Below, one piece after another: positions 1-64,000 of a stretch of DNA of 64,000 bases (position 1 is the first letter of the stretch; every line of letters starts with the position of its first letter). The stretch lies in the IMG/VR virus record IMGVR_UViG_3300021399_000101, positions 1,630 through 65,629 of that record; one strand, 5' to 3'. The position numbers were made by a program, and so were the translations under genes. The stretch is from a virus (Duplodnaviria > Heunggongvirae > Uroviricota > Caudoviricetes). The notes under the pieces were generated by a model that made no database searches, was not told the DNA's origin, and saw only the letters and a list, made by a program, of their open reading frames with translations.

Positions 1-489
1 ATAATCAGTATATTCGCGTGTAAGCTCTTCATATCTATTTGAACGCATGTTAGCAATTTTATTCTCGGCCGACTTTTTATATTTAAGGTATTCCTCTTTT
101 GTCATACCAAGAACTTCTTTTGGATAAAGAGCTTTTGATTTTTCCATGTAGGTTTTAGCCACCTGATATGGTGCGAGCGTTCTTTTCCTATAATCATTAA
201 TTTCCTTGACAAGAGATTTGCCATATTTTTTCTTTAAATATTTAAGAGCGCGCTTCTGTTCAGATGAAAGCTTATACACAGTTCCAGTAAGGTCTGACGT
301 TTTCTTTTTCTTAAGAGCTTTCTGCTCTTTCTTAACATCAGAGAAAATATCTTCTTCAAGAACAGGTTTCTCAAATTCAAAATCAACAGAATCAAAACAA
401 AAATAAGCAACTGCTGGAGTGACCAAGTAATCGCTTGGCGTATCATCATTATAAAGATTGTATCTTAAAATACTGGCAATATCAGTCAT
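1..489 (-). CDS. Partial (runs off window) basic/helical protein, possibly capsid-internal
   Basis: Own translation from ATG at 489: MTDIASILRYNLYNDDTPSDYLVTPAVAYFCFDSVDFEFEKPVLEEDIFSDVKKEQKALKKKK..., open to base 1. SD GAAGGA and an AAAGTTAATT motif lie upstream. Absent from the ORF track because it has no stop in the window. Confidence 0.75.
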   Translation of the reverse strand, partial: MTDIASILRYNLYNDDTPSDYLVTPAVAYFCFDSVDFEFEKPVLEEDIFSDVKKEQKALKKKKTSDLTGTVYKLSSEQKRALKYLKKKYGKSLVKEINDYRKRTLAPYQVAKTYMEKSKALYPKEVLGMTKEEYLKYKKSAENKIANMRSNRYEELTREYTDY

Positions 490-506
490 ATATGAAATTT
501 CCTTCA

Positions 507-1232
507 CTAATTAACTTTAAACCTATTGTTTAATATATTCTCTATGTCACTATATTCAATATAGGATATTCTTAAAATTTCAACATTATTTTCTTCGCAA
601 AGTTTATTTTTTAGTTCATCATTTTGTTTTGTTTTTTCAAAAACTTCTTTTGCTTCAATATCAGAATAATTACCAAATTTTACTGGTTTAAAATGTTGCT
701 CACCATCATATTCTATAACTAAATTATAATCAGGTAAATAAAAATCAGGTTTAAGCTTATCAAGAAATTTTAAGCTTTGCTTATTATATATATAATTTAT
801 ATGTTTATTTTCTAAATATTCTCTAATCTTGTTTTCACCCTTAGAACTTTTACATTTTGGACAACTTATTTTACCAGATAAAAAATCATGTGGCGTTTTA
901 TAAAAATCCCCATGCTTATAGCAAACAATACAAACAGGAGTATATGCGTTTATATAATTAACCTTAGAATAATCAAATTCGTTATTTATTTTTTTTTTTT
1001 TTCTTCGTCTATAAATTGTTGTGTGGTTTTTCTTTTTGAGCCTCCGCATATTTCACACCCCCTTCCATACAAATGCTTTGACGGTGTTTGCCAGAATTTA
1101 CCATGTTTAGGACATATAATACAAACTTTGGTATTCATATCAACATATTTTACTTCGGAATAATCATATTTTATCACCGTGAACTTGTTTTGCTTTTTCA
1201 ATAAATTCTTCTGTTGTTAATCTTATAGACAT
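507..1232 (-). pseudogene. Homing endonuclease with two DUF723-like Cys/His repeats and a C-terminal PD-(D/E)xK (DUF559/Vsr-like) nuclease, broken by two frameshifts
   Basis: MSIRLTTEEFIEKAKQVHGDK | YDYSEVKY...CIICPKHGKFWQTP..HL.G.GCEICG | NNEFDYSKVNY...CIVCYKHGDF...CPKC...KPDFYLPDYNLVIEYDGEQHF. Extra A in GATAAAATATGAT (~1170) and a 14-A run (989-1002). Confidence 0.8.
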
Positions 1233-1237
1233 AAAAA

Positions 1238-1275
1238 AAATTCCTTTGTAAGCCGCAACTCTTACAAAGGAATTT
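1238..1275 (-). promoter_or_regulatory. 15-bp perfect hairpin that occludes the SD of the endonuclease gene; also terminator-like downstream of uvsW
   Basis: AAATTCCTTTGTAAG-agttgcgg-CTTACAAAGGAATTT, then a T-run and ATG at 1232. Confidence 0.65.
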
Positions 1276-1321
1276 ACAATATAAAACATTGAAAATTACT
1301 TTTCAATTAACAATCTTAATC

Positions 1322-2701
1322 TTATTTTTGTAGGTTGCGGTCTACAATATTATCTTTAATTATTTCACTAGGAAATCCAACCTGCTTATAAATTTTAATC
1401 CTTTGTAATGAATGACGTTCACAAAACTTATTTCCAATATCATAAAAATCAAAAACAGTTGCTTTTATTTTCCCGTCTTGATTTCTTAAAGCCCTTCCAA
1501 GTGCTTGTGTTGCCTGTATATCGGAACAACCCCCACCAGCAATTATTAAAGTTCTTATAGAATTTAAACTTATACCTTCCGATAATATTCCATAACTTCC
1601 TATTAAAACTGGAATTTCTTTCCTTTCATATTTCTTAAATATGTCATCCCTGAATCCATTATCATCACGACCACTCAAAAATATGGAATTCGGAATCAAC
1701 CTATTCAATTCCTCTCCGTGCTCAATATTTCTGATAAGAACAAGAACCGGCTTTTCTGATTTTTCACACAGTTCCACAATCTTGAGATTTCTATCCTCAT
1801 TATGAACTATACAAATATCATTTGCAGTTGGCCAATCGGGCGTATTCCATTGTTTAATTGGAATAAAATTTATTTCCGGATAAACTATTACATTATGTTC
1901 TAGAAGCTCAGTTGCCTTGACTTCTGAAATTATGTCTCCACAAAATTGTTTGATTTTCAACCAATCAACATCATTTGTATCTGGAGTAGCTGAAAACCCA
2001 AATATGATTTTTGCCTTAGTTTTCTTAAGAAAATCCTGATATGTATTAGCTGCTGCATGGTGACACTCATCTATGATTATACAATCAAAACCTCTGTCTG
2101 ACAAAGCAATCGCCATCTGAGGAGTGGACACACATACAATCTCATTATCGTATGATTTCTTGGAGCCTGTCATAAGTCCCACATCAAGGCCGTATTTTTT
2201 TGCTCTATCATAAATCTGATTTGCCAAATCAACTTTAGGTGCAACTATTATTGTCTTCAACCCTGTTAATTTGCAGAAAGCCAAAAATATCTCAGTCTTT
2301 CCTGAACTGGTTACTGCCTTTATCGTACCCTTTGTTCTTTTAAGCATCTCTTGAATAGTACGAATCTGATGTTCAACATGCTCGAACTTAGGGTTGAAAT
2401 ATGAACGAAGTTCCTCGTAGCTGTAATCCCTCTGATAATCAAATTGTGTTATCCTGTTATCGACTGAAGTTACACGACCCTTTATGAATGGCTGCAAATC
2501 CTTAAGCAATCCTGTGAAGAACAGAATTCCAGCTTTATTTTCATAATAGAACTTCTCAGTCTTCACTCTATCAGCTTTGAACTTACCACGAACAAATCCA
2601 GTTCTTGGGTCTTTTTTAGAGAGGAACGACTTTATATCGTTCCTCTCGCTTTGAGTCAAATCAGTTAAAACACATCTTATATTATCAAGTATTAGTTTCA
2701 T
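1322..2701 (-). CDS. uvsW: UvsW-like SF2 DEAD/DEAH helicase
   Basis: Motif I AVTSSGKT, motif II IIIDECHH, motif III SAT, motif VI QALGRALR; next to UvsX and gp32. Confidence 0.85.
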   Translation of the reverse strand: MKLILDNIRCVLTDLTQSERNDIKSFLSKKDPRTGFVRGKFKADRVKTEKFYYENKAGILFFTGLLKDLQPFIKGRVTSVDNRITQFDYQRDYSYEELRSYFNPKFEHVEHQIRTIQEMLKRTKGTIKAVTSSGKTEIFLAFCKLTGLKTIIVAPKVDLANQIYDRAKKYGLDVGLMTGSKKSYDNEIVCVSTPQMAIALSDRGFDCIIIDECHHAAANTYQDFLKKTKAKIIFGFSATPDTNDVDWLKIKQFCGDIISEVKATELLEHNVIVYPEINFIPIKQWNTPDWPTANDICIVHNEDRNLKIVELCEKSEKPVLVLIRNIEHGEELNRLIPNSIFLSGRDDNGFRDDIFKKYERKEIPVLIGSYGILSEGISLNSIRTLIIAGGGCSDIQATQALGRALRNQDGKIKATVFDFYDIGNKFCERHSLQRIKIYKQVGFPSEIIKDNIVDRNLQK

Positions 2702-2955
2702 ATAAACTCTTCTAAATCATCAGTTATATCTGACAAATTTTCCAAAGCATACTCTATATCATAGTAACAATCTTTTAATTCTGTAATTAAGTTTGTTAAT
2801 TTTTCTGTTTTTTGTGGTAAGCCTATTGATATTTTTGCACCAACTTCAGAAAATCTAATATCACTGGAATTTAGCTCTGTGCCGTCATCAAACTTAACCT
2901 CATAATCTGGGCAATTAAACTCATTAAGTCTATCAATCAATTCTTTGACTGTCAT
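2698..2955 (-). CDS. Small hypothetical protein (MxVKELI-type N-terminus)
   Basis: ORF coupled to both neighbours; the N-terminus MTVKELIDRL resembles that of 53735..53956. Confidence 0.7.
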   Translation of the reverse strand: MTVKELIDRLNEFNCPDYEVKFDDGTELNSSDIRFSEVGAKISIGLPQKTEKLTNLITELKDCYYDIEYALENLSDITDDLEEFI

Positions 2956-4217
2956 TATGCCTCCAAAGCAGAAATCATATCATTTACATCAACAGAATTC
3001 TCATCAATCTCTGCTTCAGCAATTTCATCATCAATCATTGAATCAACATCACTTCCAAGTTTGCCTAGTTTTTCCTGCCTCTGATTCTCTTCCCAAGCAT
3101 CAAGAGCAGCCTGAAGCTTATCGACATTCTCAGACTCATTCTGCACAAACCTTGAAATGAAGTCTTTCTTATAGAACTTCTCTTCCCAAAGCGTAGGACA
3201 AGAATAATAGGCACCACTCTGAATTATAAGACCATAATCTTTAAGAAGTTTAAAAAGACCTGAATACTTGGCAAGACCTGCATTTGCTTCAAACACGAAT
3301 TGAACACGCTTGTTTTCAGTTCCAAATCTACTCTTTATAACAGAAGCATTAAGTGTCTTGAAATCAGTTCCAAGAGCTCCTGTTTTTCCTTCCTTGTTCT
3401 TCTTAAGCTCAGCATCTGACATATCATCATTTGCTGCAGTTTCTGCAAGACGAATTGTAAGCGAAGGATTATAAAGTGTGTTTACTCCTCCGGAAGCAAC
3501 CCATGGATGGTACTCATCGCCAAAATTAGTATAAAGCTTATTCGTGAAAATAAAACTTATACCAGTTCTTTCAAGTGTATTGTCAAAAGTTCTGAAGAAA
3601 CGGGCAAGTTCCTGCGCCTTCTTACCCATATCGGCAGTACCACCAAGCTCACGAACACTCTGAAGGTTTGCTATGCTGTCAAGAATAACTACAATATTTT
3701 TATCTCTAAGTTTTGGATTATAGGTAACCGTGTCAACTATTTTCTTAACAAGGTATGTTACACCTTCAGTATAAACATATTGGTCAGTTTCAAGTTTTGC
3801 AGGCATGTCCTTTTCAGCGACCGTCTCAACAGCCTGATTCTTCTTGTTTGTTCTATAACACTCAAATGTTGATGCTTTAAGGATATTTACTTTCCTAATA
3901 TCAACTCCAACATACTCAAGAAGTTCTCTTGAAACACCACCACCTTCTGTATCAATTATAATACCAAGGTCAATAGTCGGGTCTTTAAGAATATTACAAC
4001 AGAAAAGGGATTTACCAGTTCCACTCAGTCCATCAAAGCAGGTTATTCTTCCACTTGGTATTCCAGCTCTAAGATGCTTTGAAGCTATATAATTTATAGC
4101 ATAATTTCCAATATCAAACCAATGCTTTACTGGTTCAGGTTCTTTTATAGAATCTCCCATAGAAGCATTGAACAAATCCATTATATTTTCGCCAGTAGTT
4201 TCAACTTTCTTAGCCAT
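2955..4217 (-). CDS. uvsX: UvsX/RecA-family recombinase
   Basis: GIPSGRITCFDGLSGTGKS (Walker A), VVILDSIANL (Walker B), SGGVNTLYNPS, KSRF; SD AAGGAG. Confidence 0.9.
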   Translation of the reverse strand: MAKKVETTGENIMDLFNASMGDSIKEPEPVKHWFDIGNYAINYIASKHLRAGIPSGRITCFDGLSGTGKSLFCCNILKDPTIDLGIIIDTEGGGVSRELLEYVGVDIRKVNILKASTFECYRTNKKNQAVETVAEKDMPAKLETDQYVYTEGVTYLVKKIVDTVTYNPKLRDKNIVVILDSIANLQSVRELGGTADMGKKAQELARFFRTFDNTLERTGISFIFTNKLYTNFGDEYHPWVASGGVNTLYNPSLTIRLAETAANDDMSDAELKKNKEGKTGALGTDFKTLNASVIKSRFGTENKRVQFVFEANAGLAKYSGLFKLLKDYGLIIQSGAYYSCPTLWEEKFYKKDFISRFVQNESENVDKLQAALDAWEENQRQEKLGKLGSDVDSMIDDEIAEAEIDENSVDVNDMISALEA

Positions 4218-4329
4218 TTTTTCTCCTTAAAAAAATAATCAGCCCCCTGGAGCAAGGGAATTCTAACAACAAAGTGCTACTGCCATTCGGCAACCCAGCT
4301 TTATTCCGCTAGGGCTGATTAAAATATTA

Positions 4330-5217
4330 TTAGATTAATCCAGCAAGAAGTGAATCAAGCTCATCAGCTGCTGAAGGCTCGCTTGCTGTCTCTGCAGGTG
4401 CAGCAGGAATAAGCTCTTCTGTCGGCGTGAATGCTTCAGTTATAGAAGAAGCTGGAGCTGCAGCTACATATTGTTCTACAACACGAGCAGGCTTTGGTGT
4501 ACCGAAGAACTTTGAAAGTCCATCATTTTCCATTGCAATCGTCTTAATGTCATCAGCTGTCTTGAAGTTTATGAGAGAGTTGTAACTCATATTCTTAGCC
4601 TTTGTAAGAATTTCAACAATCTTCTGATTATCTTCTGCAATCTTTGATGTTATAGGCTTGAACGAAGATGCATCATAATTTGTATACATTCCTTCGCCTG
4701 ACTTTATAATATCAAAATCTCTTCCATCAAGAGGCCCAAAAAGGCTACCCCATTCCTTTGAGAGAATTGCATTCTTAACCTTTTCATAAATAGAGAAAGG
4801 AAGCTCATAGAATACAGGTTCTGTTGCATGGTCAGGATCATCTCTGACAATAAGTCTTACAACATATCTGGTCTTGCCTGAAATCTTCTTTGCCAAATCA
4901 ACAGCATCATCAGTCTTTGTGTTATAAAGAGTTCTTGCCATCTTGCAAAGAGGGCACTCACCAGCTGTATGCATGTTTCCATCTTTATCAACTGCCGTCT
5001 GATTAAGACACTCATAAGGTTGACCATTAACCCAGTGGACTCTGTGCTCAAAGTAAGGAAGCTTTTCTCCGTTTGCCTTAATAGGCGGAAGAATCCTTAC
5101 AGTTGTCTTCTGCTTTGTAGGTCTCCAGAAATTAGTCTTTTTCTCACTCTTTGAAACCTCATCAATCATGGAATTCAAATCAACAAAATCACTTAACATA
5201 GCATTTAAATCACTCAT
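4330..5217 (-). CDS. gp32: T4 gp32-like single-stranded DNA-binding protein
   Basis: FWRP...VRILPP...YFEHRVHW...YECL...CPLC Zn site; DGRDFDIIK...YTNYDASSF; acidic C-tail DELDSLLAGLI. Confidence 0.85.
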   Translation of the reverse strand: MSDLNAMLSDFVDLNSMIDEVSKSEKKTNFWRPTKQKTTVRILPPIKANGEKLPYFEHRVHWVNGQPYECLNQTAVDKDGNMHTAGECPLCKMARTLYNTKTDDAVDLAKKISGKTRYVVRLIVRDDPDHATEPVFYELPFSIYEKVKNAILSKEWGSLFGPLDGRDFDIIKSGEGMYTNYDASSFKPITSKIAEDNQKIVEILTKAKNMSYNSLINFKTADDIKTIAMENDGLSKFFGTPKPARVVEQYVAAAPASSITEAFTPTEELIPAAPAETASEPSAADELDSLLAGLI

Positions 5218-5249
5218 TTTTACTTTTCTCCTTTTAGTTAACTAACTAT

Positions 5250-5278
5250 ATTATAAAATACTTTGGCTTTTTTGTCAA
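5250..5278 (-). promoter_or_regulatory. Consensus sigma70-type promoter for gp32-uvsX-uvsW
   Basis: TTGACA (5278-5273), 17 nt, TATAAT (5255-5250); SD AAGGAG downstream. Confidence 0.85.
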
Positions 5279-5295
5279 GTATTTTTAGACATAAT

Positions 5296-5328
5296 AAAAA
5301 ACCCTAACCAGCTTTAACCAGTTAGGGT
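5296..5328 (-). terminator. Rho-independent terminator
   Basis: ACCCTAAC / GTTAGGGT stem followed by a T-tract on the minus strand. Confidence 0.7.
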
Positions 5329-5408
5329 ATATATAATGAAACTAATTTTATATATTTCAAAGAATTAATTCACTAAACTCACCGGTTTTTCACTGAAGTT
5401 ATTTACAT

Positions 5409-5441
5409 AATTATCTTAAAAGTTTTTAAGATTTTTGTCAA
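5409..5441 (-). promoter_or_regulatory. Promoter TTGACA-17-TAAGAT overlapping the recurrent TAAGATAATT motif
   Basis: TTGACA at 5441-5436, TAAGAT at 5418-5413. Confidence 0.6.
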
Positions 5442-5444
5442 GTT

Positions 5445-5636
5445 TTATTTTTGCGCCAATTTTCTCTGATGCTCTTTTTCCATCTCAATCTCTTCCTGAA
5501 CTTGCCGTATGTAGAATTTGAATTCATAAGGTTCGAGATTCTTAAGCTCATCCAAAGTAAATCCTTTTTTCAGAAGCCAATAATAATTACTCCTGATTAT
5601 GTTCAGATTCTCCCTGCTCATAACGAAACAGGGCAT
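5445..5636 (-). CDS. gp51-like hub-assembly catalyst / C-terminal part of the tail assembly chaperone
   Basis: NYYWLLKKGFTLDELKNLEPYEFKFYI..VQEE resembles the small ORF that follows gp26 in T4-like phages. Overlaps the upstream gene by 50 bp in the +1 frame; no SD. Confidence 0.6.
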   Translation of the reverse strand: MPCFVMSRENLNIIRSNYYWLLKKGFTLDELKNLEPYEFKFYIRQVQEEIEMEKEHQRKLAQK

Positions 5637-6570
5637 CTACGTTCAAATCAACGGAGCTCCCTTCAATTTCTTTACCGCATTTTGGACAGTTTGTATTGTT
5701 TACAATATGAGTAAGACCGTTATCAAACTGGGAATATTTAAGAATGACTTCTGAATCTTTATGAGGAAGATTGTTATAGAATATAACCCAATCCTCTTTT
5801 GGAACCTCTTCACCATTAGGATTTATTATTGCTATTGTTCTTGTAAAAAGAAAATCAGCAATTCCGACATTCTTTCTTTCCCCAAGAATCCAAGACATCT
5901 CTCTTATAGTTCTTATTCTTGGAATGCCAAGCAATACAGTATAATCTGTTGCTGGAAGGTCAACTCTTATAGGTTCACGGAATGTATCTGTATTTAATTC
6001 ATCAAATTTCTGTTCAGAAATCTTAATCTCATATTTGAATTCGTGACCGCAATGTGGGCATGTAATATTGAAGACAAATTTATCCGATATTGATATTTGC
6101 CTTAGATACATCATCAGATAATAGAAATCTGACACAACAAGGTCCATTGCATCAATATTTGATTTAAGGCAATTATTAAGTGCCATAATTGTAGCAGTGC
6201 CTTCGTTTATATATTTAGGCGTTGAGAGGATCTCTTCTTCTTTCATTGTAAGAGGATATATATATACATAACCTTCTCTTACGTCCTTATCGTCGCAGCT
6301 TTGATACGGAAGACCATTTGACGGAAGCTTTACTCTGTCAGCCGGAACAAATTCAAATTTTCTTGGATACTTTTCAAAGTGTTCGATTTTATAACCACTT
6401 GATACAAGTTCAGAAACTTTCTGTTCTTTTGTTTCTGATTTCTGTTCTGCTTTCTTCTCTGCCTTTGCCTCAAAAGATTCTATAGAAGGATTGCTTCCTT
6501 TTATGGCATTTAAATTTGAAATCTTGCTGATATCAATCTTTATCTCATCTTTTTTCTGTTCATTGTCCAT
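5587..6570 (-). CDS. gp26-like baseplate hub / tail assembly chaperone with two CxxC motifs
   Basis: PLTMKEEEILST, YLRQISI, CPHCG and CPKCG. Confidence 0.7.
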   Translation of the reverse strand: MDNEQKKDEIKIDISKISNLNAIKGSNPSIESFEAKAEKKAEQKSETKEQKVSELVSSGYKIEHFEKYPRKFEFVPADRVKLPSNGLPYQSCDDKDVREGYVYIYPLTMKEEEILSTPKYINEGTATIMALNNCLKSNIDAMDLVVSDFYYLMMYLRQISISDKFVFNITCPHCGHEFKYEIKISEQKFDELNTDTFREPIRVDLPATDYTVLLGIPRIRTIREMSWILGERKNVGIADFLFTRTIAIINPNGEEVPKEDWVIFYNNLPHKDSEVILKYSQFDNGLTHIVNNTNCPKCGKEIEGSSVDLNVDALFRYEQGESEHNQE

Positions 6571-6598
6571 AACTTTATGTTCCTATATAAATATAAGA

Positions 6599-6790
6599 TT
6601 CGGCGACGAGCGAAGCGAGGAGACGATTTCGGATTGAGCTGAACGTAGTGAAGCGAAAATCCGAAACTCTCAAAACTTAGTAATAGACTAGGTGTTTGGG
6701 CAGATCCCCCAGTACCTGCCAATCTAGCTTATTATTCAATTTTCAAGGACGCCCTCCGGATTACCATCCTCCGGGGCGTCCACCCTGCTT
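6599..6790 (+). other. Cluster of GC-rich ssDNA-type hairpins in a divergent intergenic region; candidate replication origin / single-strand initiation site
   Basis: C-GA-C-GA-GC-GAA-GC-GA-G-GA-G (6604-6622); TTTCGGATT-GA-GCT-GA-AC-GTA-GT-GA-AGC-GA-A-AATCCGAAA (6627-6666); two further stems at ~6685-6728 and ~6748-6781. Confidence 0.55.
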
Positions 6791-7033
6791 GTCTTCTTAA
6801 TTTTTATTTTTGCTACTTTCGCAATTGCTCAACTGACCTCGCGTTCTTCTTTCTATTCGCGTCTTCAATTTTCCTTGTCTTTTTTAACTTCTTAATTTTA
6901 TTCTGTTTTCTTTAGTTTCTTAAGTTTTAATAAAACATTAATTATATACGACACGTAAGACTTTTAATTTTGAAATTTGCAAAAATTCTTAATTTTTAAT
7001 ATTTTTGCTTAAGACATATGAAACAAAAGAAGT

Positions 7034-7043
7034 CAAGTTAATT
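7034..7043 (+). promoter_or_regulatory. Recurrent phage promoter-like motif (CAAGTTAATT)
   Basis: One of about 12 copies of HAAGWTAAW(T/A) placed just upstream of operon starts (see finding). Confidence 0.6.
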
Positions 7044-7056
7044 ACAGAGGAAAAGT

Positions 7057-8790
7057 ATGCTTTTAAATGAGAGTGGAATAAGACTACCAAAAGGAACAAA
7101 AAGCGCTACAATTTTAACGCACCGTGACTTAGATGGATTTGTTTCTGGACTTTTAGTATATAATCAATTAATAAGGCAGGGAATCCCTGCAGAAAGAATA
7201 AATATAAAATTTGTTCAGTATGGCGATAATGATATACTTGATAAGGCAACCAGAAAAAACAAGAATCAAGCAATATTATCATGTGACTTCTCTGCATTTC
7301 CAAAAATAAACATGGAAGACAGCTGGAATGGTTTTGCAAAGACATATGACAAAGAAAAAGACAGAAATTTCAGTCCTGATAAATCTGCAAGTTATGAATC
7401 TTTCAAGAAGCAGTTCATAAATTCAAAACCAAGCTTTAAAACAATTTCTGATTTCCTTAAGAAAAACAATCCGAATGCTGTTCTGTTCGCGAAGCCAAAA
7501 GACTCATCAGTAAGAATTTCATTGGAAAACTTTATTAATGGGTGGAAGTCACACAAAGGAAACGATGATGTTGCCCTTACAGATTTAGATTGGACATCTG
7601 ACCATCACTCAAACGAAAAAGGCGATTTGGTTCCTGGAAAATCCGGAAAGATAGGAGCCAATTATCCTTCTGACTCAGAGCATATAGCAACTGTTGCAGC
7701 CCAAGGCTTAATGAATTGGGATGATATAGAAGCAGTATCGAGAGTAGACTCAGCCAAATATAAAAATTTGAAAGATGTTTTATCTCTTCCATCTGCTCTT
7801 GGAAGCAAAGACAGAAAGGAAAGGCTTGCTATATTAATTACTGCAATGATAGGCCCTATTGTATCAAATAATGATAGGCTTGCAGAATTAATGATCAAGC
7901 GTTCAACACCAAGTTTAATATCCATATATAATAATGCTCTTAAGATTGCAAAGCTTACAGATAACGAGCTTAAGGTTCTAAGCGAGCTTAAAAATGAAAA
8001 GCCAGATTGGAATTTAATAAACGAACTGACAAAAGACCTTCCTGAGCATGAAAAGAAAAAACTTCTTCAGAACAGAGATGAAAACAAGAAAATAAAACCT
8101 GTTCAGAGTGTTGATGCTTTAAGAAATAAAAACATCAACAACATTGAAAGAGAAAAAAAGATTGATAAATCTGATTTTAAATTCTATGGAAATATAGCAG
8201 TATTTGAATCAAGAGTAAGAACTGACCAACCATCAAGATATTTATTCGCATTCTTGGAGCATGAAGGTAAACAGCCAGCTTTCTCAATAAGAAAATTCCC
8301 TGGAATGGGAATGATTCAAGTATCATGTTCTCCGCTTCTTTCCGAAAAAGATAAAGAATCAATTGACCTAGAGGCTGTATGTAAAGATGCTATAAAAGCC
8401 GCTAAAGAAAAAGGGCTTCTAAATGACTTTACGGAAAAGCTCATTCTTCAGAAATCCGGTGGCCATAAAGCAATTTATAATTTAAGTAATCTTGGTATAG
8501 TTGGAAATATAACACCAACACCAGGAGAAAGATATAGAATTAAAGACTTAACTGATTACGAAAACAGAAGAAAAGCGCTTTATAAGAATGCAGTTTCTGA
8601 ACTTACAAAGAAAAACGCAAAAGCACTTCCAAATAAAGGAAAAGAGCTGGAATCTTTAAAATCAATTAAAAGTAAGGCAAATAAAGAGGTATATGATTTC
8701 TTAGTTGATTATATAATAAGAGAGCTTAAATCTAGATATGGAAATATACAACCCAAGTTGTCAGACTTTAAGATAAAGATGGAGAATTGA
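7057..8790 (+). CDS. DHH/DHHA1-family phosphoesterase
   Basis: ILTHRDLDG (motif I), SCDFS (II), TSDHH (III), and C-terminal SGGHKA (DHHA1-type GGH). Confidence 0.75.
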   Translation: MLLNESGIRLPKGTKSATILTHRDLDGFVSGLLVYNQLIRQGIPAERINIKFVQYGDNDILDKATRKNKNQAILSCDFSAFPKINMEDSWNGFAKTYDKEKDRNFSPDKSASYESFKKQFINSKPSFKTISDFLKKNNPNAVLFAKPKDSSVRISLENFINGWKSHKGNDDVALTDLDWTSDHHSNEKGDLVPGKSGKIGANYPSDSEHIATVAAQGLMNWDDIEAVSRVDSAKYKNLKDVLSLPSALGSKDRKERLAILITAMIGPIVSNNDRLAELMIKRSTPSLISIYNNALKIAKLTDNELKVLSELKNEKPDWNLINELTKDLPEHEKKKLLQNRDENKKIKPVQSVDALRNKNINNIEREKKIDKSDFKFYGNIAVFESRVRTDQPSRYLFAFLEHEGKQPAFSIRKFPGMGMIQVSCSPLLSEKDKESIDLEAVCKDAIKAAKEKGLLNDFTEKLILQKSGGHKAIYNLSNLGIVGNITPTPGERYRIKDLTDYENRRKALYKNAVSELTKKNAKALPNKGKELESLKSIKSKANKEVYDFLVDYIIRELKSRYGNIQPKLSDFKIKMEN

Positions 8791-8792
8791 AA

Positions 8793-9488
8793 ATGACACT
8801 CAGAGAAGACATTATAAGATATAGCGGTGAAACTCTTGAAGAGGGTAAGTTTAAAAACTTCCTTATAGCAAGTCTTGTTACAGCAGCAGCAGTTGCAGCA
8901 GCAATAAAAGGAGTTCCTGCTGGTAAAGCAGCATATGAGCAGTATAAATACGCATCTGCTCAGCCTACAAGTATGAAATACATGAAGGCTGATATGAATG
9001 CAAACAGGCAAGTTGCCAATTGGAGAGGAGAGGTAACAGTTTACACTCATTATGCAGTTGGTCAGAAGCAGCCGATTCTTGATATAGATATACATATGCC
9101 AAGATATGTCAGAGCTTCAATAAGCGGAAAATCTGAAAGAACAGAGATAGCCGAAGAAATTCAAGACCAGATTCTTGAACAGCTTGATGGATATCTTGAC
9201 GAAATAAAGAGAAACAGCAGCAAACTCGAAAAGTATTTCAGCAAGGATACATATATCGGAGATGTTAAGCCGCTTAAGGTTCAGATTGACTTTAAGGCAA
9301 CAGATAAGGAAATCGAAGAAATTGACGACGCCAAACTGTCCGATAAAGAAAGTGCAAAAGCAGAGTTCAGTTGGCTTTCTAGAATTGTAGGACTAAATAT
9401 TTCCAATGAAGTCGCAAGAAAACTTGGCATTAACAGAGAGCATGTTGACATTTTCATTAACGGTCAATCAGCAGCATTTAAAAAATAA
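8793..9488 (+). CDS. Putative capsid-internal/ejection protein with a hydrophobic helix
   Basis: MTLREDIIRYSGETLEEGKFK followed by hydrophobic LIASLVTAAAVAAAI. ATG 8793 has SD GGAG and is preferred over TTG 8787. Confidence 0.65.
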   Translation: MTLREDIIRYSGETLEEGKFKNFLIASLVTAAAVAAAIKGVPAGKAAYEQYKYASAQPTSMKYMKADMNANRQVANWRGEVTVYTHYAVGQKQPILDIDIHMPRYVRASISGKSERTEIAEEIQDQILEQLDGYLDEIKRNSSKLEKYFSKDTYIGDVKPLKVQIDFKATDKEIEEIDDAKLSDKESAKAEFSWLSRIVGLNISNEVARKLGINREHVDIFINGQSAAFKK

Positions 9489-9499
9489 GAGGAAATAAT

Positions 9500-10162
9500 A
9501 TGGCACTTATTACATTAAGAGAAGAAGTTTTAAAGAATTCAGGAATTTTAACCGAAGAAATATTGGAAGAGGGGTTCTTCAAGAAAGCTCTTGCTATTGC
9601 TACTGTTATTGCTGCATTGGGTGGAGCTGCATTTATTGGCCCAAAAGTAACAAAAGAAGTAAAACAGTATAAGAATGTCAAGGATGTTCCAGTTGCGACA
9701 AGATATGAAAAGGCTGATATAGAAACAAATAAAAATATCAAGAACAAAGAGTATGAGAATACTTTTAAATCAAGCTGGATTAACAAAGTTTTCGAAAAGA
9801 TGAAGTATGTCAAATCTATTAAGTCTGAATATAATGACAGAAACAATCAGGCTGTTTTGAATATCTATATTGATTTTTCGTTTGAAGGCGGCGACCTTAT
9901 AGAAGCACAAGATAGATTAAAAGAAGAAATCACATCAGCTTTTAATGAATATACAACATATTTAAACAATCAATATAGTAAAATAGAGGATAAAATTGGA
10001 AAAACAGAATTCAATAGAACTCCATTGAAAGTTGTCTATAATATTTCAGTTTCAGATTATATTAGAAGTTATATGAAAAAAGTCAATGTTCTTAGAACTG
10101 ATGAATTAAGACGTATAGCCAAACAATATACTGGAACAGATTCTGTTGAATTTGCTTTTTAA
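9500..10162 (+). CDS. Putative capsid-internal/ejection protein; N-terminus paralogous to 8793..9488
   Basis: TLREEVLKNSG...ILEEGFFKK followed by hydrophobic ALAIATVIAALGGAAFIG. Confidence 0.65.
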   Translation: MALITLREEVLKNSGILTEEILEEGFFKKALAIATVIAALGGAAFIGPKVTKEVKQYKNVKDVPVATRYEKADIETNKNIKNKEYENTFKSSWINKVFEKMKYVKSIKSEYNDRNNQAVLNIYIDFSFEGGDLIEAQDRLKEEITSAFNEYTTYLNNQYSKIEDKIGKTEFNRTPLKVVYNISVSDYIRSYMKKVNVLRTDELRRIAKQYTGTDSVEFAF

Positions 10163-10196
10163 TGAAAAATAAATAATCAGCAATTTGTAAAACTCA

Positions 10197-10223
10197 AAGC
10201 GGTCTTCGGGCCGCTTCTTTTTT
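10197..10223 (+). terminator. Rho-independent terminator fused to a promoter motif
   Basis: AAGCGGTC-TTCG-GGCCGCTT-CTTTTTT, then AAGTTAAAT. Confidence 0.85.
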
Positions 10224-10239
10224 AAGTTAAATTATAGGT

Positions 10240-10860
10240 ATGCCTGGAACAATAGTAAGTTGGATATTAAATAGAATAAGAATGTTCGGTAATAGATTTT
10301 CTGGAACATTCGGAAACTCATATAGAGTCATGTATGCTGGAACTATAGTCAAAATGACATATTCCAATTATAAACATGACCCAAATCCTTTAATCTTTGT
10401 TCTTTATTCTGGCGTAAAATATACTCATGCGCTTAATCTAAATTATTTAAATCAGCAAGAAAAACAATATATAGGAAGATTAATATACGCTCTTAGAAGA
10501 GGAAATCAAATTATTGATGGACATTCATTATATATGATTCTTAAGAGAGACGTATATTATAGTATAGTAAGGAAATGTTATAGGACATATTTTTCAAATC
10601 TTATAATGAATCCTAAAATGGTAAGTGCCGGGTTTACACCGTTAAATAGACTTGTTTATCCATATAATGACCCATTCGTTGTAGCACTTAATAGATATTT
10701 AAATAATGAAAATTTAAACTATACACAGCCAACTCAAATCTCTTATTATCCGCAAGAGTTAAGAGATAGAATAAATCTGGCAATACATAGCGTACCAATA
10801 GGAAGAGCAACAGTACCTGCTACTACTCCTGCTACCACACCAACTATCAGAAATGTTTAA
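10240..10860 (+). CDS. T4 gp2-like DNA end protector
   Basis: MTYSNYKHDPNPLIFVL...ALNLNYL...KCYRTY resembles the recalled gp2 pattern (F.Y..K..D..PL..GLNLHYL..C...Y). Confidence 0.5.
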   Translation: MPGTIVSWILNRIRMFGNRFSGTFGNSYRVMYAGTIVKMTYSNYKHDPNPLIFVLYSGVKYTHALNLNYLNQQEKQYIGRLIYALRRGNQIIDGHSLYMILKRDVYYSIVRKCYRTYFSNLIMNPKMVSAGFTPLNRLVYPYNDPFVVALNRYLNNENLNYTQPTQISYYPQELRDRINLAIHSVPIGRATVPATTPATTPTIRNV

Positions 10861-10871
10861 TCGGAGATAAT

Positions 10872-13800
10872 ATGTCAAAAAAAGTAATACTTAATAACAT
10901 GTTCGGAACAGAGGGCAAGCAATATATATATATTCCTGATGAATCTGAAGACATAATAAAAGCAATTTCCTCAACATATAATTTAATATATAAATATTTT
11001 AGTGAGACATTAAATGTTGATGAATTGGAAAATTCCTTTGATAATTTAATTAATGAATTTGGCACGTTTACTGAATCTGTCTCCGGAAAAAGCTTATTGG
11101 ATGATTTTAAAGTAATATCAAATAATTATGATTTAATAACAAGCACAATTAAAAATGGAGATTATAATTATAGTAATACTATAGGGTCTATACCATTTAA
11201 TATAACTTATTATTCGATATTTAAATATAGTGATAATGGTAGTAAGGTAAATTATTACTTAGAAGAAGTAGATGACAATATTTATGAAATCGCATATGAT
11301 GAAGAAGTTGGAAAGAATGTCTGGAGATTTAAGCCAGATAATAATTTTTTTAACCTAATGGATGCTTTTATCGGAGAATCGTGGAGAGATTCTGGAGCAA
11401 CACTTGACCCTCCAGCTTGGTTTTCTGGCAAGCAAAAAGACATTGATATTGTTTCTCTTTTAACAAAAGGATACTATAAATTTAAAAATAATTATTATTA
11501 TGTATTCAAAGATGAAACAGAAATAAAATATTATATATATAGTTGTGTATCTAGTAGTACAAAATATGTTAAAGTCGGAGATGGCTTCACAATAAATTTT
11601 CCAATTCCAATGCATTATGGTCTGCAGGAGAAAATGGAAGAAGCCATTAAAGAAAAAATAACTAAACAGACAACGGAATCTTTAAATTTACATGATTTTA
11701 GTTATCAATTTGGAACTACTGATGTTAAGGTTCGCTCAGTATCAGATGATGTAAATAAATATAAAAATATATTTGAATATGCAACTGGTCTTGCAAAATC
11801 ATATATAGAAGAATTAAGAAAAAGCGATGCAAAAGTAACAACAAACAGTTTATATAAAGACCCATATATCTATAAACTATTTAATAAAATAGTTGGAATA
11901 ACAAACGACTCTTCTGGCTTTAAATTTAACAAAAATACAAAAACAAAAATATTTGACTCTGAAAATTATGGTGCCGGAATTATAGCTTTTTTATCATCAA
12001 AAATAAGAAAGTATTCTAACGATTATTTAGCCGTAGCTAAAGACGACAAAATGAATTCTGCGTCAGAAATAAACTTGAAAAAGAGTTCACAAAAAGAAGA
12101 CGCAAATATAAATAGTTATATTATAGGAAGTTTTATTAAACCTGAAGATAGAGCTAGAGTCAGAAAATCTGAAGATATCAATATAATTAATAAAGATAGC
12201 GATTGCACAGAATATTTTAATTCTTTATCTTCACTATTAAATGATAATGATGATTTAAATAAATCTTTTTATTTTTATGAAACAGCTATATATGGCGATG
12301 GAAAAGATGGTCTTGATAACAGAGCAAATGATATCCCAAGGAATGCACAAATTGAGTTCGGAGAACAAACAAACGAATTAGAGTATTGCAAACAAAAAAT
12401 TGATGAATTCTGTAAAATCAGCGGTACTGTTATATCTAAATTTGTCTTTGTTTCTTTATTTGACATAAAAAAAATTGATAGCAGTGATTATAAACTAAAC
12501 AATAAATATATATTACAATGTAGCAATTTTAAATATTCCATGAAATATTCAACAACAAATCAAATAATGTTGATAGATGGAGAATATTTTTATGAATATG
12601 ATAAAGCATATGAGTCTCTTGGAAAGAAAGTACTATCATATTTAAATGAAATAATAAAAATATCTGGAAATTTAGGTGAAGATGAAGACAGAAATGATAA
12701 AACTGATAAAATTGCAGAAAATTTTAATAGCTATATAAAATCAAGAATATCTGACAATTATTTCACTGAAAAAGATTATTTCTATATAAACGACAATGGT
12801 ATTAAAAGAGTCCCATCAAATTCATTTGTTGATATAGAATTTAGGGTTCCTGATTATTCTGAAGATGATACTAAAATAAATGTTGTTTGGATTCCAGTAA
12901 CATCTGTAAGAACGCATCTAAATACTGAAAACGATGCTGATATAGTTTTTAATAAAGATAAGGGCTATAGAGAAATACATGCCGGAACTTATTTCGATTC
13001 GCTTGAACTTACAGATAATGGTGGTATAAAAGAGATAAGTTTAAACCTAAAATCTGTTAATGACATGAATCTCGAAAAAATAATATTTAATTCGTTGTCA
13101 TTAGACAATAAATTAAAAGCAAAAGCCGCGTCGTCAGATAATATAGCAAGTTATTTAGATAAAATGCTGAAAGATACGGATTCTAATTTTAGAGTTAGAT
13201 TCGGATACAGAGATGTTGCAACAAACGACCCGTCAAATAACGAAACAACTATAACTGACTCAAACAATTCAGATAAAGGTTTTTTAAATAGAACGAGAAC
13301 ATATACAAAAACAGTAAACGGTAAAGATACAACATATGTAAAGCCTGTAATGGTTTATCCATGGACATATTTTAAAATTACAGGGTTGGATTCTCGCATA
13401 AAAGACGGAGATGATACATATAGCATAAAAGGAATAAGCTCTGGGTCTTATATTTTAGACAATATGTCATTATGCGGAATCTCAACAAACTTCTCAAGAG
13501 AATCAAGTGATGAGGATTTTAGAGGAACTCCTAAAAATGTAGTTGGAAAGTTAGCAAAATGGATTACGCTTGCATCAACAGATAATAGTAAAAATAAAGA
13601 CCGCGACATTACAACTGCAAGAATCTGTTTCTTAGGAGATGAACAAGGTACAATAATTACAGATTTTAACAATCTGGATGACAAGTTTGAAAGTGATTAC
13701 AGATATGTTTTAAAAGGCGAAAGTTTTCTTTCTGGCGGAAATATTGAAACAATCGAAGATAAATTCTTTAATGCATCTACAAACCAGGTTTTAAACGCCA

Positions 13801-14828
13801 AGAATTTTAATATTACAAATGATGTTAAAATGCCAAGCGTTAAAGAAATCATGGACAGTTTAATGAAGTGGTTGCCAGATAGAGTATATTATATCGCTAA
13901 GGTCGAAAATAGAATTGCGGCTTTATATATACCATATGATACAATTTATAAAATGGGAGATTTCTTTGGAAACAATCCGTATAAGACAGAAAAAATGTCC
14001 TATCAGGTTATAGAAGCAGATGCTCATATATATAAAGACGGAGAGGATAAAGGCGATTCAAGCGAGGACGGATATTTCCATAAAGTATATTTCATAAGAA
14101 TGTATTTTGAAGGCCCTGGTTTATCGGCATCAAAAGACGGAACTATACCAAATGAATATCTAAGAATATATAATTATCGCTCTCTTCAAGAACAGGTAAT
14201 AGAAAATGTTGAAATATCTTCGACAAATGATTCTGAATTTGGTAATACAGTATCTTCAGTGATGTTGCTGGGAAGCGGAACGCCTGTTGTATTTACATAT
14301 GATAAAGAAAGCGGTGTAACTTCTAACGAATTAACATCTGTTTCAAATGGTGATACAATAAGTCGTAATGATGTTATAGGTGGAAAAGATGAAGGTATGT
14401 ATAGCTCTTGGTTTACTTCAAAATCAAAAGCTGAAATAAATCCAAAACTTGTATACAACAATTCGCAATATATTTTGAGTGATGTAAAGGGTTATGAAAA
14501 TTTTGATGCAATATCATCAATGTATGAAATTGAAGCATCAAGATTCTTTACAGACCAGCAGAATAAACAATATGAGGGTGAGATAACAATATTAGGTGAC
14601 CCGTTCTATTATTTTGATTCAGAAGTTCAAGCAGGAAAATATGAAATATATCTGCAAATGAATCGTGTAAAAAACATGAAAACTTATGAAATAGAAGAGT
14701 CAAAATATTCCGGTGTATATTTCATAAAAGGAATAAGGCACAATATTGATAGCACGGGAAAATATTTGACAACGCTTTCTGTGGTTAAACGAATTTTTGG
14801 TAATGATGATGGTAGTAGTAGTAAATAA
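10872..14828 (+). CDS. Large baseplate hub protein (gp27 / late-control-D-like C-terminus)
   Basis: C-terminal YEGEITILGDP...YSGVYFIKGIRHNIDSTGKYLTTLSVVK is typical of gpD/gp27 hubs; sits just before the tape measure gene. Confidence 0.7.
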   Translation: MSKKVILNNMFGTEGKQYIYIPDESEDIIKAISSTYNLIYKYFSETLNVDELENSFDNLINEFGTFTESVSGKSLLDDFKVISNNYDLITSTIKNGDYNYSNTIGSIPFNITYYSIFKYSDNGSKVNYYLEEVDDNIYEIAYDEEVGKNVWRFKPDNNFFNLMDAFIGESWRDSGATLDPPAWFSGKQKDIDIVSLLTKGYYKFKNNYYYVFKDETEIKYYIYSCVSSSTKYVKVGDGFTINFPIPMHYGLQEKMEEAIKEKITKQTTESLNLHDFSYQFGTTDVKVRSVSDDVNKYKNIFEYATGLAKSYIEELRKSDAKVTTNSLYKDPYIYKLFNKIVGITNDSSGFKFNKNTKTKIFDSENYGAGIIAFLSSKIRKYSNDYLAVAKDDKMNSASEINLKKSSQKEDANINSYIIGSFIKPEDRARVRKSEDINIINKDSDCTEYFNSLSSLLNDNDDLNKSFYFYETAIYGDGKDGLDNRANDIPRNAQIEFGEQTNELEYCKQKIDEFCKISGTVISKFVFVSLFDIKKIDSSDYKLNNKYILQCSNFKYSMKYSTTNQIMLIDGEYFYEYDKAYESLGKKVLSYLNEIIKISGNLGEDEDRNDKTDKIAENFNSYIKSRISDNYFTEKDYFYINDNGIKRVPSNSFVDIEFRVPDYSEDDTKINVVWIPVTSVRTHLNTENDADIVFNKDKGYREIHAGTYFDSLELTDNGGIKEISLNLKSVNDMNLEKIIFNSLSLDNKLKAKAASSDNIASYLDKMLKDTDSNFRVRFGYRDVATNDPSNNETTITDSNNSDKGFLNRTRTYTKTVNGKDTTYVKPVMVYPWTYFKITGLDSRIKDGDDTYSIKGISSGSYILDNMSLCGISTNFSRESSDEDFRGTPKNVVGKLAKWITLASTDNSKNKDRDITTARICFLGDEQGTIITDFNNLDDKFESDYRYVLKGESFLSGGNIETIEDKFFNASTNQVLNAKNFNITNDVKMPSVKEIMDSLMKWLPDRVYYIAKVENRIAALYIPYDTIYKMGDFFGNNPYKTEKMSYQVIEADAHIYKDGEDKGDSSEDGYFHKVYFIRMYFEGPGLSASKDGTIPNEYLRIYNYRSLQEQVIENVEISSTNDSEFGNTVSSVMLLGSGTPVVFTYDKESGVTSNELTSVSNGDTISRNDVIGGKDEGMYSSWFTSKSKAEINPKLVYNNSQYILSDVKGYENFDAISSMYEIEASRFFTDQQNKQYEGEITILGDPFYYFDSEVQAGKYEIYLQMNRVKNMKTYEIEESKYSGVYFIKGIRHNIDSTGKYLTTLSVVKRIFGNDDGSSSK

Positions 14829-14832
14829 TTTA

Positions 14833-14859
14833 AAGCGGTCCTCGGACCGCTTCTTTTTT
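14833..14859 (+). terminator. Rho-independent terminator fused to a promoter motif
   Basis: AAGCGGTC-CTCG-GACCGCTT-CTTTTTT, then AAGATAATT; near-copy of the 10197 terminator. Confidence 0.85.
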
Positions 14860-14870
14860 AAGATAATTGT

Positions 14871-17348
14871 ATGGCTATATTAAAGGATTTATTAGGAAGC
14901 ACCACAGGAGAATTACTTGATAATTTAACAGAAGTCGGTGATACATATATAGACCTAGAAAAAATTATTCCAGTAGTTAATGAAATGTTAACTGACCAAG
15001 CATCTGAAATGAGGAAACTCAATAGAGAGCTTGGGAGCGGCTCTAAAACAACTGCAGAGCTTAGGTCTGATTTTGCATCATTATCAAGGCAGCTTGGTGT
15101 TACAACAAGAGATATATATGAGCTTGTTAACGAAACAAGACAGTATCACCAGGGCATAAAAGAAAGCACATCATCAACGCTTCAGTTTGTTAAAGCTAGC
15201 GGCGCTTCTATTGATATAATTGGAAAGTTCTCTGCAAAATTAAATATCTTAGGTAAGACATCAAAAAGTTCGTTTGACACAATGTATACAAACATTTTGT
15301 CTGTACGCGAAGCATACGGTCTTACCGATAATCAGATAGATGATATTATTGTCTCTTTGGGAAATTATGCAACTGTTACCGGCGCATCAAGCGAACAGAT
15401 GGAACGTGCGTCTATAACTCTTGCGAAATTTACATCTCAACTTACATCTGCTGGTATTGAAGCAGATAAAGTATCTGAGATAATAAATGGAATGCTTGAC
15501 CCAGACAGAATGACAGATAATCTTGTTCTTATGAGCAAGATTGGTGTGTCAATCACAGATATGGTGTCGGGCAACCCAATAGAGAAACTCGAAGGAAGCG
15601 CAGATAAACTAAAACAGATTGGTCAAGAAATTTCAAATATAGCCAAAACAAATAGAATCCAAGCAAACGAAGTCGCAAAAGTATATGGGCTTACGCTTGA
15701 ACAGGCGAACTTACTTGCAAATATGGACACAAGCGAGAACGCCCTTAATACGCAGAAGCAGCTAGAACAATACAGAAATGAGATGACAACATTTGTTGAG
15801 AGTATAAAATATACAGTAACAAGATTATCAGGCCTCATTTCCGGCCCTCTTGCTTATATAGGAAAAATATTTGAAACATTTGGTAATGTAATAGGAATGC
15901 TTCCTCGTGGAATAGGGGCATTAATTGTAGGTGTTACTGGTAAAAGAATATTAAATAAGATTTCTGAACATCTTGGTGATGCTGCTAAAAAATGGGGAAA
16001 AAATATAGCAGAGCCTTTAAAAGAATACATGAGCCAGGTTGATAAAAAATCAAAAAGCAAAAAATCTGACATGGATGCTCTTTCTCCAAAATTAGCGCGA
16101 GATGCAACAAATCTTGGTTTTGGATATAATTTTGCTTATAAGCAAGAAACAAAGCTTAATGAAAAACTAGCAAAAAAACGCGGCGCAAAAAAATCATCAG
16201 AGTTAGATATTGGAGAGGTAATTGAAAATTATCAGCAATACCAAAATTTCTACAATGAAATTCAAAAAGAAATAGAAAGAGCTGGCGGAGCTGGGACAAT
16301 AAAAGGAAGAGCTCTTAATAAAAAATATGCAGGAATGAGCGCTGCTCTTGAAAGAGTTGGAGGTATTATAGAAAATCAGGGCGGTAAGTATGGATACAAA
16401 AAATTTACCGAAGAAGATGAATATACACAAAATATAAAAGCTTATCAAAGAGCTTCAAAGAAAGAAGAAAAAGAAGCGGCAAGTATAACATTAATTGATG
16501 ATTTCCTTACAAAGCAAGAAGTAAATACCGGCTTTTTAAAAGACATGAATAGCGAAGCTATTCAACAAATGGCTGAAGTACTGAGTATCGGGGATTATAG
16601 TTCGCCAATTGAAGCTCTTAAAGCTCTTGAAGAATTCTTGGGCAACTCTAATCTTAAAGCTGCGAAAGAAGGTGTTAAAGGTGTAACACAAAAAATAGAT
16701 GATTTAGGTGATGAAGCAAAACAAGATACTAAATTCATAGAAGATGCCTCAGAATCATTGAAAGAACTTGGTAAATCGGCGCAAGGCGCAAAACTTGGGT
16801 TAGGCAATAGAATGCTTACCTTACTTGAGGGAGTCGGTCCATTTATAAGAAATAATTTAAAGAAAGTAATAGGTGCTGGCATAGGTGGTTTAGGGATTGG
16901 AATTCTATCTGCAATTGGCAAAAATGAAAAAATACAAGAAAGTTTATCTGGCGTAAAAGAAAGTATTTCCGGCGTGTTTAGTACACTTGTTGAAAGTATA
17001 TCTCCTGCTATAGAAGCTGTAAGTAATTGGATAAATGCTGCAATTAATTGGCTTAAACCAAAAATTGATGCAGTTGCTGAATTTATGGGAAAAATAGCTT
17101 CATGGTTTGGAGGTAAAGTATCAAAGTCTGTTGAAAGTATTGAAAAATCCGTTTCTGCAATTGAGGATACATATAAACAAGAAGACCTCAAGACAATGGT
17201 TGGCGGTGCTGCTGTATTTAATAGTGAAACAAATGAACTTCTTGCCAAACTTGACGATATTTACTATAAAGTAGTTGATGTGACTAAAAAACAGGATGTG
17301 GCCGCAGAAGCAGCAGTTGCTGGATATATCAGCGGGGGAGCTAAATGA
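14871..17348 (+). CDS. Tape measure protein
   Basis: 825 aa, mostly helical, A/S/G/K-rich, with Gly-rich hydrophobic segments (IGAGIGGLGIGILSAIG); lies between the hub and tube-initiator genes. Confidence 0.75.
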   Translation: MAILKDLLGSTTGELLDNLTEVGDTYIDLEKIIPVVNEMLTDQASEMRKLNRELGSGSKTTAELRSDFASLSRQLGVTTRDIYELVNETRQYHQGIKESTSSTLQFVKASGASIDIIGKFSAKLNILGKTSKSSFDTMYTNILSVREAYGLTDNQIDDIIVSLGNYATVTGASSEQMERASITLAKFTSQLTSAGIEADKVSEIINGMLDPDRMTDNLVLMSKIGVSITDMVSGNPIEKLEGSADKLKQIGQEISNIAKTNRIQANEVAKVYGLTLEQANLLANMDTSENALNTQKQLEQYRNEMTTFVESIKYTVTRLSGLISGPLAYIGKIFETFGNVIGMLPRGIGALIVGVTGKRILNKISEHLGDAAKKWGKNIAEPLKEYMSQVDKKSKSKKSDMDALSPKLARDATNLGFGYNFAYKQETKLNEKLAKKRGAKKSSELDIGEVIENYQQYQNFYNEIQKEIERAGGAGTIKGRALNKKYAGMSAALERVGGIIENQGGKYGYKKFTEEDEYTQNIKAYQRASKKEEKEAASITLIDDFLTKQEVNTGFLKDMNSEAIQQMAEVLSIGDYSSPIEALKALEEFLGNSNLKAAKEGVKGVTQKIDDLGDEAKQDTKFIEDASESLKELGKSAQGAKLGLGNRMLTLLEGVGPFIRNNLKKVIGAGIGGLGIGILSAIGKNEKIQESLSGVKESISGVFSTLVESISPAIEAVSNWINAAINWLKPKIDAVAEFMGKIASWFGGKVSKSVESIEKSVSAIEDTYKQEDLKTMVGGAAVFNSETNELLAKLDDIYYKVVDVTKKQDVAAEAAVAGYISGGAK

Positions 17349-19927
17349 GTAGCATAATAAATTATTCAAACAATTACTCAAAATATATTGAAAAGCTTAA
17401 GTTTGAAAAAAGTCAAAAAGCTTTTCAGCAAATGGTGAATTCTACTCAAGAGAACAAATCTGGAAAAATTTTATTTGAAGAAAACTATTCAGATAAAAAA
17501 GTTGTCTCAGCTGCTTCTGCATATGGTACAGACTCAACTAAAGATTATGGCAAGCTTGATTATGAAGATTCTGATAATCATTATAAGAACTCTAAAAAAA
17601 TAGAAAGCAACGAAGCATACATAAACCAGAAAGAATATGATGCCATATCAACAAGAGTGGATATTAAAAACCCAGAAAAAATAAAAAACGATATTTCCAG
17701 GGTGGAATTTGACTCATCTGACTTTTCAGTAAAAACAAACTTTGAGAATACTGAAGAAAGTAAAAGCGGTGATAAGATATCTGCTGTAACAATTAACGAA
17801 GAAAGAGACGGTAAAAAAGCAGAGTTTGAAACAACAATTGAAAACAAGAATGGTCTAGAAATAAATCATGAAAGAATTGAGACGGCCAAAAACAATGACA
17901 ATAATATTGAAATTGAGTACAGTCCATCAGAAAAAGATTTAAATAATATTTCAAACGCCTCTTTAGACTCTCAGAAAAATAGAGATGACCTTATTTTCTC
18001 AATTAAAGAAGAAAAGAAGGCAAGAAAGCTTTTTTCCCAAAGAGCTTCTTCTGGTAATAAATTGGAAGGAGAATTTCAACATCTTACTGCAGGTCCTAAA
18101 AAAACAGAAGTAACAAATCTAAATAGACAGTCTCCAAATTTCTCGCATGATAAAGCATGGGAGCAGGATTACTATATTAGTAATGCAGCAGAATATAAAT
18201 ATTATCCGTTTGGCTCATATTCAGAAATAAATTCAACTCAGTCAAACGCCATAACTGATGCGTTTCATACCATAACAAATGCATCTAACTGGAGCACCCC
18301 AGGAAAAGCTATAGTAAGCTCATTAAAAGTCGCAACAGATGTAATCGACATGATTAATCTTGTTGGCCCATCTAGAAATATCTATAATAGTAATACTGCT
18401 AATAATTTAAGATGGGACTTAAAGATTGCTTCAGAAGAATTAAATAGCGAAAAAGACGAAATCAACGGAGCTATAAGCTATTCTTATAAAAAGACAGTCA
18501 ATGATACCAATGGTAATAAAAAATCTATATGGGGAAGAAGCATTGATATCACTGACGCCTCTTTAGAAAAAGAAAAAGATGACGTCTCTATAAATGAAAA
18601 ACTAAAGTCTCAGTCTGAAGATGAAGATGGTAATTTGGCTGATGGCAGTGTTAAAAATGAGCAAAAGCAACTTCCAGGTATATTATCAAATGAAGAAGAA
18701 ACTTTGCCACTAGCTGATTATGAACCAGACAAAGACGGCATCTCTATTGATGAAAAATTAAAGTCTCAATTTAATGATGATGATGGTAATTTAGCTGAAA
18801 ATAATGGTAAAGATGATAAAAAGGAAATAGACGGAGACTTTAAAAATGGCGATGCTTCTGTCTATGGAATTACAGATTTTACACTTGGATTTAAGGGCCT
18901 TGTAATTAATGATAAAGACGACATCTCTATTGATGAAAAATTAAAGTCTCAATTTAATGATGATGCTGATGGTAATTTAGCTGAGAATAATACTAAAGAT
19001 ACAACAATCATCGGAGAAGAAACTAAATTAAGTGAAGAAGAAGCTAAATATCAGCCTGATGTAACAAAAGGAAATTTTGCATATATATCGTCAGAAGATT
19101 CAGAATCTAATAGATGGTTTGATGATTATGGGTATCTTGGAAAAATATATGTAATTCCTCCATACAAGCAGCTTGCAAATACAAAGCCCGAATCAAATAA
19201 CGACGGAGATGAAACAAGCAATAATGTTGATGTCGCATTTAGAATACCTCTTCAAAATAATCTGCAGTTTGAACAAATATCAAGAGCCGCAGCATATAAT
19301 GCAATTCAATTCTTTGGAAGAATTGGAGATGTTCAGCAATACTCCAGAACTGGTTCGCTTGATTTAATCAATCTTACTACAAAGTATTTTGTTGAAGACG
19401 AAGACGGTTCTAGCGGGAAATTTACAATGGCTAATTTACAAGACATCGAAATGATGTATAGGTCATTAGTGCTTCCTATTGAAAGTTCTGCAAATTATTT
19501 AAGCGGTGATAGCGCGAACTCTGCTTATTACTATTTTACTAGACCGCCTTTAATTAATATAGTATTAAATAATGATGGTGTTAATGATGGAGTGCCAGGA
19601 AGAAACAACATTACAGATAAAATCACTGAAGTTTATAATAATTTATTTACAGAAATAAAAAGTAATTATAATGAAGGCAGCGGTAAGATTGAACATAATA
19701 TATTCTATAAAAACTTTGTTGTTACAAATGTCACAATAGACAAAAACGATAATGAATATAATTATTATGTTGATTTTGGCAAGAAGAAATATTATGATAA
19801 AATGGGATTCACCGTAACACTTACCATACTTGAAATAGATGAAAACTATCTTGGAAGCATATCATCATTCAATAACTATTATAATACACTTAAGTCACGC
19901 AATTTATTATTAACACCAGGAGCATGA
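17345..19927 (+). CDS. Tail-tube initiator / baseplate protein (gp48/gp54/CIS-tube-like C-terminus) with a long acidic N-terminal extension
   Basis: C-terminal YNAIQFFGRIGDVQQYSRTG...INLTTKYF...YRSLVLP...VTNVTI...FTVTLTILEI; position between TMP and the gp53-like gene. Confidence 0.6.
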   Translation: MSSIINYSNNYSKYIEKLKFEKSQKAFQQMVNSTQENKSGKILFEENYSDKKVVSAASAYGTDSTKDYGKLDYEDSDNHYKNSKKIESNEAYINQKEYDAISTRVDIKNPEKIKNDISRVEFDSSDFSVKTNFENTEESKSGDKISAVTINEERDGKKAEFETTIENKNGLEINHERIETAKNNDNNIEIEYSPSEKDLNNISNASLDSQKNRDDLIFSIKEEKKARKLFSQRASSGNKLEGEFQHLTAGPKKTEVTNLNRQSPNFSHDKAWEQDYYISNAAEYKYYPFGSYSEINSTQSNAITDAFHTITNASNWSTPGKAIVSSLKVATDVIDMINLVGPSRNIYNSNTANNLRWDLKIASEELNSEKDEINGAISYSYKKTVNDTNGNKKSIWGRSIDITDASLEKEKDDVSINEKLKSQSEDEDGNLADGSVKNEQKQLPGILSNEEETLPLADYEPDKDGISIDEKLKSQFNDDDGNLAENNGKDDKKEIDGDFKNGDASVYGITDFTLGFKGLVINDKDDISIDEKLKSQFNDDADGNLAENNTKDTTIIGEETKLSEEEAKYQPDVTKGNFAYISSEDSESNRWFDDYGYLGKIYVIPPYKQLANTKPESNNDGDETSNNVDVAFRIPLQNNLQFEQISRAAAYNAIQFFGRIGDVQQYSRTGSLDLINLTTKYFVEDEDGSSGKFTMANLQDIEMMYRSLVLPIESSANYLSGDSANSAYYYFTRPPLINIVLNNDGVNDGVPGRNNITDKITEVYNNLFTEIKSNYNEGSGKIEHNIFYKNFVVTNVTIDKNDNEYNYYVDFGKKKYYDKMGFTVTLTILEIDENYLGSISSFNNYYNTLKSRNLLLTPGA
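18578..18990 (+). repeat. Three dispersed ~70-bp coding repeats (D.SI(N/D)EKLKSQ...DGNLAE/D)
   Basis: Copies at ~18578, ~18730 and ~18917; copies 2 and 3 are nearly identical in DNA. Confidence 0.85.
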
Positions 19928-19933
19928 TAATAT

Positions 19934-20206
19934 ATGTTTAATAAATACGATTATAAAATTGACAGCACGTTTATAAACATAGATGGGATAAAAGCCACAG
20001 CTAAAGACCCAGAAAAATGCCGCTATTATATTATTCCGATGATATATGAATTCAGACCTGATCTTATAGCATACAGCTTATATAATGATGTATCTATGGC
20101 AGATTATATCGCAATATTAAATGACATAGATAATACTCCTGATGGTTTTTATAGAGGAAGAAAAATCAGGATATTAAAAGAAGAATATAAGGATTTGGTA
20201 TGTTAG
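19934..20206 (+). CDS. gp53-like / LysM-like baseplate wedge protein
   Basis: RPDLIAYSLYNDVSMADYIAILNDI...G.KIRI. Confidence 0.8.
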   Translation: MFNKYDYKIDSTFINIDGIKATAKDPEKCRYYIIPMIYEFRPDLIAYSLYNDVSMADYIAILNDIDNTPDGFYRGRKIRILKEEYKDLVC

Positions 20207-21264
20207 AAGACCAGGTATTTGGCATTTACAAAGCTATCGTAACAGATGTAAGCTGCTTCGAGCAAACAGGAAAAATAAGAACAAGAATCTCAGCATTTAA
20301 TGGCGGAGGCGTACCTAAAAATTTAATAGATGGGTATGATTCTGACACATATGCAGATGTATCATCAAGAGATACGCTTACAGATATAATGCTTCCATTT
20401 GGCGGTGGTTATGATTATGGAATGTTTAAACTTCCGCAAGTCAATTCTGTAGGGTTAGTTGCTTTTATAGATGGGTCAAGAACTTCTCCAATCTGGATAG
20501 GTGCCACAGCTAATACAATTTTCAATATCGAAAACGAGCTTGTTCAATCTGACTTGCCTTCCGATAGAAACAATAATAGACCTGCAAAATATTATGATGA
20601 TTCTGAAGGACGTTCTGTATTTAATTTTGATGATTCAAATGCTTTTATAATTAAAACCAAGAAAAACGAGCTTGTGGATTTAAAAGATTATGAAACAATG
20701 AACTGGGAAAACAACCCGGTGGAAAACTCGTTCATTCTTAGTTCGGCAAAAGCAAGCATTTATCACAGGATAGACGAAGATACATATCAGGAATTTGTAT
20801 TAAGCAATGATTCTCAGAATGATACAGGTTCAATTGAAATGGCCTATGTCATTGACGAAGAAACATTTAAAAGAATAACCGTAAACGACGAGTCAATCAC
20901 AATAAGAAATAAAAACGGAGACGCAGAAGCCAAAATAGTTCTTGGGAATGATGGAACAATATATATAAATTCTTTCGAGGATAATATTGGTAACAAGCAA
21001 ACCGGTAGCAGAATTGAAACGAATATTGCGCTTTCACCGGCATCTATAGAAATAAAAGCAGGCCATTCAAACATAAAAATGGCACGCAATGTTGATGAAG
21101 ACAATGAGAAAATGACAATTACGGCAAGTAAAATACAAATAGTAGCCAATGATATCTCACTCGGTTCTTCAGGTTATAGTTTTGTTGTATCTCCAAATTC
21201 AGGGCTTAATTTTACGCTTGAAGACGGTTCAATGTTAACAACAGCAAATCACATTAGGGTATAA
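20200..21264 (+). CDS. gp5/gpV-like central spike (OB fold plus beta-helix, no lysozyme domain)
   Basis: GIYKAIVTDV...GKIRTRI...GMFKLPQVNSVGLVAFIDGSRTSPIWIG. Confidence 0.8.
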   Translation: MLEDQVFGIYKAIVTDVSCFEQTGKIRTRISAFNGGGVPKNLIDGYDSDTYADVSSRDTLTDIMLPFGGGYDYGMFKLPQVNSVGLVAFIDGSRTSPIWIGATANTIFNIENELVQSDLPSDRNNNRPAKYYDDSEGRSVFNFDDSNAFIIKTKKNELVDLKDYETMNWENNPVENSFILSSAKASIYHRIDEDTYQEFVLSNDSQNDTGSIEMAYVIDEETFKRITVNDESITIRNKNGDAEAKIVLGNDGTIYINSFEDNIGNKQTGSRIETNIALSPASIEIKAGHSNIKMARNVDEDNEKMTITASKIQIVANDISLGSSGYSFVVSPNSGLNFTLEDGSMLTTANHIRV

Positions 21265-21267
21265 AAA

Positions 21268-24200
21268 ATGGACAGTAAATCTTTAATTAATGAGACGCTT
21301 AAATATTTAGAGACTGATGAAAACAAGCAGCCCAAATATAGATTTGAAATTTATAAGAGCGGAATATCAAATTATTATAAAGAGCAAATAGGAGCGCTTT
21401 CTCGTGGGTTAATAAATCTTGAAAAAGAAGAAGAGGGCGCTATTCCTGTAACTGTCTATACAATAAGTGATGTTTTTGACACAATAGGTGATGTTAAAAA
21501 CGATGTTCTTGGTACTATAAGTGCATTACCAGAAACTCTTGATAAAATAAAAATGTCTCTTAAGCAGCTCGGCTATACTGCTCTTGATACAGCAATAGAC
21601 ACATTGAAAAATGCTGTTGTGCCTATTGAGGTTGTGCAAACGATAAACGATGTGTATAGAGTTGCAAGACCGCTCGTAGAAAAAATTGTAGATATCGCAT
21701 CTATAATGTTCTATTATGAATCTGCCGCAAAAGTTACGCAAGATATACTTCAATACTTATCAAGACTGGCTGTTTCAACTGCAAAAAACTTTCTTGATAA
21801 ATTATGGGGCATATTTCTCGATACACCTGTATTTGCAATATATGAAAATGGCGATACTTTAAATCTATCAGGTGCATATGCTGCATTTGCAGATGCGGCA
21901 AACAGCTTAATAGACGAGCTCGCAAATAACACGAGCGCCTTCTCTGAAATAATGTCATATGCAAATGGCTCTGACACAAAAACATATGAGCCGAAATATG
22001 GAGAACTTGGAATAAGTGTTACAGAAGATATTGTTGATGTATATTCTGATATAAACACGAGGAAAATCTATATTTCAACAAATACAGAAAATGGCAGCAA
22101 GGTTTATTTTGTTGAAAGTAACTACTCAGCATCTGAATTTTTCTCAACAACAGATACTATACAGAAAATATTCTGTTATGATAATGAAGTTTTTTACATA
22201 ACAAATAATAATACTGTAAAGCAAATTTATACAAAAACAGAATCTCAGACAACGTTGGAACTAAACAATGCCATATTTAAAGTAATTAATTCCAACCCTG
22301 TTTTACTATACAATAGTAACGATAATCGCCTCTATAATCCTTTAAGCAGCACTCCAATATTAGAAATTGGGAATGTAAGTTTTCACACATATAGTGCTGA
22401 TAATGATATAATTTATTTTGTTGTCAATAATCTTGGTATAAATAAATTAAAGGCGGTATCAAAAAATTCTTCCGGCGCCTATATTCAAGAAGAGTTAAGT
22501 AATATAAGCGGCACAATTTATGGAATAAGTTATTTTGACGGCATGCTATATGTTGTTCTTAAAGAAAACAATAAATTCTATATTTCAAAAATAAGTGCAG
22601 GCTTGTCATTTAACAGAACAGAATATGTAAATAAGCCAGAGAATAACATAATTTGGATAGATGATACATACGCTACTAATAATTCCGGCATTTATACGCA
22701 TAATGGAAATAATCTTACGTATGTAACACCGGCACCAAGTTTTATAAATTGCGTTACAAGAAAGACATATGAAAATAACGATTACTTTGTATGCTCTGGT
22801 GGGACACGAATATATGTAACTAAAATAGCAGAAAATAATGGTTCTATAAGTTACAAATGGAATGAAAAGCAGCTCATAGCAAATACCAGCTCAGATAATG
22901 ACATAGAGATACCAGATAATATTGCCGGACTTAAGTGGTATTCGAGCAGTATATATGGAGATTTCTTTTTCGCGTACTCGCAAGAAAATATTTATGTATT
23001 TGGACCAGACAAGATAGATAATATTTTTAATGTTGAAAATCCAGACGAACCGGAACTGCTTGTTTATAAAGAATTTAAATCTTTTGAAAGTTGGTTTGAC
23101 AAAGAGCCAGACCCAAAAAATCAGTCAATAGAATATTCCTCAAAACTCTCGATAGAAGACCATTGTGTTATCACATCAATGAATATTATAGATGGGCAAA
23201 TTTATATAGCACTATTTAGCCCAAAATCAGTTCAGGGTGGAAATTCAATTAAGTGCGGAGTATATAAAGCTGATATAGGCAGAGCGCTGAATGGCGATTA
23301 TACAATTAGTATAGATTATGACTCTCCCGTGTTTTATACAGATTCTAAAACAAAGATTTATTCATTCTTGAATATTTATGGCTCATGGTTGTATACAGAT
23401 GGAAAAAAACTTTATAATGCTGCAAATAATTCGGAAACAGACTTAAAAATAGACTCAAAAGAAATTTCAGATAGAGCTTTATTTATAACAATCGAAAACG
23501 ACAATAAAGTAATTTATACGGCAAAGTCTAGAATGAATTCCATATCTAACGAACAATATGGGAAAATTACAACGCTTGTAAATTACGAAGTGTCTCAACT
23601 TCCTACAGGAATAACCTCTCCGCAGATAGCATCAACCAGAAACACGTTGATGTTCTCTGATTATAACTATGTCTATAATATAGTAAATAACGGAGAAGAT
23701 GAAATTAACTATGAGCTTTTCCAAATTTGTTATAAAAAATCATCTTATGATTATAGGCTTATTCAAAGCTGCGATTCTGTATTTATAGTAAGTAAAAATT
23801 CATTAAAGAAAGTTCCTCTCTATTCATCATTAACCAGCTCGATTTATGGATGCGGATATTATACCGATACAACATTAAATAAATGGTGTGGCGCTGCGCC
23901 ATATTATTTTGCCAGCAACGTTTTAAACGAAAAGAAAAATGCAAAGCAGAGAGAAATTTTCATACTATCATTTAGAGAAAATTTTAAAGTAGAACTTACA
24001 AAACTACTTAAAAATATTCCAGATGCATTTATAAAATATACTCAAAGTAAACTCGTTGAAGAGCTCAGGAAGCTTGGAATAAGAATCCCTTCAGATGATG
24101 GCCAAATTACAGAGCTTATACTAAATTCAGTTGCATCAACAACGGCCAATTCTATGGGAATGTATGTACAACAAAAGTTCTTTGAGAAATTAAGCGATGA

Positions 24201-26856
24201 AACAACATATGAGGCTTTTGCAACACAAGTTTATAATACGTGCGTAGCAGACCAGACTAATAATATGACTGAAGATTTTTACAAAATCTTTGAAGAGCTT
24301 TATTATTCAACAGTCGCAGATGTTATATCAGAACGCGACTTTGGCTCTGGCGGCATAAGGAATTCTCTGCTTAGATATTATCAGAACCATAAGGGTGAAT
24401 GGGCTGAATCAATGACTGAGCTGATAGATGTTGATTTTGTAAAGCCTGAAGACTATGAAGAACCGCTTAATACAACGTGGTTGGTAGATAAGAAAACTTA
24501 TAGATTTTCTTATCCAGATGGCAGATATAAATTTGAATATATTCCTGACCCAAGTAGCAAATTCCTCAATAAAAATATAATCAGCGGATATTATTATTCA
24601 GGAGACGATGAAATAAGCGAAGGATTTTATGAAGACCCCGAGCATACTATAGAAATTGACCATAGAAGCAAGGTTGATAATAATTATGTAGATTCAGATG
24701 GAAACATAATCTGCTATGGTAATGGAGAAGACGAATATTTCAAATACAAACTGGATAATTATGTTCCAACAGAAGATACTCAAATTATAGAAGGCAAAAA
24801 ATATTATAAAAAGACAAAGCCTGGAAATGAACAGTTTATCTATGTTGTTACCGAGGATACGTATGAGCATGATAATAAGCCATACTATAAAAACGTAATA
24901 GAGCCTTCTACTGATACAAGTGTTGTAAGCGGAAGAAAGTATTATGTTGTAACTGGTGGCGAATATGAATATATATTAAAAGGCTCTTCCGGCGAAATCA
25001 GTCCCGGAATATTACCGGCAGCTTCTTACTTTATAAAGCAAGAGTATGTTCTTACAGAAGATACCGAGATTGATGAAAACAAGACATATTATGTAGAAGA
25101 TTATTCAGCCGTATCTGGAGAATTAGATACTGGAACGCAGTATTATGAAAGAAAGTATGTTCTTACAGAAGATACCGAGATTGATGAAAACAAGACATAT
25201 TATGAATACATAGATTTAACAGCATTTAGCGGGGATAATCTGTTTAGAAAATATGTCTCAGGAGATTCAGGACAAAGGTATTCTGCTAATTATAAGCAGC
25301 TTGGATTCGGCGATTATAAATTCAACGGAAGTTACTATATCTATGACCCAAATATAGAAGACACAAGATATGATGTAAAGTTTACTTCCGATGAGAACGG
25401 TCAATACATTTTGACAGGCGGCCACTATGAATATGGTCCAAGCTCTACCGGTTCTAAATATTCTGTGTCTAGTGTAAAGCAGGCATCATCAGAAATAGAC
25501 CCAGATGAAACATATTATACATATAATGGTTCAGAATATGTAATTGCAGATAATGTTGATGAACAATACGGACCGTATTATTATGTAGATGGATTTGTTG
25601 AAGATGCAAACGGATATTATGTGCAGAGTACAATATCCTCAAGTGAAAATTCGTTTACAGTCGTAACAACTCCAATATTAAACAATCTCTCTTCATATTT
25701 TGAACTTGTATATAGTCCGGTCGCTAATACTACTGGTATTACATCATTATTTGTGAAAAATTATCTAGCAGTAGATGACCCAATAGAAGAAGATTTAGAT
25801 ACATATTTTGAGAAAGGTACATCATATATACCAGCTGACGACTTGACATATGTATATAATGGAGATGGCTCAGTCTATGGCGTAAAGAATGATAGGAACC
25901 TCTATGAATTATCATATACAGAAAAAACTACTACACAAGTATTAGTTCCATCTGGCTCTCCTGTAGAAAAAGGGTGGTATGACAATAAATCATTTGAGCA
26001 GGTTGCTTCAGGCTCTTTCGATAATCCACATTCTGATGGACTTTACGAGAGACAGCCAAACGGTATAGGTGAAGTAACAGAGACAACTGGTTCTCCTGTA
26101 GAAAATGGATGGTATGAAAGCACACCAGCATATTCAACAACATACGATGATGGAAAAGTTTATATAGATTTATCAGCCACAAAGTATGAAAGTAATTTTG
26201 ATGCTGAAGATGAAAACTGGCATGATGGATTCTATCTTGATGTTTTAGCGGCAAAGTCACATGTAACATCAGAAGACTTAGAAACAGCAAAGACTCAGGC
26301 AATTGAGGCTTTAAATGAAGTAAGCTATAGTCCTTATCCATCAGATGAATGGCAGATGCTGATTACAATGGCAGTAACAGAGTATTATATTCCAATTCAA
26401 GGAGAGCAATTCAGGCAGATAGTCCTTAACTCTGATATGTATCCTATACAGTGGGATGAGCTTCCAGCCAGAATCAACCATAGATCATTTGACTACGCCC
26501 TTTCTGCATTACTCTATGCAATAAAGCAGAGGCTGTTAACCAACATTACAATTCTTGTAGACGGAGGTAAAGTAAAATGTTATTCTTGTGTTGATGCTTC
26601 TACAGTAATCAAAAAGATTGTAGATAGAAATGCAGTAATCTGGAACAATCAATTAAGATTTGCAAAGTCTAAAGTGAGAGCTGCTACAACTGTTGATGAA
26701 GTTAAAAAAGCATTCACAATGATTGAAGCATATGATGAAACGCGTTCAATACTTCGTGAAATTCTTGTAAGACAGTCAAGGCTATATGCAAGCTATATAG
26801 ACAGGCTTATTGAAGTGCAGATTATAAATGATAACGATACAGAGGTTATGATGTAA
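21268..26856 (+). CDS. Very large (1862 aa) baseplate-associated structural protein with beta-rich and TEDT..K.YY repeat regions
   Basis: Long ORF within the baseplate operon; repeats such as YVLTEDTEIDENKTYY and GSPVE.GWY. Confidence 0.6.
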   Translation: MDSKSLINETLKYLETDENKQPKYRFEIYKSGISNYYKEQIGALSRGLINLEKEEEGAIPVTVYTISDVFDTIGDVKNDVLGTISALPETLDKIKMSLKQLGYTALDTAIDTLKNAVVPIEVVQTINDVYRVARPLVEKIVDIASIMFYYESAAKVTQDILQYLSRLAVSTAKNFLDKLWGIFLDTPVFAIYENGDTLNLSGAYAAFADAANSLIDELANNTSAFSEIMSYANGSDTKTYEPKYGELGISVTEDIVDVYSDINTRKIYISTNTENGSKVYFVESNYSASEFFSTTDTIQKIFCYDNEVFYITNNNTVKQIYTKTESQTTLELNNAIFKVINSNPVLLYNSNDNRLYNPLSSTPILEIGNVSFHTYSADNDIIYFVVNNLGINKLKAVSKNSSGAYIQEELSNISGTIYGISYFDGMLYVVLKENNKFYISKISAGLSFNRTEYVNKPENNIIWIDDTYATNNSGIYTHNGNNLTYVTPAPSFINCVTRKTYENNDYFVCSGGTRIYVTKIAENNGSISYKWNEKQLIANTSSDNDIEIPDNIAGLKWYSSSIYGDFFFAYSQENIYVFGPDKIDNIFNVENPDEPELLVYKEFKSFESWFDKEPDPKNQSIEYSSKLSIEDHCVITSMNIIDGQIYIALFSPKSVQGGNSIKCGVYKADIGRALNGDYTISIDYDSPVFYTDSKTKIYSFLNIYGSWLYTDGKKLYNAANNSETDLKIDSKEISDRALFITIENDNKVIYTAKSRMNSISNEQYGKITTLVNYEVSQLPTGITSPQIASTRNTLMFSDYNYVYNIVNNGEDEINYELFQICYKKSSYDYRLIQSCDSVFIVSKNSLKKVPLYSSLTSSIYGCGYYTDTTLNKWCGAAPYYFASNVLNEKKNAKQREIFILSFRENFKVELTKLLKNIPDAFIKYTQSKLVEELRKLGIRIPSDDGQITELILNSVASTTANSMGMYVQQKFFEKLSDETTYEAFATQVYNTCVADQTNNMTEDFYKIFEELYYSTVADVISERDFGSGGIRNSLLRYYQNHKGEWAESMTELIDVDFVKPEDYEEPLNTTWLVDKKTYRFSYPDGRYKFEYIPDPSSKFLNKNIISGYYYSGDDEISEGFYEDPEHTIEIDHRSKVDNNYVDSDGNIICYGNGEDEYFKYKLDNYVPTEDTQIIEGKKYYKKTKPGNEQFIYVVTEDTYEHDNKPYYKNVIEPSTDTSVVSGRKYYVVTGGEYEYILKGSSGEISPGILPAASYFIKQEYVLTEDTEIDENKTYYVEDYSAVSGELDTGTQYYERKYVLTEDTEIDENKTYYEYIDLTAFSGDNLFRKYVSGDSGQRYSANYKQLGFGDYKFNGSYYIYDPNIEDTRYDVKFTSDENGQYILTGGHYEYGPSSTGSKYSVSSVKQASSEIDPDETYYTYNGSEYVIADNVDEQYGPYYYVDGFVEDANGYYVQSTISSSENSFTVVTTPILNNLSSYFELVYSPVANTTGITSLFVKNYLAVDDPIEEDLDTYFEKGTSYIPADDLTYVYNGDGSVYGVKNDRNLYELSYTEKTTTQVLVPSGSPVEKGWYDNKSFEQVASGSFDNPHSDGLYERQPNGIGEVTETTGSPVENGWYESTPAYSTTYDDGKVYIDLSATKYESNFDAEDENWHDGFYLDVLAAKSHVTSEDLETAKTQAIEALNEVSYSPYPSDEWQMLITMAVTEYYIPIQGEQFRQIVLNSDMYPIQWDELPARINHRSFDYALSALLYAIKQRLLTNITILVDGGKVKCYSCVDASTVIKKIVDRNAVIWNNQLRFAKSKVRAATTVDEVKKAFTMIEAYDETRSILREILVRQSRLYASYIDRLIEVQIINDNDTEVMM
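25043..25204 (+). repeat. Exact 51-bp direct repeat, two copies 111 bp apart
   Basis: AGTATGTTCTTACAGAAGATACCGAGATTGATGAAAACAAGACATATTATG at 25043-25093 and 25154-25204. Confidence 0.95.
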
Positions 26857-29708
26857 TGACCGATAAAGAAATTCTTGAATATAGTAAACAAATTATTGAT
26901 GCTAAAACTGAAATAGAGAACTCTGAGGCTACAGAACCTGATATAGAAGACCAAATCAGAAACAAATTTTCAGAGGACTCTATTAACAGGGCAAGATTTA
27001 TAGACTCAACAGTAATAATTGGCGGTGCCACCAAAGAATTCAGAAATGTATTTGGTGTGGATGCGCCTCATTATGAACTTAACAAAGATTGTTATTTTGC
27101 CATTGATAAAAACAACAATAATGAATATGATATGGACGAAAAAAACGATGAAAGAGTTCCTGTTGATGACCCAATGAATGATAATCAAAGGTCAAAAACC
27201 TTTGTTGATTGTTGGGACATGATAAATGCAGCAAAATTTGATTCTACTTCTACTATAAAAGATTTTGAGGGCGGAAGCACAAAGCCACCTGTAGAGAGAC
27301 AGAGATTCTTTGTAGATAGCAAAAAAGCAGATAAAGGCTCTCCAGCTCATAACCCAATTTGCCCTCCTGGGTATGACCATTGGGCTGGAAGCGCTGTTTA
27401 TAGTTATATATGTAAAAATTTTGATTTGACAGAGCCAATCATTTATAAAATATTATCTGCGCCTTCAAACAATACAATACCTAGAAGTTTTATACTCGGT
27501 CCATTTGACGGTAACAACACATTTGATTATAATATAGATGAATCTGGTAAAATAACTAAAAACAATTTTGTTTATAATTATACTAATGATTCAAATATGT
27601 TTAAAGCATATAATGACCCGCAATTCAGGCTTCAAAAAGATGGATGTAGCCCAGCGGATGAGCATCCGATAAAATGGTTTGAAATTACAATTCCCGTTAC
27701 GAGTATAAAGCAAAATGGAAAATATTATTATAACTATGATTGGACCGGCACACCATTTGAAATAAGCAGGACACCTATTTCTTCTTTCAGAATTGTTACA
27801 GCAAAAAGAGAACAGCTTAATGAAGGATACTCAATATTTTGTTTAGACCTATCACAGCTTAATAGCCTTCAATATTCCGGTAAATCATATAAAAGCTCTC
27901 AAAATATAAGATTCTGTGTTCATATAATTTACAAGAAAACAAACAAGCTTGATAATGGTAAAAACGAAACCCAAAATAGAAAATTCCTTTGGTGGAGCTG
28001 GTCAAAAGAGATAAAGCACAGATATAATGTTTACTTTGAGCCAATAAGCGGAAACCTTCCAAATGGTGTTAAAGAAAAGTTTGCAAGTTTTGTAAGAAAC
28101 ATGGAAGATGACTGTTTGTTCTATTACAATTTAGCGAGCGAAAGAGAAGTTGAGACAGACATTCCGGATTTGAATGAGTCTTTTTCAAAAATGCAGACGC
28201 TTCGTAATGCTGCGAACAGTTTCATTAAAACAAGCTCTGTTCTGCCCGTATTAAAATTAAACAGATGGAATGATTTTATTAATGCTTTAAGAGACAGAGT
28301 GGCGTATGACATTTATAAAAATGTCGAAGATTTTTCTAGCTCTTCAGATATAAACTATTTTCCTGGAGATGTTGTTCTGTATTCAACTAATCCTAATAAC
28401 CTTAAAGATTTGTACTATTGTAAAACCAGAACCACTGGCGGCACGTTTAACTCGTCCGAATGGTCAAAGGTTTTTTCTGTGACTACTTCTGTGACTACTG
28501 GTGAAACAGAAATACAATATATGGGCAAAACCACCTATATAACAAAATGGGAAAGCAAGTACGTTCCTGGCTGGCCAAAATGGTTAAGAAGACTTTTTAA
28601 ATGGTGGTCAGAGCCTGTATACGGAGACTTTGATAAAGTTATAATCAATAGCACGCAAGTAAAAAGAAATATTGAGTACACAACTAAACATGAATACATA
28701 AGTGGTGAATCTGCTTATTTAGGCCCAAGTCACGGAGACTTAACAAAATTATCGCATGGGAATATGACAACACCAAGAATGTTAGTTGAAGGTGATATTG
28801 GTGTACCAAGTATTTTATCTGAAACTGACAAAGCGTACTTAAAATCCAAAGGGGTTATTTATCAAATAAGCGGAATTTGGTATATAAAGTTCTCTGATGG
28901 AGTGATTTATCCTACAAACTCAAATAGTAAAATCGAAGTAGTTTATCGCACCACAACTGAAGAAAGGCCGCCATACAATAATGTAGCAAGAGCCCAAGAA
29001 ATTAATACCTATCTTTCTTCCAATCCTGGTTTATATTATAATGCTTTTATAACATTAAGCGACAGAATAAACAAAAGAACAGGCACACTAAGAAAGCTTT
29101 GTACAATTATTGAATCTGCGAATATAAATGCACAAATGGCAGAACAAAGGAAGAGAAATATAGCTAATTTGTTTGGTTATGTAAATGCATATGAAATAAC
29201 TGGTGGATTTGGCAGCAAAGTAGCAACAATAAAACTTGCCAGTTGGGAACCATATACATCTGCATATGCCAATCTTGAAAGAATGGGTACTGTATATTTG
29301 CTTGCAGATAATACGGAAGTAAAGACACTGAAAGCATCAGATATAGCATCAATGTTTAATACTCCTGATATTGTGACAAAAGGCGCAGAAAAGATAGAAA
29401 AATCTTTTTTCTCTAAAAATTATGTCAAAACAATAATAACAGAAATCATAGATATGGTAAGTGACACTCAATATACATATGAGCTTACAAAAGATTTATC
29501 AATTGATAATACTAAAACATATTATGTTTATGATGACCAAACCATGGAATATAGCGAAGCAGAAGCAAGCGACCTAAATGATGAAAATATCGGAAATCTT
29601 TATGAAAGAACAGGGGTAAGTTCCGGTCCGGTATTTAACGTAACTTTACAAGATGAAATACCTGACAGTTTTAGAGGAAGAAATCCAAGACTTGTAAAGG
29701 TTTATTAA
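26856..29708 (+). CDS. Large structural/baseplate protein (950 aa)
   Basis: Coupled ORF with a YFPGDVVLY...LYYCKT...GTFNSSEW small beta module and a YELTKDLSIDNTKTYY repeat shared with the previous gene. Confidence 0.6.
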   Translation: MTDKEILEYSKQIIDAKTEIENSEATEPDIEDQIRNKFSEDSINRARFIDSTVIIGGATKEFRNVFGVDAPHYELNKDCYFAIDKNNNNEYDMDEKNDERVPVDDPMNDNQRSKTFVDCWDMINAAKFDSTSTIKDFEGGSTKPPVERQRFFVDSKKADKGSPAHNPICPPGYDHWAGSAVYSYICKNFDLTEPIIYKILSAPSNNTIPRSFILGPFDGNNTFDYNIDESGKITKNNFVYNYTNDSNMFKAYNDPQFRLQKDGCSPADEHPIKWFEITIPVTSIKQNGKYYYNYDWTGTPFEISRTPISSFRIVTAKREQLNEGYSIFCLDLSQLNSLQYSGKSYKSSQNIRFCVHIIYKKTNKLDNGKNETQNRKFLWWSWSKEIKHRYNVYFEPISGNLPNGVKEKFASFVRNMEDDCLFYYNLASEREVETDIPDLNESFSKMQTLRNAANSFIKTSSVLPVLKLNRWNDFINALRDRVAYDIYKNVEDFSSSSDINYFPGDVVLYSTNPNNLKDLYYCKTRTTGGTFNSSEWSKVFSVTTSVTTGETEIQYMGKTTYITKWESKYVPGWPKWLRRLFKWWSEPVYGDFDKVIINSTQVKRNIEYTTKHEYISGESAYLGPSHGDLTKLSHGNMTTPRMLVEGDIGVPSILSETDKAYLKSKGVIYQISGIWYIKFSDGVIYPTNSNSKIEVVYRTTTEERPPYNNVARAQEINTYLSSNPGLYYNAFITLSDRINKRTGTLRKLCTIIESANINAQMAEQRKRNIANLFGYVNAYEITGGFGSKVATIKLASWEPYTSAYANLERMGTVYLLADNTEVKTLKASDIASMFNTPDIVTKGAEKIEKSFFSKNYVKTIITEIIDMVSDTQYTYELTKDLSIDNTKTYYVYDDQTMEYSEAEASDLNDENIGNLYERTGVSSGPVFNVTLQDEIPDSFRGRNPRLVKVY

Positions 29709-29715
29709 AAAGAGA

Positions 29716-29740
29716 AAGCCCAGCTAAATTAGCTGGGCTT
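29716..29740. terminator. Perfect palindromic terminator between convergent genes
   Basis: AAGCCCAGCTAA-A-TTAGCTGGGCTT; T-tract on the minus strand. Confidence 0.8.
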
Positions 29741-29761
29741 CATTAATATATATAATCAGTT

Positions 29762-30256
29762 TCAAAGAACTTCGTTCACGATTTTTGCCATATCATCAGA
29801 TATTGTTTCATAAAGAACTTCATTATCAATGAAGTCCTCAAGGATTATATCATGCTCTTGGCAGAGCTGATTAAGCTCAAAAAGAGCTGTAGAGAAAGCA
29901 ATTGATACTCCGGATTTATCCATTTCTCTAAAGGCTCTTTTATTTGCAAGTAAAGCGTCATAGCTCTCTTTCAGGTATTTGTGCACATCATAAGCCAAAA
30001 TACGCGCAGCGGCCTTGGTCATAGTCTCTTCATTCAGACATTTGTTCTCATAGACCTTGAGAGCATTCATAGCCTTCTTCAATGGAGCAACATAAGCTCC
30101 GTCCATTTCATTTATAACAGATTCGATTCTTTTTGAACCGACAAAAACGCCACTTAAATCGTCAACGCATTCAAGAATGGCATCAAGTTCTTTTTGTTCT
30201 TTAATGGTATTTCTACCGTTTTTTTCTATGTCTAAGATTTCTCTGATAGTTGTCAT
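29762..30256 (-). CDS. Hypothetical acidic helical protein, possibly prohead core/internal
   Basis: SD AAGGAG and an upstream AAAGATAATT motif; several L/I-x-E sites (ILE, LNEE, ILED, LYE). Confidence 0.65.
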   Translation of the reverse strand: MTTIREILDIEKNGRNTIKEQKELDAILECVDDLSGVFVGSKRIESVINEMDGAYVAPLKKAMNALKVYENKCLNEETMTKAAARILAYDVHKYLKESYDALLANKRAFREMDKSGVSIAFSTALFELNQLCQEHDIILEDFIDNEVLYETISDDMAKIVNEVL

Positions 30257-30296
30257 CTATTGACTCCTTAAAATTATCTTTACACTATAAGGAAAG

Positions 30297-30779
30297 TTAG
30301 AATACAAGGTTATAAGAAACCCCAAAAATCATTGATTTATCATTAAATACAGAAAACTCGCCGGATACATATCCTAACCAAACTTTATAGCCTGCATTAA
30401 ATTTAAAACCAAATGTAGGCACTGAGGTAAAGTCAGTTCTTAAAAGGGCACTACCACCAATTAGAATTCTTTGGTTATTAAGTTTTTCTATAATCTTATT
30501 TGAATTTTTAAGTTCCTTCTCCGCCTTTTCCAATAATTTATATACGTCTTCAAGCTCAGACTTAGCAGATTTAAGTTGCTCAATCAATTTTTCATTTGAA
30601 TCGGTGAGCGAGTTTACCTGTTCATTAAGGGAAGATATTGTTTCGTCTGCTCGCTTTAAAAGTTCTGTACTTTCCTGAAGAGCATCATAAACTTCATAAA
30701 ATTCTTCTTCTGTAAACGTTCGTGCAAATGCCGGAGCAATCAAAAGTAATACCAAAATAATTATAATAATTTTTTTCAT
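30297..30779 (-). CDS. Secreted coiled-coil protein with C-terminal amphipathic beta-strands ending in Phe (putative outer-membrane spanin component)
   Basis: Signal peptide MKKIIIIILVLLLIAPAFA with no Cys; ~80-aa coiled coil; C-terminus ...FGFKFNAGY...MIFGVSYNLVF. Confidence 0.65.
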   Translation of the reverse strand: MKKIIIIILVLLLIAPAFARTFTEEEFYEVYDALQESTELLKRADETISSLNEQVNSLTDSNEKLIEQLKSAKSELEDVYKLLEKAEKELKNSNKIIEKLNNQRILIGGSALLRTDFTSVPTFGFKFNAGYKVWLGYVSGEFSVFNDKSMIFGVSYNLVF

Positions 30780-31102
30780 CTTTTGTATTTCTCCAAAATA
30801 GACTCGTTTTTTTCAATTTGAGATTTAATATCTTCAGAAACGGTTTCGGACTTTTTTACTTCCTCTTTTGCTTTTTCAACAACTTTTTCAGCTTCAGAAA
30901 TGGTATTGTTAATGTCCTCAATCTCCTTCTTTACGTCTTTTTTTTCGTCTTCGATGTCGTTGATTACTTCTTCGTTTTTCTTGGTTTGCTTGTTTGCCTT
31001 GCCTTTTCTTATACCTAAAATAGCAAGTATAGCTGTTCCAACCCCGATCAAAATCCATACCAAAACGTCTTTTGCTTTAACCCAGAATTCTTTGAATGTC
31101 AT
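30776..31102 (-). CDS. i-spanin-like protein (single N-terminal TM plus coiled coil)
   Basis: Start MTFKEF at 31102 with SD AGGAG; TM VLVWILIGVGTAILAILGI; overlaps the next gene by 4 bp. Confidence 0.65.
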   Translation of the reverse strand: MTFKEFWVKAKDVLVWILIGVGTAILAILGIRKGKANKQTKKNEEVINDIEDEKKDVKKEIEDINNTISEAEKVVEKAKEEVKKSETVSEDIKSQIEKNESILEKYKR

Positions 31103-31167
31103 TGATTTTCTCCTATCCAAGCATAAATTAACTTGATTTTTAGGTAAGATAATATTAGGAAAATACT

Positions 31168-31521
31168 ATGGCACCAAAAATTAAGGGTATAAGTTTTAAA
31201 CAAAACAATGGTTTTGATATTTCTTCAGACAATCAGCTTCTTCTTGAAAGAGTTGGAAGAATTATCATGACCTATAAAACAGAAAGAGTTAACAATCCCG
31301 AATTTGGCAGCTTGCTTGAAACCTGGCTTTTTGAAAGGGGAAATGTATTACCCCAGCACGTTGAAAACAGTTTAATTAGAGATATTGAATACTATGAACC
31401 AAGAGTCAGAGTTTTAAGAGCTTCTGTGACTTATACAAGATTAGAAGCAAATATATATATCACGCTTCAAGTAAGAGATACGCTTGATGTGCTTACATTT
31501 AATGAATATATTTCTCTCTAG
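31168..31521 (+). CDS. gp25: gp25-like baseplate wedge subunit
   Basis: RIIMTYKTERVNNPEFGSLLETWLFE...IEYYEPRVRV. Confidence 0.9.
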   Translation: MAPKIKGISFKQNNGFDISSDNQLLLERVGRIIMTYKTERVNNPEFGSLLETWLFERGNVLPQHVENSLIRDIEYYEPRVRVLRASVTYTRLEANIYITLQVRDTLDVLTFNEYISL

Positions 31522-31531
31522 GAGTTTATAA

Positions 31532-33088
31532 ATGAATATAAAATACGAAACAGGTAACATAATAAGAGACAGCTCAGACTTTGATAGGTTCAAATTTCCT
31601 GCAGAACTTCCCACAGAAGAATGGAAAGGCAATGAGGCACGCTCTTATACCAATTACATAAGACCAGTTGCAAACCTTTTTGAAAACGACAGAGAAAACC
31701 TAGGTTTTGCAAAAGACCTTTATAAAAGCTGGCTATATGTTAAAAACTCCTTAATTGAGGGTTGCACTGTAGTTAAAACCACGATAAACAATGAAAATTA
31801 CTACGAAATCCAGCATGGAGCTTTCGTAAACGGCGGAAAAATTTATTACATTTTTCCAGCTTGTGAGGCACTTGCAAAACAGATTTCAAATGAATATCAG
31901 AACGCAGGAAATCCAGAAGACATAAGATTAAAAATCACTTATGATTACGAAACAAACAATTATACTTATTTGTATATAGATAGCGGGTTTGAGCCTCATA
32001 CAGACAATGCTGAAACAGCTGTAAGTTTAATTAATAAATTGATAACAGCTCTCGAAATTTCTCCAGCAATAGAAGACCATATAGTTCTGCCTATATTTAA
32101 AAATACAAATTCAACAACCATCTATTTTAATGGAACTTCTGTTGTATCTGGAGCCCCAGTTGGAGACAATAATACAATAATAGCCACAATAGCCAACGGT
32201 ATTATTACACAGTCTTCTGTCGTATCAACAATCGAAGGGGCCAGGATAGAAGATGGGACAATAGGCAATTCCAAAATCTTAAACAACAATATAACTCTTG
32301 GAACTACAGTAATAAATCTTGGAGAAACAAAGAAAAAAATAGAAGGCCTTGATTCTATAAACAATGTATGGCCAAATGGAAATGGCGCTATTACACTTTC
32401 ATACAAAACTGGGGATTCAGTAACCACAAAACTTACAGTTCCAAATGGCGTAGACTATACGCTTGGAAATGCGGCGACAAAAACATTTGATACAGACAGA
32501 AGGTTAACTGCAAACGAGAACCTGCCGACTAATTCTGCTGTTAAAGGTTACATTGAAGATTTACTCAATGACGCAGAGTTTACAGGAAAAGCAACATTTG
32601 ATGATGGAATCGAAGTAGTAAACAGCCTGATAAACACAAGTGGAAAAATCAACGTAACAAATACCGCTGATGCATCTGGCACGTCTTCATCTCTCTCTGG
32701 AAATGCTTCAATTGTTACAAAGGGTGGAATTGAGGCAGATGGAAATATTTATTCTAAAAACAATATTGTCGGCCTTAATGCTGGAACATATTCAAAGAGG
32801 GAATTAAAGGAAAATATAAAAGAATTTACAGATTCAGCAACTGACTTAATTAATACTGTTGATATTGTAAGCTATAATTATAAATCTGATGCCGATAAGA
32901 ATTATAAAATAGGTTTTATTGCTGATGATACCCATGAATATTTTGCAACAAAAGAGCATAATATAATGGACCAGTCAAACTGCATAGGTATTCTTTTAAA
33001 AGCCATACAGGAGCTTTCAGAAGAAGTTAAGTTTTTAAAGGAGAGCTTAAATGAGCTTAAGTCCAATAACGCTGAATCCAGGAAATAA
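31532..33088 (+). CDS. Tail fibre/spike protein with a C-terminal peptidase S74 intramolecular chaperone
   Basis: SKRELKENI...YNYK...IGFIADD...CIGILLKAIQEL followed by a coiled coil. Confidence 0.8.
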   Translation: MNIKYETGNIIRDSSDFDRFKFPAELPTEEWKGNEARSYTNYIRPVANLFENDRENLGFAKDLYKSWLYVKNSLIEGCTVVKTTINNENYYEIQHGAFVNGGKIYYIFPACEALAKQISNEYQNAGNPEDIRLKITYDYETNNYTYLYIDSGFEPHTDNAETAVSLINKLITALEISPAIEDHIVLPIFKNTNSTTIYFNGTSVVSGAPVGDNNTIIATIANGIITQSSVVSTIEGARIEDGTIGNSKILNNNITLGTTVINLGETKKKIEGLDSINNVWPNGNGAITLSYKTGDSVTTKLTVPNGVDYTLGNAATKTFDTDRRLTANENLPTNSAVKGYIEDLLNDAEFTGKATFDDGIEVVNSLINTSGKINVTNTADASGTSSSLSGNASIVTKGGIEADGNIYSKNNIVGLNAGTYSKRELKENIKEFTDSATDLINTVDIVSYNYKSDADKNYKIGFIADDTHEYFATKEHNIMDQSNCIGILLKAIQELSEEVKFLKESLNELKSNNAESRK

Positions 33089-33500
33089 TAGGACTCAAAT
33101 TAACGAAGACGAACTTTATAATCCTGACGGTATAGAAATTCATTATGGTTATGATAATAAAGTTGCCTATGGTTATTTGGATGATACTGGAAGTGAACCG
33201 GAGGAATTTCCGTATTCTGCTTTGACGCAAACACCCGGATTGCACAGCATTAATTTAAGTAGACCTTTAGAACCTGGTGAAGAAATAACGTTGCATTGGA
33301 GAAATAATTACGATTTGATTATTTTCTGCGATGAAAATGGTATAACAAAAGTAAAAAAGCCTATTGGCGGAACTTATCAGGAAATTGGAAAATGGGCTGA
33401 TGATTCAGGATATTCTGAAAACACATGTCCAAAATTTGATGATGATATTCTCACAAAGAGATTTGATTATATTGAAACCAAAGTATTTAAGGAGTTTTAA
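33051..33500 (+). CDS. Hypothetical protein
   Basis: ORF with SD GGAG in the structural operon. Confidence 0.65.
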   Translation: MSLSPITLNPGNNRTQINEDELYNPDGIEIHYGYDNKVAYGYLDDTGSEPEEFPYSALTQTPGLHSINLSRPLEPGEEITLHWRNNYDLIIFCDENGITKVKKPIGGTYQEIGKWADDSGYSENTCPKFDDDILTKRFDYIETKVFKEF

Positions 33501-33836
33501 ATGACTTTAAACAATTATGATTGGAAAGAAAACGGCGAAGACGATAATGGTTATTTCTTCGTTCTTACAGATACACTTCATCACCTTGATTATAATATCT
33601 TACTTGTTAAAGACAGTGGACAAATCATGGTTAATGGTGCCTATATTAATAACGTCCCTCACGAGCTTGCAGTTGCTATAAACCCAAGAATAGACTATTT
33701 TATGGCTCTTAAAAATATCAGACATCATCACGAAGAAAGAAAATCAGAACCAAAAAAAGAAGAAAAGAAACCAGAGCCTAAAAAAGAAGAAAAGAAACCT
33801 GAAAAGAAGAATAGCGAGAAAAAGGATAAGAAATAA
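33501..33836 (+). CDS. Hypothetical protein with a KKEEKKPEP low-complexity tail
   Basis: Coupled ORF with SD AAGGAG. Confidence 0.65.
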   Translation: MTLNNYDWKENGEDDNGYFFVLTDTLHHLDYNILLVKDSGQIMVNGAYINNVPHELAVAINPRIDYFMALKNIRHHHEERKSEPKKEEKKPEPKKEEKKPEKKNSEKKDKK

Positions 33837-34150
33837 TGGCTATTAATGCTCCTTATACAAATGGTGCCGTACTTTCTAACGGCGGAAGACTACAGGTTAC
33901 AGACCAAGGCAAAGTAGACAATCTCAATGCTGAAAAACTGCAAGGAAGAACACCGGGCGGCTTTATCCAAACAAATAACGGCTTTGTTACTACTGGATTA
34001 ACACAAGATGGTACTGGAATTGCTGCAAGCGGCATAACCGTAAATAATACAAATGTAAGACAAACATTTGATGGAGACTCTGTGATTAAAATTGGTAATA
34101 CTGTAGTAAAAGCCTCTAACAACGGCGGAATTTTAATTGGAATAGAATAA
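33836..34150 (+). CDS. Small beta-rich tail-associated protein
   Basis: VDNLNAEKLQG resembles the fibre 'LNAD.LDG' motif. Confidence 0.55.
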   Translation: MAINAPYTNGAVLSNGGRLQVTDQGKVDNLNAEKLQGRTPGGFIQTNNGFVTTGLTQDGTGIAASGITVNNTNVRQTFDGDSVIKIGNTVVKASNNGGILIGIE

Positions 34151-35115
34151 TGAAAAACATAGCAGAATTTGTAATCGCTAATATTAAAAGTGACCCAAAT
34201 GAAAGTAGCCTTGGCGCATTCTATGCGTTAAATGGTAATACTGTAAAGCAACAGAAGGGCCCAAGCGGTTATGAAAAATATTGCTTAATTGAAGAAAACA
34301 ATATTACAGTACCACACGCTGATTTATTCTCATATAATTCATTAAAAAATATAGTACTTACAGGAATTACTGAACAATATACTATACCAATTTATGATAA
34401 TAATTTTGAAGATTCTGTAAAAGAATATTTCTTAAAAAACGGCAGTAATAACGAAATACAGTATTTGTTTTGGGATAATGGTCAAAAAGACAGTTCGATA
34501 GAATATAAAGTAATGATTCCTGGTCTATTATACACATCTAATGGTACAATATTAGGCTATCTGCATAGTTATACTGCCGATGAAAGTGGAAATGTTATTT
34601 TAGAGTTGCCATATCCTGATTATAGTGGAATTAGTATAGATTATTCATCAAAAGAACAAATTGATAATACAATAAAAATTAAAGGGATAACTTCTAAGAC
34701 AGAAATAACCATAACAGATGGAACAAATTCTGTATCGTTTAATCTTTATCCGCATAATTCAAGCAGTGGCTCTCAGGTTTATAAAATTAAAAACGTAAAT
34801 GAATTTGCTAAATATATTTTAGCGGCTCAGCTTACAGATGGAAAAATTACCAGCATAATTGACATGCTTACGGCAATTGAGCTTAGGTCATTTTATGTTT
34901 ATAATTATCATACCGGGCAAGAAGAGTTTAAATCAGAATATTTGCCAAAATATTTTTTGTCATTAAGACTTTATGCTTCTTCTGAAACTGCTAAAAATAT
35001 GACTCCGACTATTTATAAAACACCTGCGGCAATTGTGCCGACAGGAAATAACGATGAATGTGTTTTTATGAGAGATGTAACAAGCATCTCTGCGAATATA
35101 ATTACAGGGTTTTGA
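34150..35115 (+). CDS. Hypothetical structural protein
   Basis: Coupled ORF, 321 aa. Confidence 0.65.
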   Translation: MKNIAEFVIANIKSDPNESSLGAFYALNGNTVKQQKGPSGYEKYCLIEENNITVPHADLFSYNSLKNIVLTGITEQYTIPIYDNNFEDSVKEYFLKNGSNNEIQYLFWDNGQKDSSIEYKVMIPGLLYTSNGTILGYLHSYTADESGNVILELPYPDYSGISIDYSSKEQIDNTIKIKGITSKTEITITDGTNSVSFNLYPHNSSSGSQVYKIKNVNEFAKYILAAQLTDGKITSIIDMLTAIELRSFYVYNYHTGQEEFKSEYLPKYFLSLRLYASSETAKNMTPTIYKTPAAIVPTGNNDECVFMRDVTSISANIITGF

Positions 35116-35127
35116 AAGGAAGAATAA

Positions 35128-37323
35128 ATGAATATTAGTTGCACACCTTCAAACGCATTTGATATAAAAAGTAACAGCATCTCTTTAAAACAATATCCAG
35201 ATGATTTACTTATGTATTTCAGCGGCGAAGATACAGGCCTCAATCTTGCATTTGGAGAAGGTCTATTATCACCATATATTCCAACAAAAGAGGATGAACA
35301 CGTAAGAGTTAAGCAGGATTCAACAGGCTTTCCATATACTTTTGTTGATGATGGCTATGAACTTACTTACTATAAAAATAATTTTAGAAACTTTATAAAA
35401 GGAACAATAAGGCTTACAGTAAAGAAAGAGAGTTGCAAGTACGACTATGGCTACCAAGACCTTAGTGAGTTTAATAGCGCAAATGCAGGCTATTATGAAA
35501 TCTTTTTGGCTTCAACAAAAAATGGAACTTCCACGACAATCCCTATTTCAATTGTACTAAATGAAAATGTTGATGATATTCACGAATTAAGTACGATTAT
35601 CAATAATGTTTTAAATGAAAATGTTGATGGGTATAATTTTATAACTACCGAAACAATCGGTAATGATACCCTAAGGTTCAGAACCAAGCCTGATGAAGGC
35701 GCAGCGGTAGCTGGTCATCTTTCTTTGGCGATGATTGGAAATGAAGGAAGCCTCTTAAAATGGTTTAACGTAGTTCATGAACCATCTTATTTTTCAGCCC
35801 CAGAAAAAGATACAAAATTTATAAGCATCCACGAATTAAATTCATCAAATAATGAAATCTCTCTTATTCACAAAGAAGATGGTTATATATACTTATTCAT
35901 GTCAGATGAAAACAGCGAGTATACACTAACTAAAAAAATCTGTAGTTGGGATTGGGATAACGAAGAGTTTAGAGAGATAGAAATAAACTTTGATGATTCT
36001 CTTTCAAACATTATAGTTAACGGAGAGGTAAAAGCGTTCTTTGAAACCGTTGGTGTTGATGCAAGTGGAACAAAGTACGATTCAATCATACGTTCTCAAC
36101 AGCAATCTACATATCTCACTTTAGTTGGAGGCGGAGATGCTTATGGTTTCAAAGAGATAGATGTATTCAACAAAAAACAGCATTGCGGCTCTTATACCCC
36201 TCCAGAACATATAACATACTATGATGGAAAAGCATATATAGAATACCATCTTGGAGATATAGATGTATTTGATGATAGTACTTTAAATATTGAAGGCTCT
36301 GGTGGAATGTTCTTAGAAGCTCTTGATGATGGTGTCACCATTTCTTATGTAGATGAGCAAGGCAATCCTGTTACTGTAGCAAGCGGTGATATAGATGACT
36401 TTATAAAAAAGTTTAAAGGAATTAATTACGACGAGAACTCTCCACTTTCATTTGAAGCTACAGACTTAACCTTCAGAGTAACATTCCTTGACAAGAACTC
36501 AGTTATAACAAAATTTGATTTTGACCCTGGCACATCAAAATATGATTATAATGACCCATATAATTTCGAGGACCTTTATGCATGGGTAAGAAGACAGCTA
36601 GGAGCTCCTCAGGTTGCATGCGAACTTACTGACGACCAAATCTATGATGCTTTATGTAAGGCAGTTGAAAAGTACAATAAATACAGAAATTGGAACGAAA
36701 GTATTAATATCGCAGATATTGATGGAACCGAAGAAACAGACTTAAAGAAAGTAGATGGCGGGAAAGCAAAAGGAACATATTTCCAGATTCCTGCAAACAT
36801 TGCGGATACAGATATAATTGATATATTCTTCCAGCCAAGATTCTCAACCTGTTGGTTTGGAGCTGGCGACACATTCCTTAATAACGTAATGGCCCAGACG
36901 TTCTTCGGCCTTTATGGAGGAATAGTGCAAAACTCTGCAGACTATTATATTTGGAGGGTTTCATGCAATGATATATCCAACATAATTGGAACTCAAGTGT
37001 CTTGGAGAATTTATGACCATCATTTGTATTTTACTCCGAATAATTTAAAAGATCTTGACCAGTTTAGAGTTGGTATAAAGTATAGGCCAGCACTTACAAT
37101 TGAAGAAATAAGAAACAATGAAAACATAAAAGCTTTAACACTTGGATATGCCATGAAGACTCTTGGGATAATAAGAGGAACATTTGGAGGCTCGGTCCAA
37201 GCCGGAGACATAGCCGTGCAGCTTAACGCAGAAACACTCTTAAATGAAGGGGATAAACTTATAAATGATACAATTGCCCTTCTTAAGAGCGAGCAAAAAC
37301 CATTATGGATTATATGGTCATAA
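35128..37323 (+). CDS. gp13-like neck protein with a ~470-aa N-terminal beta-rich extension
   Basis: WVRRQLGAPQVACELTDDQIYDALCKAVEKY and LGYAMKTLG..RG.F.G......V.LNAE.L..EG match the T4 gp13 pattern. Confidence 0.75.
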   Translation: MNISCTPSNAFDIKSNSISLKQYPDDLLMYFSGEDTGLNLAFGEGLLSPYIPTKEDEHVRVKQDSTGFPYTFVDDGYELTYYKNNFRNFIKGTIRLTVKKESCKYDYGYQDLSEFNSANAGYYEIFLASTKNGTSTTIPISIVLNENVDDIHELSTIINNVLNENVDGYNFITTETIGNDTLRFRTKPDEGAAVAGHLSLAMIGNEGSLLKWFNVVHEPSYFSAPEKDTKFISIHELNSSNNEISLIHKEDGYIYLFMSDENSEYTLTKKICSWDWDNEEFREIEINFDDSLSNIIVNGEVKAFFETVGVDASGTKYDSIIRSQQQSTYLTLVGGGDAYGFKEIDVFNKKQHCGSYTPPEHITYYDGKAYIEYHLGDIDVFDDSTLNIEGSGGMFLEALDDGVTISYVDEQGNPVTVASGDIDDFIKKFKGINYDENSPLSFEATDLTFRVTFLDKNSVITKFDFDPGTSKYDYNDPYNFEDLYAWVRRQLGAPQVACELTDDQIYDALCKAVEKYNKYRNWNESINIADIDGTEETDLKKVDGGKAKGTYFQIPANIADTDIIDIFFQPRFSTCWFGAGDTFLNNVMAQTFFGLYGGIVQNSADYYIWRVSCNDISNIIGTQVSWRIYDHHLYFTPNNLKDLDQFRVGIKYRPALTIEEIRNNENIKALTLGYAMKTLGIIRGTFGGSVQAGDIAVQLNAETLLNEGDKLINDTIALLKSEQKPLWIIWS

Positions 37324-37332
37324 GGAGATAAC

Positions 37333-37941
37333 ATGCTATTGAATACCAATTTTCTTACAGAAGATGAATATTATAATAATTTAAAAATGGAAGTCCTTGA
37401 TGAGGGAATATTTGGCGGCATTATAAAAGGCGCTGCCTCTGTATTGGGTTATACAGGCCTTGCTGTATTTGCAGGGCTTGGGGCAACAATGCTTGCAAGG
37501 TCAGTAGTTTCAAAAGAGGGAAAGATTAATAAATTTTTCCGCAGAGTCTTTGGAAACAAAAAGAATCTTGATTTTGATGCCGTAAAAGGCAAGGCAGTCG
37601 TCAAGCGTGAACTTTCAAAAGCCGATTCCTATAAAGAAAGGTTAAAAGATGTTTATGAAGCCATAGACCATAAAGATTGGGATGAAGCAGAAAGACTATT
37701 TAAAGCTAGCAAGTATACCGAAGATGTTGATGCAATCAAAGCTCTTGCTATTGCAATTACAGATGAGATTGGAGAACCTCCACTGTTTGTCTATCCTTCT
37801 GGAAATGAGACTTATTTCATTTGCAAAAAGATTCTTGGAATGAAGTATGCCAAGGCTCTTGCAAATGCCGTTCTTGCTGCGCTCAAACAAAATAAAAGTT
37901 ATCATAATGACGTAAGAGAAATTGATTTAGATGTTAAATAA
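37333..37941 (+). CDS. Putative capsid-internal protein (VLDE-G site plus hydrophobic helix)
   Basis: MLLNTNFLTEDE...VLDEGIFGG, then AASVLGYTGLAVFAGLGATMLA. Confidence 0.65.
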   Translation: MLLNTNFLTEDEYYNNLKMEVLDEGIFGGIIKGAASVLGYTGLAVFAGLGATMLARSVVSKEGKINKFFRRVFGNKKNLDFDAVKGKAVVKRELSKADSYKERLKDVYEAIDHKDWDEAERLFKASKYTEDVDAIKALAIAITDEIGEPPLFVYPSGNETYFICKKILGMKYAKALANAVLAALKQNKSYHNDVREIDLDVK

Positions 37942-37961
37942 TTTAAGATGATAAATGTTAA

Positions 37962-37988
37962 AGAGGGCCAAAGGCCCTCTTTCTTTTT
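37962..37988 (+). terminator. Rho-independent terminator
   Basis: AGAGGGCC-AAA-GGCCCTCT-TTCTTTTT. Confidence 0.85.
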
Positions 37989-38034
37989 ACCCAAATAATG
38001 GTTTTGTCAAGATAAATTAGAGGATAATGTAGTA

Positions 38035-38946
38035 ATGACATATGAAGATTTAATGAAATCAAGTGGATGGGTACAAGATTTAAGTGCGTCCTATTTTGAA
38101 TCTTTAGGAGCAAAAGTCCTCGTTTTCAAACTTGATAAAACAGACACAAAATTAAATCCAATATACAATGAAGAAATAGACGGTAGAAAATATTTAAGAC
38201 CTTTTGAGATTAAATCAATTTATAAGACAAACCCTTTTGATTTTAAATTTGACAATACCATTCCTTCAGAAACAGATGGAAGCCTTATGTTCTACTTTAA
38301 TTTTAATGTTATGGCAAGAACAATGGAGGCATTAAAAAAATCAACATCTGAATTAAAGCTCACTGCAACTGAGCCTGGCTGGAGTGTCTGGAAACAAGGT
38401 GATACTTTTTATACTTTTAATAATAAATATTATTCACCGGTAAAAGATAGAAGTTTAACATCGTATGATTTAAAAGATGATTATCAGACAATATCAGAGC
38501 TCAGTCAAGCTTTAACTAATACTGGTTATTTTATAGGTAAACACACGGGGGACGATTACTGCGGATGTATACCTAATTTCAAAGAAACAAAACTTAACAA
38601 TTCTATACTTCTCAAAACGTTTAACAGCGAATTCAAAAACGCAGGAAACACAATTGAGCAAGGTGATTTAATTTATATAACGACAATTAATGCTCTTTAT
38701 GAAGTGACATCGGCATATCCAGTAAACAATACAATATACAGATATGTTAACTGGCAATGTAATGCCCAAAGAACATTTGCGTATGTTGAGTATGAGAAAC
38801 TTAAAACATATGGTTACGGATTCGATGTTCAAGACACAACATTACCTGCTACTACTAATGTTTCCATTAACGATGATACTACAGAGTATAGGATTGCTTC
38901 TGATGAAGAAATTCAGAGCATCATAGATGCTTTTGATAAAAACTAA
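38035..38946 (+). CDS. gp14-like neck / head-closure protein
   Basis: YFESLGAKVLVFKLD.....LNPIYNEE...KY..PFEIK; follows the gp13-like gene. Confidence 0.6.
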   Translation: MTYEDLMKSSGWVQDLSASYFESLGAKVLVFKLDKTDTKLNPIYNEEIDGRKYLRPFEIKSIYKTNPFDFKFDNTIPSETDGSLMFYFNFNVMARTMEALKKSTSELKLTATEPGWSVWKQGDTFYTFNNKYYSPVKDRSLTSYDLKDDYQTISELSQALTNTGYFIGKHTGDDYCGCIPNFKETKLNNSILLKTFNSEFKNAGNTIEQGDLIYITTINALYEVTSAYPVNNTIYRYVNWQCNAQRTFAYVEYEKLKTYGYGFDVQDTTLPATTNVSINDDTTEYRIASDEEIQSIIDAFDKN

Positions 38947-38957
38947 GCGAGAGAATT

Positions 38958-41900
38958 ATGGCAGATTTGTTAAAAATTACAGACAATAAAATACCAACAC
39001 TTGTTAAATTAGAACAAGCTAGAACTCTTTATAATGATTTAAGAATAAGGGTTGACAATAGAGCTAGCCTTGTTCATACACATACAACCGACGACATAAC
39101 TGACCTCGCAGAATATATTTCAAAAATCCCAATTGGAATTGCTCAAAAAGCAATCGCCGATATTGAAGACCATAAAATAATTGAATACTATTCTACAAAA
39201 GATGAAGCAGCTACCTATGCCAGCGAGGCATCAAGCGCACTAGAATATGAGGCCTCTCAAGCTAGATGGCATGAAGCTAGCTATGCTTCAGAAGCCGCAG
39301 CTGCCTTGGCTGAAGAATCTTCTCAGGCCAGATATTTGGAAGCTAGCTACGCTTCAGAGGCATCAAGTGCTTTAGCAACAAAAGCATCAGAAATTGATTC
39401 TGCAATGTCTTCTTATGCTAGTGAAGCATCAAGTGCTTTAGCAGAAGAATCTTCTCAAGCTAGATATTTGGAAGCTAGCTACGCCTCAGAAGCCTCAAGT
39501 GCTTTAGCAACAAAATCATCAGAAATTGATTCTGCTATGGCATCATATGCCAGCGAGGCATCAAGTGCTTTAGCCTCTAACGTCTCTGACATTGAAGACG
39601 CAATGTCTTCTTATGCTTCAGAGGCATCAAGTGCTTTATTGGAAGAAAAATTATTAGCTCGCGAATTAGAAGCTAGTTATGCCAGCGAGGCATCAAGTGC
39701 TTTAGCATCCAATGTACTAGTCATTGATGACGCTATGGCTTCTTATGCTTCAGAAGCATCAAGTGCATTATTTGGCGAGGCTTCTCAGGCCAGATATTTG
39801 GAAGCTAGTTATGCTTCAGAGGCATCAAGTGCTTTAGCATCTAATGTATTAAACATTGAAGGTGCAATGTCTTCCTATGCATCAGAAGCGTCTAGCGCAA
39901 CAAATCATGAAGCGTCTCAAGCCAGATGGTATGAGGCTTCTTACGCTAGTCAAGCATCAAGTGCTTTAGCAGATGAAGCTTCAAAGGCCAGATGGTATGA
40001 AGCCAGCCATGCTTCAGATGCATCAAGCGCTTTGGCCTCTAATGTTTCTGTCATTGAAGATACTATGGCTTCTTATGCCAGCGAAGCATCAAGCGCAGTA
40101 GCAGCACTTGATTATGATGGCGCTACAGATGGCTATTATGTAGTTCAGGTAACTGAGGAAAACGGACTTATATCTGTAACCCGTGAAGAAAAGGGAGAAG
40201 TTGCAAGTGGAGCTACAAGGCTTATAGATGGTCAAGCTGCGTTTGATGCAATTAAAAACAACGAAGAAAAATGGACAGATGCATTAGCATCAGAAGCTTC
40301 ATTAGCTCGTTACTCAGAAGCAAGTTACGCTTCAGAGGCATCAAGTGCTTTAGTAAATGAAGCTTCAAAAGCAAGGTGGTATGAAGCTAGTTATGCCAGC
40401 CAAGCTTCAAGTGCTTTAGCGTCAAATGTATCTGATATTGAAAACGCTATGGCTTCCTATGCTAGTGAAGCATCAAGTGCTTTAGAATATGAGTCATCTC
40501 AAGCCAGATGGTACGAAGCTAGTTATGCCAGCCAAGCTTCAAGTGCTTTAGCGGCAAAGTCATCAGAAACTGACTCTGCTATGGCATCATACGCCAGCCA
40601 GGCTTCTAATGCTTTAGCGACAGAATCTTCTAATCTTAAAGACGCTATGGCATCCTATGCTAGCGAGTCTTCTGCTGCTCTTGAAGAAGAAGCTTCTCAG
40701 GCCAGATATTTTGAAGCTTCTTATGCTAGTCAAGCATCAAATGCTTTAGCAACAGAATCTTCTAATCTCAAAACTAGTATGGCTAGTTATGCCAGTGAAG
40801 CTTCAAGCGCTTTAGCATCTAATGTATCTGATATTGAAAACGCTATGGCATCCTATGCTAGTGAGTCTTCTGCTGCTCTTGAAGAAGAAGCTTCTCAGGC
40901 CAGATATTTTGAAGCTTCTTATGCCAGCCAAGCTTCAAGTGCTTTAGCAACAGAGTCTTCTAATTTAAGCGCCAGCATGGCTTCTTATGCCTCAGGTGCT
41001 TCAAGCGCTTTAGCTACAGAGTCAAGTAGTCTTAAAGCCAGCATGGCTTCTTATGCTTCAGATGCTTCGAGTGCTTTAGCTACAGAGTCAAGTAGTCTTA
41101 AAGCCAGCATGGCTTCTTATGCCTCAGGTGCTTCAAGTGCTTTAGCATCTAATGTATCGAATATCGAAGATGCTATGGCCTCTTATGCCTCAGGTGCTTC
41201 AAGTGCTTTAGCATCTAATGTATCGAATATCGAAGATGCTATAGCCTCTTATGCTTCAGATGCTTCGAGTGCTTTAGCTGATGAATCGTCACAAGCCAGA
41301 TGGTATGAAGCCTCTTATGCTTCAGATGCTTCGAGTGCTTTAGCTACAGAGTCAAGTAGTCTTAAAGCCAGCATGGCTTCTTATGCCTCAGGTGCTTCAA
41401 GTGCTTTAGCTACAGAGTCTTCTGGTTTAAAAACCGACATGGCCTCTTACGCTTCGGAAGCTTCAAATGCCTTGGCAACAGAAGCATCATTTGCCAGACG
41501 ATATGAAGGCGAATTGGCAAGTAGGGCTTCTGAAATAGAGGCGGTAATACCAAATCAGGCTTCTCCAACAAACCAGCTTGCCGATAAAGAGTTTGTAAAC
41601 TCTTCAATTGGAACTAATACAGCAAATTATATTTCAGATAATGGTGAACCATTTACTTCTATAGAAGCACTAAAAGCATATTCTGGAACAGTTACAAATA
41701 ATGACTATGCTTTTGTAACAGGAACAGAGGGCGGTAACTCATATTATGACAGATATAAAGCCACTGTAGTTGGAAATGTGGTAAACTGGTCACTAGAATA
41801 TAGGCTTAACAATTCTTCATTTACCTCGGAACAGTGGGCAGCTATAAACTCTGGAATTACAGATGTTTTAGTAGCAAAAATTACATCTAACACTTCAGCT

Positions 41901-43550
41901 CTTGAAGATGAAGCTTCAAAAGCTAGATGGTACGAAGCTTCTTACGCTAGTCAAGCATCAAGTGCTTTAGCAACAGAATCTTCTAATTTAAGCGCCAGCA
42001 TGGCTTCTTATGCCTCAGGTGCTTCAAGCGCTGATGTAATTATTGCTTCAAGTATAGCATCCGTTGCTTCAAGCGTATCTGCAGTTGAAAGTGCTAAAGT
42101 AAGTAAATCTGGCGATACAATGTCCGGGGCTTTAAAGCTTAACAATGCTCTGTATTTGACAAATATTGCTGGTTCAGTCCATGATTCTGTTTCAAAAATA
42201 TATTTTGGCTCAGCAGAAAGCCCGAAAAACTATATTAGTGCGAATACTAGCGGAGCATTTGGTATATATGATAAAGACAAGAACGGTATCACTTGCTATC
42301 CTGCAGAAAATTTCTTTTCGACAAGTAATATAGATTTAGGACGTAGTAATAATCCTTGGGGTGATTTTTATTTAACCGGTTCCGTAGTTAACGATACTGC
42401 ATCAATTACTTCGCTTGATTTAATACAGCATCCTGCAAAAACAAACAACCCGCACAATGTAACAAAGGCGCAAGTTGGCCTTGGTAATGTTGATAATACA
42501 TCAGATGCTGATAAACCGATTTCTACAGCGGCACAGACAGCACTTAATACGAAGTTTGATACTGTAAGTATAACAGGTACTGGAAATGCAGTTGCTTCAA
42601 TTGAAGAAACCGGAACAACTCTTAAGATTACCAAAACAACATTCAACAATTATACATTGCCAAAGGCAACAACAGGAACTCTTGGTGGTGTTATAGTTGG
42701 CGATAATCTTACGGTTGACGCAAGTGGAGTTCTTTCAGCTCTTCCTGGAGTTACTACAGAAACTACAGGTTCTGGAAACGCAGTCACAGCAATCTCTGAT
42801 AATGGAAGCGGAAAGGTTACAGCTGTAAAAGGCGCCACATTCAGCCTTTCAAACCATACACACAGCAACTATGTTTCTACTGCAACAGCATCAACAGGAA
42901 CTGGTAATGCCATAACTTCAATGTCTGTTTCTGGTAATACTCTTACCTATAATAAAGAAACGACATTTATTGATGAAGTCACAGCATCGGGAACTGGTAA
43001 TGCTGTAACATCACTTGAGATTACCGGAAGTAAAATTAAATTTGTTAAAGGCGCAACCTATAACAATTACAACCTTCCTATTGCAGCTACAGGAACTCTT
43101 GGTGGTGTTAAAGTTGGAACAAATCTTAGCATCAATGCTTCTGGAGTCTTAAGTGCTGTAGATACCACTTATGCTAACGCTACATCTGGCGCTGCGGGCC
43201 TTATGTCTGCAGCTGACAAAACCAAGCTTGATGGTATTGCTACAGGTGCTAATAAATACAGCCTTCCTACTGCAGCTACAGGAACTCTTGGTGGTGTTAA
43301 AGTCGGAAGCAATATTACTATAGATGCATCTGGTGTCATAAGTCCTACAAAGACTGGCGTTACAGCTGCTTTGGGATACACACCTCCTACTACAAATACT
43401 ACTTATTCTGCAGCAACTACGACATATGCTGGATTAATGAGTACAGGAGCACAATCGTTTGCTGGAAACAAAACGTTTACAAACAATGTCATTATTGGTT
43501 CCGCAACTATTTCGTTTACAACAGGAGACGGCCTGACAATAACATTTTGA
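38958..43550 (+). CDS. Long tail fibre (1530 aa): hendecad coiled-coil shaft plus beta modules
   Basis: Dozens of ASYASEASSAL repeats; distal LP.ATTGTLGGV.VG.NL.VDASG.LSA and AGLMSAADK.KLDGI fibre modules. Confidence 0.85.
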   Translation: MADLLKITDNKIPTLVKLEQARTLYNDLRIRVDNRASLVHTHTTDDITDLAEYISKIPIGIAQKAIADIEDHKIIEYYSTKDEAATYASEASSALEYEASQARWHEASYASEAAAALAEESSQARYLEASYASEASSALATKASEIDSAMSSYASEASSALAEESSQARYLEASYASEASSALATKSSEIDSAMASYASEASSALASNVSDIEDAMSSYASEASSALLEEKLLARELEASYASEASSALASNVLVIDDAMASYASEASSALFGEASQARYLEASYASEASSALASNVLNIEGAMSSYASEASSATNHEASQARWYEASYASQASSALADEASKARWYEASHASDASSALASNVSVIEDTMASYASEASSAVAALDYDGATDGYYVVQVTEENGLISVTREEKGEVASGATRLIDGQAAFDAIKNNEEKWTDALASEASLARYSEASYASEASSALVNEASKARWYEASYASQASSALASNVSDIENAMASYASEASSALEYESSQARWYEASYASQASSALAAKSSETDSAMASYASQASNALATESSNLKDAMASYASESSAALEEEASQARYFEASYASQASNALATESSNLKTSMASYASEASSALASNVSDIENAMASYASESSAALEEEASQARYFEASYASQASSALATESSNLSASMASYASGASSALATESSSLKASMASYASDASSALATESSSLKASMASYASGASSALASNVSNIEDAMASYASGASSALASNVSNIEDAIASYASDASSALADESSQARWYEASYASDASSALATESSSLKASMASYASGASSALATESSGLKTDMASYASEASNALATEASFARRYEGELASRASEIEAVIPNQASPTNQLADKEFVNSSIGTNTANYISDNGEPFTSIEALKAYSGTVTNNDYAFVTGTEGGNSYYDRYKATVVGNVVNWSLEYRLNNSSFTSEQWAAINSGITDVLVAKITSNTSALEDEASKARWYEASYASQASSALATESSNLSASMASYASGASSADVIIASSIASVASSVSAVESAKVSKSGDTMSGALKLNNALYLTNIAGSVHDSVSKIYFGSAESPKNYISANTSGAFGIYDKDKNGITCYPAENFFSTSNIDLGRSNNPWGDFYLTGSVVNDTASITSLDLIQHPAKTNNPHNVTKAQVGLGNVDNTSDADKPISTAAQTALNTKFDTVSITGTGNAVASIEETGTTLKITKTTFNNYTLPKATTGTLGGVIVGDNLTVDASGVLSALPGVTTETTGSGNAVTAISDNGSGKVTAVKGATFSLSNHTHSNYVSTATASTGTGNAITSMSVSGNTLTYNKETTFIDEVTASGTGNAVTSLEITGSKIKFVKGATYNNYNLPIAATGTLGGVKVGTNLSINASGVLSAVDTTYANATSGAAGLMSAADKTKLDGIATGANKYSLPTAATGTLGGVKVGSNITIDASGVISPTKTGVTAALGYTPPTTNTTYSAATTTYAGLMSTGAQSFAGNKTFTNNVIIGSATISFTTGDGLTITF
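39210..41540 (+). repeat. 22-residue (2 x 11) coding repeat array
   Basis: ASYASEASSAL alternates with AEESSQARYLE- or ASNVSDIEDAM-type 11-mers. Confidence 0.9.
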
Positions 43551-43569
43551 TTAGTTCGTATATATTTAT

Positions 43570-44928
43570 ATGAACGAAACTACAAGAACATACTACATTA
43601 ATAAAGCTGAAGAATTTGAAAAAGCTTCCAATTATAAAGATGCATTGTCTTCTTATATGGAAGCTTTTTCTATTAAAGAGTGTTTGGAAGGCGACAATCC
43701 AGATTTTTTTGAGCCTGGCTTTATAGAGGATAAAATAGCGTTTCTGTCTTATAGACTTGGAGATTTTAGAAAGGCAGTTACTTTTGGTGGAAAAGCATAT
43801 AGAGCAAACGAAAAAGACGAAAGAATTAAAAACAATGTCCCGTTTTATACAGACGCTTTGTTCTTTTTAAATAAAAAACCTATTTTTGATGGATTCATAA
43901 AAAAATATATTATTGATAATTTTTCGAGCGATACTACAATCCTTGATGTTGGAGCATATGATGGAAGATGGTCAGATGCGCTTAAAGAGCATTTCAAAAA
44001 AATAGATGCAATTGAGGCTTTTGAACCTTATGTTGAACGTTACTCCTTAAAAGAAAAATACAATAATGTTTTTGTTCAGGACGTATGTGATTTCAAATTT
44101 AAACATTATGATTTGATTATAATGGGTGATGTTCTTGAGCATTTGCCAATTGAAAAAGCACAGCAACTTATTAAGAAAATATATTCTAAGTGCAAGCAGC
44201 TTTTAATAATAGTGCCATATGAATACCCCCAAGACGAATACGATGATAATAAATATCAAATTCATGTTCAAGAAGACCTTACAGACGAGATATTTAAAGA
44301 GAGATATCCAGGATTTGATTTGCTAGCGCACGATGAAATAAGAGGGGCTTATGTAAAAGAAGGAACCTGTAGTGAAGCAACTGAAATTACATATACTGGC
44401 GAAAACCCAAGAACCCTTGAGGCCGGATTGATTTACTTTGAAAGCCGTGAATATAGCAAAGCACTTGGAGTATTCAGAAACTCATTAGAAGAAATGAGCA
44501 ATGAACATAAAGCAATAATGAAGTATTATTCAGGACTTTGCTACACAAGAAACAACGAGAACACTTTAGAGGCTTTAAAATATTTTATTGATGCGGTTGA
44601 ATTGCTTCCTATTTTTGAAGAAGCATATGTAGAGCTGTTCGCACTTTTAGAGAAATTTGAGTTATGGGGTGATTTAGAGTATTATATAAGGCTTGCTCTA
44701 AAACATAAAGAAGAAATGGAAATGCCAGATAATATGAAGAATGAATGGAAATCAATTCTTTTCATTCAAATGACTTTGGCCCTTTTCAAGCAAGAAAAAT
44801 ATTTTGAGGCTTATGGATATGCGACATTAGCTCTTGATATACCGACTAGCGACGAAAGAAAAAAGATTGCTCAAAATAATTTTGACCAGCTTAAAGAAGC
44901 ACTTTGGAGTACATTACAACTACAATGA
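43570..44928 (+). CDS. TPR - class I SAM methyltransferase - TPR protein
   Basis: TILDVGAYDGRW, AIEAFEPY, YDLIIMGDVLEHL; TPR helices on both sides. Confidence 0.8.
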   Translation: MNETTRTYYINKAEEFEKASNYKDALSSYMEAFSIKECLEGDNPDFFEPGFIEDKIAFLSYRLGDFRKAVTFGGKAYRANEKDERIKNNVPFYTDALFFLNKKPIFDGFIKKYIIDNFSSDTTILDVGAYDGRWSDALKEHFKKIDAIEAFEPYVERYSLKEKYNNVFVQDVCDFKFKHYDLIIMGDVLEHLPIEKAQQLIKKIYSKCKQLLIIVPYEYPQDEYDDNKYQIHVQEDLTDEIFKERYPGFDLLAHDEIRGAYVKEGTCSEATEITYTGENPRTLEAGLIYFESREYSKALGVFRNSLEEMSNEHKAIMKYYSGLCYTRNNENTLEALKYFIDAVELLPIFEEAYVELFALLEKFELWGDLEYYIRLALKHKEEMEMPDNMKNEWKSILFIQMTLALFKQEKYFEAYGYATLALDIPTSDERKKIAQNNFDQLKEALWSTLQLQ

Positions 44929-46463
44929 AAACATGCATTTACACAATATGTAAAAACGACTCTAAATTTATAGATAAATGGTTTGACTCTTTAAAAGATT
45001 ATGATTGCATTGCAGCAGTAGTCCATGACAGCAAAGACAATACAGCAGAAAAACTTTTAGCTTATGGAGCTAAAGTAGCTTTCACCCATTATCAGAATGA
45101 GCCAAACACCGCTGAAGAAGACGCTTTAAATTTTGCTAAACAAGTAGCGCCAGATTGCGATAACTTTGTGTTTACTCCTATTAACAGAACTGATGAATAT
45201 TTGAGTGATGATGCTTCAATATCAGAACAAGAAAGCAGGCTAGTTGAATATTATTATGGTATTAAAAACTATGAAGAAGCATATAGGCACGCTATTTTTG
45301 CTTTAGCACTTGACCCAGAAAACGAGCAGAAAAAGCATAATTGCGAAATCTGCCGCAGGTTGGTTGTAAACAAGATTTGCGTATATACGGTTTGCAGAAA
45401 TGAATCAGAGTTCGTAGAAAAATGGGTTGAAAACAATAAAGACGCAGACCACATCGTTGCTTTGGTTCACGATTGTACTGATGATACAGCTGAGAAACTC
45501 AAAGCGCTTAATGTAGATGTCGGCTATGGTTTTTATAATGAATGGAGATTCGATAATGGCAAGAACGATTCAATGCACCTTGCCTATTCACTTGCCCCGG
45601 AATGTAACATATTTGTGTTTACTTCTTTAGATGAATTCTGGGAGACGGAAGATTGGGTACGTATTGTAAAGGAATGCTGGGGCCCCGAAACTACCAAGCA
45701 ATGCTGGTACAACTTCGTTCAAACACATGATGAGTTTGAGAACGACACTGGAATAACGCATTTTAACTGGATGACATCAAGAGATCCGAAATGGCACTGG
45801 GAGTATCCAATTCATGAATCAATTTCCTATGGTGATAACGAAGAAGTAAAAGACTGTATTAATTTATTTGATGTCTTAAAACTTCAGCATCGCCCTAAAA
45901 AAGGAAAAGTCAGAAGTTATATGGACCTCCATAAGCTTAGGTGGGAAGAATATAAAGATGATATAAGCTGCCTTTATTTAATTCGTGAGAATATAATCCA
46001 TGGATTTGCTGAAGAAGCGTATAGAATAGCAAAAGATTTTGACCATGAGCATACCGATTTACAACCTGAGGAAAATGCATACATCTGGATGATGGAAGGT
46101 ATGTGTCTTGAATATTTTGGGAGAACAGGCGAAGCGCTTAAATGTTATGAAAATGCTTATGAGGTGGATAAGTCGCTAAGGTCACCCCTTATTAGAGCAG
46201 GCTTACTTTATGCAAAATGCGAAATGTATAGCAAGGCAGAAGAAATTATCGAAAAAGCGCTTAATGAAACAACAAGAAATTATACATGGCTTGAAGACCC
46301 ATGGGACTGGAGAAGTAAGCCGTATTATTGGTTGTCATATATAAATCTAAAACTTGGGAATAAAGAAAAAGCCCTGGGCTATGCACTATTTGCTTATCAG
46401 ATAGATTCAACAGATGAATTAAAAGAACATTACGAAAAAGTATTAAAAGAATGTACGTCTTAA
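44925..46463 (+). CDS. GT2-family glycosyltransferase with TPRs and a duplicated N-terminal half-domain
   Basis: ICVYTVCRNESEFVEKW...DCTDDT...SLDE...WEYPIHE; C-terminal TPRs; start MKTC at 44925 overlaps the previous stop (ATGA). Confidence 0.8.
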   Translation: MKTCIYTICKNDSKFIDKWFDSLKDYDCIAAVVHDSKDNTAEKLLAYGAKVAFTHYQNEPNTAEEDALNFAKQVAPDCDNFVFTPINRTDEYLSDDASISEQESRLVEYYYGIKNYEEAYRHAIFALALDPENEQKKHNCEICRRLVVNKICVYTVCRNESEFVEKWVENNKDADHIVALVHDCTDDTAEKLKALNVDVGYGFYNEWRFDNGKNDSMHLAYSLAPECNIFVFTSLDEFWETEDWVRIVKECWGPETTKQCWYNFVQTHDEFENDTGITHFNWMTSRDPKWHWEYPIHESISYGDNEEVKDCINLFDVLKLQHRPKKGKVRSYMDLHKLRWEEYKDDISCLYLIRENIIHGFAEEAYRIAKDFDHEHTDLQPEENAYIWMMEGMCLEYFGRTGEALKCYENAYEVDKSLRSPLIRAGLLYAKCEMYSKAEEIIEKALNETTRNYTWLEDPWDWRSKPYYWLSYINLKLGNKEKALGYALFAYQIDSTDELKEHYEKVLKECTS

Positions 46464-46465
46464 TT

Positions 46466-46490
46466 AGAGCCGCCTAAGCGGCTCTTTTCT
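46466..46490 (+). terminator. Rho-independent terminator
   Basis: AGAGCCGC-CTAA-GCGGCTCT-TTTCT. Confidence 0.8.
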
Positions 46491-46555
46491 TATAGGGCGG
46501 CCCATAAATGTCAAGATAAATTTGAGTAATATTGTTCTCTTAACAAGGAAGAAAA

Positions 46556-48088
46556 ATGGCCCAGGTAAAATTAAGAACAGATGGCGGTGCAGATTTACAA
46601 AGCGCATTGATAGTTAATGCAGCCGTAGGAACAGGACTGCCAGAAGATTTTTCTGCAAATCAACACAGCTATTTAGCATATTATAGACACACAGCGGCTC
46701 AGAACGCAAATAACTTGTCAGATGGTTGGCATGATATGAAGGCATATGTAACTAACTGCGCCACTACATCCAATCATGGTACGTTCATCCAGAACAGCTA
46801 TGGTGGCACTCCATTTCAAATATGGATTCCAGATGCTAACGATTATATCTATAAAAGATATAGCACAACTGGATTTACCGGCGGAGAAGGTTGGAAAAAA
46901 CTATCAGCTGGCTATGCAGATTCAGCTCCTTGGACTGGCGTATCTGGAAGACCTACTGCTGTATCCTCTTTCACTAATGATGCTGGATATATAACTGGAA
47001 TCACTAAAGCAACAGTTACAGCAGCTTTAGGCTATACTCCTCCAACTACAAATACTACATATAGCAACGCTACAACGTCTGCGGCGGGTCTTATGTCTGC
47101 AGCTGATAAAATAAAACTCAATGGAGTAGAAACAGGCGCTAATAAATACAGTCTTCCTACAGCTGCCACAGGAACCCTTGGCGGTGTTAAGGTAGGCGCA
47201 AACATTACAATAGATGCTTCTGGCGTAATTAGTCCTACAAAGACTGGTGTTACAGCGGCTTTAGGTTATACTCCGCTTTCAACAACTGGTAAAGCTGCAT
47301 CTGCCGGAAGCGCTGATAGTGCCGGAAGCGTCCCATGGACAGGGGTTACAAACAGGCCCACTGCTGTATCGTCTTTCACTAATGATGCTGGTTATATAAC
47401 TGGAATCACTAAAGCAACAGTAACTGCTGCTCTTGGATATACACCTCCTACCACAAACACAACATACTCTGCAGCAACCACTACTTATGCCGGTTTAGTA
47501 AAAGTAGGAAACAATATCACTATAGATGCATCTGGTGTAATTAGTCCTACAAAGACTGGCGTTACAGCAGCTTTAGGTTATACTCCTCCAACAACTAATA
47601 CCACATATAGTGTTGCAACCACCACCTATGCTGGATTAGTAAAAGTAGGAAACAATATTTCCGCGGATGCTGCAGGTGTTATCAGCCCAACTAAAACTGG
47701 TGTTACAGCGGCACTTGGATATACACCACCTACTACAAATACCACATATTCAGCTGCTACAACCACTTATGCTGGATTGGTAAAAGTGGGAAACAACATT
47801 TCAATAGACTCCTCTGGTATTATTAGCCCTACCAAAACTGGCGTTACAGCTGCTCTAGGATATACACCAACATCATCAGATACCAAAAATACCGCTGGAG
47901 CTACAAACACAACAGCTAAAATATTTTTAGTAGGAGCTACAACACAAGGAGCTGGACCGCAAACATATTCAAACTCCGCTGTATATGCGACAAACGGAGA
48001 TTTCTATGCAACAAAATTTTATGTAGGTGGTACAGTAGCTTATATTTCTTATAACACGGGAAGTGGCGCAATTGAATTTAATAATTAA
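46556..48088 (+). CDS. Tail fibre protein with repeated GVTAALGYTPPTTNTTYS modules
   Basis: Modules shared with 43170-43440 of the upstream fibre gene. Confidence 0.8.
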   Translation: MAQVKLRTDGGADLQSALIVNAAVGTGLPEDFSANQHSYLAYYRHTAAQNANNLSDGWHDMKAYVTNCATTSNHGTFIQNSYGGTPFQIWIPDANDYIYKRYSTTGFTGGEGWKKLSAGYADSAPWTGVSGRPTAVSSFTNDAGYITGITKATVTAALGYTPPTTNTTYSNATTSAAGLMSAADKIKLNGVETGANKYSLPTAATGTLGGVKVGANITIDASGVISPTKTGVTAALGYTPLSTTGKAASAGSADSAGSVPWTGVTNRPTAVSSFTNDAGYITGITKATVTAALGYTPPTTNTTYSAATTTYAGLVKVGNNITIDASGVISPTKTGVTAALGYTPPTTNTTYSVATTTYAGLVKVGNNISADAAGVISPTKTGVTAALGYTPPTTNTTYSAATTTYAGLVKVGNNISIDSSGIISPTKTGVTAALGYTPTSSDTKNTAGATNTTAKIFLVGATTQGAGPQTYSNSAVYATNGDFYATKFYVGGTVAYISYNTGSGAIEFNN

Positions 48089-48096
48089 GGTGAAAT

Positions 48097-50505
48097 ATGA
48101 GTCTTAAAGTATGGTTGCCATTAAATGGCGATATAAAAAATTATGGTGCCTCAAATTTAACGTTTACAAATAACGGCCCTGATAATATTGTCCCAAATAC
48201 TTCTGGAAAAATAGGCTCTTGCTATAAAAGAGCAACCGTTAACTCTTTAGGGCGTATAATATCCAATGAAAACATTTTATTAGATGGAGATTTTTCTATG
48301 TGTTGTTGGGCATATGTAACAGCCACAGTTGGCTCAACAGCAAATGGCTTAGTATCTAATCATGACCATACGTATAGCTCTGGCGCCGGCATAAACGTTA
48401 AACAGATATCAGATTCTGATTATAGAATATGTTGTAGCACTGGTTATGGTTCTGGGAGAACATTTGATACTTATTATGGAACAACTAATATTAAAAATAG
48501 TTGGCATCATTTAACACTAACATATAGAAAAACCGCTCAAACTTTATTATTATATTGTGATGGAGTTCTTGAAAAAACAGTTACTGGCTATAATAATAGC
48601 GCTAGAAGCTCTCAAATAATGGTTTTTGACTGGAGCATTCCATATACTTCAAATAATTTCAAGCCAGCTTGTAGTTTAAATGACGTACGCATATACGATG
48701 AGTGTTTAAGCCCAGATGAAGTAAAAGAAATATCAAAAGCATTAGTAGCATATTATCCGCTAAATCAACCAAGTAGAAACGCAAATCTCATTTCAAGTTT
48801 TTCTGCTGGAAGAAATATTTCCATAGAAAACAATAATGTAATAATAAAAGCGCAAAGTACAGTATCCGATACGTATTTTACGATTAGACTTAATGAAGCC
48901 TTACTTGCAAACACCACTTATACATTATCATGTAAAATTAAAAACATGAACTGTTCGACAAGCTGGTTTTTCCCATTGTTTGCCCAAGGAAACCCAATTT
49001 CAAAACAGCTTGAAATATACAATAATAAGCCAACTACAAGTGTCAGCTTTTCGTTGCCGACAGGTAGCTCATATGTTGGAGCAACAACTATTTTTATGGA
49101 TGATTTGGGCAGGCCGTCAAGCAACCCAAATGATATAACATTATACAATTTCAAATTGGAAAAAGGCGATGTAGCAACACCGTGGTATCCTCCAATTGAT
49201 TCGGCGAGGTTGGATTTAATTGAATACGATAATTCCGGATATAATAGGAATGGGGCGACGACAGATTCAACAAAACCGAGTTTGGTAGTTGATTCCCCAA
49301 GAAACTCTGGTTCTTATCATTTTTCTGCCAACACCCAAAATCTGAGCTTGAATACCAGCTTTCTTCCTACGTTTACAGCTGGCACTGTTTCTTGGTGGGC
49401 GAAAATCGTTCAGAATGGTACGACAGGCACTTTACCATTTACAGGTCACGAACTCGGATACTGGATAGCAGCGTCATCTGGATGGACTGGCGCTTTCTAT
49501 AGTCAAGGCATAAGCGGGAGCGGATATACAATAAAATATTATATAGATGGCGTTGAAGATACCACACCGTCAGGGGCTGATTCCAAATGGCATCATTATA
49601 TGGTGACCGGAGTGAACTTATCAAAATGGACTAAACTTTGGTTGAACAACTACGATGCTGCTTGGAATTCTCCTAATATATATTATTCAGACATCAAATT
49701 CTATAATACAGTTCTTTCAGCAGAGGATGTATCAAAAGAATATCATCGCTTTGCTGCAATTTATTCAGACCATTCACTTGCCACAAATGAAGTGCAAGAG
49801 TATACGGGAAATAATCTTATTCAGAAGGCTAATAACGGTATCGCAAATAAATCATATACAGGAGCGCTTTCTTCATATACGCAAAGCAACTGTCAAGTTT
49901 CGCTTACAGACAATGGTTATAGAATTTACAGGCCAGCAAATAAAACACCGTCTGCTGATGGAAATACAATGTGGGGCGGATTAGTAATTAGACCCTATAA
50001 TGAAAATAATACAGATGTATTTATTAAGGGGCATACATATATCCTTAAATGGCATGTAAAAGGCAAAAGTTCAAACTCCGCTGATTTTGGATGGTCTAAT
50101 AATGTAGGGTGGGGAGGAGGAGGATTAATGCCCTCACCATCTAATGATTCTTGGCAAAACATATCTACTAATTTTAACGGAGAAATGGAATGCTGGTATA
50201 AATGGACAATAAATGACGATGTGTATAAAGTGTGTACATCATCATACTCCAGTTTTGTTCAGGGACAAACTTATTTGTCGTATCGAGATTTTAAATTTGG
50301 GTTCAGCTATACAGACACGGGAAGCTTAGGAACTGATTTATACATTACAAATGTACGATTATACGATATAACAAACGATAATCAGAAAGTTAAAATTGGG
50401 GTGAATGGAGTAATAAATGGAAACATTGTAGAAGGCAATTTTGATAATGTTTCTATGCTTCCAGATGGAGAATTTTACACCACTCAATTTATTGAAAGGA
50501 TTTAA
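48097..50505 (+). CDS. Receptor-binding protein with two LamG/concanavalin-like domains and carbohydrate-binding-like inserts
   Basis: LKVWLPLNG, FSMCCW, WHHLTLTY...LLLYCDGV, LNDVRIYDECLSPDEV, LVAYYPLN, WHHYMVT, YSDIKFYNTVLSAEDV. Confidence 0.85.
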   Translation: MSLKVWLPLNGDIKNYGASNLTFTNNGPDNIVPNTSGKIGSCYKRATVNSLGRIISNENILLDGDFSMCCWAYVTATVGSTANGLVSNHDHTYSSGAGINVKQISDSDYRICCSTGYGSGRTFDTYYGTTNIKNSWHHLTLTYRKTAQTLLLYCDGVLEKTVTGYNNSARSSQIMVFDWSIPYTSNNFKPACSLNDVRIYDECLSPDEVKEISKALVAYYPLNQPSRNANLISSFSAGRNISIENNNVIIKAQSTVSDTYFTIRLNEALLANTTYTLSCKIKNMNCSTSWFFPLFAQGNPISKQLEIYNNKPTTSVSFSLPTGSSYVGATTIFMDDLGRPSSNPNDITLYNFKLEKGDVATPWYPPIDSARLDLIEYDNSGYNRNGATTDSTKPSLVVDSPRNSGSYHFSANTQNLSLNTSFLPTFTAGTVSWWAKIVQNGTTGTLPFTGHELGYWIAASSGWTGAFYSQGISGSGYTIKYYIDGVEDTTPSGADSKWHHYMVTGVNLSKWTKLWLNNYDAAWNSPNIYYSDIKFYNTVLSAEDVSKEYHRFAAIYSDHSLATNEVQEYTGNNLIQKANNGIANKSYTGALSSYTQSNCQVSLTDNGYRIYRPANKTPSADGNTMWGGLVIRPYNENNTDVFIKGHTYILKWHVKGKSSNSADFGWSNNVGWGGGGLMPSPSNDSWQNISTNFNGEMECWYKWTINDDVYKVCTSSYSSFVQGQTYLSYRDFKFGFSYTDTGSLGTDLYITNVRLYDITNDNQKVKIGVNGVINGNIVEGNFDNVSMLPDGEFYTTQFIERI

Positions 50506-50507
50506 AG

Positions 50508-51686
50508 ATGGCTCAACTAACATCGACGATTATATATGGCGCGCTATCAGTAACAGATACTATAAGTGAAAGTGGAACTTTGCTTTCTGCAAAATATGCT
50601 GCCAAATCTCATTCACATACTTATGTTCCTGCTGGTACTATAAGCGTTGGGAGCGGAACTGCCAACTACACCCCAACAGGTTCAGTAGGAGTTTCTGTAA
50701 CACAACACTCTTACACCCCAACAGGCTCAGTAGGAGTTTCTGTAACACAGCATTCTTACACACCAACAGGCTCAGTATCTGTAAGTATTACTGACCATAG
50801 TTATACACCTGCTGGTACTATAAGCACTGGAACCGGAACTGCCAATTACACTCCAACAGGTTCAGTAGGAGTTTCTGTAACACAACACTCTTATACTCCA
50901 ACAGGTTCAGTATCTGTAAGTATTACTGACCATAGTTATACTCCAGCTGGAACTATAAGTACTGGAACTGGAACTGCCAACTACACCCCAACAGGAACTG
51001 TGTCTGTAAGTATTACTGACCACTCTTATACTCCAACAGGAACTGTGTCTGTAAGTATTACTGACCACTCTTATACTCCAACAGGAACTGTGTCTGTAAG
51101 TATTACTGACCACTCTTATACTCCAACAGGAACTGTAAGCGTATCGCCATCATTAAGCGCAACATACACATCTGGAACTAAAACTTTGGCATTAGGTGTT
51201 TCTGCTTCTGGAAGTTTCTCTGGTTCGGCAGCTACATTGTCACACACAAGGTCTGGAAGCTTTACTGGTACAAAAGCAACGCTTTCACATACAAGGTCAG
51301 GAAGTTTTACTGGTACTGCAGCTACATTATCGCACACAAGGTCTGGAAGCTTTACTGGTACTGGAAAACAGCTTGTGTTCTCTGGCTCAGCAGCTACATT
51401 ATCGCATACAAGGTCAGGAAGTTTCACTGGTACTGCAGCGACACTTACACATACGGCTTCTGGAAGCTTTACCGGTACTGGAAAACAGCTTGTGTTCTCT
51501 GGTTCGGCAGCAACGCTTTCACATACAAGGTCAGGAAGTTTTACTGGTACTGCGGCTACATTATCGCATACAGCTTCAGGAAGTTTCACTGGTACTGCAG
51601 CGACACTTACACATACGGCTTCTGGAAGCTTTACCGGTACTGGAAAACAGCTTGTGTTCTCTGGCACAACAGGAACAGCATCCTAA
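50508..51686 (+). CDS. Mirror-repeat His/Thr/Ser-rich needle-like fibre protein
   Basis: N-half TPTG(S/T)VSVS(IT/VT)(D/Q)HSY units; C-half ATL(S/T)HT(R/A)SGSFTG units in inverse order. Confidence 0.75.
   Translation: MAQLTSTIIYGALSVTDTISESGTLLSAKYAAKSHSHTYVPAGTISVGSGTANYTPTGSVGVSVTQHSYTPTGSVGVSVTQHSYTPTGSVSVSITDHSYTPAGTISTGTGTANYTPTGSVGVSVTQHSYTPTGSVSVSITDHSYTPAGTISTGTGTANYTPTGTVSVSITDHSYTPTGTVSVSITDHSYTPTGTVSVSITDHSYTPTGTVSVSPSLSATYTSGTKTLALGVSASGSFSGSAATLSHTRSGSFTGTKATLSHTRSGSFTGTAATLSHTRSGSFTGTGKQLVFSGSAATLSHTRSGSFTGTAATLTHTASGSFTGTGKQLVFSGSAATLSHTRSGSFTGTAATLSHTASGSFTGTAATLTHTASGSFTGTGKQLVFSGTTGTAS
50994..51130 (+). repeat. Three exact tandem 45-bp coding repeats
   Basis: GGAACTGTGTCTGTAAGTATTACTGACCACTCTTATACTCCAACA x3. 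Confidence 0.9.
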
Positions 51687-51706
51687 AACGCAACTTAACA
51701 TGTTAC

Positions 51707-51736
51707 AAACCCAGCCTAAAAGCTGGGTTTTTATTT
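51707..51736 (+). terminator. Rho-independent terminator
   Basis: AAACCCAGC-CTAAAA-GCTGGGTTT-TTATTTC. Confidence 0.8.
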
Positions 51737-51749
51737 CTTATATAATTTT

Positions 51750-52325
51750 ATGGATAATAATTATGTTTTTGCTTTAGATGTTGACGGTGTTCTCACTGAT
51801 GGAAAGTTTTTGTGGGACGCCGAAGGAAATAAAGCTTATAAAGAATTTGGCCCAGACGATGCTGATGCTCTTAAAATTCTTGCAAGATATATGCCTGTAG
51901 TTCTTTTTTCTAAGGACGGCAAAGGCTATAAAATTTCAGAAAGCAGGGCTAACCATATGGGCTTTCCAATCTACTATATGGATACGCAAGAAAGGCTTGA
52001 TTTTATTGCCAAAGTGTTTGGTGTTTCAAATGCAATTTATATGGGAGATTCTTTCATGGATGTGCCTGTATTAAAATTGTGTAAGTATGGCATAGCCACA
52101 GATACTTCTTCACCTTATGCAAAAGAAGCAGCCGATTATGTTACTACAACAGGTGGAGGAAACAGAGCGGTTGCCGAAGCTTGTTTTTGGATTATGAAAA
52201 ACGTCTTGAAAATGAATTCTGTAGAGCTGATAACAGGCGCTTCCTTAGAGCTTGACAACAAACCATGCGAATTAAAAACTTATGAGATGGGATTATATGA
52301 TATACGAAAAAGAAATTCTAAATGA
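51750..52325 (+). CDS. KdsC/YrbI-like HAD sugar-phosphate phosphatase
   Basis: ALDVDGVLTDG, YMGDSFMDVPVL, DYVT...GGNRAVAE. Confidence 0.85.
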   Translation: MDNNYVFALDVDGVLTDGKFLWDAEGNKAYKEFGPDDADALKILARYMPVVLFSKDGKGYKISESRANHMGFPIYYMDTQERLDFIAKVFGVSNAIYMGDSFMDVPVLKLCKYGIATDTSSPYAKEAADYVTTTGGGNRAVAEACFWIMKNVLKMNSVELITGASLELDNKPCELKTYEMGLYDIRKRNSK

Positions 52326-52860
52326 AATAAAGCAAGTACTTGACTCAATAGACGATAAAGATGTAGATAAACTTGTTGAAATGATTGAGTCGTCTGATAA
52401 GGTTGTCGGCTACGGGGCTGGAAGAATGGGGTTAAGTGTTAAAGCATTCATAATGCGCCTTAATCATCTTGGCATAAATGCGTACTACGTAGATGACACA
52501 TATATCCCGCCATTAACCGAATTCGATTTGCTTCTTGTATCAAGTGGTTCTGGTGAAACCACAATGGTAAAGACATTTATGAAAAAAGCCATTGAAAAAA
52601 CCGGATGCGCTGCAGCAGTAGTCACAGGAGACAAAGATTCAAGCATGGCTAGAATGGCTAATCTTGCTGTAACATTTAAACCTTGCAACGGTGGCTTAAA
52701 TTCAGCTGATTCAATTGAAAAAATAAATTCAATCCAGCTTATGAGTACTCTTAATGAGCAGGCTACATATATTTTGTTTGATATAATAGCAAAAAGAATC
52801 GCTGATGATTTGAATATGGACACTGAAAAAACAAAGAGGTACCACTTCAATGTCGAATGA
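52297..52860 (+). CDS. SIS-domain sugar-phosphate isomerase (HxlB/PHI-like)
   Basis: VVGYGAGRMG...AFIMRLNHLG, LLLVSSGSGET, MSTLNEQ; start MIYEK at 52297 preferred. Confidence 0.85.
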   Translation: MIYEKEILNEIKQVLDSIDDKDVDKLVEMIESSDKVVGYGAGRMGLSVKAFIMRLNHLGINAYYVDDTYIPPLTEFDLLLVSSGSGETTMVKTFMKKAIEKTGCAAAVVTGDKDSSMARMANLAVTFKPCNGGLNSADSIEKINSIQLMSTLNEQATYILFDIIAKRIADDLNMDTEKTKRYHFNVE

Positions 52861-52864
52861 AAAC

Positions 52865-53020
52865 ATGATAGTTTTTTCAGATTGGTTACTTGTATGTAAT
52901 ATGGATTATGATAAGAAATTTATTGACCTGAATAAATTAAAAAACATCAAATCGCCAAATATACCTATAAAATATTTAGGAAAAATAAAAATAAACAGGA
53001 ATTTAAAGAATGTTAAATAA
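52865..53020 (+). CDS. Small 51-aa ORF filling the gap between the SIS and epimerase genes
   Basis: Own translation MIVFSDWLLVCNMDYDKKFIDLNKLKNIKSPNIPIKYLGKIKINRNLKNVK; below the ORF-track cutoff; overlaps the next start. Confidence 0.45.
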   Translation: MIVFSDWLLVCNMDYDKKFIDLNKLKNIKSPNIPIKYLGKIKINRNLKNVK

Positions 53021-53738
53021 AATAACCGCTTCACTTATTTGCATGGATTTATCTGATATAAAAACAGATATAGACACACTTCTTGATAACGGAATAAATT
53101 CTCTTCATGCCGATTTTATGGACAATACATTTGTTCCGAGGCTTGGAATAAGTCCAGAGCTGATAAAGTGGATAAAAAACAGGTACGGCGACAATGTTCA
53201 TATAGATTCTCATCTTATGGTTCAAAATCCATATCAGTGTATAGATGTAATAGCTCCGTTCTCAGACTGGGTTTTCTTCCATTATGAAGCAGTTTCTGAC
53301 CCCGTGAGAATATTGCAGAAGCTCTGTGAACATGATGTAAAGAAAGGGATAGTTTATAATATAGGGACAGATACAAACGAATCTTTGATTAATACAAATC
53401 TTGTCAATGGTGTTATGTTTATGGGTATCAGCCCTGGGGTTCTGGGAACAAGGTCCTGGCCTGAAATCTTAAAAGAGAAGATGATACAACACAGATGTAT
53501 AATTGAGCGTATAATAAAGCATGATGACATTCCTGTATTTCTTGACGGAGGAATAGATTTCAATTCAATAGGTGAACTTACAAAAGACTTGAATATTATA
53601 TTCAGTTCTTGCAAGGGAGCAGATAAGGTTGTCTGCGGCTCATCCACTTTGTTTAAAATAGATGATGATACCTGCCTCATGGATAGAGAGGAAATGATTA
53701 AATTCAATATCCGCAGAATTGAAGAGGCAATGCAATGA
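53010..53738 (+). CDS. Ribulose-phosphate 3-epimerase family (Rpe/AlsE-like)
   Basis: ASLICMD, LHADFMDNTFVPRLG, DSHLMV, FHYEA, FMGISPG, LDGGI, VCGSS. Confidence 0.9.
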   Translation: MLNKITASLICMDLSDIKTDIDTLLDNGINSLHADFMDNTFVPRLGISPELIKWIKNRYGDNVHIDSHLMVQNPYQCIDVIAPFSDWVFFHYEAVSDPVRILQKLCEHDVKKGIVYNIGTDTNESLINTNLVNGVMFMGISPGVLGTRSWPEILKEKMIQHRCIIERIIKHDDIPVFLDGGIDFNSIGELTKDLNIIFSSCKGADKVVCGSSTLFKIDDDTCLMDREEMIKFNIRRIEEAMQ

Positions 53739-53956
53739 AAGTAAAAGAACTTATAAAAAAGCTTGAAACTTATGACCCTGAATATGATATGATGATAGCG
53801 CTTCCTCCGGGATGGTATAAAGAGGAAGACACTGAAAACGAAGAGATTTGGGAAAAAGACGGTTGGAGTCTTGATTCCATAGATTATGTAATTATCTCAG
53901 ATAAAAACAGATTTGTGTCAGTATGCCCTATTAACGCTCCAAAGGAAATAGAATGA
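53735..53956 (+). CDS. Small hypothetical protein (MxVKELI-type N-terminus)
   Basis: MKVKELIKKLETYDPEYD; coupled on both sides. Confidence 0.7.
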   Translation: MKVKELIKKLETYDPEYDMMIALPPGWYKEEDTENEEIWEKDGWSLDSIDYVIISDKNRFVSVCPINAPKEIE

Positions 53957-55572
53957 GAACAGTAGTAATTCCTTCTGCCGGTACAGGCTCACGTCTCGGC
54001 GATTTTACTAAAAACTATAACAAAGCCATGTGTACGCTTGGCCCCAAGCCTGTAATCTCTTACATTATAGAACATTTCACCAAGGAAGATGAGATTATAA
54101 TTCTTCTTGGATATAAAGGAGACTTACTCAGGCAGGTAGTCAAAGCATGCTATCCTGACTGGAATATAAAATTTGTCGAGGTTGATATTTATGAAGGCCC
54201 AAGAAGCGGTCTAGGTTATTCTCTTTCAAAAGCATATGATTATTTACAAAAGCCGTTTATCTTCTGGCCCAATGACACGCTATTAGAAAACGACATAAAT
54301 GACATGCTTTATGATAACAACTGGATTATAGTCGGCAGCCACGAGCAAGATTCCAGAAGTTATAGACACGCTATAGGAAATAAGAATGATAACAGCTTGA
54401 CGATGATTCTTCCAAAATCTTCAATTGGATATAAATTTTCTTATCCTTATACTGGAGTTTGCTTCGTAAAAGACTATGAAAACTTTTGGGACGCTTTTCG
54501 TTCTAATAGAGAAACTTTTATAAATGAAGGAGAGGTAATCGGTTTAAACAATCTCGATAACATAATAATTTATCCTGCAGAAAGATGGATTGACACAGGC
54601 AATAAAGAGCTGTTTGAAAAAGCCAAAATCGAATACTCAAGAAGAATGGAAGAAACAGTACTGGAAAAACCAGACGAGGCAATTTGGTTTATTGATAGCA
54701 GAGTTATCAAATTCCATATTGATAAAAAGTTTATATCTGATAGGGTAAAAAGATTTGGCACATTACTTTCTGATGGCCAAAAAAAGGCCGGAATGAAAAT
54801 ACCGAAGCTTCTTTATCATGATGAGAATGTTTATGTCTATAAAAGAGAACCTGGGATAATAGCTTCCAGGGAAATAGATATAAGTGTTTTTGACCGTCTC
54901 CTTGATGGGTTCTTCAGGTTTAAAGAGGAAAAACTAACAGACGAAGAAGCTTTAAGAATTTATACTGATTTTTATAGAGATAAAACAATTTCCAGAATAA
55001 ATAAATTTTGCGATGAAAATGGAGAATCAGATGGAGAGCCTGTTTTTATAAATGGACTTGCGTGTAGGTCGGCTCTAGACCTTGTTAAATTAATCAATTG
55101 GGAATACATTTCAAAAAACGGAGTTTTTACAAAAAACTATCATGGAGACTTTCATCTTGAAAACATATTAATTCAAAAAGACAATTTCGTGTTACTTGAT
55201 TGGAGGCAAAACTTCGGCAAGTCTGAAATAGGCGATGCCTATTATGACCTTGCTAAAATGTGGCACTCTTTAATAGTCAATCATATGATGGTTAAAGATA
55301 TGAGGTTCACAGTTGAAAATGTCGGAAGAAACTCAATCAAAATAGACATAGACAGAACATTTATAGATACCGAATGCGAGAATGACCTTAAAAACTACAT
55401 TGAAAGAAACTTCATACTGGAACAGGCTGAATTACTTACATGCTTAATATTTCTTAATATAGCCGCTTGTCATGTTTATCCATATTCAAGGTTTTTGTTC
55501 TATCTAGGAAAATACCTACTTAACAGTTTTTATTATAGACATATAGACAGTAAAATATTTAAGACCGCTTAG
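53953..55572 (+). CDS. Bifunctional sugar-phosphate nucleotidyltransferase plus APH/choline-kinase-like kinase
   Basis: VIPSAGTGSRLG...NKAM (nucleotidyltransferase), WIDTG; C-terminal YHGDFHLENIL, LLDWR, YYDLAK (APH fold). Confidence 0.85.
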   Translation: MRTVVIPSAGTGSRLGDFTKNYNKAMCTLGPKPVISYIIEHFTKEDEIIILLGYKGDLLRQVVKACYPDWNIKFVEVDIYEGPRSGLGYSLSKAYDYLQKPFIFWPNDTLLENDINDMLYDNNWIIVGSHEQDSRSYRHAIGNKNDNSLTMILPKSSIGYKFSYPYTGVCFVKDYENFWDAFRSNRETFINEGEVIGLNNLDNIIIYPAERWIDTGNKELFEKAKIEYSRRMEETVLEKPDEAIWFIDSRVIKFHIDKKFISDRVKRFGTLLSDGQKKAGMKIPKLLYHDENVYVYKREPGIIASREIDISVFDRLLDGFFRFKEEKLTDEEALRIYTDFYRDKTISRINKFCDENGESDGEPVFINGLACRSALDLVKLINWEYISKNGVFTKNYHGDFHLENILIQKDNFVLLDWRQNFGKSEIGDAYYDLAKMWHSLIVNHMMVKDMRFTVENVGRNSIKIDIDRTFIDTECENDLKNYIERNFILEQAELLTCLIFLNIAACHVYPYSRFLFYLGKYLLNSFYYRHIDSKIFKTA

Positions 55573-55586
55573 GGCGGTCTTTTTTT
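55561..55586 (+). terminator. Rho-independent terminator
   Basis: AAGACCGC-TTAGG-GCGGTCTT-TTTTT. Confidence 0.85.
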
Positions 55587-55651
55587 ATAGAGCTAACAAC
55601 CAAGGTAATTAAAGATAATTATGTATAATTTTGGCCTTTAGGAGATAATAA

Positions 55652-58600
55652 ATGGCAAATACAAAGACCTATTTTAACACTATAACCTCTGTTGACTCAG
55701 TAGACGATTCCAATATAATTGTTGTTCAAACTGCAGACAGCGCCAGTCTTGCGACCATGGCAAAAACAACCGTAGGAGCATTACGCGCTCCTTTAAAAGA
55801 AGCCGCTTCTTCTAACGCTTCTTTAGTGTCTTCTGAGGCCTCAAGAGCCGCATCTTCAGAAGCCTCCTTGGCTGAAGCAATTGCCTCTGAAGCTTCTCGT
55901 GCAAAAGCCAGCGAAGCTTCATTGAGTTCGTCAATTACTGCAGCTATTGATGCTCTTGATACAACAGGAACATATGGTGGAAACGGAAAATATATAAAGC
56001 AAATTTCAGAAGAGAATGGAATAATTGTTCCAGTAGAAGAGACTCTTGAAACAGACATAGAAAACAATTCAACCAAAGCGCCTACAACTTCTGCAATAAA
56101 GACTTTTGTAGAAAGTAAAATAAATGGCTTAGACTTAAATGAGGTTGGCGGAACAGGTCGTCTTGTACAATCAGTTTCACAGGCAAACGGAAAAATATCT
56201 GCTACAGCAATTGAATTAGACAGTAATTTATCGAGTTCGCCAAATAAAGTTCCAACTTCAGAAGCAATCTATAACGCAATAAACAGTTTGGATGGAGAAG
56301 TCGGTGGAACAACCAAACTTGTAAAAAAGGTTGAAGAGACTAATGGTAAAATCTCCGGAGAGACAATTGATTTAGTTGATACAGTTACAAACAATCCAAA
56401 TGCAGTTCCTACATCTTTGGCTGTTTATAACAAGCTTGGAGAGTTCGTTACAACAGCACTTGACGCTTTGGATTATAGCTCTGGAGCAGCTGGATATTAT
56501 TTTGATTCAATTACCCAGAACAACGGAAAAATTCTCACTACTTCCAAGAAATTTGATACATACAGCTATCAGGGCGGAACAGCAGCTGGCACCTGGTCTT
56601 CTGGCGCTCCTTCTGATTTAAACACACCAACTTCTCAAGCTGTTAAAAATTATACAGACTATAAAGCAGCTGTAATTGACAATAGGATTGATAATACAAA
56701 CTATAGTCATTCTCAAACACAAACTGGAGTCGCTGATGGAACATATTTGTTACAAGTAACACAATCTTCTGGAGCGATAAAAGCCAGCAAAGCTGCTTTT
56801 GAGAATGCAACTATCGCCAGTTATGTAAACTCAGTTTCAGCAAGCTCAGGCTCTTACGCCGGAAGAGTTGATACAGCCCCTACAGTTCGTGCCGTTACAG
56901 AACAGATTAAGAGACTTGATGGAAGAATTGATGAAGCAAACGCCGGGCTTACAGCATTAAGCACAGGCCCATTTGGCTCAACTGGAGCATATATTTCCAA
57001 AGTAGAACAAAGGCAGGGATATATTTCAGCTTCAACTACAAACTTTGCAACATCAATTAAGGCAAGCACTACAGAGGCAGATAACGTTCCTCCAACCGAA
57101 CATGCAGTAAGGTCTGCAATCAATGCGCTTGATGTTGCCCAAATCGGCGCAAATGGAAGCTACATCAGATTTGTTGTCGAGACAGATGGTAAAATCAGCG
57201 CTACTCCTGTAGGCTTCGACCATTTTGATGCTGCGTGCTCTGCTTCTGCTTGGGATAGCGTGACAAATAATAATTCACCTTCTACATTAGCTGTTAAAAA
57301 CTTTGTTCTTAGAGTAAAGAGCGATATTCTTGAAGACACTAAGGCAATGACTTATGAAGGAACAGTTGGTAGCTTAAATGCTTTAAAAAATAAGAAGCCT
57401 TTCAATCAGGGTGATACTTATATAGCAACTGCAAAATTCAATCTTGAAAGCGACTCTGGTGTACAAGTAAAATATAACGTAAACAAGGGCGACATGCTTA
57501 TATGTAAGAACACCCCATCGCCTGACCCAAATGCATATGACAAAGACAATTTCGATATTATTGGCGGAAGCGAATATCAGATAGTATTTAATGGTACAAC
57601 TTCTGTAGTGAATAATATCCCTGTATTTGATAGTACAAATGGAACAGTTCTTAAGGATTCTGGCGAAAGCATTGATACCGTAATACAGAAATCTGCCAGC
57701 GCTGCTAGTGCAGCCGCTTGTTCTGCTAGTGCCGCTGCTTGTGCAGCAAGCTCTGCCATATTTGCTGACCTTGGCGTAGAGCCATATATTAATAGTGCTG
57801 CCAGCGCTGCTAGCGCAGCAGATGCTGCTAGGTCTTGTTCTGCTAGTGCTGCCACAGCAGCAGATGGAAAGAGGTCTTGTTCTGCCTCAGCAGCTACAGC
57901 TGCTAATACCGCTAGAGCTAGTGCTGTCTCAGCCGCTACAGCCGCTGATACTGCTAGGTCTTGTTCTGCTAGTGCTGCTACAGCTGCTAACACCGCTAGA
58001 GCTTGTTCCGCCTCAGCAGCTACAGCTGCTTCTAACTCAGCAACAGCCGCTGATACCGCTAGAGCTTGTTCTGCTTCATCTGCCACAGCAGCAGAAACTG
58101 CCAGGTCTTGCTCTGCTAGTGCTGCTGCAGCAGCAGATTTGCAAAGAGGAATAGCAAAAAGCAACGCTGATGCAGCTATTGTGTCAGCAAATACTGCTGA
58201 TACCGCCAGAGCTTGTGCTGCTAGTGCAGCAACAACCGCTGATGGAAAGAGGTCTTGTTCTGCTTCAGCAGCTACAGCAGCAGATACCGCTAGGGCTTGC
58301 GCTGCATCATCCGCTACAGCTGCTTCAGGGTCAGCAAATACCGCTGATACCTCTAGAGCTTGTTCTGCCTCAGCAGCTACAGCTGCTAATACCGCTAGAG
58401 CTAATGCTGCCACATCCGCAGGAGCTGCTGATACCGCCAGGGCTTGTGCTGCTAGCGCTGCTACGGCTGCCGATGCACAAAGGGGTAATGCTGCCACATC
58501 CGCAGGAGCTGCTGCAAACTCAGCAACAGCCGCTGCCACATCCGCAGGAGCTGCTGCAGACTCAGCAACAGCAGCAGAAACTGCCAGGTCTTGCTCTGCT

Positions 58601-59731
58601 AGTGCTGCTACAGCAGCAGATGGAAAGAGGTCTTGTTCTGCTAGTGCTGCTACAGCAGCAGATGGAAAGAGGTCTTGTTCTGCTTCAGCTGCTACAGCAG
58701 CAGAAACTGCCAGGTCTTGTGCTGCCTCAGCTGCTACAGCCGCTGATACTTCTAGGTCTTGTTCTGCTAGTGCTGCCACAGCAGCAGATGGAGAGAGATC
58801 TTGTTCTGCCTCAGCCGCTACAGTAGCAGAAACTGCCAGGTCTTGCTCCGCTTCAGCCGCTACAGCTGCTGATACCGCTAGAGCCAGTGCTGCTAGTGCT
58901 GCTACAGCTGCTGATACCGCTAGGGCCAGTGCTGCTAGTGCTGCTACAGCTGCTGATACCGCTAGGGCTAGCGCTGCATCATCCGCTACAGCTGCTTCAG
59001 GGTCGGCTACAACTGCTGATACCGCTAGGGCCAGTGCTGCTAGTGCCGCTACAGCTGCTGATACCGCTAGAGCCAGTGCTGCTAGTGCTGCTACAGCTGC
59101 TGATACCGCCAGGGCTAGCGCTGCATCATCCGCTACAGCTGCTGACACATCTGCCGCATGTGCTGCCTCGTTTGCTGCTGCTGCAAATCTTAATGGAATA
59201 AAAGACGCAGCAAGTCTGTCAGCAAGCAGAGCAGCATCTTCTGCCTCTTGTTCATCAAGTTCTGCACAAGTTTCTGCATGTGCCGCAAGTAAAGCTTACT
59301 CCTGTGCGGCATCCTATGCTGACACGAAATATACAGCCGCTGCCTCTTATGCAAATACTAAAGTAAGTAAATCGGGCGATACAATGAGCGGAGGTCTTTA
59401 TCTTCCAAGCCTCACAGCCTCTGGAAACATAATAGCAAGTTCATTTGAAGCTAACTCATCAAGAAAGCTTAAAGAGAACATAAACCCCGTAATAATTTCA
59501 GCACTTGATATTATAAAGGATGTAAACGTCGTCAATTTCAACTATATCAATGATGAGGAAAAGACACCACACATCGGATTTATTGCAGAAGATACTGATA
59601 AGATTTTGAGTACACCGCATATGAATAAAATGGATTATACAAACTGTATCGGAGTCCTTTTGAAAGCGGTTCAAGAAATCACAAAGGGAATTGACAAGCT
59701 CGAAAAGCGTATTGATAAAATAGAGAAATAA
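55652..59731 (+). CDS. Tail fibre (1359 aa): beta-hairpin repeats, Ala/Ser/Cys coiled coil, C-terminal S74 chaperone
   Basis: Repeated ..V.Q.NGKIS.. hairpins; TARSCSASAATAAD repeats; SSRKLKENI...IGFIAED...CIGVLLKAVQEI. Confidence 0.85.
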   Translation: MANTKTYFNTITSVDSVDDSNIIVVQTADSASLATMAKTTVGALRAPLKEAASSNASLVSSEASRAASSEASLAEAIASEASRAKASEASLSSSITAAIDALDTTGTYGGNGKYIKQISEENGIIVPVEETLETDIENNSTKAPTTSAIKTFVESKINGLDLNEVGGTGRLVQSVSQANGKISATAIELDSNLSSSPNKVPTSEAIYNAINSLDGEVGGTTKLVKKVEETNGKISGETIDLVDTVTNNPNAVPTSLAVYNKLGEFVTTALDALDYSSGAAGYYFDSITQNNGKILTTSKKFDTYSYQGGTAAGTWSSGAPSDLNTPTSQAVKNYTDYKAAVIDNRIDNTNYSHSQTQTGVADGTYLLQVTQSSGAIKASKAAFENATIASYVNSVSASSGSYAGRVDTAPTVRAVTEQIKRLDGRIDEANAGLTALSTGPFGSTGAYISKVEQRQGYISASTTNFATSIKASTTEADNVPPTEHAVRSAINALDVAQIGANGSYIRFVVETDGKISATPVGFDHFDAACSASAWDSVTNNNSPSTLAVKNFVLRVKSDILEDTKAMTYEGTVGSLNALKNKKPFNQGDTYIATAKFNLESDSGVQVKYNVNKGDMLICKNTPSPDPNAYDKDNFDIIGGSEYQIVFNGTTSVVNNIPVFDSTNGTVLKDSGESIDTVIQKSASAASAAACSASAAACAASSAIFADLGVEPYINSAASAASAADAARSCSASAATAADGKRSCSASAATAANTARASAVSAATAADTARSCSASAATAANTARACSASAATAASNSATAADTARACSASSATAAETARSCSASAAAAADLQRGIAKSNADAAIVSANTADTARACAASAATTADGKRSCSASAATAADTARACAASSATAASGSANTADTSRACSASAATAANTARANAATSAGAADTARACAASAATAADAQRGNAATSAGAAANSATAAATSAGAAADSATAAETARSCSASAATAADGKRSCSASAATAADGKRSCSASAATAAETARSCAASAATAADTSRSCSASAATAADGERSCSASAATVAETARSCSASAATAADTARASAASAATAADTARASAASAATAADTARASAASSATAASGSATTADTARASAASAATAADTARASAASAATAADTARASAASSATAADTSAACAASFAAAANLNGIKDAASLSASRAASSASCSSSSAQVSACAASKAYSCAASYADTKYTAAASYANTKVSKSGDTMSGGLYLPSLTASGNIIASSFEANSSRKLKENINPVIISALDIIKDVNVVNFNYINDEEKTPHIGFIAEDTDKILSTPHMNKMDYTNCIGVLLKAVQEITKGIDKLEKRIDKIEK
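57700..59200 (+). repeat. 14-residue-period (7+7) coding repeat array
   Basis: (D/E/N)(TA/GK)R(S/A)(C/S)(S/A)ASAATAA units. Confidence 0.9.
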
Positions 59732-59748
59732 AAAACAAAGATGTTTTA

Positions 59749-59779
59749 AAGAGAGCAGAAATTTCTGCTCTCTTTTTTT
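59749..59779 (+). terminator. Rho-independent terminator
   Basis: AAGAGAGCAGAA-A-TTTCTGCTCTCTT followed by a T-run. Confidence 0.8.
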
Positions 59780-59796
59780 ACCTCTTATATAATATT

Positions 59797-60606
59797 ATGA
59801 TTAAAATTTTGCATTATATAAAAGAAGACTATTCAGGCAGCGCCGAAAGATTTTGCGTAAGCACATACAAAGAACAGTATCCTGACTTTGAGTTCATGGC
59901 ATGGAAGCCGGGCTCATCCCCTCTCAGGATTCTTTATGATAATGGGGGGATTTTCATAGGTCCTCATATTTATTCAAAGAAGAGATTGCCAGATTCTTTT
60001 TTTGAAAAGTCGTTTCTCATTTTCGACAATGCATTTGAAACTGATACGGTTAATATAGATTTATGTTGCTACTCAGATTCAAAAGAGAACCCGTTGTTTC
60101 TTGAGTTCATGCAAAACGGAATCATGCCGACTTTAAGGAAAAAAGGCTTCGAGAACGATTTTAAAGTCGGATTAAATAAAAGGAAACAAAGCCTTGATGA
60201 TATTGACATTTTAAATAGTGATATTATTGGGTTTGAAAAGAAGTCTTACGAAATCTATCAGGATGCATATCTTATGGATATGAATTTTGATTTGAGCAAA
60301 ATATCAGATGCCAATTTACATTATTTGATAATAAATGAAAGCAGCGACCCAAACAAAATATTTTCAGTTGTTGAAAGTTACGGCAAAATAGACTACAAAG
60401 ATGAAAGCAAACATTTCATGATTATTGTATCTACCGGCAATCTTGATTTGACAGAGAGAATGTGTACTTTGCTTCAATATCATTGCGCTTATGAGGATAA
60501 GAGATGGGATGTGATATTTGGAGAAAAGAAAAAAATAAATGAGATAATCACTGAATATATAGGCAGAAAATTCAACGATGTTGTAAGCTGTGAGAAGCTT
60601 TTATAA
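59797..60606 (+). CDS. Degenerate GT32/OCH1-like (capsular-polysaccharide-synthesis-like) protein
   Basis: YKEQYPDFEFMAW...RILYDNGGIFI matches the GT32 N-terminal pattern, but GPH replaces DxD. Confidence 0.5.
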   Translation: MIKILHYIKEDYSGSAERFCVSTYKEQYPDFEFMAWKPGSSPLRILYDNGGIFIGPHIYSKKRLPDSFFEKSFLIFDNAFETDTVNIDLCCYSDSKENPLFLEFMQNGIMPTLRKKGFENDFKVGLNKRKQSLDDIDILNSDIIGFEKKSYEIYQDAYLMDMNFDLSKISDANLHYLIINESSDPNKIFSVVESYGKIDYKDESKHFMIIVSTGNLDLTERMCTLLQYHCAYEDKRWDVIFGEKKKINEIITEYIGRKFNDVVSCEKLL

Positions 60607-60625
60607 GCAATCATTTGCTTTTTTT
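60605..60625 (+). terminator. Short Rho-independent terminator
   Basis: AAGCAA-TCAT-TTGCTT-TTTTT. Confidence 0.55.
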
Positions 60626-60677
60626 GGTCAAGATAAAATAGAGCACTACTGCGTAAAAATATAACAGGAAGAACAAT

Positions 60678-61238
60678 ATGGCTGAAATAGTTAAACTTAC
60701 CGTTGCCGGTACAACTTACGATTTATGTGAAAATGCAACAGCCTCTGTCAGAGGACTTGTATCCACAACAACACAAACTTTTGCCGGAGTCAAAACATTC
60801 CAAGATGGATGCTATGGAGCGCTTTGGAACGACCTTGCGGATTGCATTCCTATTCAAGACGGTTTAAAACCGGAACCTGGCTATTGCTATAGTTTCAATG
60901 GGAAAGTCTATAAGAAAACAACCAAATATCTTGATAAGCAATATATAGGAATCCACTCTGATACCTATGGTTTTGCCATGGGGAAGGAAGAGGATAAGAC
61001 GAAGCTTGATATTGCAGTCACTGGATTTGTTCTTGCCTATACCGATAAAAAGTATAAACCTGGCACTCCTCTCACATGTAGCAGAAATGGCTATCTTACA
61101 AAGATAAGGCTTCTCGACAGGATATTCCACCCACATATGATTATCGCAACATACTGGAAAGACGAGCCAAACGAAACTTTCGGAAGCAAATATAAGACAG
61201 TAACAGTCAACAACAGAAACTGGGTTAAGATTCAGTAA
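60678..61238 (+). CDS. Mini-fibre protein with a peptidase-G2-like autocleavage chaperone domain
   Basis: ATASVRGLVSTTTQTFAGVKTF fibre motif, then GALWNDLAD...PG..Y...IGIHSDTYGF..G...IAVTGFV. Confidence 0.6.
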   Translation: MAEIVKLTVAGTTYDLCENATASVRGLVSTTTQTFAGVKTFQDGCYGALWNDLADCIPIQDGLKPEPGYCYSFNGKVYKKTTKYLDKQYIGIHSDTYGFAMGKEEDKTKLDIAVTGFVLAYTDKKYKPGTPLTCSRNGYLTKIRLLDRIFHPHMIIATYWKDEPNETFGSKYKTVTVNNRNWVKIQ

Positions 61239-61273
61239 ACGCAGTATATAATTATAAAGGAAGAAAAAATATT

Positions 61274-61849
61274 ATGACAATTGAACATTTTACTATTGAT
61301 GATTTTAAAGAAGGAACTGAGTTTTACACCGCAGTAATGAACAACGAGATTATCAACGCAAAGAGTCTGCCAGCAGAGGAGAAGATTGAATTGATTAAAC
61401 AGTGCTTGGTGCACGAGGAGATAACCAACCCGAGCTTGATAACAAATATCGTTCTGCTCTCATTAGGCGGTTCCCTTGATGACGACGTGTTTGAAAATGA
61501 AATCTGTCTGTTCAACTCATTGATTGAATTCATTGACATCAAGCAGGAAATAAGAAGTGAAATAACCAAGTTCAATACTCAGCTTTGCAAATATTTTATC
61601 GGAGTATTAAAGGGATATAGTCTGAAGCTTAATGAGCTTAAGATTGATATGACGAATCTTTATTGGGCCGTAATTCATTCGGTTACTTTTAATAACATAA
61701 GCAGCTTATTGAACAAAACCGATTTCAACATCTCTGAAGTCCCTGCAGTAAGAAACTCAGAGGAAATAATAGATGCGCTATGTGTGAAGAACAGCATGTC
61801 AAAAAAGCTTTTAAGCATGTTCCTTGGTAGTGAATTAATGGAGGAATAA
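61274..61849 (+). CDS. Hypothetical helical protein
   Basis: ORF with SD AAGGAAG. Confidence 0.65.
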   Translation: MTIEHFTIDDFKEGTEFYTAVMNNEIINAKSLPAEEKIELIKQCLVHEEITNPSLITNIVLLSLGGSLDDDVFENEICLFNSLIEFIDIKQEIRSEITKFNTQLCKYFIGVLKGYSLKLNELKIDMTNLYWAVIHSVTFNNISSLLNKTDFNISEVPAVRNSEEIIDALCVKNSMSKKLLSMFLGSELMEE

Positions 61850-63771
61850 TGGCTACCCCTTATGTAAAAATAGAATACATAGATAATCACCAAAGCAAAC
61901 CTGGAGACTCAGGACTAGTTCTTCAAATTAAACCAAGTACGTTATGGAAAAGCAACTCAGACGATGTTTGCCAATACTCTTATGCAGGCTTTTCAGGCTG
62001 GAAAACATATACTCCCGGAGAGTCTATAAGTTTTGGATATCCCGGCTCTAATGTAGACGGAGAAAGTGAAAGCCGGCATGGACGCATCTATTTTAGAGGA
62101 AAGCTTTCCTCTGCACATGCTATAAGCAGCAGTGAAAATCCTTGGCTGTTTAATTATACAGGTACCGATTTTGCTAGAGATGGAGTTAGATTCAGCATTT
62201 CAGGTTCAATAAGTGCTTTGTTTGATTATGAAAACCCAGACGTATCGGTTGCAAGTTCGGCTTGCGCTGGTATGTTTAAACATGACGGAGACTATAATAG
62301 TTGGATAGTATCAGCTTCAGAGCTAGAACTTGATGTAATGTCAGATCATTGCTATTCGAACATGTTTTATGATAATAATAGTTTGATTTTTCCTCCGAAA
62401 CTTCCAAGAACAACATTAAGTGAAAGTTGTTATTCACAAATGTTTGCTAACTGCGAAGGTTTGAATACTCCACCATCTCTTCCAGCAACAACGCTTGCAT
62501 CTCATTGCTATGAACGTATGTTTGCTAACTGCCTTGAATTAATAGCCGCTCCGGCTCTCCCCGCAACAACGCTTGAAGAGTTTTGTTATTATTATATGTT
62601 CAGCGGGTGTTCCGCATTGATAATACCGCCAGCATTACCTGCATTAAATGTACCATCTTATGCTTATTTCGGTATGTTTTATGCTTGCCAATCATTAGTA
62701 ATTGCCCCAAAAATTTCAGCTACATCTTTTTCAGATCATGCATGTGGAACTATGTTTACCAGTTGCACAGATTTAGTTATTCCTCCGAAAATAAACACCA
62801 CAGATGCTTCTGCTGACGAGGTGTTTCAGCAAATGTTTTTTGGCTGTAGCTCGTTGTCTGTATCAACATCCGGAACAAAGCCGCCTATATTGTTTTATAC
62901 AAATTATTCAGCCAACTCGGTTAAATCTATGTTTAGTGGTACAGCTGGTCCATATACATCTGACCCTGAACCTAATGTTAAGTATTATTCAGATCCTGGT
63001 GAAACAGTAAATGCTAAAGTGTATGACGCTCTTATAACCGCAGTATCTAAAGCAATGGAGCATTGCATAACTAGCGGAGGCACTGGCAGAAGCTCAAGAC
63101 TCTATAGAGGTCATTCAACAACTACAGCTCAACCTGGAGGTGGTGGTAGCTTTACAACAAGATTTATGGTCTATTTATTTAGTTTAAACACGACTGCTCC
63201 AAGCGGATATGTAACCAGTATTTCAGAAGACACAATAAAAAGCGACCTTGATGCATATTTAAACAGTTTAGGAATAGGTTCTACGACAGCGTTCAAGCAG
63301 GGGGCAAAGGCAGAAGCTAGGCACTATATATATTTGACACAAGCCATAGCTGAATTTATTACGGGCAAAACCATACACGTACTTAAATCGTCAGCTGGAT
63401 ATAGCCATGGTACAAACATTACCGGTAATAATATTGGTGATGCTATTATTATTAGTAATCAAAGAACAACACTTGCAGGCCCCATGGCTTATAAAACAGG
63501 CGCTGCAACATATAATAACCCAGCCCATATAAACAAAACAGAAGCCAACATAACAGAATCAGATATAAATACCATTATGACCTATTTAATTGATAGCGCG
63601 CTTAACAATAATGCTTTTATAACAACCGAAGCAAGCGGTACTCTTAAAAGTAGTTCAAGCTCTTGCAGTTCATCATGCAGCTCATCATCTAGCTCATCTT
63701 GCAGTTCATCTTGCAGTTCATCAAACAGCTGTTCAAGTTCAAGCATATTTATTGCTTACTTTAATATATAA
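61849..63771 (+). CDS. BspA/DUF285-like LRR protein fused to a domain ending in a Ser/Cys-rich tail
   Basis: P.LPATTL...CY..MF..C..L repeats; C-terminus SSSSSCSSSCSSSSSSSCSSSCSSSNSCSSSSIFIAYFNI. Confidence 0.75.
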   Translation: MATPYVKIEYIDNHQSKPGDSGLVLQIKPSTLWKSNSDDVCQYSYAGFSGWKTYTPGESISFGYPGSNVDGESESRHGRIYFRGKLSSAHAISSSENPWLFNYTGTDFARDGVRFSISGSISALFDYENPDVSVASSACAGMFKHDGDYNSWIVSASELELDVMSDHCYSNMFYDNNSLIFPPKLPRTTLSESCYSQMFANCEGLNTPPSLPATTLASHCYERMFANCLELIAAPALPATTLEEFCYYYMFSGCSALIIPPALPALNVPSYAYFGMFYACQSLVIAPKISATSFSDHACGTMFTSCTDLVIPPKINTTDASADEVFQQMFFGCSSLSVSTSGTKPPILFYTNYSANSVKSMFSGTAGPYTSDPEPNVKYYSDPGETVNAKVYDALITAVSKAMEHCITSGGTGRSSRLYRGHSTTTAQPGGGGSFTTRFMVYLFSLNTTAPSGYVTSISEDTIKSDLDAYLNSLGIGSTTAFKQGAKAEARHYIYLTQAIAEFITGKTIHVLKSSAGYSHGTNITGNNIGDAIIISNQRTTLAGPMAYKTGAATYNNPAHINKTEANITESDINTIMTYLIDSALNNNAFITTEASGTLKSSSSSCSSSCSSSSSSSCSSSCSSSNSCSSSSIFIAYFNI

Positions 63772-63783
63772 AGGAAGTTTCAA

Positions 63784-64000
63784 ATGGCAATAACTTATAA
63801 AGATTTAACTGACACTTTTGTATCGCTTATAAAAAGCCACTGTTTAAACATAGATAGTTATGATGATAGTTTATATATAGATGGTGACTCAAGCAGTGGG
63901 TTTATAACAAAAGATTATTCTGTGTCTGGGGCTACCGCTGAAGGTGCGGTAGTTCAAGTAAAATTCCTCACTGGCCAAGGGCATCCACCAATAATAACCA
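63784..64000 (+). CDS. Partial ORF, possibly paralogous to the C-terminal domain of the preceding gene
   Basis: Own translation MAITYKDLTDTFVSLIKSHCLNIDSY...; weakly resembles VYDALITAVSKAMEHC upstream; SD AAGGAAG. Confidence 0.7.
   Translation, partial: MAITYKDLTDTFVSLIKSHCLNIDSYDDSLYIDGDSSSGFITKDYSVSGATAEGAVVQVKFLTGQGHPPIIT

Follow-up and report, generated by a model that had tools for sequence, protein, structure and literature searches.

The stretch of DNA analysed here, called the window below, comprises 64,000 nucleotides (bases 1630–65629) of a 207,680-base record of a T4-like phage, the start sequence of which recurs at the record end. A gene-free gap at 6571–7056 marks a strand switch between a hub gene on the minus strand and a DHH gene on the plus strand. 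Left of the gap, the minus strand carries genes for a gp26-like baseplate hub, gp32, uvsX and a uvsW-like helicase. A preliminary description of this DNA had located an element next to gp32/uvsX/uvsW and confined it to 6599–6790. The strand switch is indeed near these genes, but the immediate neighbour is the gp26-like hub gene, and gp32 starts about 1.4 kb away. Likewise, the left end of the element is real but the right limit is not, since the element reaches to approximately 6950. From left to right this module (6598–6950), which is single-copy in the genome, consists of two hairpins on the plus strand (H1 and H2), a core, a hairpin on the minus strand (H4), a tract with repeats that is pyrimidine-rich on the plus strand, and a leftward orphan motif. 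The features of the locus are as follows:

5587–6570, minus strand: gp26-like baseplate hub gene, left neighbour (PHROG 150, E 2e-21; PF12322 on homologues)
6590–6597, minus strand: promoter-like motif C[GT]TATAT[AT], 27 nt upstream of the hub start codon
6598–6627 (core 6604–6622), plus strand: DNA hairpin H1, C-GAA-G loop, two tandem GA/GA steps
6627–6666, plus strand: DNA hairpin H2, C-GTA-G loop, GA/GA and GA/GAA loops, 9-bp base
6695–6709: near-invariant core TTTGGGCAGA(A)TCCC, a G-run on the minus strand, with mostly invariant columns in 11 sequences
6747–6781, minus strand: hairpin H4, GGTA/GATA loop, GNA/GNA or GA/GA inner loop, bulged C
6790–6940, minus strand: A-rich (54%), purine-rich (73%) tract of 72% A+T, no conserved ORF or fold
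6943–6950, minus strand: orphan promoter-like motif CGTATATA, pointing left, no downstream gene; same or close motif in related sequences
7035–7042, plus strand: second promoter-like motif AAGTTAAT, before the rightward gene; recurs 11–31 nt before other genes, putative role
7057–8790, plus strand: DHH-superfamily phosphoesterase gene, 577 aa, right neighbour (PF01368 in 12 of 40 homologues)

The DHH protein is conserved, and its DxDG, DHH and GGH motifs look intact. Its model (pLDDT 87) has a RecJ/Cdc45/NrnA fold, with an archaeal RecJ as the top Foldseek match (E 3e-5) at low TM-scores. In close and mid-distance relatives the gene adjoins the module or sits within a few genes of it, and the protein could process RNA or ssDNA there. 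The phage also has replication genes of its own, namely a DnaB-like helicase, a primase, a 5'-3' exonuclease and a two-gene DNA polymerase. The two polymerase genes (425 and 546 aa) correspond to two halves of PHROG 405 (G000:C1:197451-201027); this split polymerase is apparently of the DnaE type, which is unusual in a T4-like phage. A search for gp59 gave no match, and neither did its control search. No cultured relative was found, the top UvsX matches having less than 30% identity. Within the 5' part of the hub gene, an 11-pair terminator-like hairpin is present at 6480–6506.

Two adjacent hairpins with GNA triloops and tandem GA mismatches had been described on the plus strand, and H1 and H2 can be read exactly in this way. 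With one point scored per Watson-Crick pair and two per GA loop, they are the sole C-GNA-G hairpins with tandem GA loops and a score of at least 8 in the 207.6-kb genome, and each of 30 locally shuffled genomes contained none. The folding of 6599–6790 is better than that of 200 of 200 shuffles, with z-scores of −3.1 for DNA and −3.9 for RNA. The single GA-GNA match in genome G001 is intragenic.

For a comparison with relatives, syntenic loci were gathered via the two neighbouring proteins, hub and DHH. Single-protein searches of viral contigs had returned no relatives, whereas alignments did. The loops of H1 and H2 read GAA, GTA, GCA, GGA and once GTTA within the close clade, and the closing pair is invariably C-G. 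The stems show the compensatory changes that had been suggested as a check, with two-sided exchanges from GC/GC to AC/GT, from GG/CC to AA/TT and from GCT/AGC to GCG/CGC. Across relatives, stem steps swap among GA/GA, GNA/GNA and Watson-Crick; in two of them (L096 and L101) one GA/GA step is replaced by two Watson-Crick pairs and the other by a GNA/GNA loop. The 23 distinct hairpin variants, which are related so that their counts are not independent, contain 271 Watson-Crick pairs, 35 GA-type loops and no G·T pair. For H1, 92% of the cells pair, as opposed to at most 36% with the partner slid, in an alignment of only seven sequences. Among GC-NNN-GC loops tested, a hyperstable mini-hairpin in DNA is obtained with GNA alone, and a related hairpin is far less stable as RNA than as DNA (PMC13037366). 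Because of the compensatory changes, the C-GNA-G triloops and the lack of G·T among 271 stem pairs, H1 and H2 look selected to fold as plus-strand DNA. These observations, together with the occurrence of the same hairpin in ssDNA viruses (see below), lend good support to the earlier proposal of a functional ssDNA structure. The module is a real, conserved DNA-level structure and is likely to have a function. Its evolution is evidence that selection acts on tandem G·A and GNA/GNA steps in DNA and that these can be exchanged for Watson-Crick steps.

Two long GC-rich Watson-Crick stems had also been proposed to follow on the plus strand. The first (6686–6728) forms in only two of 11 related sequences and has to be abandoned; conserved instead is the primary sequence of the core, the position of which is occupied by CAGACCTCC or CCCCTTAGACCCC in distant relatives. 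The second (6747–6781) is conserved, but as the minus-strand hairpin H4 with an inner loop rather than as a plain plus-strand stem. Hence, the assignment to the plus strand holds for H1 and H2 but not for H4. Nine of the 12 predicted pairs of H4 are changed on both sides among eight sequences, its inner loop reads GGA/GGA, GGA/GTA, GGA/GAA or GA/GA on the minus strand, and six variants have no G·U pair. H4 fits a DNA or an RNA fold. A long-range RNA fold of the module was rejected, as just H4 and a 3-bp stem survive. A pattern search with the core gave five matches in unrelated contigs, which were judged to be chance hits, and searches with a 21-mer of H2 and with a core-plus-H4 pattern gave no match.

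On the right of H4, the purine bias of the tract lies in the top 0.05% of the genome windows of 150 nt. It contains two to three repeats with a TCGC core, spaced by about 18–20 nt (6819, 6839 and 6857). For the 150 nt from 6706, the predicted stability of RNA:DNA over DNA:DNA for a leftward RNA is in the top 0.03% of genome windows, and the melting ease of the tract is moderate (13th percentile within the phage genome). The distance from the orphan motif to the core is 228–290 nt in 13 sequences, and this interval in relatives comprises 41–49% A and 63–68% purine without a conserved reading frame. A small ORF within the tract was discarded, as relatives differ in its start, frame and length.

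Two promoter-like motifs, C[GT]TATAT[AT] and AAG[TA]TAA, were observed genome-wide, and both are unlike the T4 late consensus. C[GT]TATAT[AT] is probably a phage promoter, since 19 of its 27 intergenic copies lie 13–82 nt ahead of a same-strand ORF. Five copies precede an ATG by exactly 13 nt, which suggests leaderless mRNAs. A T4 late promoter TATAAATA on the plus strand (6588–6595) was considered as the driver of a rightward RNA and dismissed; it is unconserved in relatives, and most genome copies are intragenic. Extra genes are found between the orphan promoter and the DHH gene in three relatives (L035:5175-5939, L096:2426-2920 and L101:2439-2921), one of them NUMOD1 homing-endonuclease-like. 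Inserted genes never lie inside the module in the loci examined.

The leftward orphan motif raises the question of a minus-strand noncoding RNA gene of about 250–290 nt, consisting of the A-rich body, H4 and the core, with H2 and H1 as a DNA roadblock or boundary that insulates the promoter of hub, gp32, uvsX and uvsW. The conserved promoter-to-core length and the covariation of H4, which is plausible as an RNA fold too, would fit such a gene, and H1 occupies the slot in which seven other promoters of the same class carry terminators. However, approximately 170 nt of the RNA would have no consensus structure and poor sequence conservation, and the six H4 variants are free of G·U. The RNA complement of H1 reaches only −4.2 kcal/mol, compared with −11.6 to −22.4 kcal/mol for the other terminators. 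No Rfam covariance model matched, and tRNA and tmRNA scans were empty as well. Moreover, the bipolar hairpins and tandem repeats of other lineages would be left unexplained. We therefore regard a noncoding RNA gene as the main rival to the origin proposed below, conceivable but rather unlikely.

H1 directly abuts the hub promoter-like motif (6590–6597), which also brings a hairpin promoter of the N4 type into consideration. In that case, H1 would act as a promoter element in the template strand of the hub operon, with the rest of the module as upstream regulatory DNA. Its strand and its position immediately upstream of the hub motif agree with this, and N4 promoters employ GGA or GAA mini-hairpins. 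Yet no ORF comes near 3,500 aa, the largest of the phage having 1,862 aa, and no other promoter of the genome has such a hairpin, which makes an N4-type promoter highly improbable.

The pattern extends beyond the close clade. Most relatives at 33–40% protein identity retain the divergence upstream of the hub gene. C-GNA-G hairpins number 36 in 38.7 kb upstream of hub genes versus one in 340 kb of flanks, the flanks being mostly coding sequence and the loci including some near-duplicates. The hairpins occur in 20 of 69 hub loci, and several relatives have a gap of about 100 nt without any. Hairpins committed by GA steps to one strand are hub-proximal on the plus strand and farther away on the minus strand in the clade of the window, in L048, L083 and L088 and partly in L129. 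Separate lineages, at 33–40% protein identity, thus show this polarity at the same divergence of genes. Between the plus and minus groups lies the core, its variant CAGACCTCC or the C-run motif CCCCTTAGACCCC. Tandem repeats are present in L083 and L129.

Several side observations were made in these loci. Lineages at about 35% protein identity (L054, L060, L068, L082, L088 and L128) have in common a C-run motif of the CCCCTTAGACCCC type upstream of their hub gene. Its leftward transcript would carry two G-runs, reminiscent of mitochondrial CSB II. In a clade at 42% identity (L041:3930-4050 and L046), the hairpin loop could pair with an adjacent 6-mer; the resulting pseudoknot would include a G·U/G·T pair on the minus strand. 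The near-identical contigs L047 and L049 differ in the orientation of the 3-nt loop (GAA versus TTC) of a perfect 11-bp palindrome, located 78 nt upstream of the hub gene, and so show a flip-flop polymorphism.

Perfect palindromes flip strand between relatives (L047 versus L049, L104, L115). Such inversion would be in line with hairpins that extrude like cruciforms and serve a terminase or a junction nuclease at a packaging-initiation or recombination site, as would the single copy and the nearby uvsX, uvsW and RecJ-fold genes. This function is nevertheless improbable. The GA-mismatched hairpins fold on one strand only and their polarity is fixed, and the orphan promoter and the purine tract are unaccounted for. 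Furthermore, T4-like phages package by the headful mechanism without a fixed site, with which a fixed packaging site is at odds.

The 18-base centre of H1 was found in 34 viral contigs. In 21 unrelated contexts, the next base outwards pairs in 16 cases and the following one in 12, where about 30% is expected. Three matches belong to ssDNA viruses, namely two CRESS genomes, one of which is circovirus-like, and a microvirus. The 18-mer lies between Rep and capsid on the nonamer strand of the circovirus-like genome, and between Rep and capsid on the coding strand of the microvirus. In microviruses and CRESS viruses alike, the identical 18-mer falls between genes; wherever its strand was checked, this was the coding or the nonamer strand. 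Four hairpins of this kind lie within the large gap of an annotated microvirus (L106:2930-3150), and small Acinetobacter plasmids carry a cluster of GA-zipper GNA hairpins downstream of mobA (pWM99c-1, L105:1350-1530). Most of the remaining matches are in dsDNA contigs with uninformative neighbours, many with no Rep gene identified nearby. The GA-zipper hairpin family accordingly recurs in phages, ssDNA viruses and plasmids, and has no known reader. In the literature accessible to us, which excludes most subscription journals, no paper was found on the module or on the GA-zipper family in phage origins.

Palindromes without function, either selfish or mutationally self-perfecting, could in principle have gathered in the largest local gap. 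The same 18-mer in at least 21 unrelated sequence contexts and the patchy occurrence in the phage family are what such elements would leave behind. They should not, however, be limited to one copy per genome as seen here, nor keep position and polarity fixed, and the GA/GA and GNA/GNA loops are retained rather than perfected to Watson-Crick pairs. Absence of function is consequently a very remote explanation.

All parts of the module are covered most simply if it is read as a replication origin opened by transcription and similar to T4 oriF, in which the hairpins are priming or loading marks, and for this reason we prefer this reading. As for the origin proposed in the preliminary description, it is the best reading, drawn from the anatomy of the locus, and we estimate its probability at roughly 55%. 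RNA polymerase would start leftward at the orphan promoter-like site (6950) and transcribe noncoding DNA, rich in A and in purines, over about 250 nt as far as the G-run core. The RNA would remain paired to the plus strand as an R-loop, and the displaced minus strand could fold H4. Opening beside the core may then allow the plus strand to fold H2 and H1, which lie on the template strand of the putative orphan transcript, not on the displaced strand. Presumably, these mini-hairpins would resist SSB and mark the site of action of the phage primase or DnaB-like helicase, or of the changeover from RNA to DNA. Plus-strand hairpins on the left and minus-strand hairpins on the right would suit two forks departing in opposite directions. 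Transcription, R-loop formation, protein binding and initiation are all inferred here from the sequence.

The single copy, the recurring polarity of plus hairpins on the left and minus hairpins on the right, the 18-mer in gene gaps of ssDNA viruses and the phage's own helicase and primase speak for an origin. Against it stand the restriction of the hairpins to 20 of 69 hub loci, the flipping palindromes, the terminator slot of H1, the moderate melting, the presence of the 18-mer in many dsDNA contigs, and T4 oriF and oriE, which are devoid of such hairpins. A GC-skew minimum at the site had been suggested as a check. The cumulative GC skew is indeed lowest at the gap of the module. However, at fourfold-degenerate sites the plus genes are C-rich and the minus genes mostly G-rich on either side of the gap, and no strand-composition switch independent of gene direction was found at these sites, where few genes run against the grain. 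The skew tracks gene strand. Since the minimum mirrors gene direction, it provides no independent support for an origin and was rejected as evidence.

A bolder proposition would be that a large dsDNA phage family initiates at a bipolar origin of sheared-G·A DNA hairpins, read on both strands by phage primase or helicase without a gp59-type loader, using a signal that microviruses, CRESS viruses and small plasmids also carry between their genes. We put this forward tentatively, as a possibility that we ourselves rather doubt. If true, the widespread GA-zipper mini-hairpin would generally mark single-stranded DNA for priming or loading. T4 origins have no common local sequence motif (PMC3016281), and origins of large T4-like phages are hence hard to predict from sequence. 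The locus offers a compact single-copy origin candidate whose natural compensatory variants are ready-made mutants. With it, the question of the hairpin reader becomes testable with three phage proteins, primase, helicase and gp32.

Known systems share individual traits with the module. A ColE1-type primosome assembly site had been invoked for the hairpins, and ColE1 does carry the apex named there, CGAGCGTAGCGAG at 1331–1343, next to GAAGCGG. The ColE1 n'-pas/ssiA shares the GAGCGNAGCGAG apex (ColE1 1332–1343) with H1, where it is found at 6608–6619 of the window. In ColE1 it lies approximately 150 nt beyond the G-run of the primer region. GAAGCGG, which we take to be the consensus of the ColE1 and phiX174 n'-pas, is present in both reference sites and absent from both strands of 6501–7100. 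Moreover, the template for the putative orphan transcript is the strand that carries H1 and H2, and, unlike ColE1 and phiX174, the phage has its own helicase and primase. A primosome assembly site of the PriA/ColE1 type is therefore not supported. The GAGCGNAGCGAG apex of ColE1 is located downstream of an RNA-primed origin (PMC3167613).

PeSL cassettes of T4-type phages are multi-copy, with sigma70-like promoters and RNA terminator function (PMC2839356). Like the module, they place a stem-loop beside a promoter and an AT-rich stretch; the module, in contrast, is single-copy, of DNA type and located among core genes, and a search for sigma70-like promoters gave one weak match versus 2.1 expected by chance. 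The CS-6 hexamer TAGCG[AT] that defines the sso of rolling-circle plasmids (PMC10378824) is absent in the window and occurs in loops of some relatives. N4 virion RNA polymerase promoters have, like H1, a C-GNA-G hairpin on the template strand just upstream of the likely start. They differ in that the phage has no gene for such a polymerase, a single site and additional GA zippers. The module lacks the n'-pas motif as well as the defining traits of PeSL cassettes and N4 promoters.

The primase sites of G4, St-1 and alpha3 are marked by mini-hairpins, which are found in RSF1010 ssiA as well and are only weakly bound by SSB (PMC13037366). The G4, St-1 and alpha3 origins and RSF1010 ssiA/ssiB resemble the module in their C-GNA-G or C-GNNA-G mini-hairpins on the template strand, and the relative L096 carries the GCGTTAGC apex of St-1 and alpha3. 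RSF1010 and the module alike have signals on both strands. However, these systems are ssDNA phages or a small plasmid, whereas the module belongs to a 208-kb dsDNA phage, and a scan of G4 revealed no tandem-GA zipper hairpin.

T4 oriF and oriG each combine a promoter with an A+T-rich unwinding element, where a persistent R-loop forms; the more active T4 origins are near strand switches (PMC3016281). Similarly to oriF (ori-uvsY) and oriG, the module has a promoter-like motif that leads into an A+T-rich, A-rich tract close to a divergence of transcription, the tract having 72% A+T and a duplex energy of −1.19 kcal/mol per bp, compared with −1.17 kcal/mol per bp in the first 150 nt of oriF. The distance between T4 oriF and gene 26 is 1.1 kb, and the oriF primer belongs to the same strand as that gene; closeness to a gene-26-like hub gene and the strand of the primer, which is putative in the module, are thus common to both. 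In contrast, oriF is primed by the uvsY mRNA, made from a MotA promoter, and a scan of the oriF and oriE regions found no GNA/GA hairpins, whereas the module has a putative noncoding transcript, flanking bipolar hairpins and a conserved core. By analogy, the module resembles T4 oriF in its layout and the priming signals of G4 and RSF1010 in its hairpins.

Follow-up and report, generated by a model that had tools for sequence, protein, structure and literature searches.

Sugar-synthesis and glycosyltransferase genes among the tail-fibre genes of a rumen jumbo phage: a candidate system for virion glycosylation

Why should a tailed phage keep genes for making and transferring a sugar among the genes for its own fibres? 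The window, i.e. the whole 64,000-nucleotide stretch analysed here, comes from a 208-kb uncultured rumen phage whose record is 88% complete. The first-pass annotation of positions 43570-63771 had proposed that the phage makes its own NDP-sugar and places it on its fibres. All genes named for this region were found on the + strand, each where it had been placed, and so were the domains of the enzyme islands (TPR-methyltransferase, GT2-TPR, HAD, SIS, Rpe and nucleotidyltransferase-kinase; see the table). The enzyme genes alternate with Ser/Thr/Ala-rich fibre genes, with a sugar cassette and glycosyltransferase/methyltransferase genes lying between fibres, and beyond 63771 come a carbamoyltransferase, four radical SAM genes and a pair of intact GT32 genes, all still within the island. 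We read the region as belonging to a putative tail-fibre modification island kept in a rumen/gut jumbo-phage clade. Glycosylation of the virion fibres with a home-made sugar is the best explanation of it, to which we give about an even chance of being right.

Table. Genes and terminator-like hairpins of the candidate fibre-modification region (positions in the window)
Feature	Position	Strand	Evidence and remarks
Giant fibre, 1530 aa	38958..43550	+	ASYASEASSALA-type Ser/Ala repeats, T-rich distal part; fibre-type PHROG matches; S+T+A 45%
TPR / class I SAM methyltransferase / TPR protein, 452 aa	43570..44928	+	Pfam Methyltransf_23 8e-10
Predicted protein-type glycosyltransferase (GT2-TPR)	44904..46463 (ATG 44925)	+	phrog_13126 2.6e-46, TPR_2 1e-7
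Terminator-like hairpin	46466..46485	+	8 pairs, 6 GC, then T run; closes fibre-methyltransferase-GT2 unit
Thr-rich fibre, 510 aa, 18% Thr	46556..48088	+	PPTTNTTYS-type repeats; Phage_head_fibr 5e-6; S+T+A 40%
LamG/concanavalin-like virion protein, 802 aa	48097..50505	+	Laminin_G_3 9e-13, phrog_26670 1e-40; S+T+A 25%
Ser/Thr repeat protein, 392 aa	50508..51686	+	42% S+T, no Cys; S+T+A 50%
Terminator-like hairpin	51707..51730	+	After fibre gene, ahead of sugar cassette
KdsC-like (C0-type) HAD sugar-phosphate phosphatase	51750..52325	+	TIGR01670 1.3e-14 (below cut-off); PDB KdsC 4um5 2e-15
SIS-domain ketose-phosphate isomerase, 6-phospho-3-hexuloisomerase type	52282..52860	+	TIGR03127 1.8e-38; PDB YckF 1e-25
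Ribulose-phosphate 3-epimerase family (Rpe/AlsE-like)	53010..53738	+	PF00834 9e-31, TIGR01163 1.9e-31, allulose-6-P epimerase 3.5e-27
Bifunctional sugar-phosphate nucleotidyltransferase + APH/choline-kinase-like kinase, 539 aa	53953..55572	+	NTP_transf_3 5-109, APH 397-439
Terminator-like hairpin	55561..55581	+	Closes sugar cassette, at kinase gene
Fibre, 1359 aa	55652..59731	+	~15-residue Ala/Ser repeats with Cys; C-terminal S74 intramolecular chaperone domain; S+T+A 49%
Terminator-like hairpin	59748..59775	+	12 pairs; after fibre gene
Degenerate GT32 paralogue, 269 aa	59797..60606	+	BLASTP 8e-18 and 2e-11 to intact GT32 genes
Small appendage or fibre-like beta-barrel protein, 186 aa	60678..61238	+	Atlas lead only: preneck-appendage-barrel-like clusters, score 0.96
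Acidic 191-aa protein	61274..61849	+	Without family match
BspA-type LRR-like protein, 640 aa, 19 Cys	61849..63771	+	Atlas LRR_5 lead at 0.88; S+T+A 33%

The giant fibre gene opens a transcription unit that it shares with the TPR-methyltransferase and GT2-TPR genes: the methyltransferase gene starts 19 nt past the fibre stop codon, the two enzyme genes overlap, and the terminator search found none between the giant fibre and 46466. Each enzyme island had been credited with its own terminator, which is true after the GT2 and kinase genes; no terminator-like hairpin was called 3' of the GT32-like gene, and two of the hairpins follow fibre genes.

The GT2-TPR protein is composed of an N-terminal remnant of a GT-A half-domain, a complete GT-A (GT2) domain and a C-terminal TPR (~145-512, numbered from the ATG at 44925). 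Its AF2 model (pLDDT 89.8) has a GT-A fold at ~150-325 and helices at 333-511, and the TPR_2 match falls at residues 392-423, with the TPR directly C-terminal to the catalytic domain. The acidic residues D175, D186, D210 and D236-E237, of the kind that binds metal and nucleotide-sugar in such enzymes, are invariant across 20 homologues. The top structural matches of the model are SunS/ThuS (Foldseek E 2e-14; VIA Z 22.7, 21.6 and 21.5), aligned over both domains and 294-341 residues and exceeding the single-domain matches by 4-5 Z units. In the PDB, the family profile matches a single catalytic domain, that of GmaR (4e-5), the Listeria flagellin O-GlcNAc transferase (PMC9638930). A third reference point is C. 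difficile SgtA, a 358-aa GT-A+TPR enzyme that in vitro transfers GlcNAc from UDP-GlcNAc onto the Thr/Ser residues of GPT repeats (PMC7157674). The SunS/ThuS fold, the GmaR profile match and the SgtA-like architecture together mark the modelled protein as being of the protein/peptide-glycosyltransferase type, in agreement with the first-pass annotation.

SunS/ThuS (7msn, 7msp, 7msk; Z 21.5-22.7) combine GT-A and helical-repeat domains, are peptide-directed and can glycosylate Cys, and two proteins of the phage island are Cys-rich; S-glycosylation of Cys in these proteins is purely speculative. Sequence identity to GT2-TPR is, however, only 12-16%, genes for a glycocin-like precursor peptide, for immunity and for a transporter are missing from the phage, and its putative substrates are large structural proteins. 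The resemblance to SgtA-BclA3, which is one of architecture and gene arrangement as described and not of compared sequences, comprises a soluble Cys-rich GT-A with a C-terminal TPR (~360 residues; PMC7157674), a glycosyltransferase gene directly beside the gene of a fibrous repeat protein (its substrate in C. difficile), and the adjacency of GT2-TPR homologues to GPT collagen-like genes in Bacillota and phage relatives. Unlike that system, this phage has no collagen-like gene, its GT2-TPR carries the second GT domain remnant, a TPR-methyltransferase and a private NDP-sugar cassette are encoded alongside, and the setting is a virion rather than a spore.

Analysis of the genomic neighbourhood of GT2-TPR homologues shows a link between this family and collagen-like genes. 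In bacterial loci, a collagen-like gene occurs in 18/41 (dereplicated); such genes are 11/77 of the genes at offset 1 vs 0/75 at offset 6 or more, and 15/147 within two genes vs 5/243 further away (OR 5.4, p 6e-4; gut Bacillota genomes). They are of the GPT type, 550 triplets having Thr as residue Y, and their placement is that of the proven C. difficile sgtA-bclA3 pair. Of the Pfam families encoded next to homologues in viral contigs, Collagen and Gly_rich_2 occur most often. Adjacency to collagen-like genes thus holds for the family and for close relatives, whereas the GT2-TPR of this genome has non-collagen fibre neighbours. None of the 229 ORFs of the genome is collagen-like, so the best-supported acceptor type for the family is missing from it.

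The AF2 model of the TPR-methyltransferase (pLDDT 82) shows a methyltransferase core at ~100-266 between TPR arms, and its structural matches are generic methyltransferases only (Z about 14); action on a glycan, as had been suggested, finds no support in this generic class I fold. The "GT32-like" gene had been counted among the enzyme islands. A Pfam search returned no match for it, PF04488 included, and comparison with its intact paralogues just past the window (L001:8074-9120(-) and L001:9077-10120(-)) reveals IGPHI in place of the MDTDV (DXD) motif. Since the DXD motif and ~26 residues preceding it are lost, the protein is probably catalytically dead, judging from its sequence.

As to possible acceptors, Ser, Thr and Ala, whose abundance the first-pass annotation had noted, make up 25-50% of the products of six fibre genes. 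Cys richness is not the general fibre feature it was taken for, as counts are high in only three of the six (27 in fibre 55652-59731, 19 in the LRR-like protein and 13 in the LamG-like protein) and 0-1 in the others. Ser/Ala-rich repeats are common in phage fibres without a neighbouring glycosyltransferase, and composition alone is therefore weak evidence. Candidate acceptors are the Thr-rich fibre, the Ser/Thr repeat protein 50508-51686 and fibre 55652-59731, in which the pattern [RKA][SA]C[SA]AS is matched 22 times. The LRR-like protein has a C-terminal Ser/Cys tail with IFIAYFNI at its very end; the gene just past the window shares this tail and is followed by the four radical SAM genes.

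The sugar cassette (HAD, SIS, Rpe and nucleotidyltransferase/kinase) can be assigned at the level of families. For the SIS protein, the hexuloisomerase model TIGR03127 scored 132 bits (cut-off 160), with an E-value of 1.8e-38 vs 2e-3 for GutQ and 9e-3 for KpsF. An arabinose-5-phosphate isomerase (KdsD/GutQ-type) was rejected, given that the hexuloisomerase model is best and RB69 gp55 shows no similarity (E 1.3). The Rpe-like protein is a family member only, not an Rpe equivalog (TIGR01163 109 bits vs a cut-off of 212.6), and the allulose-6-P epimerase model gave 95 bits vs a cut-off of 271. The nucleotidyltransferase half of the bifunctional enzyme matches LicC (1jyk, 5e-4).

The published system closest in logic is the Afh UDP-arabinose pathway for arabinosyl-5-hydroxycytosine DNA (RB69 gp51, gp52:53 and gp55; DLP3 gp81-83; HY126 AfhE/AfhF; PMC13326640). 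Both contain SIS and HAD enzymes and a bifunctional protein whose N-terminal half is a nucleotidyltransferase and whose C-terminal half is a kinase; among solved structures, LicC ranks first in both as a relative of the former half. The similarity of the bifunctional enzyme to RB69 p053 (6e-4) and p052 (0.01) is weak, though it includes the HGD..N kinase motif, and sequence comparison showed that the SIS and HAD proteins are not orthologous to the RB69 enzymes. The phage SIS is of the hexuloisomerase rather than the arabinose-5-phosphate isomerase type, its HAD is KdsC-like rather than GmhB-like, the cassette has an extra Rpe-family enzyme, and neither a ThyA-like gene nor a GT-B transferase was found in the 88%-complete genome. 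Because of these differences, the sugar is probably not arabinose and the acceptor probably not DNA.

Outside the clade, the sole relatives of the cassette (41-55% identity) are in T4-like phage contigs, in a DNA-hypermodification locus, a setting that counts for the DNA alternative in the case of the cassette. In six viral contigs the same cassette is flanked by a GT-B-like gene on one side and by DNA polymerase B on the other, with UvsX nearby, and a ThyA-like gene lies within ~10 kb of it in 4/4 T4-like contigs tested, the position of the RB69 arabinosylation cluster.

Phylogenetic linkage of the enzymes with the fibres, whose absence had been named beforehand as potentially refuting, was found: gene order is kept, and the number of glycosyltransferase genes co-varies with the type of the adjoining fibre. 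Seven related contigs carry a GT2-TPR 54-67% identical to that of the window, and the TPR-methyltransferase is 49-55% identical in relatives. All seven keep the order fibre, TPR-methyltransferase, GT2-TPR, and 5/7 (L012, L013, L016, L189 and L190) have all or most of the cassette, in the order fibre, TPR-methyltransferase, GT2-TPR, fibres, HAD-SIS-Rpe-nucleotidyltransferase/kinase, S74 fibre. In these five, as in the window, the cassette or most of it lies within ~10 kb of GT2-TPR; L014, which has a variant order, shows only the HAD gene within the stretch fetched, L190 is cut inside the fourth cassette gene, L188 ends early and L017 repeats L016. An extra ~370-aa GT2-like gene is present in 5/5 contigs with collagen-like genes after GT2-TPR (L012, L014, L016, L188 and L189) and absent in 3/3 without them (the window, L013 and L190). 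Across the clade the enzymes are kept (49-87% identity) and the fibres between them swapped: the N-terminal 157-313 residues of the giant fibre are 41-62% identical in four relatives and the remainder is hypervariable, while the slot of the Thr-rich fibre holds collagen-like genes in relatives; in L190 an N-terminus homologous to this fibre comes after GT2-TPR. Recurrence in seven contigs marks the enzyme-fibre arrangement as more than chance; the clade relatives are not independent observations.

Could the sugar be destined for DNA, the alternative that the first-pass annotation had itself raised? In that case the NDP-sugar of the cassette would be placed on a modified phage base, as in RB69, DLP3 and HY126, and the island glycosyltransferases would be DNA glycosyltransferases. 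The published UDP-arabinose pathway likewise uses SIS, HAD and bifunctional nucleotidyltransferase/kinase enzymes (PMC13326640), and the company of the cassette in the six viral contigs points the same way. However, the profile search of the 88%-complete genome found no Thymidylat_synt (PF00303), C5 DNA methylase or Glycos_transf_1 (PF00534), BLASTP with the GT-B-like protein of L004 gave no match in it, and neither did Tet_JBP in a search run without a positive control; no known DNA-base acceptor enzymes were thus found in the genome. The glycosyltransferase present is of the TPR-bearing, predicted protein-directed type, the cassette and glycosyltransferase genes are placed in the late structural region, and the SIS and HAD are not RB69 orthologues; we consider DNA hypermodification improbable. 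Only a little less improbable is a host target, with the enzymes altering a surface glycan or protein (flagellin, pilin, S-layer or wall polysaccharide), e.g. to block superinfection or to prevent re-adsorption of progeny to debris. Serotype-changing phage glycosyltransferases are well known (PMC12619734), and the closest characterised GT2-TPR enzymes target bacterial surface proteins (PMC7157674, PMC9638930). Yet no membrane-embedded transferase, flippase or lipid-carrier enzyme (polyprenyl-phosphate transferases included) was seen in the region, and a scan of the enzymes predicted no signal peptide and a TM-like segment only in the kinase, at a borderline 1.65 (threshold 1.6). The genes are, moreover, co-oriented and partly co-transcribed with fibre genes, and the glycosyltransferase set co-varies with the phage's own adjoining fibres.

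The functions may also be split, an arrangement that we consider unlikely, but less so than either of the above: GT2-TPR and the TPR-methyltransferase would glycosylate fibres with a host UDP-sugar, and the cassette would serve another acceptor, e.g. phage DNA or the GT32 product, its place in the fibre region reflecting insertion history. As SgtA uses host UDP-GlcNAc (PMC7157674), GT2-TPR may not need the cassette. Among more distant viral GT2-TPR loci, 0 of the 80 best have it within 10 kb. The cassette also behaves as a mobile unit: T4-like contigs that are otherwise unrelated carry the same four genes. Terminators of its own flank it, and the motif upstream of it is unlike that of the fibre operons. 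Against this separation stand its proximity to GT2-TPR in the window and five related contigs and the lack of alternative acceptor machinery (ThyA-like, GT-B) in the 88%-complete genome.

For the preferred reading, glycosylation of the fibres, there are precedents among other viruses. To our knowledge, virion glycosylation in mycobacteriophages involves no phage-encoded NDP-sugar synthesis. Phage-encoded glycosyltransferases O-glycosylate the phages' own structural proteins there (Freeman et al. 2023, as summarised in PMC12619734); according to that summary they modify capsid and tail-tube subunits at the C-terminus, whereas here fibres are the candidates and the enzymes carry TPR. The giant viruses (chloroviruses, Mimivirus fibrils) encode sugar-nucleotide synthesis, glycosyltransferases and sugar-tailoring enzymes that serve their own surface proteins, whose modification would take place in the cytoplasm (PMC9614988), but these are eukaryotic viruses with enzymes unrelated to those of the phage. 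Our literature search found nothing like this autonomous glycosylation described for tailed phages.

We propose that fibre glycosylation would proceed as follows. The four-gene cassette would convert a ketose phosphate from the pentose- or hexose-phosphate pool to an NDP-sugar, with the Rpe-type 3-epimerase and the hexuloisomerase-type SIS isomerase acting first; the kinase half would phosphorylate the anomeric position, the HAD would remove the distal phosphate and the nucleotidyltransferase half would activate the sugar with a nucleotide. The soluble GT2-TPR may dock through its TPR domain on fibrous virion proteins and begin O-glycosylation at Ser/Thr of exposed repeats, with Cys S-glycosylation as a possible variant, and the TPR-methyltransferase and, past the window, the intact GT32 enzymes and the carbamoyltransferase could extend or decorate the product. 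The benefit might be shielding, stability or receptor tuning. Tentatively, and with more doubt than confidence, we suggest that the jumbo-phage clade repurposed a DNA-hypermodification sugar cassette for a self-contained virion pathway, possibly with an S-linked sugar on Cys. If so, interchangeable fibres, which some members have in collagen-like form and this one in Thr-rich or Cys-repeat form, would be coated with a rare decorated sugar by a pathway that joins private NDP-sugar synthesis, an SgtA/SunS-like initiator, GT32 extension, and methyl and carbamoyl tailoring.

The source of the window is a single virus record, linear, 207,680 bp long and estimated to be 88% complete. The window (GC ~35%) opens with 38 kb of large plus-strand structural genes, including a tape-measure-like protein and an S74-chaperone fibre, which places the finding among the late, virion genes of a jumbo phage. 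A megablast search of GenBank phages with nucleotides 43570-55572 yielded no DNA-level match. Three small minus-strand ORFs break the structural block; at least one of them has a Lys-rich, hydrophobic, signal-like N-terminus followed by coiled-coil-like sequence, and they could be lysis or spanin-type genes.

The first-pass annotation had proposed a virion glycosylation system inside the tail-fibre cluster, with three enzyme islands alternating with fibre genes. Domain evidence locates every enzyme that it named at the expected place (see the table), and the intervening genes do encode fibre-like proteins with a high Ser, Thr and Ala content. The Cys richness claimed for the fibres applies, by composition count, to three of the six fibre genes and is not general. 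Each enzyme island was also thought to end at its own terminator: hairpins do lie behind both the GT2 and the kinase gene, but none was called after the third island, and additional terminator-like hairpins are found 3' of two fibre genes. The GT32-like gene of the third island is a true paralogue of two GT32 genes located shortly beyond the window's end, but it has lost the DXD motif, together with ~26 neighbouring residues. The methyltransferase and GT2 genes are packed straight behind the giant fibre gene, with the first terminator at 46466. Beyond the window the island goes on with four radical SAM genes, a carbamoyltransferase and two intact GT32 genes.

Features of the window discussed in the text (window coordinates)
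Feature	Position	Strand	Description
Minus-strand ORFs	29762-31120	-	three small ORFs
GTCAAGATAAAT-like motifs	37942-38034, 46464-46555, 60607-60677		precede fibre operons
TPR-methyltransferase	43570-44928	+	class I SAM methyltransferase core between TPR arms
GT2-TPR	44904/44925-46463	+	remnant second GT-A domain, then GT-A glycosyltransferase, C-terminal TPR domain
GT-A remnant of GT2-TPR	44925-45360		~145 N-terminal residues, truncated GT-A domain copy
CTTATATAAT motif	51687-51749, 59732-59796		4-5 nt before ATG of HAD cassette and of GT32-like gene
Sugar cassette	51750-55572	+	KdsC-like HAD phosphatase; SIS isomerase; Rpe-family epimerase; 539-aa nucleotidyltransferase-kinase
Cys-repeat fibre	55652-59731		22 copies of C-[SA]-A-S
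GT32-like gene	59797-60606		third enzyme island
Tail of first IFIAYFNI-ending gene	63640-63771		Ser/Cys tail

We see about an even chance that the region is a fibre glycosylation island, complete with a private NDP-sugar, an SgtA/SunS-like initiating transferase and tailoring enzymes. The NDP-sugar would be consumed by the initiating transferase, GT2-TPR, and tailoring would fall to the methyltransferase and to the downstream GT32 and carbamoyltransferase enzymes; which residues accept the sugar, what the sugar is and how the phage benefits are inferred rather than observed. A fold search with the methyltransferase model returned only tied generic class I methyltransferases and TPR proteins (Z ~14), with no discrimination between sugar and protein.

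The AlphaFold model of GT2-TPR, built on 20 homologues, is confident (pLDDT 89.8). Its top solved-structure matches are the glycocin S-glycosyltransferases SunS and ThuS, with both domains covered (Foldseek, E-value: 2e-14; VIA-align, Z: 22.7, 21.6 and 21.5, with 294-341 residues aligned), and the next VIA-align rows (Z ~17) cover the TPR part alone or the GT-A part alone. A single-sequence search of the PDB gave TPR matches only, while the family profile identified a single catalytic-domain relative among PDB sequences (4e-5), namely GmaR, the likewise TPR-bearing Listeria enzyme that adds GlcNAc to flagellin (PMC9638930). The nearest characterised enzymes, by fold and by profile, are thus soluble transferases acting on proteins or peptides. 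Relatives with enzyme forms of 718-738 residues carry additional N-terminal sequence, most with a Pfam Glycos_transf_2 match; since the longer forms keep this sequence, the N-terminal catalytic unit of GT2-TPR appears to have decayed in this phage. Candidate acceptor peptides are the GPT, PPTTNTTYS and RSCSASAATAAD repeats.

Homologues of GT2-TPR number 262 in IMG/VR, where an alignment-based search was required because a single-sequence search returned nothing, and 415 in bacterial genomes, mostly gut Bacillota MAGs. Around 22 dereplicated viral homologues the commonest neighbouring Pfam families are Collagen and Gly_rich_2, with 2OG-Fe(II) oxygenase and GT25 also recurrent. A collagen-like ORF is present in 18 of 41 dereplicated bacterial loci, and such genes cluster close to the homologue (11/77 genes at offset 1, 4/70 at offset 2, 0/75 at offset 6 or more; 15/147 within two genes versus 5/243 at greater distance, odds ratio 5.4, Fisher p 6e-4). 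Their triplets are overwhelmingly G-P-T and G-A-T. This shows a general link of the GT2-TPR family to GPT collagen-like genes, which stands independently of the glycosylation model. The same arrangement is found in C. difficile, where the gene for SgtA (CD3350), a Cys-rich GT-A+TPR protein of 358 residues, lies immediately upstream of bclA3, and SgtA adds beta-O-GlcNAc in vitro to Thr/Ser of GPT repeats (PMC7157674). Solely from architecture and context, we infer that GT2-TPR is homologous to SgtA. The homologue in the cultured jumbo phage PaBG is surrounded by a mixed set of genes, a context that gives no information.

The first-pass annotation had made its proposal depend on a phylogenetic linkage between the enzymes and the fibres, and such a linkage was found in the phage clade itself. 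GT2-TPR homologues with 54-67% identity occur on metagenomic contigs of up to 239 kb, of which seven distinct ones were compared with the window; the resulting eight observations are not independent, because the contigs are relatives. Genes upstream of the island are 59-79% identical to those of the window, while the giant fibre is conserved only over its initial 157-313 residues and is hypervariable thereafter. It is followed by the TPR-methyltransferase, the GT2-TPR gene(s), variable fibres, the cassette (50-87% identity) and an S74 fibre, in full order in L012, L013, L016, L189 and L190 (the last cut inside the fourth cassette gene); L014 has a variant order and L188 ends early. Three collagen-like genes, with many GPT, GST and GSQ triplets, directly follow GT2-TPR in L012, L014, L016 and L189, and at least one does so in L188. 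Exactly these five contigs have an extra GT2-like gene of ~370 residues, and in most of them the main enzyme also has a full second GT2 domain, whereas the window, L190 and L013 lack both the collagen-like genes and the extra gene. The window and L190 share a short enzyme form (512-530 residues) followed by a homologous Thr-rich fibre. The glycosyltransferase complement therefore changes together with the adjacent fibre type, as expected if the fibres are substrates. The 239-kb relative L014 has a richer version of the island (9421-21110), comprising a TPR protein, two GT2-like proteins, a methyltransferase without TPR, a GT8, a 776-residue GT2-TPR-GT2 fusion, three collagen-like proteins and a HAD gene followed directly by a carbamoyltransferase.

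The two upstream motifs hint that the enzyme genes are regulated differently or give leaderless transcripts: the GTCAAGATAAAT-like motifs belong to fibre operons, and CTTATATAAT is common to the HAD cassette and the GT32-like gene, each behind a terminator. A genome-wide scan tied neither motif to a temporal class (early or late). In the Cys-repeat fibre, and in a fibre of the relative L013 (12231-19289, 15 copies), Cys falls within Ala/Ser repeats of ~15 residues, and this regular spacing points to a coiled coil in which Cys always takes the same position. The repeated motif loosely resembles the C-x-A/P-x-R site of anaerobic sulfatase-maturating enzymes. At 4 kb downstream of the Cys-repeat fibre come the four radical SAM genes, in tandem and immediately after two consecutive genes (the second at 14-703 of L001, the flank just beyond the window) that share an almost identical Ser/Cys tail ending in IFIAYFNI. 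Between the fibre genes and the sugar cassette of L190 there is likewise a radical SAM gene.

The cassette follows the logic of the published UDP-arabinose pathway for arabinosyl-5-hydroxycytosine DNA in RB69, DLP3 and HY126, whose enzymes are a SIS arabinose-5-phosphate isomerase, the bifunctional nucleotidyltransferase-kinase AfhE and the HAD phosphatase AfhF (PMC13326640). The 539-aa protein has the same bifunctional architecture, with the nucleotidyltransferase in its N-terminal half and the APH-type kinase in its C-terminal half, and LicC (1jyk) ranks first among solved relatives of the former half in both systems. However, it is only weakly similar to the RB69 enzyme, and the SIS and HAD proteins belong to other subfamilies (the top-scoring model for the SIS isomerase is 6-phospho-3-hexuloisomerase). 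The cassette is thus non-orthologous to the RB69 genes and its sugar is probably not arabinose. The heptose (GmhA/HldE/GmhB) and CMP-Kdo (KdsD/KdsC/KdsB) pathways were rejected, since the SIS protein is neither GmhA-like nor KdsD-like and KdsA is absent.

All four cassette genes recur (41-55% identity) in six T4-like IMG/VR contigs (L002-L007) that have almost nothing else in common with this phage. There the cassette is flanked by a GT-B-like gene on one side and DNA polymerase B on the other, near UvsX, in the same position as the RB69 arabinosylation cluster; in L004 (6917-14434) the order is GT-B-like, KdsC-like HAD, hexuloisomerase-like SIS, Rpe and nucleotidyltransferase-kinase, directly before DNA polymerase B. 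A divergent ThyA-like gene lies near the cassette along with UvsX, within ~10 kb in 4/4 contigs tested. Judged by this context, the cassette of the T4-like contigs very probably serves DNA modification, and, as its enzymes are not RB69 orthologues, these phages may put a sugar other than arabinose on their DNA, a modification not yet described.

For the window's phage itself we give pure DNA modification a slim chance; its 88% complete genome has no Thymidylat_synt, C5 DNA methylase or Glycos_transf_1 match, and a Tet_JBP search, run without a positive control, was empty. The main rival divides the island: GT2-TPR would decorate the fibres with a host UDP-sugar and the cassette would serve another acceptor. 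We consider this unlikely, the cassette keeping its place behind the fibres in five of the related contigs. With the kinase protein as a query, the cassette was found neither in four genomes holding GT2-TPR homologues nor among 300 sampled from the class that includes G005 (the Clostridia MAG holding L106), where only partial nucleotidyltransferase matches came up. Modification of the host is rather improbable: the glycosyltransferases could in principle act on its envelope, but the island enzymes have no signal peptides, no flippase or lipid-carrier transferase was seen, and the only TM-like segment is one borderline stretch in the kinase, which argues against an envelope role. The leftover probability belongs to readings outside those listed.

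Mycobacteriophage particle glycosylation alters immune recognition, and as far as our literature search found, glycosylation of phage particles has been demonstrated in mycobacteriophages only. If fibre glycosylation is the correct reading, gut and rumen tailed phages would be able to make their surface glycans entirely by themselves, in the manner of giant viruses, with a bearing on host range, on resistance to gut proteases and antibodies, and on therapeutic phage design. Independently of the glycosylation model, one phage group has the four-gene cassette at a DNA-modification locus and another has it in a fibre cluster, which would make it a concrete example of the transfer of a metabolic module between modification systems that differ greatly.

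What the first reader, a model, noticed from the sequence alone, without database searches (positions are those of the whole stretch)
50508..51686. Mirror-image ('palindromic') protein: a fold-back needle with a ladder of 8 paired His sites
Seen in sequence: the N-half reads A-BBB-A-BB-A-BBB (A = PAGTIS(V/T)G(S/T)GTANY; B = TPTG(S/T)V(S/G)VS(VTQ/ITD)HSY). A unique turn follows (SPSLSATYTSGTKTLALGVS). The C-half reads B'B'B'-A'-B'B'-A'-B'B'B'-A' (B' = ATL(S/T)HT(R/A)SGSFTG; A' = TGKQLVFSG), the exact reverse order, with 8 His on each arm. Established: the T4 gp37 tip is a trimeric six-stranded antiparallel needle holding metal ions through His-x-His pairs. Inference: here each metal layer takes one His from the outgoing and one from the returning strand (6 His per trimer layer), and the turn is the receptor tip. 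Length changes would need matched duplications in two distant DNA segments. The exact 45-bp triplication at 50994-51130 suggests recent expansion.
Basis: partly seen in the sequence, partly recalled or inferred. Interest (0 to 1): 0.85.

Follow-up and report, generated by a model that had tools for sequence, protein, structure and literature searches.

The report
Fold-back phage fibre needle, split-histidine ladder
A giant cattle-gut phage encodes a fibre protein that is almost nothing but two mirror-matched repeat arms. Comparison with relatives indicates that the arms fold back on each other like the needle at the tip of phage T4's long tail fibre, with one histidine from each arm at eight levels.

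Summary
ORF 50508-51686 (392 aa) reads A-BBB-A-BB-A-BBB, a 33-aa turn, then B'B'B'-A'-B'B'-A'-B'B'B'-A', with 8 His in each arm.

New evidence supports a fold-back.
- Every N-arm ..ITDHS unit faces a ..SHTRSGS unit in mirror register, and every ..VTQHS unit faces ..HTASGS (8 of 8).
- In about 50 metagenomic homologues the two arms co-vary in unit type, number, length and order. Of 14 distinct architectures, 13 were concordant, and 0 of 20000 shuffles reached that.
- Relatives P0013, P0017 and P0149 carry the same His units as an insertion inside a T4 gp10/gp37-type collar. P0013 also has a gp37-like head between its arms (E 1e-7).

So the arms are most likely the outgoing and returning strands of a gp37-type needle. 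This protein lacks both the collar and the head.

The metal ladder (3+3 His per layer) is plausible. His is present in both arms or in neither, and other relatives put HxH on one arm only. It remains untested.

No structure prediction worked. Two relatives have unmatched arms, possibly through assembly collapse of identical repeats. No Pfam, PHROG, NCBIfam or PDB entry matches the repeats.

This scan has already noted mirror-matched His-ladder fibres on other DNA (e1-3337659, e1-3217763).

Verdict: a new variant of a known kind, of moderately high interest.

The parts
46466..46485 (+). Terminator-like hairpin upstream of the three-gene fibre unit
46556..48088 (+). First gene of the unit: a 510-aa repeat-rich fibre protein with a head-fibre-like stretch
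   Evidence: (PF11133, E 5e-6)
48097..50505 (+). Second gene: an 802-aa virion structural protein with a Laminin_G_3 (ConA-like) domain. Its stop codon lies 2 nt before the needle gene's start codon.
   Evidence: PF13385, E 8.8e-13; phrog_26670, E 1.3e-40
50496..50500 (+). Shine-Dalgarno-like AAGGA 7 nt before the ATG, overlapping the end of the upstream gene (translational coupling)
   Evidence: read directly from the sequence
50508..51686 (+). Needle protein ORF, 392 aa (P0001)
   Evidence: All 24 listed differences to a ~7% diverged bovine-gut variant that fall inside the arms are at third codon positions.
50508..50621 (+). N-terminal 38-aa module ending in KSHSHTY (HxH at H34/H36). Presumed attachment piece and basal HxH site. 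A 56-aa metagenomic fragment (P0101) shares it at 68% identity.
50622..51116 (+). Outgoing arm: 11 units of 15 aa (A BBB A BB A BBB), YTPxG type, 8 His
50988..51136 (+). Exact 45-bp period, 3.3 copies (units u9-u11 and the start of u12)
51117..51215 (+). Turn (aa 204-236): a last YTPTG unit running into SPSLSATYTSGTKTLALGVSASGS. It looks like a reduced remnant of the ~70-aa head domain of the homologues.
51216..51656 (+). Returning arm: B'B'B' A' B'B' A' B'B'B' A' (15-aa and 9-aa units), FTGT type, 8 His
51657..51686 (+). C-terminal cap FSGTTGTAS and stop codon. Homologues end in the same kind of cap (FSGTxxTVTVS).
51707..51740 (+). Intrinsic-terminator-like hairpin plus T-run directly after the gene

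Best explanation
The gene encodes a virion fibre protein of an uncultured ~208-kb cattle-gut phage. It consists almost entirely of a gp37-type needle.

Proposed structure:
- The YTPxG-type arm (aa 39-203) runs out to a short turn (aa 204-236).
- The FTGT-type arm (aa 237-383) runs back antiparallel beside it, unit against unit: A with A', B with B'.
- By homology with the T4 gp37 tip, three chains would give a six-stranded needle with both termini at the base. This step is inferred.
- The 38-aa N-terminal module with its HxH probably anchors the needle to another fibre protein of the same three-gene transcription unit. This step is inferred.

Histidines: each B/B' pair brings one His from each arm to about the same level, so a trimer would have 3+3 His per layer, eight layers, plus one classical HxH layer at the base. 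I put about even odds on these layers binding a metal, as the HxH layers of gp37 bind Fe(II).

Needle length is set by the number of paired units, so viable length changes need matching changes in two DNA segments that lie ~100-1000 bp apart.

Shown here: the mirror layout, the arm co-variation and the homology chain. Inferred: the trimer, the metal, the attachment and the receptor role.
For: 1. Exact mirror order of unit types in P0001.

2. Residue covariation in mirror register. The five ..ITDHS units (u4, u7, u9, u10, u11) face the five ..HTRSGS units (c8, c5, c3, c2, c1). The three ..VTQHS units (u2, u3, u6) face the three ..HTASGS units (c10, c9, c6). That is 8 of 8, a chance of 1 in 56 given the composition.

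3. The duplication history is mirrored as well. u2 and u6 differ by 1 nt and u4 and u7 by 3 nt, while c6 = c10 and c7 = c11 (0 nt). The 135-nt and 117-nt super-repeats both have 2.8 copies.

4. Homologues:
- Of 61 proteins with at least one A and one A' motif, 52 have equal counts.
- Of 33 with at least two of each, 32 have every reversed N-arm interval equal to the C-arm interval plus 5-6 aa.
- These 33 cover 10 different spacing classes, from 15/9 to 83/77.
- Of 14 distinct architectures, 13 are concordant, and 0 of 20000 shuffles reached that.
- Both asymmetric architectures (P0001, P0032) fit the mirror order and not the direct order.

5. Unit lengths co-vary between arms: 11/11, 13/13, 15/15, 16/16.

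6. Matched indels occur in close relatives. P0049 vs P0126 differ by 55 aa and 47 aa at 80% identity. P0017 is 4/4 and P0149 is 3/3.

7. Topology. In P0013 and P0017 the T4 gp10 C-domain (PF21939, E 2.9e-27; PDB 2fkk) matches on both sides of the two-arm array, so the array starts and ends in one small domain. An AF2 model of P0149 puts the N-part of the collar and the last strand at pLDDT about 90-95.

8. P0013 residues 218-273, which lie between its arms, align to the T4 gp37 tip head at 39% identity, E 1e-7. P0001 aligns to both arms of P0013 at 40% identity, E 5e-26.

9. In gp37 the chain doubles back at the head, giving a six-strand needle whose HxH motifs bind Fe (PMC12609058).

10. His co-occurrence. 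One His per unit in both arms: P0001 8/8, P0013 3/3, P0017 4/4, P0149 3/3, P0043 4/4. HxH on one arm with none on the partner arm: P0076 (5 units), P0187 (4 units). No His in either arm: most of the family. The split and one-arm patterns each give six His per trimer layer.

11. The gene is real and under constraint. All 24 listed differences in the arms to a diverged bovine-gut variant are third-position. It has an SD site, translational coupling and a terminator.

12. Tail-module context of homologue P0004: tape measure, BppU_N, SGNH esterases, lysin.
Against: - There is no three-dimensional model. The AF2 monomer of P0001 had pLDDT 45.6, and the needle part of the P0149 model was below 50. 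Strand pairing, trimer state and His geometry are therefore all indirect.
- P0001 has neither the collar nor the gp37-like head of the relatives that link it to gp37.
- It has only one HxH. The arms carry single His, which has no solved precedent known to me.
- Two relatives have unmatched arms. P0030 is 2 A vs 3 A' at 78% identity to the 3/3 protein P0041. P0137 is 1 vs 3 His units at 91% identity to P0013.
- P0138 has a layer with His on one arm and Pro on the other.
- His+2 in the returning arm is Arg or Ala. In a regular strand that residue would face the same way as the His, so the local geometry cannot be a plain copy of an HxH site.
- The unit count of the assembly inside the exact 149-nt repeat is unverified.
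Confidence: 0.72

Rival explanations
1. The protein is a fold-back needle as above, but the histidine ladder binds no metal. The single His of each arm take part in a hydrogen-bond or charge network with the neighbouring Asp/Arg, Tyr and Thr, or act as a pH-sensitive latch.
For: - There is no HxH in the arms.
- The residue two after the C-arm His is Arg or Ala, not His.
- Asp/Arg co-vary right beside the two His.
- Most family members build the same two-arm needle with no His at all, so metal is not needed for the fold.
- P0138 tolerates Pro opposite a His.
Against: - His is kept in both arms of four or five separate lineages, at fixed positions: position 10 of the FTGT unit and two residues before the next YTP.
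- The alternative layout, HxH on one arm and none on the other, gives the same six His per trimer layer as the iron sites of gp37.
Confidence: 0.35
2. The arms pair, but between different chains rather than within one chain. Examples would be an antiparallel head-to-tail dimer or an open-ended polymer in which the N-arm of one subunit zips onto the C-arm of the next.
For: Mirror order and covariation show only that the N- and C-arm units are partners. They do not show that the partners are in the same chain.
Against: - In P0013, P0017 and P0149 the array is an insertion in a compact collar domain, which forces the same chain to return.
- The homologues have a small conserved turn/head domain between the arms.
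- In gp37 the same chain doubles back.
Confidence: 0.06
3. The protein is a straight, non-returning trimeric shaft made of two successive repeat blocks. The mirror order would be a by-product of repeat evolution, with no structural pairing.
For: Many phage fibre shafts are simple tandem repeats. No 3D model contradicts this directly.
Against: - A tandem duplication cannot copy a unit and its distant mirror partner at once. Yet order, number, length and residue type match across 13 of 14 architectures, and matched indels occur in close relatives.
- The collar-insertion topology of relatives argues against it.
Confidence: 0.04

Closest known systems
Receptor-binding tip of the phage T4 long tail fibre, gp37 residues ~811-1026 (PDB 2XGF), and its relatives in Bas63 gp26/gp27 and lambda Stf
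   Same: - The chain runs out, turns at the distal end and runs back, giving a six-strand needle in the trimer with histidine layers along the axis.
- There is a homology chain. P0001's arms match P0013's arms (E 5e-26). P0013 has a gp10/gp37-type collar and a head aligning to the gp37 head (E 1e-7).
- P0001 keeps one HxH at the base, KSHSHTY.
   Different: - P0001 has no collar domain, and a 33-aa turn in place of the head.
- The needle is built from regular 15-aa and 9-aa units of two complementary kinds in mirror order. gp37 has an irregular sequence.
- It has single His on each arm (3+3 per layer) instead of HxH from one arm.
- Its N-arm is about 165 residues, against my recollection of roughly 50-70 for the outgoing strand of gp37. 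That would make the needle perhaps two to three times longer, which is an inference.
- Metal binding has not been shown.
Gp10_C (PF21939) fibre proteins with PF03335-type ..SGTAASAGAHTHT.. repeats (e.g. P0140, P0152, P0217)
   Same: They share the collar-needle-head layout. Repeated units sit on both the outgoing and returning strands, in roughly equal numbers.
   Different: Those units carry HxH on both arms and are matched by Pfam. P0001's units are matched by no Pfam, PHROG or NCBIfam model and carry one His each.
Unnamed metagenomic family of two-arm fibre proteins (P0002-P0011, P0027, P0034-P0072 and others; best hit 41-42% identity)
   Same: - They use the same unit alphabet: YTPxG units including ..GTGTAN on the way out, FTGT units including FTGTGxELK on the way back.
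- They show the same mirror order and the same C-terminal cap.
   Different: - They have a 100-190-aa N-terminal domain (Mtd_N-like in P0035) and a ~70-aa head.
- Their B units are 11 aa and lack His.
- P0001 has 15-aa His-bearing B units in both arms, a 38-aa N-terminus and a minimal turn.

Membership tests
T4 gp37-type receptor-binding tip (collar-needle-head) | Collar domain (gp10_C / tail-collar fold) from which the needle leaves and to which it returns | tested here: not met
   P0001 has no Pfam, NCBIfam or PDB hit. Only 38 aa precede the arms and 9 aa follow them. The feature is met in relatives P0013, P0017 and P0149.
T4 gp37-type receptor-binding tip (collar-needle-head) | Outgoing and returning segments of one chain that are structural partners | tested here: met
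   The evidence is indirect: mirror order, D/R and Q/A covariation in 8 of 8 units, arm co-variation in 13 of 14 architectures, and matched indels.
T4 gp37-type receptor-binding tip (collar-needle-head) | Trimeric six-stranded beta needle seen in three dimensions | tested here: inconclusive
   AF2 monomer models had pLDDT 45.6 (P0001) and below 50 in the needle of P0149. Foldseek returned only weak gp10 rows.
T4 gp37-type receptor-binding tip (collar-needle-head) | His-x-His motifs along the needle | tested here: not met
   There is one HxH only (H34/H36). The 16 arm histidines are single, one per unit.
T4 gp37-type receptor-binding tip (collar-needle-head) | Head domain homologous to the gp37 head | tested here: not met
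   P0001 has a 33-aa turn. P0013 has the head (E 1e-7 to gp37).
T4 gp37-type receptor-binding tip (collar-needle-head) | Bound Fe(II) or another metal in octahedral six-His sites | not testable with these tools
   This needs ICP-MS, anomalous scattering or a structure.
Two-arm YTPxG/FTGT fibre family (unnamed, metagenomic) | YTPxG-type units on one arm, FTGT-type units on the other, in mirror order around a turn or head, with a terminal FxGTxxTxxxS cap | tested here: met
   E-values to family members are 1e-20 or weaker for a database of 5.8 billion sequences.
Phage_fiber repeat (PF03335) | Match to the Pfam model | tested here: not met
   Not reported for P0001 at E <= 0.01. It is present in some Gp10_C relatives.

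The most novel reading that the evidence does not exclude
P0001 is a free-standing, modular needle, and its family uses a two-alphabet pairing code. YTPxG-type units pair only with FTGT-type units, and sub-types are matched one to one: A with A', D-type with R-type, and 'D' with 'e' units in the other subfamily. Fibre length would then be programmed by matched repeat numbers. The histidine layers would be a so far undescribed split metal site, with three His from the outgoing and three from the returning strands. That would give about nine metal ions per trimer in a needle several times longer than that of T4.
Probability: 0.4. Interest if true: 0.8.

Novelty: new variant of a known kind. Interest (0 to 1): 0.66.

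Why it matters
The needle of the T4 long tail fibre is the textbook example of a metal-pinned fold-back fibre, but its sequence is irregular. That makes the rules for strand pairing hard to read.

Here, and in a large uncultured family with no Pfam, PHROG or PDB entry, the same kind of needle is written in short repeated units. Their partners can be read straight from the sequence. This gives three things:
- a natural experiment on how two distant DNA segments are kept in step;
- a simple model protein (392 aa, nothing but needle) for studying assembly and metal loading of such fibres;
- a possible kit of parts for fibres of chosen length.

If the 3+3 His layers bind metal, that widens the known ways in which phage fibres hold iron. 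This bears on proposals that phage tails carry a notable share of bound iron.

Tried and rejected
- Trimer prediction (complex prediction, aa 99-329 x 3 plus 4 Fe): no answer. pLDDT was 30-37 and the score 0.00, so it is not evidence either way.
- AF2 monomer of P0001 with a 31-sequence alignment: pLDDT 45.6, unusable.
- AF2 monomer of relative P0149: only the collar was confident. Foldseek of that model against the PDB gave T4 gp10 as the top rows, but with E values of only 7e-3 or weaker.
- ESM Atlas: the stored model has pTM 0.31 and the neighbours are uninformative.
- PDB sequence and profile searches with P0001 and alignment A1: nothing relevant.
- Pfam FhaA_N at 20.8 bits: below the cut-off, taken as a compositional artefact.
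- tblastn of P0001, P0004 and P0036 against 50,697 phage records, and megablast of the region: no family member. There was only an N-domain hit in a crAss-like phage. The low-complexity filter may hide some matches.
- Own genome: no paralogue of the arms, the N-terminal module or the turn.
- Literature search for the unit motifs: nothing.
- Laying Logan contigs: contigs break inside the repeats, so the unit count could not be confirmed. A 225-nt (5-unit) skip in one bovine-gut contig has only 40 nt on one side, at a contig end. I take it as repeat ambiguity, not a variant. RNA-library contigs cover parts of the gene at 100% identity, but carried-over DNA cannot be excluded.
- A -1 frameshift fusion with the upstream 802-aa gene: considered and dropped. 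Only four codons are open upstream of the ATG, and a good SD/ATG is present.
- Several low-scoring hits (P0080, P0081, P0100, P0116, P0123) are unrelated repeat proteins and were left out.

Full report
**What is there.** The window lies in a 207,680-bp IMG/VR virus record estimated 88% complete. Earlier notes of this scan call it an uncultured giant rumen phage. Near-identical or ~93% similar DNA occurs in animal-gut and bovine-gut runs.

ORF 50508-51686 (+) encodes 392 aa (P0001). It is the last gene of a three-gene unit: a 510-aa repeat fibre, an 802-aa Laminin_G_3 virion protein, and this gene. The unit is bracketed by terminator-like hairpins at 46466 and 51707. The gene has an AAGGA 7 nt before its ATG, inside the end of the upstream gene.

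**Observation.**
- aa 1-38: a short N-terminal module ending in KSHSHTY.
- aa 39-203: eleven 15-aa units, A BBB A BB A BBB.
- aa 204-236: the turn.
- aa 237-383: B'B'B' A' B'B' A' B'B'B' A'.
- aa 384-392: the cap FSGTTGTAS.

There are eight His on each arm, one per B or B' unit. The exact 45-bp period runs from 50988 to 51136.

**New internal evidence.** I numbered N-arm units u1-u11 and C-arm units c1-c11 and paired them in mirror register.
- All five ..ITDHS units face ..SHTRSGS units.
- All three ..VTQHS units face ..HTASGS units.
- This is an Asp/Arg versus Gln/Ala covariation right next to the two histidines. Given the composition, the chance is 1 in 56, on top of 1 in 165 for the A positions.

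DNA relationships are mirrored too. u2 and u6 differ by 1 nt and u4 and u7 by 3 nt, while their partners c10 = c6 and c11 = c7 are identical. The super-repeats of 135 nt (N) and 117 nt (C) both have 2.8 copies at 83-84% matches. A single tandem duplication cannot copy a unit and its distant partner, so the match must be maintained by selection.

If the two His of a pair are set level, Asp (His-1, outgoing) and Arg (His+2, returning) fall within one residue of each other on the base side of the layer. The covariation is therefore at least consistent with both His sitting in one layer. This is an inference.

**Homologues.** The two large protein searches found no close relative; the best is 41-42% identity. 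They did find a family of metagenomic phage proteins with the same design: YTPxG units including ..GTGTAN going out, a ~70-aa head, then FTGT units including FTGTGxELK coming back, and a similar cap.

I located the A and A' motifs automatically.
- Of 61 proteins, 52 have equal counts. Most of the rest have degenerate A motifs that the pattern missed.
- Of 33 proteins with at least two of each, 32 have every N-arm interval, read backwards, equal to the C-arm interval plus 5-6 aa.
- This holds across ten spacing classes: 15/9, 26/20, 32/27, 36/30, 37/31, 39/33, 45/39, 48/42, 60/54 and 83/77.
- Of 14 distinct architectures, 13 are concordant, and no shuffle out of 20000 reached that.
- The two asymmetric architectures fit only the mirror order.

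A second subfamily uses three-part super-units. Even the sub-types are complementary: an N-arm 'FTGSxxTSTGx' unit faces a C-arm 'FTGTxGxVS-VSGTP' unit and vice versa (P0044, P0053, P0060, P0062).

Close relatives differ by matched indels. P0049 and P0126 (80% identity) differ by 55 aa in one arm and 47 aa in the other. P0017 has 4/4 and P0149 3/3 His units.

There are exceptions. P0030 has 2 A against 3 A'. P0137 has 1 against 3 His units at 91% identity to P0013. Both lack copies of near-identical units, which short-read assemblers often collapse, but they may be real.

**Link to the T4 needle.** P0013, P0017 and P0149 carry the same His-bearing units (..SDHT-YTPAG.. and FTGTKATLxHT..). P0001 aligns to both arms of P0013 at 40% identity, E 5e-26.

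In these proteins the T4 gp10 C-terminal domain (PF21939, E 2.9e-27; PDB 2fkk) matches before and after the array. The array is therefore an insertion in one compact domain and must return to where it started. An AF2 model of P0149 is confident only for that split collar.

The segment between the arms of P0013 aligns to the head of the T4 gp37 tip: GEHSHY...GNHxH, 39% identity, E 1e-7. The gp37 tip is described as collar, needle and head. Its chain doubles back at the head, so the needle has six strands, and its HxH motifs hold Fe ions (PMC12609058).

The arms of P0001 are thus best read as the two strands of such a needle. P0001 itself has lost, or never had, the collar and the head.

**Histidines.** Three layouts occur in the wider family.
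- No His in either arm (most members).
- HxH on one arm and none on its partner (P0076 5 units, P0187 4 units, P0096 1 unit).
- One His on each arm (P0001 8/8, P0013 3/3, P0017 4/4, P0149 3/3, P0043 4/4).

In the third layout the His sits at fixed positions. The two His-bearing layouts give six His per trimer layer, the number that binds iron in gp37. This makes a metal ladder plausible but does not show it.

P0138 has one layer with Pro opposite His. The His-free members show that the fold does not need metal.

**The '45-bp recent expansion'.** The three identical N-arm units face three C-arm units that differ from each other at 6-13 nt. Homogenisation within the N-arm, or an assembly issue, fits better than a recent matched expansion.

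**Is the gene real?** A bovine-gut variant from another study differs at 39 of 514 positions in one long contig. All 24 listed differences that fall in the arms are at third codon positions. The few first- and second-position changes lie in the N-terminal module.

**What it is not.** No Pfam, PHROG, NCBIfam or PDB entry matches the repeats. No record among 50,697 phage genomes holds a member. The phage has no second copy.

**Limits.** All structure predictions failed or were uninformative. Trimer state, strand geometry, metal binding, attachment and receptor role are inferred.

**Earlier notes of this scan.** Mirror-matched histidine ladders in fibres of other phages have been described (e1-3337659, e1-3217763). 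They agree with this reading but are not independent tests.

**Verdict.** The fold-back reading is well supported by comparative evidence. The metal reading is open. This is a new variant of the gp37-type needle, notable for its purely modular, self-standing form and its split His layers.

Noticed in passing
window 46466-51740: The 510-aa fibre gene, the 802-aa Laminin_G_3 gene and the needle gene form one unit. Terminator-like hairpins bracket it, and the genes are separated by gaps of only 2-8 nt. The three products may build one composite fibre.
   Followed up: partly
window 43570-46463: Two genes just upstream encode a methyltransferase and a GT2-type glycosyltransferase, each fused to TPR repeats (PF13489, phrog_13126). 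They are possible protein-modifying enzymes placed beside very Ser/Thr-rich fibre genes.
   Followed up: no
window 51750-55572: Directly downstream lie a HAD phosphatase, a SIS isomerase, a ribulose-phosphate 3-epimerase and a nucleotidyltransferase-kinase fusion.
   Followed up: partly
P0044, P0053, P0060, P0062 (homologues): In the three-part subfamily the middle unit comes in two forms: 11 aa 'FTGSxxTSTGx' followed by YTP, or 9 aa 'FTGTxGxVS' followed by VSGTP. The form on one arm is always faced by the other form on the opposite arm, a complementary rather than identical pairing.
   Followed up: partly
P0030 vs P0041; P0137 vs P0013: Two near-identical pairs in which one member lacks 15 or 30 aa of one arm only. 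Either unmatched needles are tolerated, or identical tandem units were collapsed in assembly.
   Followed up: partly
P0014, P0019, P0043, P0054, P0104: In some collar-bearing relatives the arm order is swapped: FTGT-type units go out and YTPxG-type units come back. The two unit kinds are therefore partners, and neither is tied to one direction.
   Followed up: no
run X4, window 50845-51071: One bovine-gut contig joins 50845 to 51071, skipping 225 nt, which is exactly five 45-nt units. Only 40 nt lie on one side. It could be a shorter natural allele or a repeat artefact.
   Followed up: no
P0101: A 56-aa metagenomic fragment shares the N-terminal 41 aa at 68% identity, including KTHSHAY, and then continues with a different sequence. 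This suggests the N-terminal piece is an exchangeable attachment module.
   Followed up: no

Follow-up and report, generated by a model that had tools for sequence, protein, structure and literature searches.

Phages are known to encode a route to NDP-D-arabinofuranose that serves arabinosyl-5-hydroxycytosine DNA (PMC13326640). As described there, the pathway comprises a SIS arabinose-5-phosphate isomerase, AfhE (a nucleotidyltransferase-kinase) and AfhF (a HAD phosphatase), encoded by gp55, gp52:53 and gp51 of RB69, by gp83, gp82 and gp81 of DLP3, and also in HY126; the biochemistry is credited there to He et al. 2026 and Mahler et al. 2025. In the same paper, AfhE-type enzymes have LicC (1jyk), MurU (4y7t) and choline kinase/APH proteins as structural neighbours, yet yield UDP-arabinose, and the pathway is linked to a 5-hydroxy-dCMP synthase (a ThyA homologue with D169N) and to GT-B arabinosyltransferases.

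Other described systems resemble parts of the locus studied here. The ADP-/GDP-heptose pathways (GmhA, HldE or HldA, GmhB, HldC/HddC) follow a four-step logic in which a sugar bisphosphate replaces the mutase. LicC/LicA (CDP-choline) and AmgK/MurU (UDP-MurNAc salvage) use an APH-fold small-molecule kinase and a minimal nucleotidyltransferase; they act on choline or a free amino sugar, and have no isomerase, epimerase or phosphatase partners. In mycobacteriophages, a 2023 study by Freeman and colleagues is said to describe virion glycosylation in which glycosyltransferase genes adjoin capsid/tail genes, the products carry Ser/Thr-rich stretches, and host sugar nucleotides are used.

We analysed a window of 64,000 nucleotides from an uncultured 208-kb T4-like jumbo phage (G000), whose record is ~88% complete, with ~12% of the genome absent. 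An earlier note on this window had described a compact, coupled operon of four enzymes (a KdsC-like HAD phosphatase, an HxlB-like SIS isomerase, an Rpe/AlsE-like epimerase and a nucleotidyltransferase-APH fusion) and had pointed to capsule loci as a setting. Profile and structure matches recovered all four families at the expected positions. The coupling also held: 51750-55572 consists of six overlapping (+)-strand ORFs, with overlaps of 4-44 nt and a strong terminator-like hairpin at either end. Two small ORFs had been missed, and the setting is a jumbo phage rather than a capsule locus, with fibre, GT2-TPR and GT32 genes as neighbours. The unit is laid out as follows:

51707..51730, + strand: terminator-like hairpin (9-bp stem, 5 GC pairs, T-tail); closes the upstream fibre-like gene and is the unit's left boundary
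51750..52325, + strand: HAD phosphatase, KdsC subfamily (TIGR01670, PDB 4um5)
52282..52860, + strand: SIS sugar-phosphate isomerase, PHI/HxlB clade (TIGR03127, 1m3s, 1jeo)
52850..53020, + strand: small ORF, 56 aa (ORF listing)
53010..53738, + strand: ketose-phosphate 3-epimerase, Rpe/AlsE family (PF00834)
53735..53956, + strand: small acidic ORF, 73 aa (ORF listing)
53953..55572, + strand: bifunctional nucleotidyltransferase-kinase (Pfam APH and NTP_transf_3; AF2 model)
55561..55581, + strand: terminator-like hairpin that sits at the fusion gene's stop codon and bounds the unit on the right

No glycosyltransferase lies within 51750-55572. Alignments show the catalytic motifs of all four enzymes to be intact and invariant among relatives. 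In an NCBIfam-type profile search all four score below the housekeeping equivalog cut-offs. The earlier note was right to hold that sequence does not reveal the product. The HAD protein matches TIGR01670 (E 1.3e-14) and PDB KdsC 4um5 (E 1.9e-15), and its motifs I and IV (DxDG...GDxxxD) are invariant in nine homologues. We rejected its identity as KdsC KDO-8-P phosphatase (TIGR01670/NF007019) on a score of 54.5 bits against a cut-off of 107 and the lack of a KdsA partner; a search of the G000 genome found no KDO-8-P synthase (DAHP_synth_1/KdsA family), as the earlier note had held.

The SIS protein, whose true start is likely 52297 by alignment with relatives, matches only HxlB/PHI models and structures (TIGR03127, E 1.8e-38; B. 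subtilis YckF 1m3s, E 1.3e-25; MJ1247 1jeo, E 1.3e-14), and not KdsD/GutQ-type arabinose-5-phosphate isomerases. Its SxSGxT motif is intact and invariant among relatives. The 6-phospho-3-hexuloisomerase (HxlB) of the RuMP pathway was rejected on a score of 132 bits, where the cut-off is 160, and for want of a hexulose-phosphate synthase partner, the HPS/OMPdecase (OMPDC) family being absent from the G000 genome. The epimerase matches Pfam Ribul_P_3_epim (PF00834, E 9e-31), Rpe 7u5y (E 3e-18) and AlsE 3ct7 (E 1.5e-16). It keeps metal and catalytic residues (His-x-Asp, DxH, DGG) that are invariant among relatives, and its phosphate-loop region reads SPGVLGT in place of PGFGGQ/PGFAGQ. Both the Rpe equivalog (TIGR01163; 109 bits, cut-off 212.6) and allulose-6-phosphate 3-epimerase (AlsE, NF007266; 95 bits, cut-off 271) were rejected. 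Judged by Pfam and its catalytic residues, the protein is a member of the Rpe/AlsE family that falls short of either equivalog.

Rpe and PHI are central-metabolism families, and phage-borne pentose-phosphate genes are known from cyanophages. The four genes might then be independent pentose-phosphate or central-carbon auxiliaries, with Rpe and PHI raising nucleotide precursors and no NDP-sugar being formed. We consider this extremely unlikely, given the scores under housekeeping cut-offs, a PHI protein without an HPS partner, and co-travel in fixed order with the nucleotidyltransferase-kinase across unrelated phages, as a single terminator-bounded unit.

The first 235 or so residues of the fusion protein form a sugar-1-phosphate nucleotidyltransferase, followed by a C-terminal APH/choline-kinase-fold kinase; this is the architecture of the Afh-type bifunctional enzyme, by Pfam, AF2 model (pLDDT 90.8), folds and motifs (GxGxRL...K and HGDxxxxN...D, respectively, both invariant among relatives). 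Structural neighbours of the N-terminal domain are GalU and LicC (Z 23) and MurU and HddC (Z 21); those of the C-terminal domain are LicA (Z 15.5) and fructosamine-3-kinase (Z 14.9). Similarity to RB69 gp53 and gp52 is weak and collinear: the BLASTP alignments reach 28% over 99 aa (E 6e-4) and 26% over 172 aa (E 0.01), and hhalign gives probabilities of 46% for gp53 and 72% for gp52. A tblastn search of the phage collection with the fusion did not match RB69.

The closest solved folds to the fusion are those of LicC/LicA and AmgK/MurU (1jyk, 4r77, 4y7t), and JGI names some of its homologues "choline kinase". With LicC (Z 23.0) and LicA (Z 15.5) among the best domain matches, the fusion could be a LicC/LicA-type activator of a phospho-alcohol (CDP-choline-like or CDP-polyol) rather than an anomeric sugar kinase joined to a pyrophosphorylase, and the other three genes could supply or trim the alcohol. 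This strikes us as very unlikely. The sugar-1-phosphate transferases GalU, RmlA, MurU and HddC score equally well, and AfhE-type enzymes with the same neighbours make UDP-arabinose, as PMC13326640 presents them. Unlike LicC/LicA and AmgK/MurU, the fusion is strictly linked to sugar-phosphate-converting enzymes, and its linkage to isomerase and epimerase, which extends to the triple fusion P0260, would serve no purpose in choline activation.

The earlier note had taken the heptose pathway as its model; the four-step logic stands, but the nearest precedent is instead the phage arabinose pathway. The nucleotidyltransferase domain does resemble HddC (6jq8, Z 20.9), with a weak match to the HddC profile NF049965 (28.7 bits against a cut-off of 300). 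Apart from this match, Pfam and NCBIfam gave no GmhA/HldE heptose signature, in agreement with the note, and no PfkB/GHMP heptose kinase, GmhB-type phosphatase or GmhA isomerase among the cassette proteins. A KdsC-type phosphatase takes the place of the GmhB type, a PHI-clade isomerase that of GmhA, and a kinase of the APH/choline-kinase fold that of PfkB or GHMP enzymes; an epimerase is added.

Like the Afh route, the cassette is phage-borne, has a series of SIS isomerase, kinase, HAD phosphatase and nucleotidyltransferase, and holds an N-terminal nucleotidyltransferase and a C-terminal APH-fold kinase in a single protein with shared structural neighbours; in sister clades it occupies an equivalent spot between polB and uvsX. 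Unlike that route, the G000 isomerase is PHI/HxlB-clade rather than KdsD-type, without similarity to the RB69 isomerase gp55, and the phosphatase is KdsC-type rather than an AfhF-type small HAD phosphatase, without similarity to RB69 gp51. An Rpe/AlsE-family epimerase is an obligatory additional member, the homology of the fusion is faint, G000 has no ThyA homologue or GT-B arabinosyltransferase, and the surroundings are tail-fibre genes. From these comparisons, the cassette is most likely a variant of the RB69-type phage DNA-arabinosylation pathway in which the isomerase and phosphatase subfamilies and the epimerase are new, and its sugar is probably one other than arabinose.

We are confident, from the combined analysis, that the cassette makes an NDP-sugar by isomerase/epimerase, kinase, phosphatase and nucleotidyltransferase logic. 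The earlier note had proposed such logic, and it has since been demonstrated biochemically for the AfhE/AfhF and SIS phage route, which has the same bifunctional architecture (PMC13326640). The epimerase and isomerase would turn a ketose phosphate of the host (Ru5P/Xu5P or F6P) into a rare aldose phosphate, and the kinase domain would phosphorylate C1. The KdsC-type HAD would then strip the terminal (C5/C6) phosphate from the sugar bisphosphate, and the nucleotidyltransferase domain would couple the sugar-1-phosphate with an NTP. Kinase and phosphatase would thus stand in for a phosphomutase, as in the heptose route and in the AfhE/AfhF route, which leads to UDP-arabinofuranose. We infer this reaction order and the sugar from the biochemistry of HY126, a distant relative, and our confidence in any named sugar as the product is low.

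The same four genes occur in the same order on at least eight other contigs (40-81% identity), and the block order is conserved in many huge phages. Because the order is kept on contigs whose flanks are unrelated, the linkage is, by sequence comparison, far above chance. Marine virus AG-345-E15 (L002), a Melainabacteria contig (L023) and P0260 carry, like G000, a homologous nucleotidyltransferase-kinase fusion (34-40% identity) adjoining a sugar-phosphate isomerase and, in some cases, a HAD phosphatase too. In place of the SIS and Rpe entry enzymes of G000, they have a cupin PMI-type isomerase, accompanied by an SDR dehydratase/epimerase or a GatZ/KbaZ-like protein. P0260 is a natural triple fusion (cupin-isomerase/nucleotidyltransferase/kinase) that joins the isomerase to the nucleotidyltransferase-kinase.

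In clade B (L004, L006, L007, L010), a ThyA homologue lies 10-12 kb from the cassette, adjoining polB and uvsX. It is dCMP-hydroxymethylase-like, with Cys146 and Asp169 kept and Asn177 changed to Asp; the ThyA homologues of G000's relatives differ in the retained Asp169 from the Afh homologue (D169N). The P0037 contig has a ThyA homologue and a C5 methylase no more than 4 kb from the cassette. On the L003 contig a Mom-like gene, a DUF4422 glycosyltransferase and a dUTPase adjoin it, and the L003 protein P0074 is also present on a 656-kb megaphage contig. The polB/ThyA-homologue context suggests that the sister-clade cassettes supply a sugar for DNA, most likely hydroxymethylcytosine DNA. With three sister clades in which the cassette is linked to DNA metabolism, the ancestral acceptor may have been DNA.

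The surroundings in G000 are those of a tail-fibre island:

44904..46463, + strand: GT2-like glycosyltransferase with a TPR region, which may use the NDP-sugar (TPR_2 E 1e-7; Glyco_tranf_2_4 weak)
50508..51686, + strand: repeat protein of 392 aa with 42% Ser+Thr, a possible target of glycosylation
55652..59731, + strand: 1359-aa tail fibre with C-terminal S74 intramolecular chaperone (PF13884 E 7.7e-11; PHROG tail fibre)
59797..60606, + strand: distant GT32 paralogue without DTD motif, matching the GT32 of G000 73473-74519 by BLASTP (E 5e-17); no Pfam match

By tblastn, the TPR-GT2 matches jumbo-phage genes annotated GT2 or beta-1,4-glycosyltransferase (E 1e-14), and in L018 and L020 its homologues precede the cassette. 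Ser/Thr/Gly-rich proteins sit at the position equivalent to 50508..51686 in L018 and L021, where an S74 tail fibre is also found 3' of the cassette. Ser/Thr richness is common among fibres generally. The fibre-context loci (G000, L018, L020, L021) form one clade (SH-aLRT support 100%), with the cassette between Ser/Thr/Gly-rich fibre-like genes and the S74 fibre, and TPR-GT2, GT32, radical-SAM and methyltransferase genes nearby; the G000 island also has a carbamoyltransferase gene. A destination for the sugar is suggested because the cassette's neighbours are fibre, GT2-TPR and GT32 genes.

The G000 cassette could instead feed DNA hypermodification, its sugar going onto a hydroxylated base. 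The Afh route, as PMC13326640 describes it, serves DNA, and the clade B, P0037 and L003 contexts point the same way. In a record that is 88% complete, the base-hydroxylating enzyme could sit in the absent part, or it could belong to an unrecognised family. We nevertheless regard this as rather unlikely. With valid controls, neither the ThyA family (PF00303) nor a C5 DNA methylase was found in the G000 record; when G000 was searched by tblastn for the relatives' ThyA-like gene and for the RB69 arabinosylation genes, glycosyltransferases included, nothing matched, and the relatives' 415-aa neighbour protein has no homologue there. G000 encodes ThyX for ordinary dTMP, and the same fibre surroundings recur at four loci within a single clade. 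What the record lacks is probably structural, because its open end stops at the gp19 tail-tube gene.

Glycans are the usual targets of the GT2 and GT32 families, the GT32 has Pfam matches in common with capsule-synthesis proteins, and the related Melainabacteria nucleotidyltransferase-kinase lies in ordinary cellular surroundings. The NDP-sugar might thus go onto a host structure (capsule, teichoic acid, LPS, S-layer) in infection, for example in superinfection block or receptor remodelling. This appears quite improbable, since the island glycosyltransferases are soluble, with zero membrane spans, the island showed no gene for a flippase, polymerase or lipid carrier, and the interleaving with fibre genes is conserved. 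Moreover, TPR domains fused to glycosyltransferases, as in FlmG and OGT, typically bind protein substrates.

We prefer fibre glycosylation because of the fibre/TPR-GT2/GT32 surroundings and the lack of a ThyA-family enzyme or C5 DNA methylase in G000. The island's soluble TPR-GT2 and GT32 would use the NDP-sugar for O-glycosylation of Ser/Thr-rich fibre proteins. From gene context, we put at about even the chance that these proteins are the acceptor in the G000 lineage, and the whole reading, an NDP-sugar cassette feeding virion-fibre glycosylation, could equally prove right or wrong. As in mycobacteriophages, phage glycosyltransferase genes adjoin structural genes with Ser/Thr-rich products; unlike them, G000 would also produce its own activated sugar, and its island has methyltransferase, radical-SAM and carbamoyltransferase genes. 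More tentatively, a single mobile cassette might make an undescribed 3-epimer-type NDP-sugar (NDP-xylo-/lyxo-furanose or NDP-allose/altrose, not arabinose) for two acceptors: (i) hydroxymethylcytosine DNA in the polB-context clades, and (ii) Ser/Thr-rich tail-fibre proteins in the fibre clade. If this two-acceptor reading is true, G000 would be the first known case of a phage that supplies its own activated sugar for glycosylating the virion.

Neither small ORF has a Pfam match. L018 and L019 carry, in the matching position, a 57-aa counterpart (74% identical) of the Lys/Asn-rich ORF at 52850-53020. The acidic ORF at 53735-53956 is 87% identical to L020:9720-9941, where the flanking nucleotidyltransferase-kinase is 64% identical, and is conserved more strongly than the cassette enzymes.

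The 207,680-bp IMG/VR virus record from which the window was taken (bases 1630-65629; CheckV completeness 88%), hereafter G000, is a T4-like genome with gp32, a UvsX-like recombinase, a T4 baseplate, a gp19 tail-tube, a prohead protease, a primase and a split DnaE-type polymerase. At window positions 51750-55572 we identified six plus-strand ORFs that overlap by 4-44 nt. Terminator-like hairpins lie on both sides, which argues that this cassette is a discrete transcription unit.

Features of the cassette (window coordinates)
51707-51730: strong terminator-like hairpin, just upstream of the unit
First ORF, plus strand: KdsC-like HAD phosphatase
Second ORF, plus strand: SIS isomerase of the PHI/HxlB clade
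Third ORF, plus strand: 56-aa ORF
Fourth ORF, plus strand: 3-epimerase of the Rpe/AlsE family
53735-53956, fifth ORF, plus strand: acidic 73-aa ORF, between the epimerase and nucleotidyltransferase-kinase genes
Sixth ORF, plus strand: 539-aa fusion of an N-terminal nucleotidyltransferase and a C-terminal APH-fold kinase
55561-55581: strong terminator-like hairpin, at the end of the unit

The earlier note had described a KdsC-like HAD phosphatase, an HxlB-like SIS isomerase, an Rpe/AlsE-like epimerase and a nucleotidyltransferase-APH fusion, translationally coupled. Pfam, NCBIfam and solved structures gave the same four assignments, confirming the observation. All unit enzymes scored below the curated NCBIfam equivalog cut-off of their respective housekeeping namesakes, and are therefore divergent family members rather than plain Rpe, HxlB or KdsC. 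Their catalytic motifs are complete, and invariant across homologues. The KDO pathway, a RuMP pair and the heptose pathway were each considered and then rejected on equivalog scores and genome searches for partner families, in line with the note, which saw no KDO8P synthase or heptose GmhA/HldE signature. The 56-aa and 73-aa ORFs are kept in relatives (74% and 87% identity, respectively) and, by this conservation, are probably real genes. The 73-aa ORF is 87% identical in the related locus L020, where the flanking enzymes reach only 64-79%, and is without a Pfam match; judged by sequence, its product is a strongly constrained small protein.

We modelled the fusion confidently with AlphaFold2, using 25 homologues (pLDDT 90.8). 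In the model, residues 1-235 match sugar-1-phosphate nucleotidyltransferases (GalU, Z 23.1; LicC, Z 23.0; MurU, Z 21.2; HddC, Z 20.9), and the C-terminal half matches the choline kinase LicA (Z 15.5), fructosamine-3-kinases and APH(4). In PMC13326640, the structural neighbours reported for RB69 gp52:53 and DLP3 gp82 are the same as those of our fusion. A word-indexed search found 1408 fusion relatives in the database, and an exhaustive profile search returned 719 representatives of 50%-identity clusters at E <= 1e-30. The locus had no blastn match among 50,697 phage records; tblastn of the fusion against phage records gave no match in RB69 and a single full-length one, in Marine virus AG-345-E15.

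The earlier note had proposed a route to an NDP-sugar, a reading that gains support by analogy from the pathway logic and core enzyme architecture common to the unit and the arabinose pathway of phage RB69 (locus L011). Pairwise similarity between RB69 and the fusion is faint, yet collinear, and profile comparison gave probabilities of 72% and 46%, moderate support. The SIS and HAD proteins of the two systems show no pairwise similarity. The unit thus differs from RB69 in its non-orthologous partner enzymes, and also in its added epimerase. We conclude that the cassette is a variant of a recently described phage pathway, in a previously undescribed form.

That the product cannot be read from sequence, as the note had cautioned, held for the epimerase: it scores about equally against Rpe and AlsE, from both of which its phosphate-loop region differs, so the choice between a pentose and a hexose is not decided by this enzyme. 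Within the cassette the epimerase is obligatory, and a variant locus (L023) uses an epimerase-like (GatZ-like) protein with an isomerase. From these two observations, we infer that the product is an aldose C3-epimerised relative to the common pool, which would be a xylo- or lyxo-furanose if made from Ru5P, or allose or altrose if made from F6P. Arabinofuranose is a possible product if the epimerase only feeds Ru5P.

More distant relatives carry other entry enzymes. In the marine virus the fusion is paired with a cupin isomerase, a HAD and an SDR. On L023, a Melainabacteria contig, it is paired with the GatZ-like protein and a cupin in a clearly cellular context, so the fusion family is not restricted to phages. 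One relative (P0260) is a natural triple fusion, with cupin isomerase, nucleotidyltransferase and kinase in one chain. Another (P0267) has an N-terminal GIY-YIG/NUMOD3 homing-endonuclease module on the nucleotidyltransferase-kinase, fused or mis-called. With its 719 cluster representatives, the core kinase/phosphatase/nucleotidyltransferase module is widespread, and it is joined to interchangeable entry enzymes, which implies a family of activated sugars for chemistry to identify.

Many phage contigs with flanks unrelated to G000 share the gene order HAD, SIS, epimerase, nucleotidyltransferase-kinase. A quick maximum-likelihood tree gave well-supported clades that coincide with genomic context. 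Clade A comprises the window, L018, L020 and L021 (62-95% identity). Here the cassette has Ser/Thr/Gly-rich fibre-like genes on one side and a large S74-chaperone fibre on the other, a context kept across this monophyletic clade; its companions are TPR-methyltransferase, TPR-GT2, GT32 and radical-SAM genes. In G000 the island runs on beyond the window end, with the following genes:

G000 66130-69929 (window coordinates 64501-68300, past the window end): four tandem genes with weak radical-SAM matches
G000 70135-71820: clear carbamoyltransferase, after the radical-SAM-like genes
G000 73473-75519, minus strand: two GT32 genes

Clade B comprises L004, L006, L007, L009 and L010 (about 55% identity). 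Its cassette follows a 415-aa unannotated protein and precedes polB and uvsX; the RB69 arabinose genes are similarly placed, by polB and uvsX. A divergent ThyA homologue lies 10-12 kb away in all four clade-B records searched (L004, L006, L007 and L010). These homologues (L013-L016, about 250 aa) have the signature QRSCD...F-D, with the catalytic Cys and Asp169 kept and Asp at 177, which predicts a dCMP hydroxymethylase rather than a 5-hydroxy-dCMP synthase, whose mark is D169N. The clade-B analysis agrees with a cassette that would supply sugar for hmC DNA. An Atlas lead connects the 415-aa protein with T4 beta-glucosyltransferase-like clusters; it stays no more than a lead, as our model of the protein was too poor (pLDDT 54) and tblastn gave one match, itself unannotated. 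Pairwise comparison found this protein unrelated to the one directly upstream of the window's cassette.

In a third clade (P0037, on a 244-kb contig), a ThyA homologue and a C5 methylase lie within 4 kb of the cassette. On the megaphage-sized contig L003 (JGI 3300028833) the order is DUF4422 glycosyltransferase, SIS, epimerase, nucleotidyltransferase-kinase, HAD, and beside it lie a Mom-like gene, a dUTPase and the gene of a 719-aa protein that contains a SAM synthetase. The L003 protein P0074 is also found on a 656-kb ENA megaphage contig.

Known DNA glycosylation requires a hydroxylated pyrimidine, the product of either a ThyA homologue or TET, which acts on 5-methylcytosine. In G000, at 88% completeness, both the ThyA family and C5 DNA methylases were absent from searches in which the controls worked, and neither the relatives' ThyA-like gene nor any of the RB69 arabinosylation genes gave a tblastn match. 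Searches of G000 for DUF4422, Tet_JBP and T4-Gluco-transf were empty too, but so were their controls, and they carry no weight here. G000 encodes ThyX instead (315 aa, 192768-193715, minus strand). These results argue against DNA as the acceptor in G000. This ThyX is longer than typical, with two stretches matched to the Thy1 profile. None of the 30 replication-module proteins scanned was suggestive of DNA hypermodification. The sister clades do point to DNA, and the missing part of G000 (up to 12%) also leaves room for a DNA acceptor, though the open end stops at the tail-tube gene.

All glycosyltransferases that we saw in G000 are in the fibre island and lack a predicted membrane span. Directly before the cassette (window 50508-51686) is a 392-aa repeat protein with 42% Ser+Thr and 13% Gly, built of about 12 'HSYTPTGSVxVSxT' and about nine 'ATLSHTRSGSFTGT' repeats. 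Fibres are often Ser/Thr-rich anyway, which weakens such richness as a sign of glycosylation. Taking the fibre-island glycosyltransferases and this neighbour together with the DNA-side negatives, we prefer fibre proteins as the acceptor in G000, judged by gene context, and infer that the acceptor in clade A is unusual.

Phage-made sugar nucleotides have only recently been tied to anti-restriction DNA hypermodification. If clade-A phages do decorate their virions with a sugar of their own making, the fields of DNA hypermodification and virion glycosylation would be linked, with a bearing on protease resistance, mucus or host binding and evasion of recognition in gut and rumen phages. The unit enzymes might also be of use as biocatalysts that make rare NDP-sugars without a mutase.

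Several smaller features were observed. No Shine-Dalgarno is visible at the HAD gene (window 51740-51752), and a TATAAT hexamer, directly after the upstream terminator, ends 4 nt ahead of its ATG; the HAD message may be leaderless or unusually initiated. A shared promoter motif, TATAATTTT, ahead of the HAD and fibre genes was dropped, with five matches against 4.6 expected. In L018 (15569-18508), on the downstream side of cassette and fibre, a radical-SAM gene comes after the gene of a 578-aa protein whose residues are 19% Cys and 27% Ser+Thr; this could point to thioether-type cross-linking of a fibre-associated protein. In L021 the large fibre gene after the cassette is directly followed by reverse transcriptase (RVT_1) and phage integrase genes (8453-10389), which may belong to a diversity-generating retroelement that targets the fibre.
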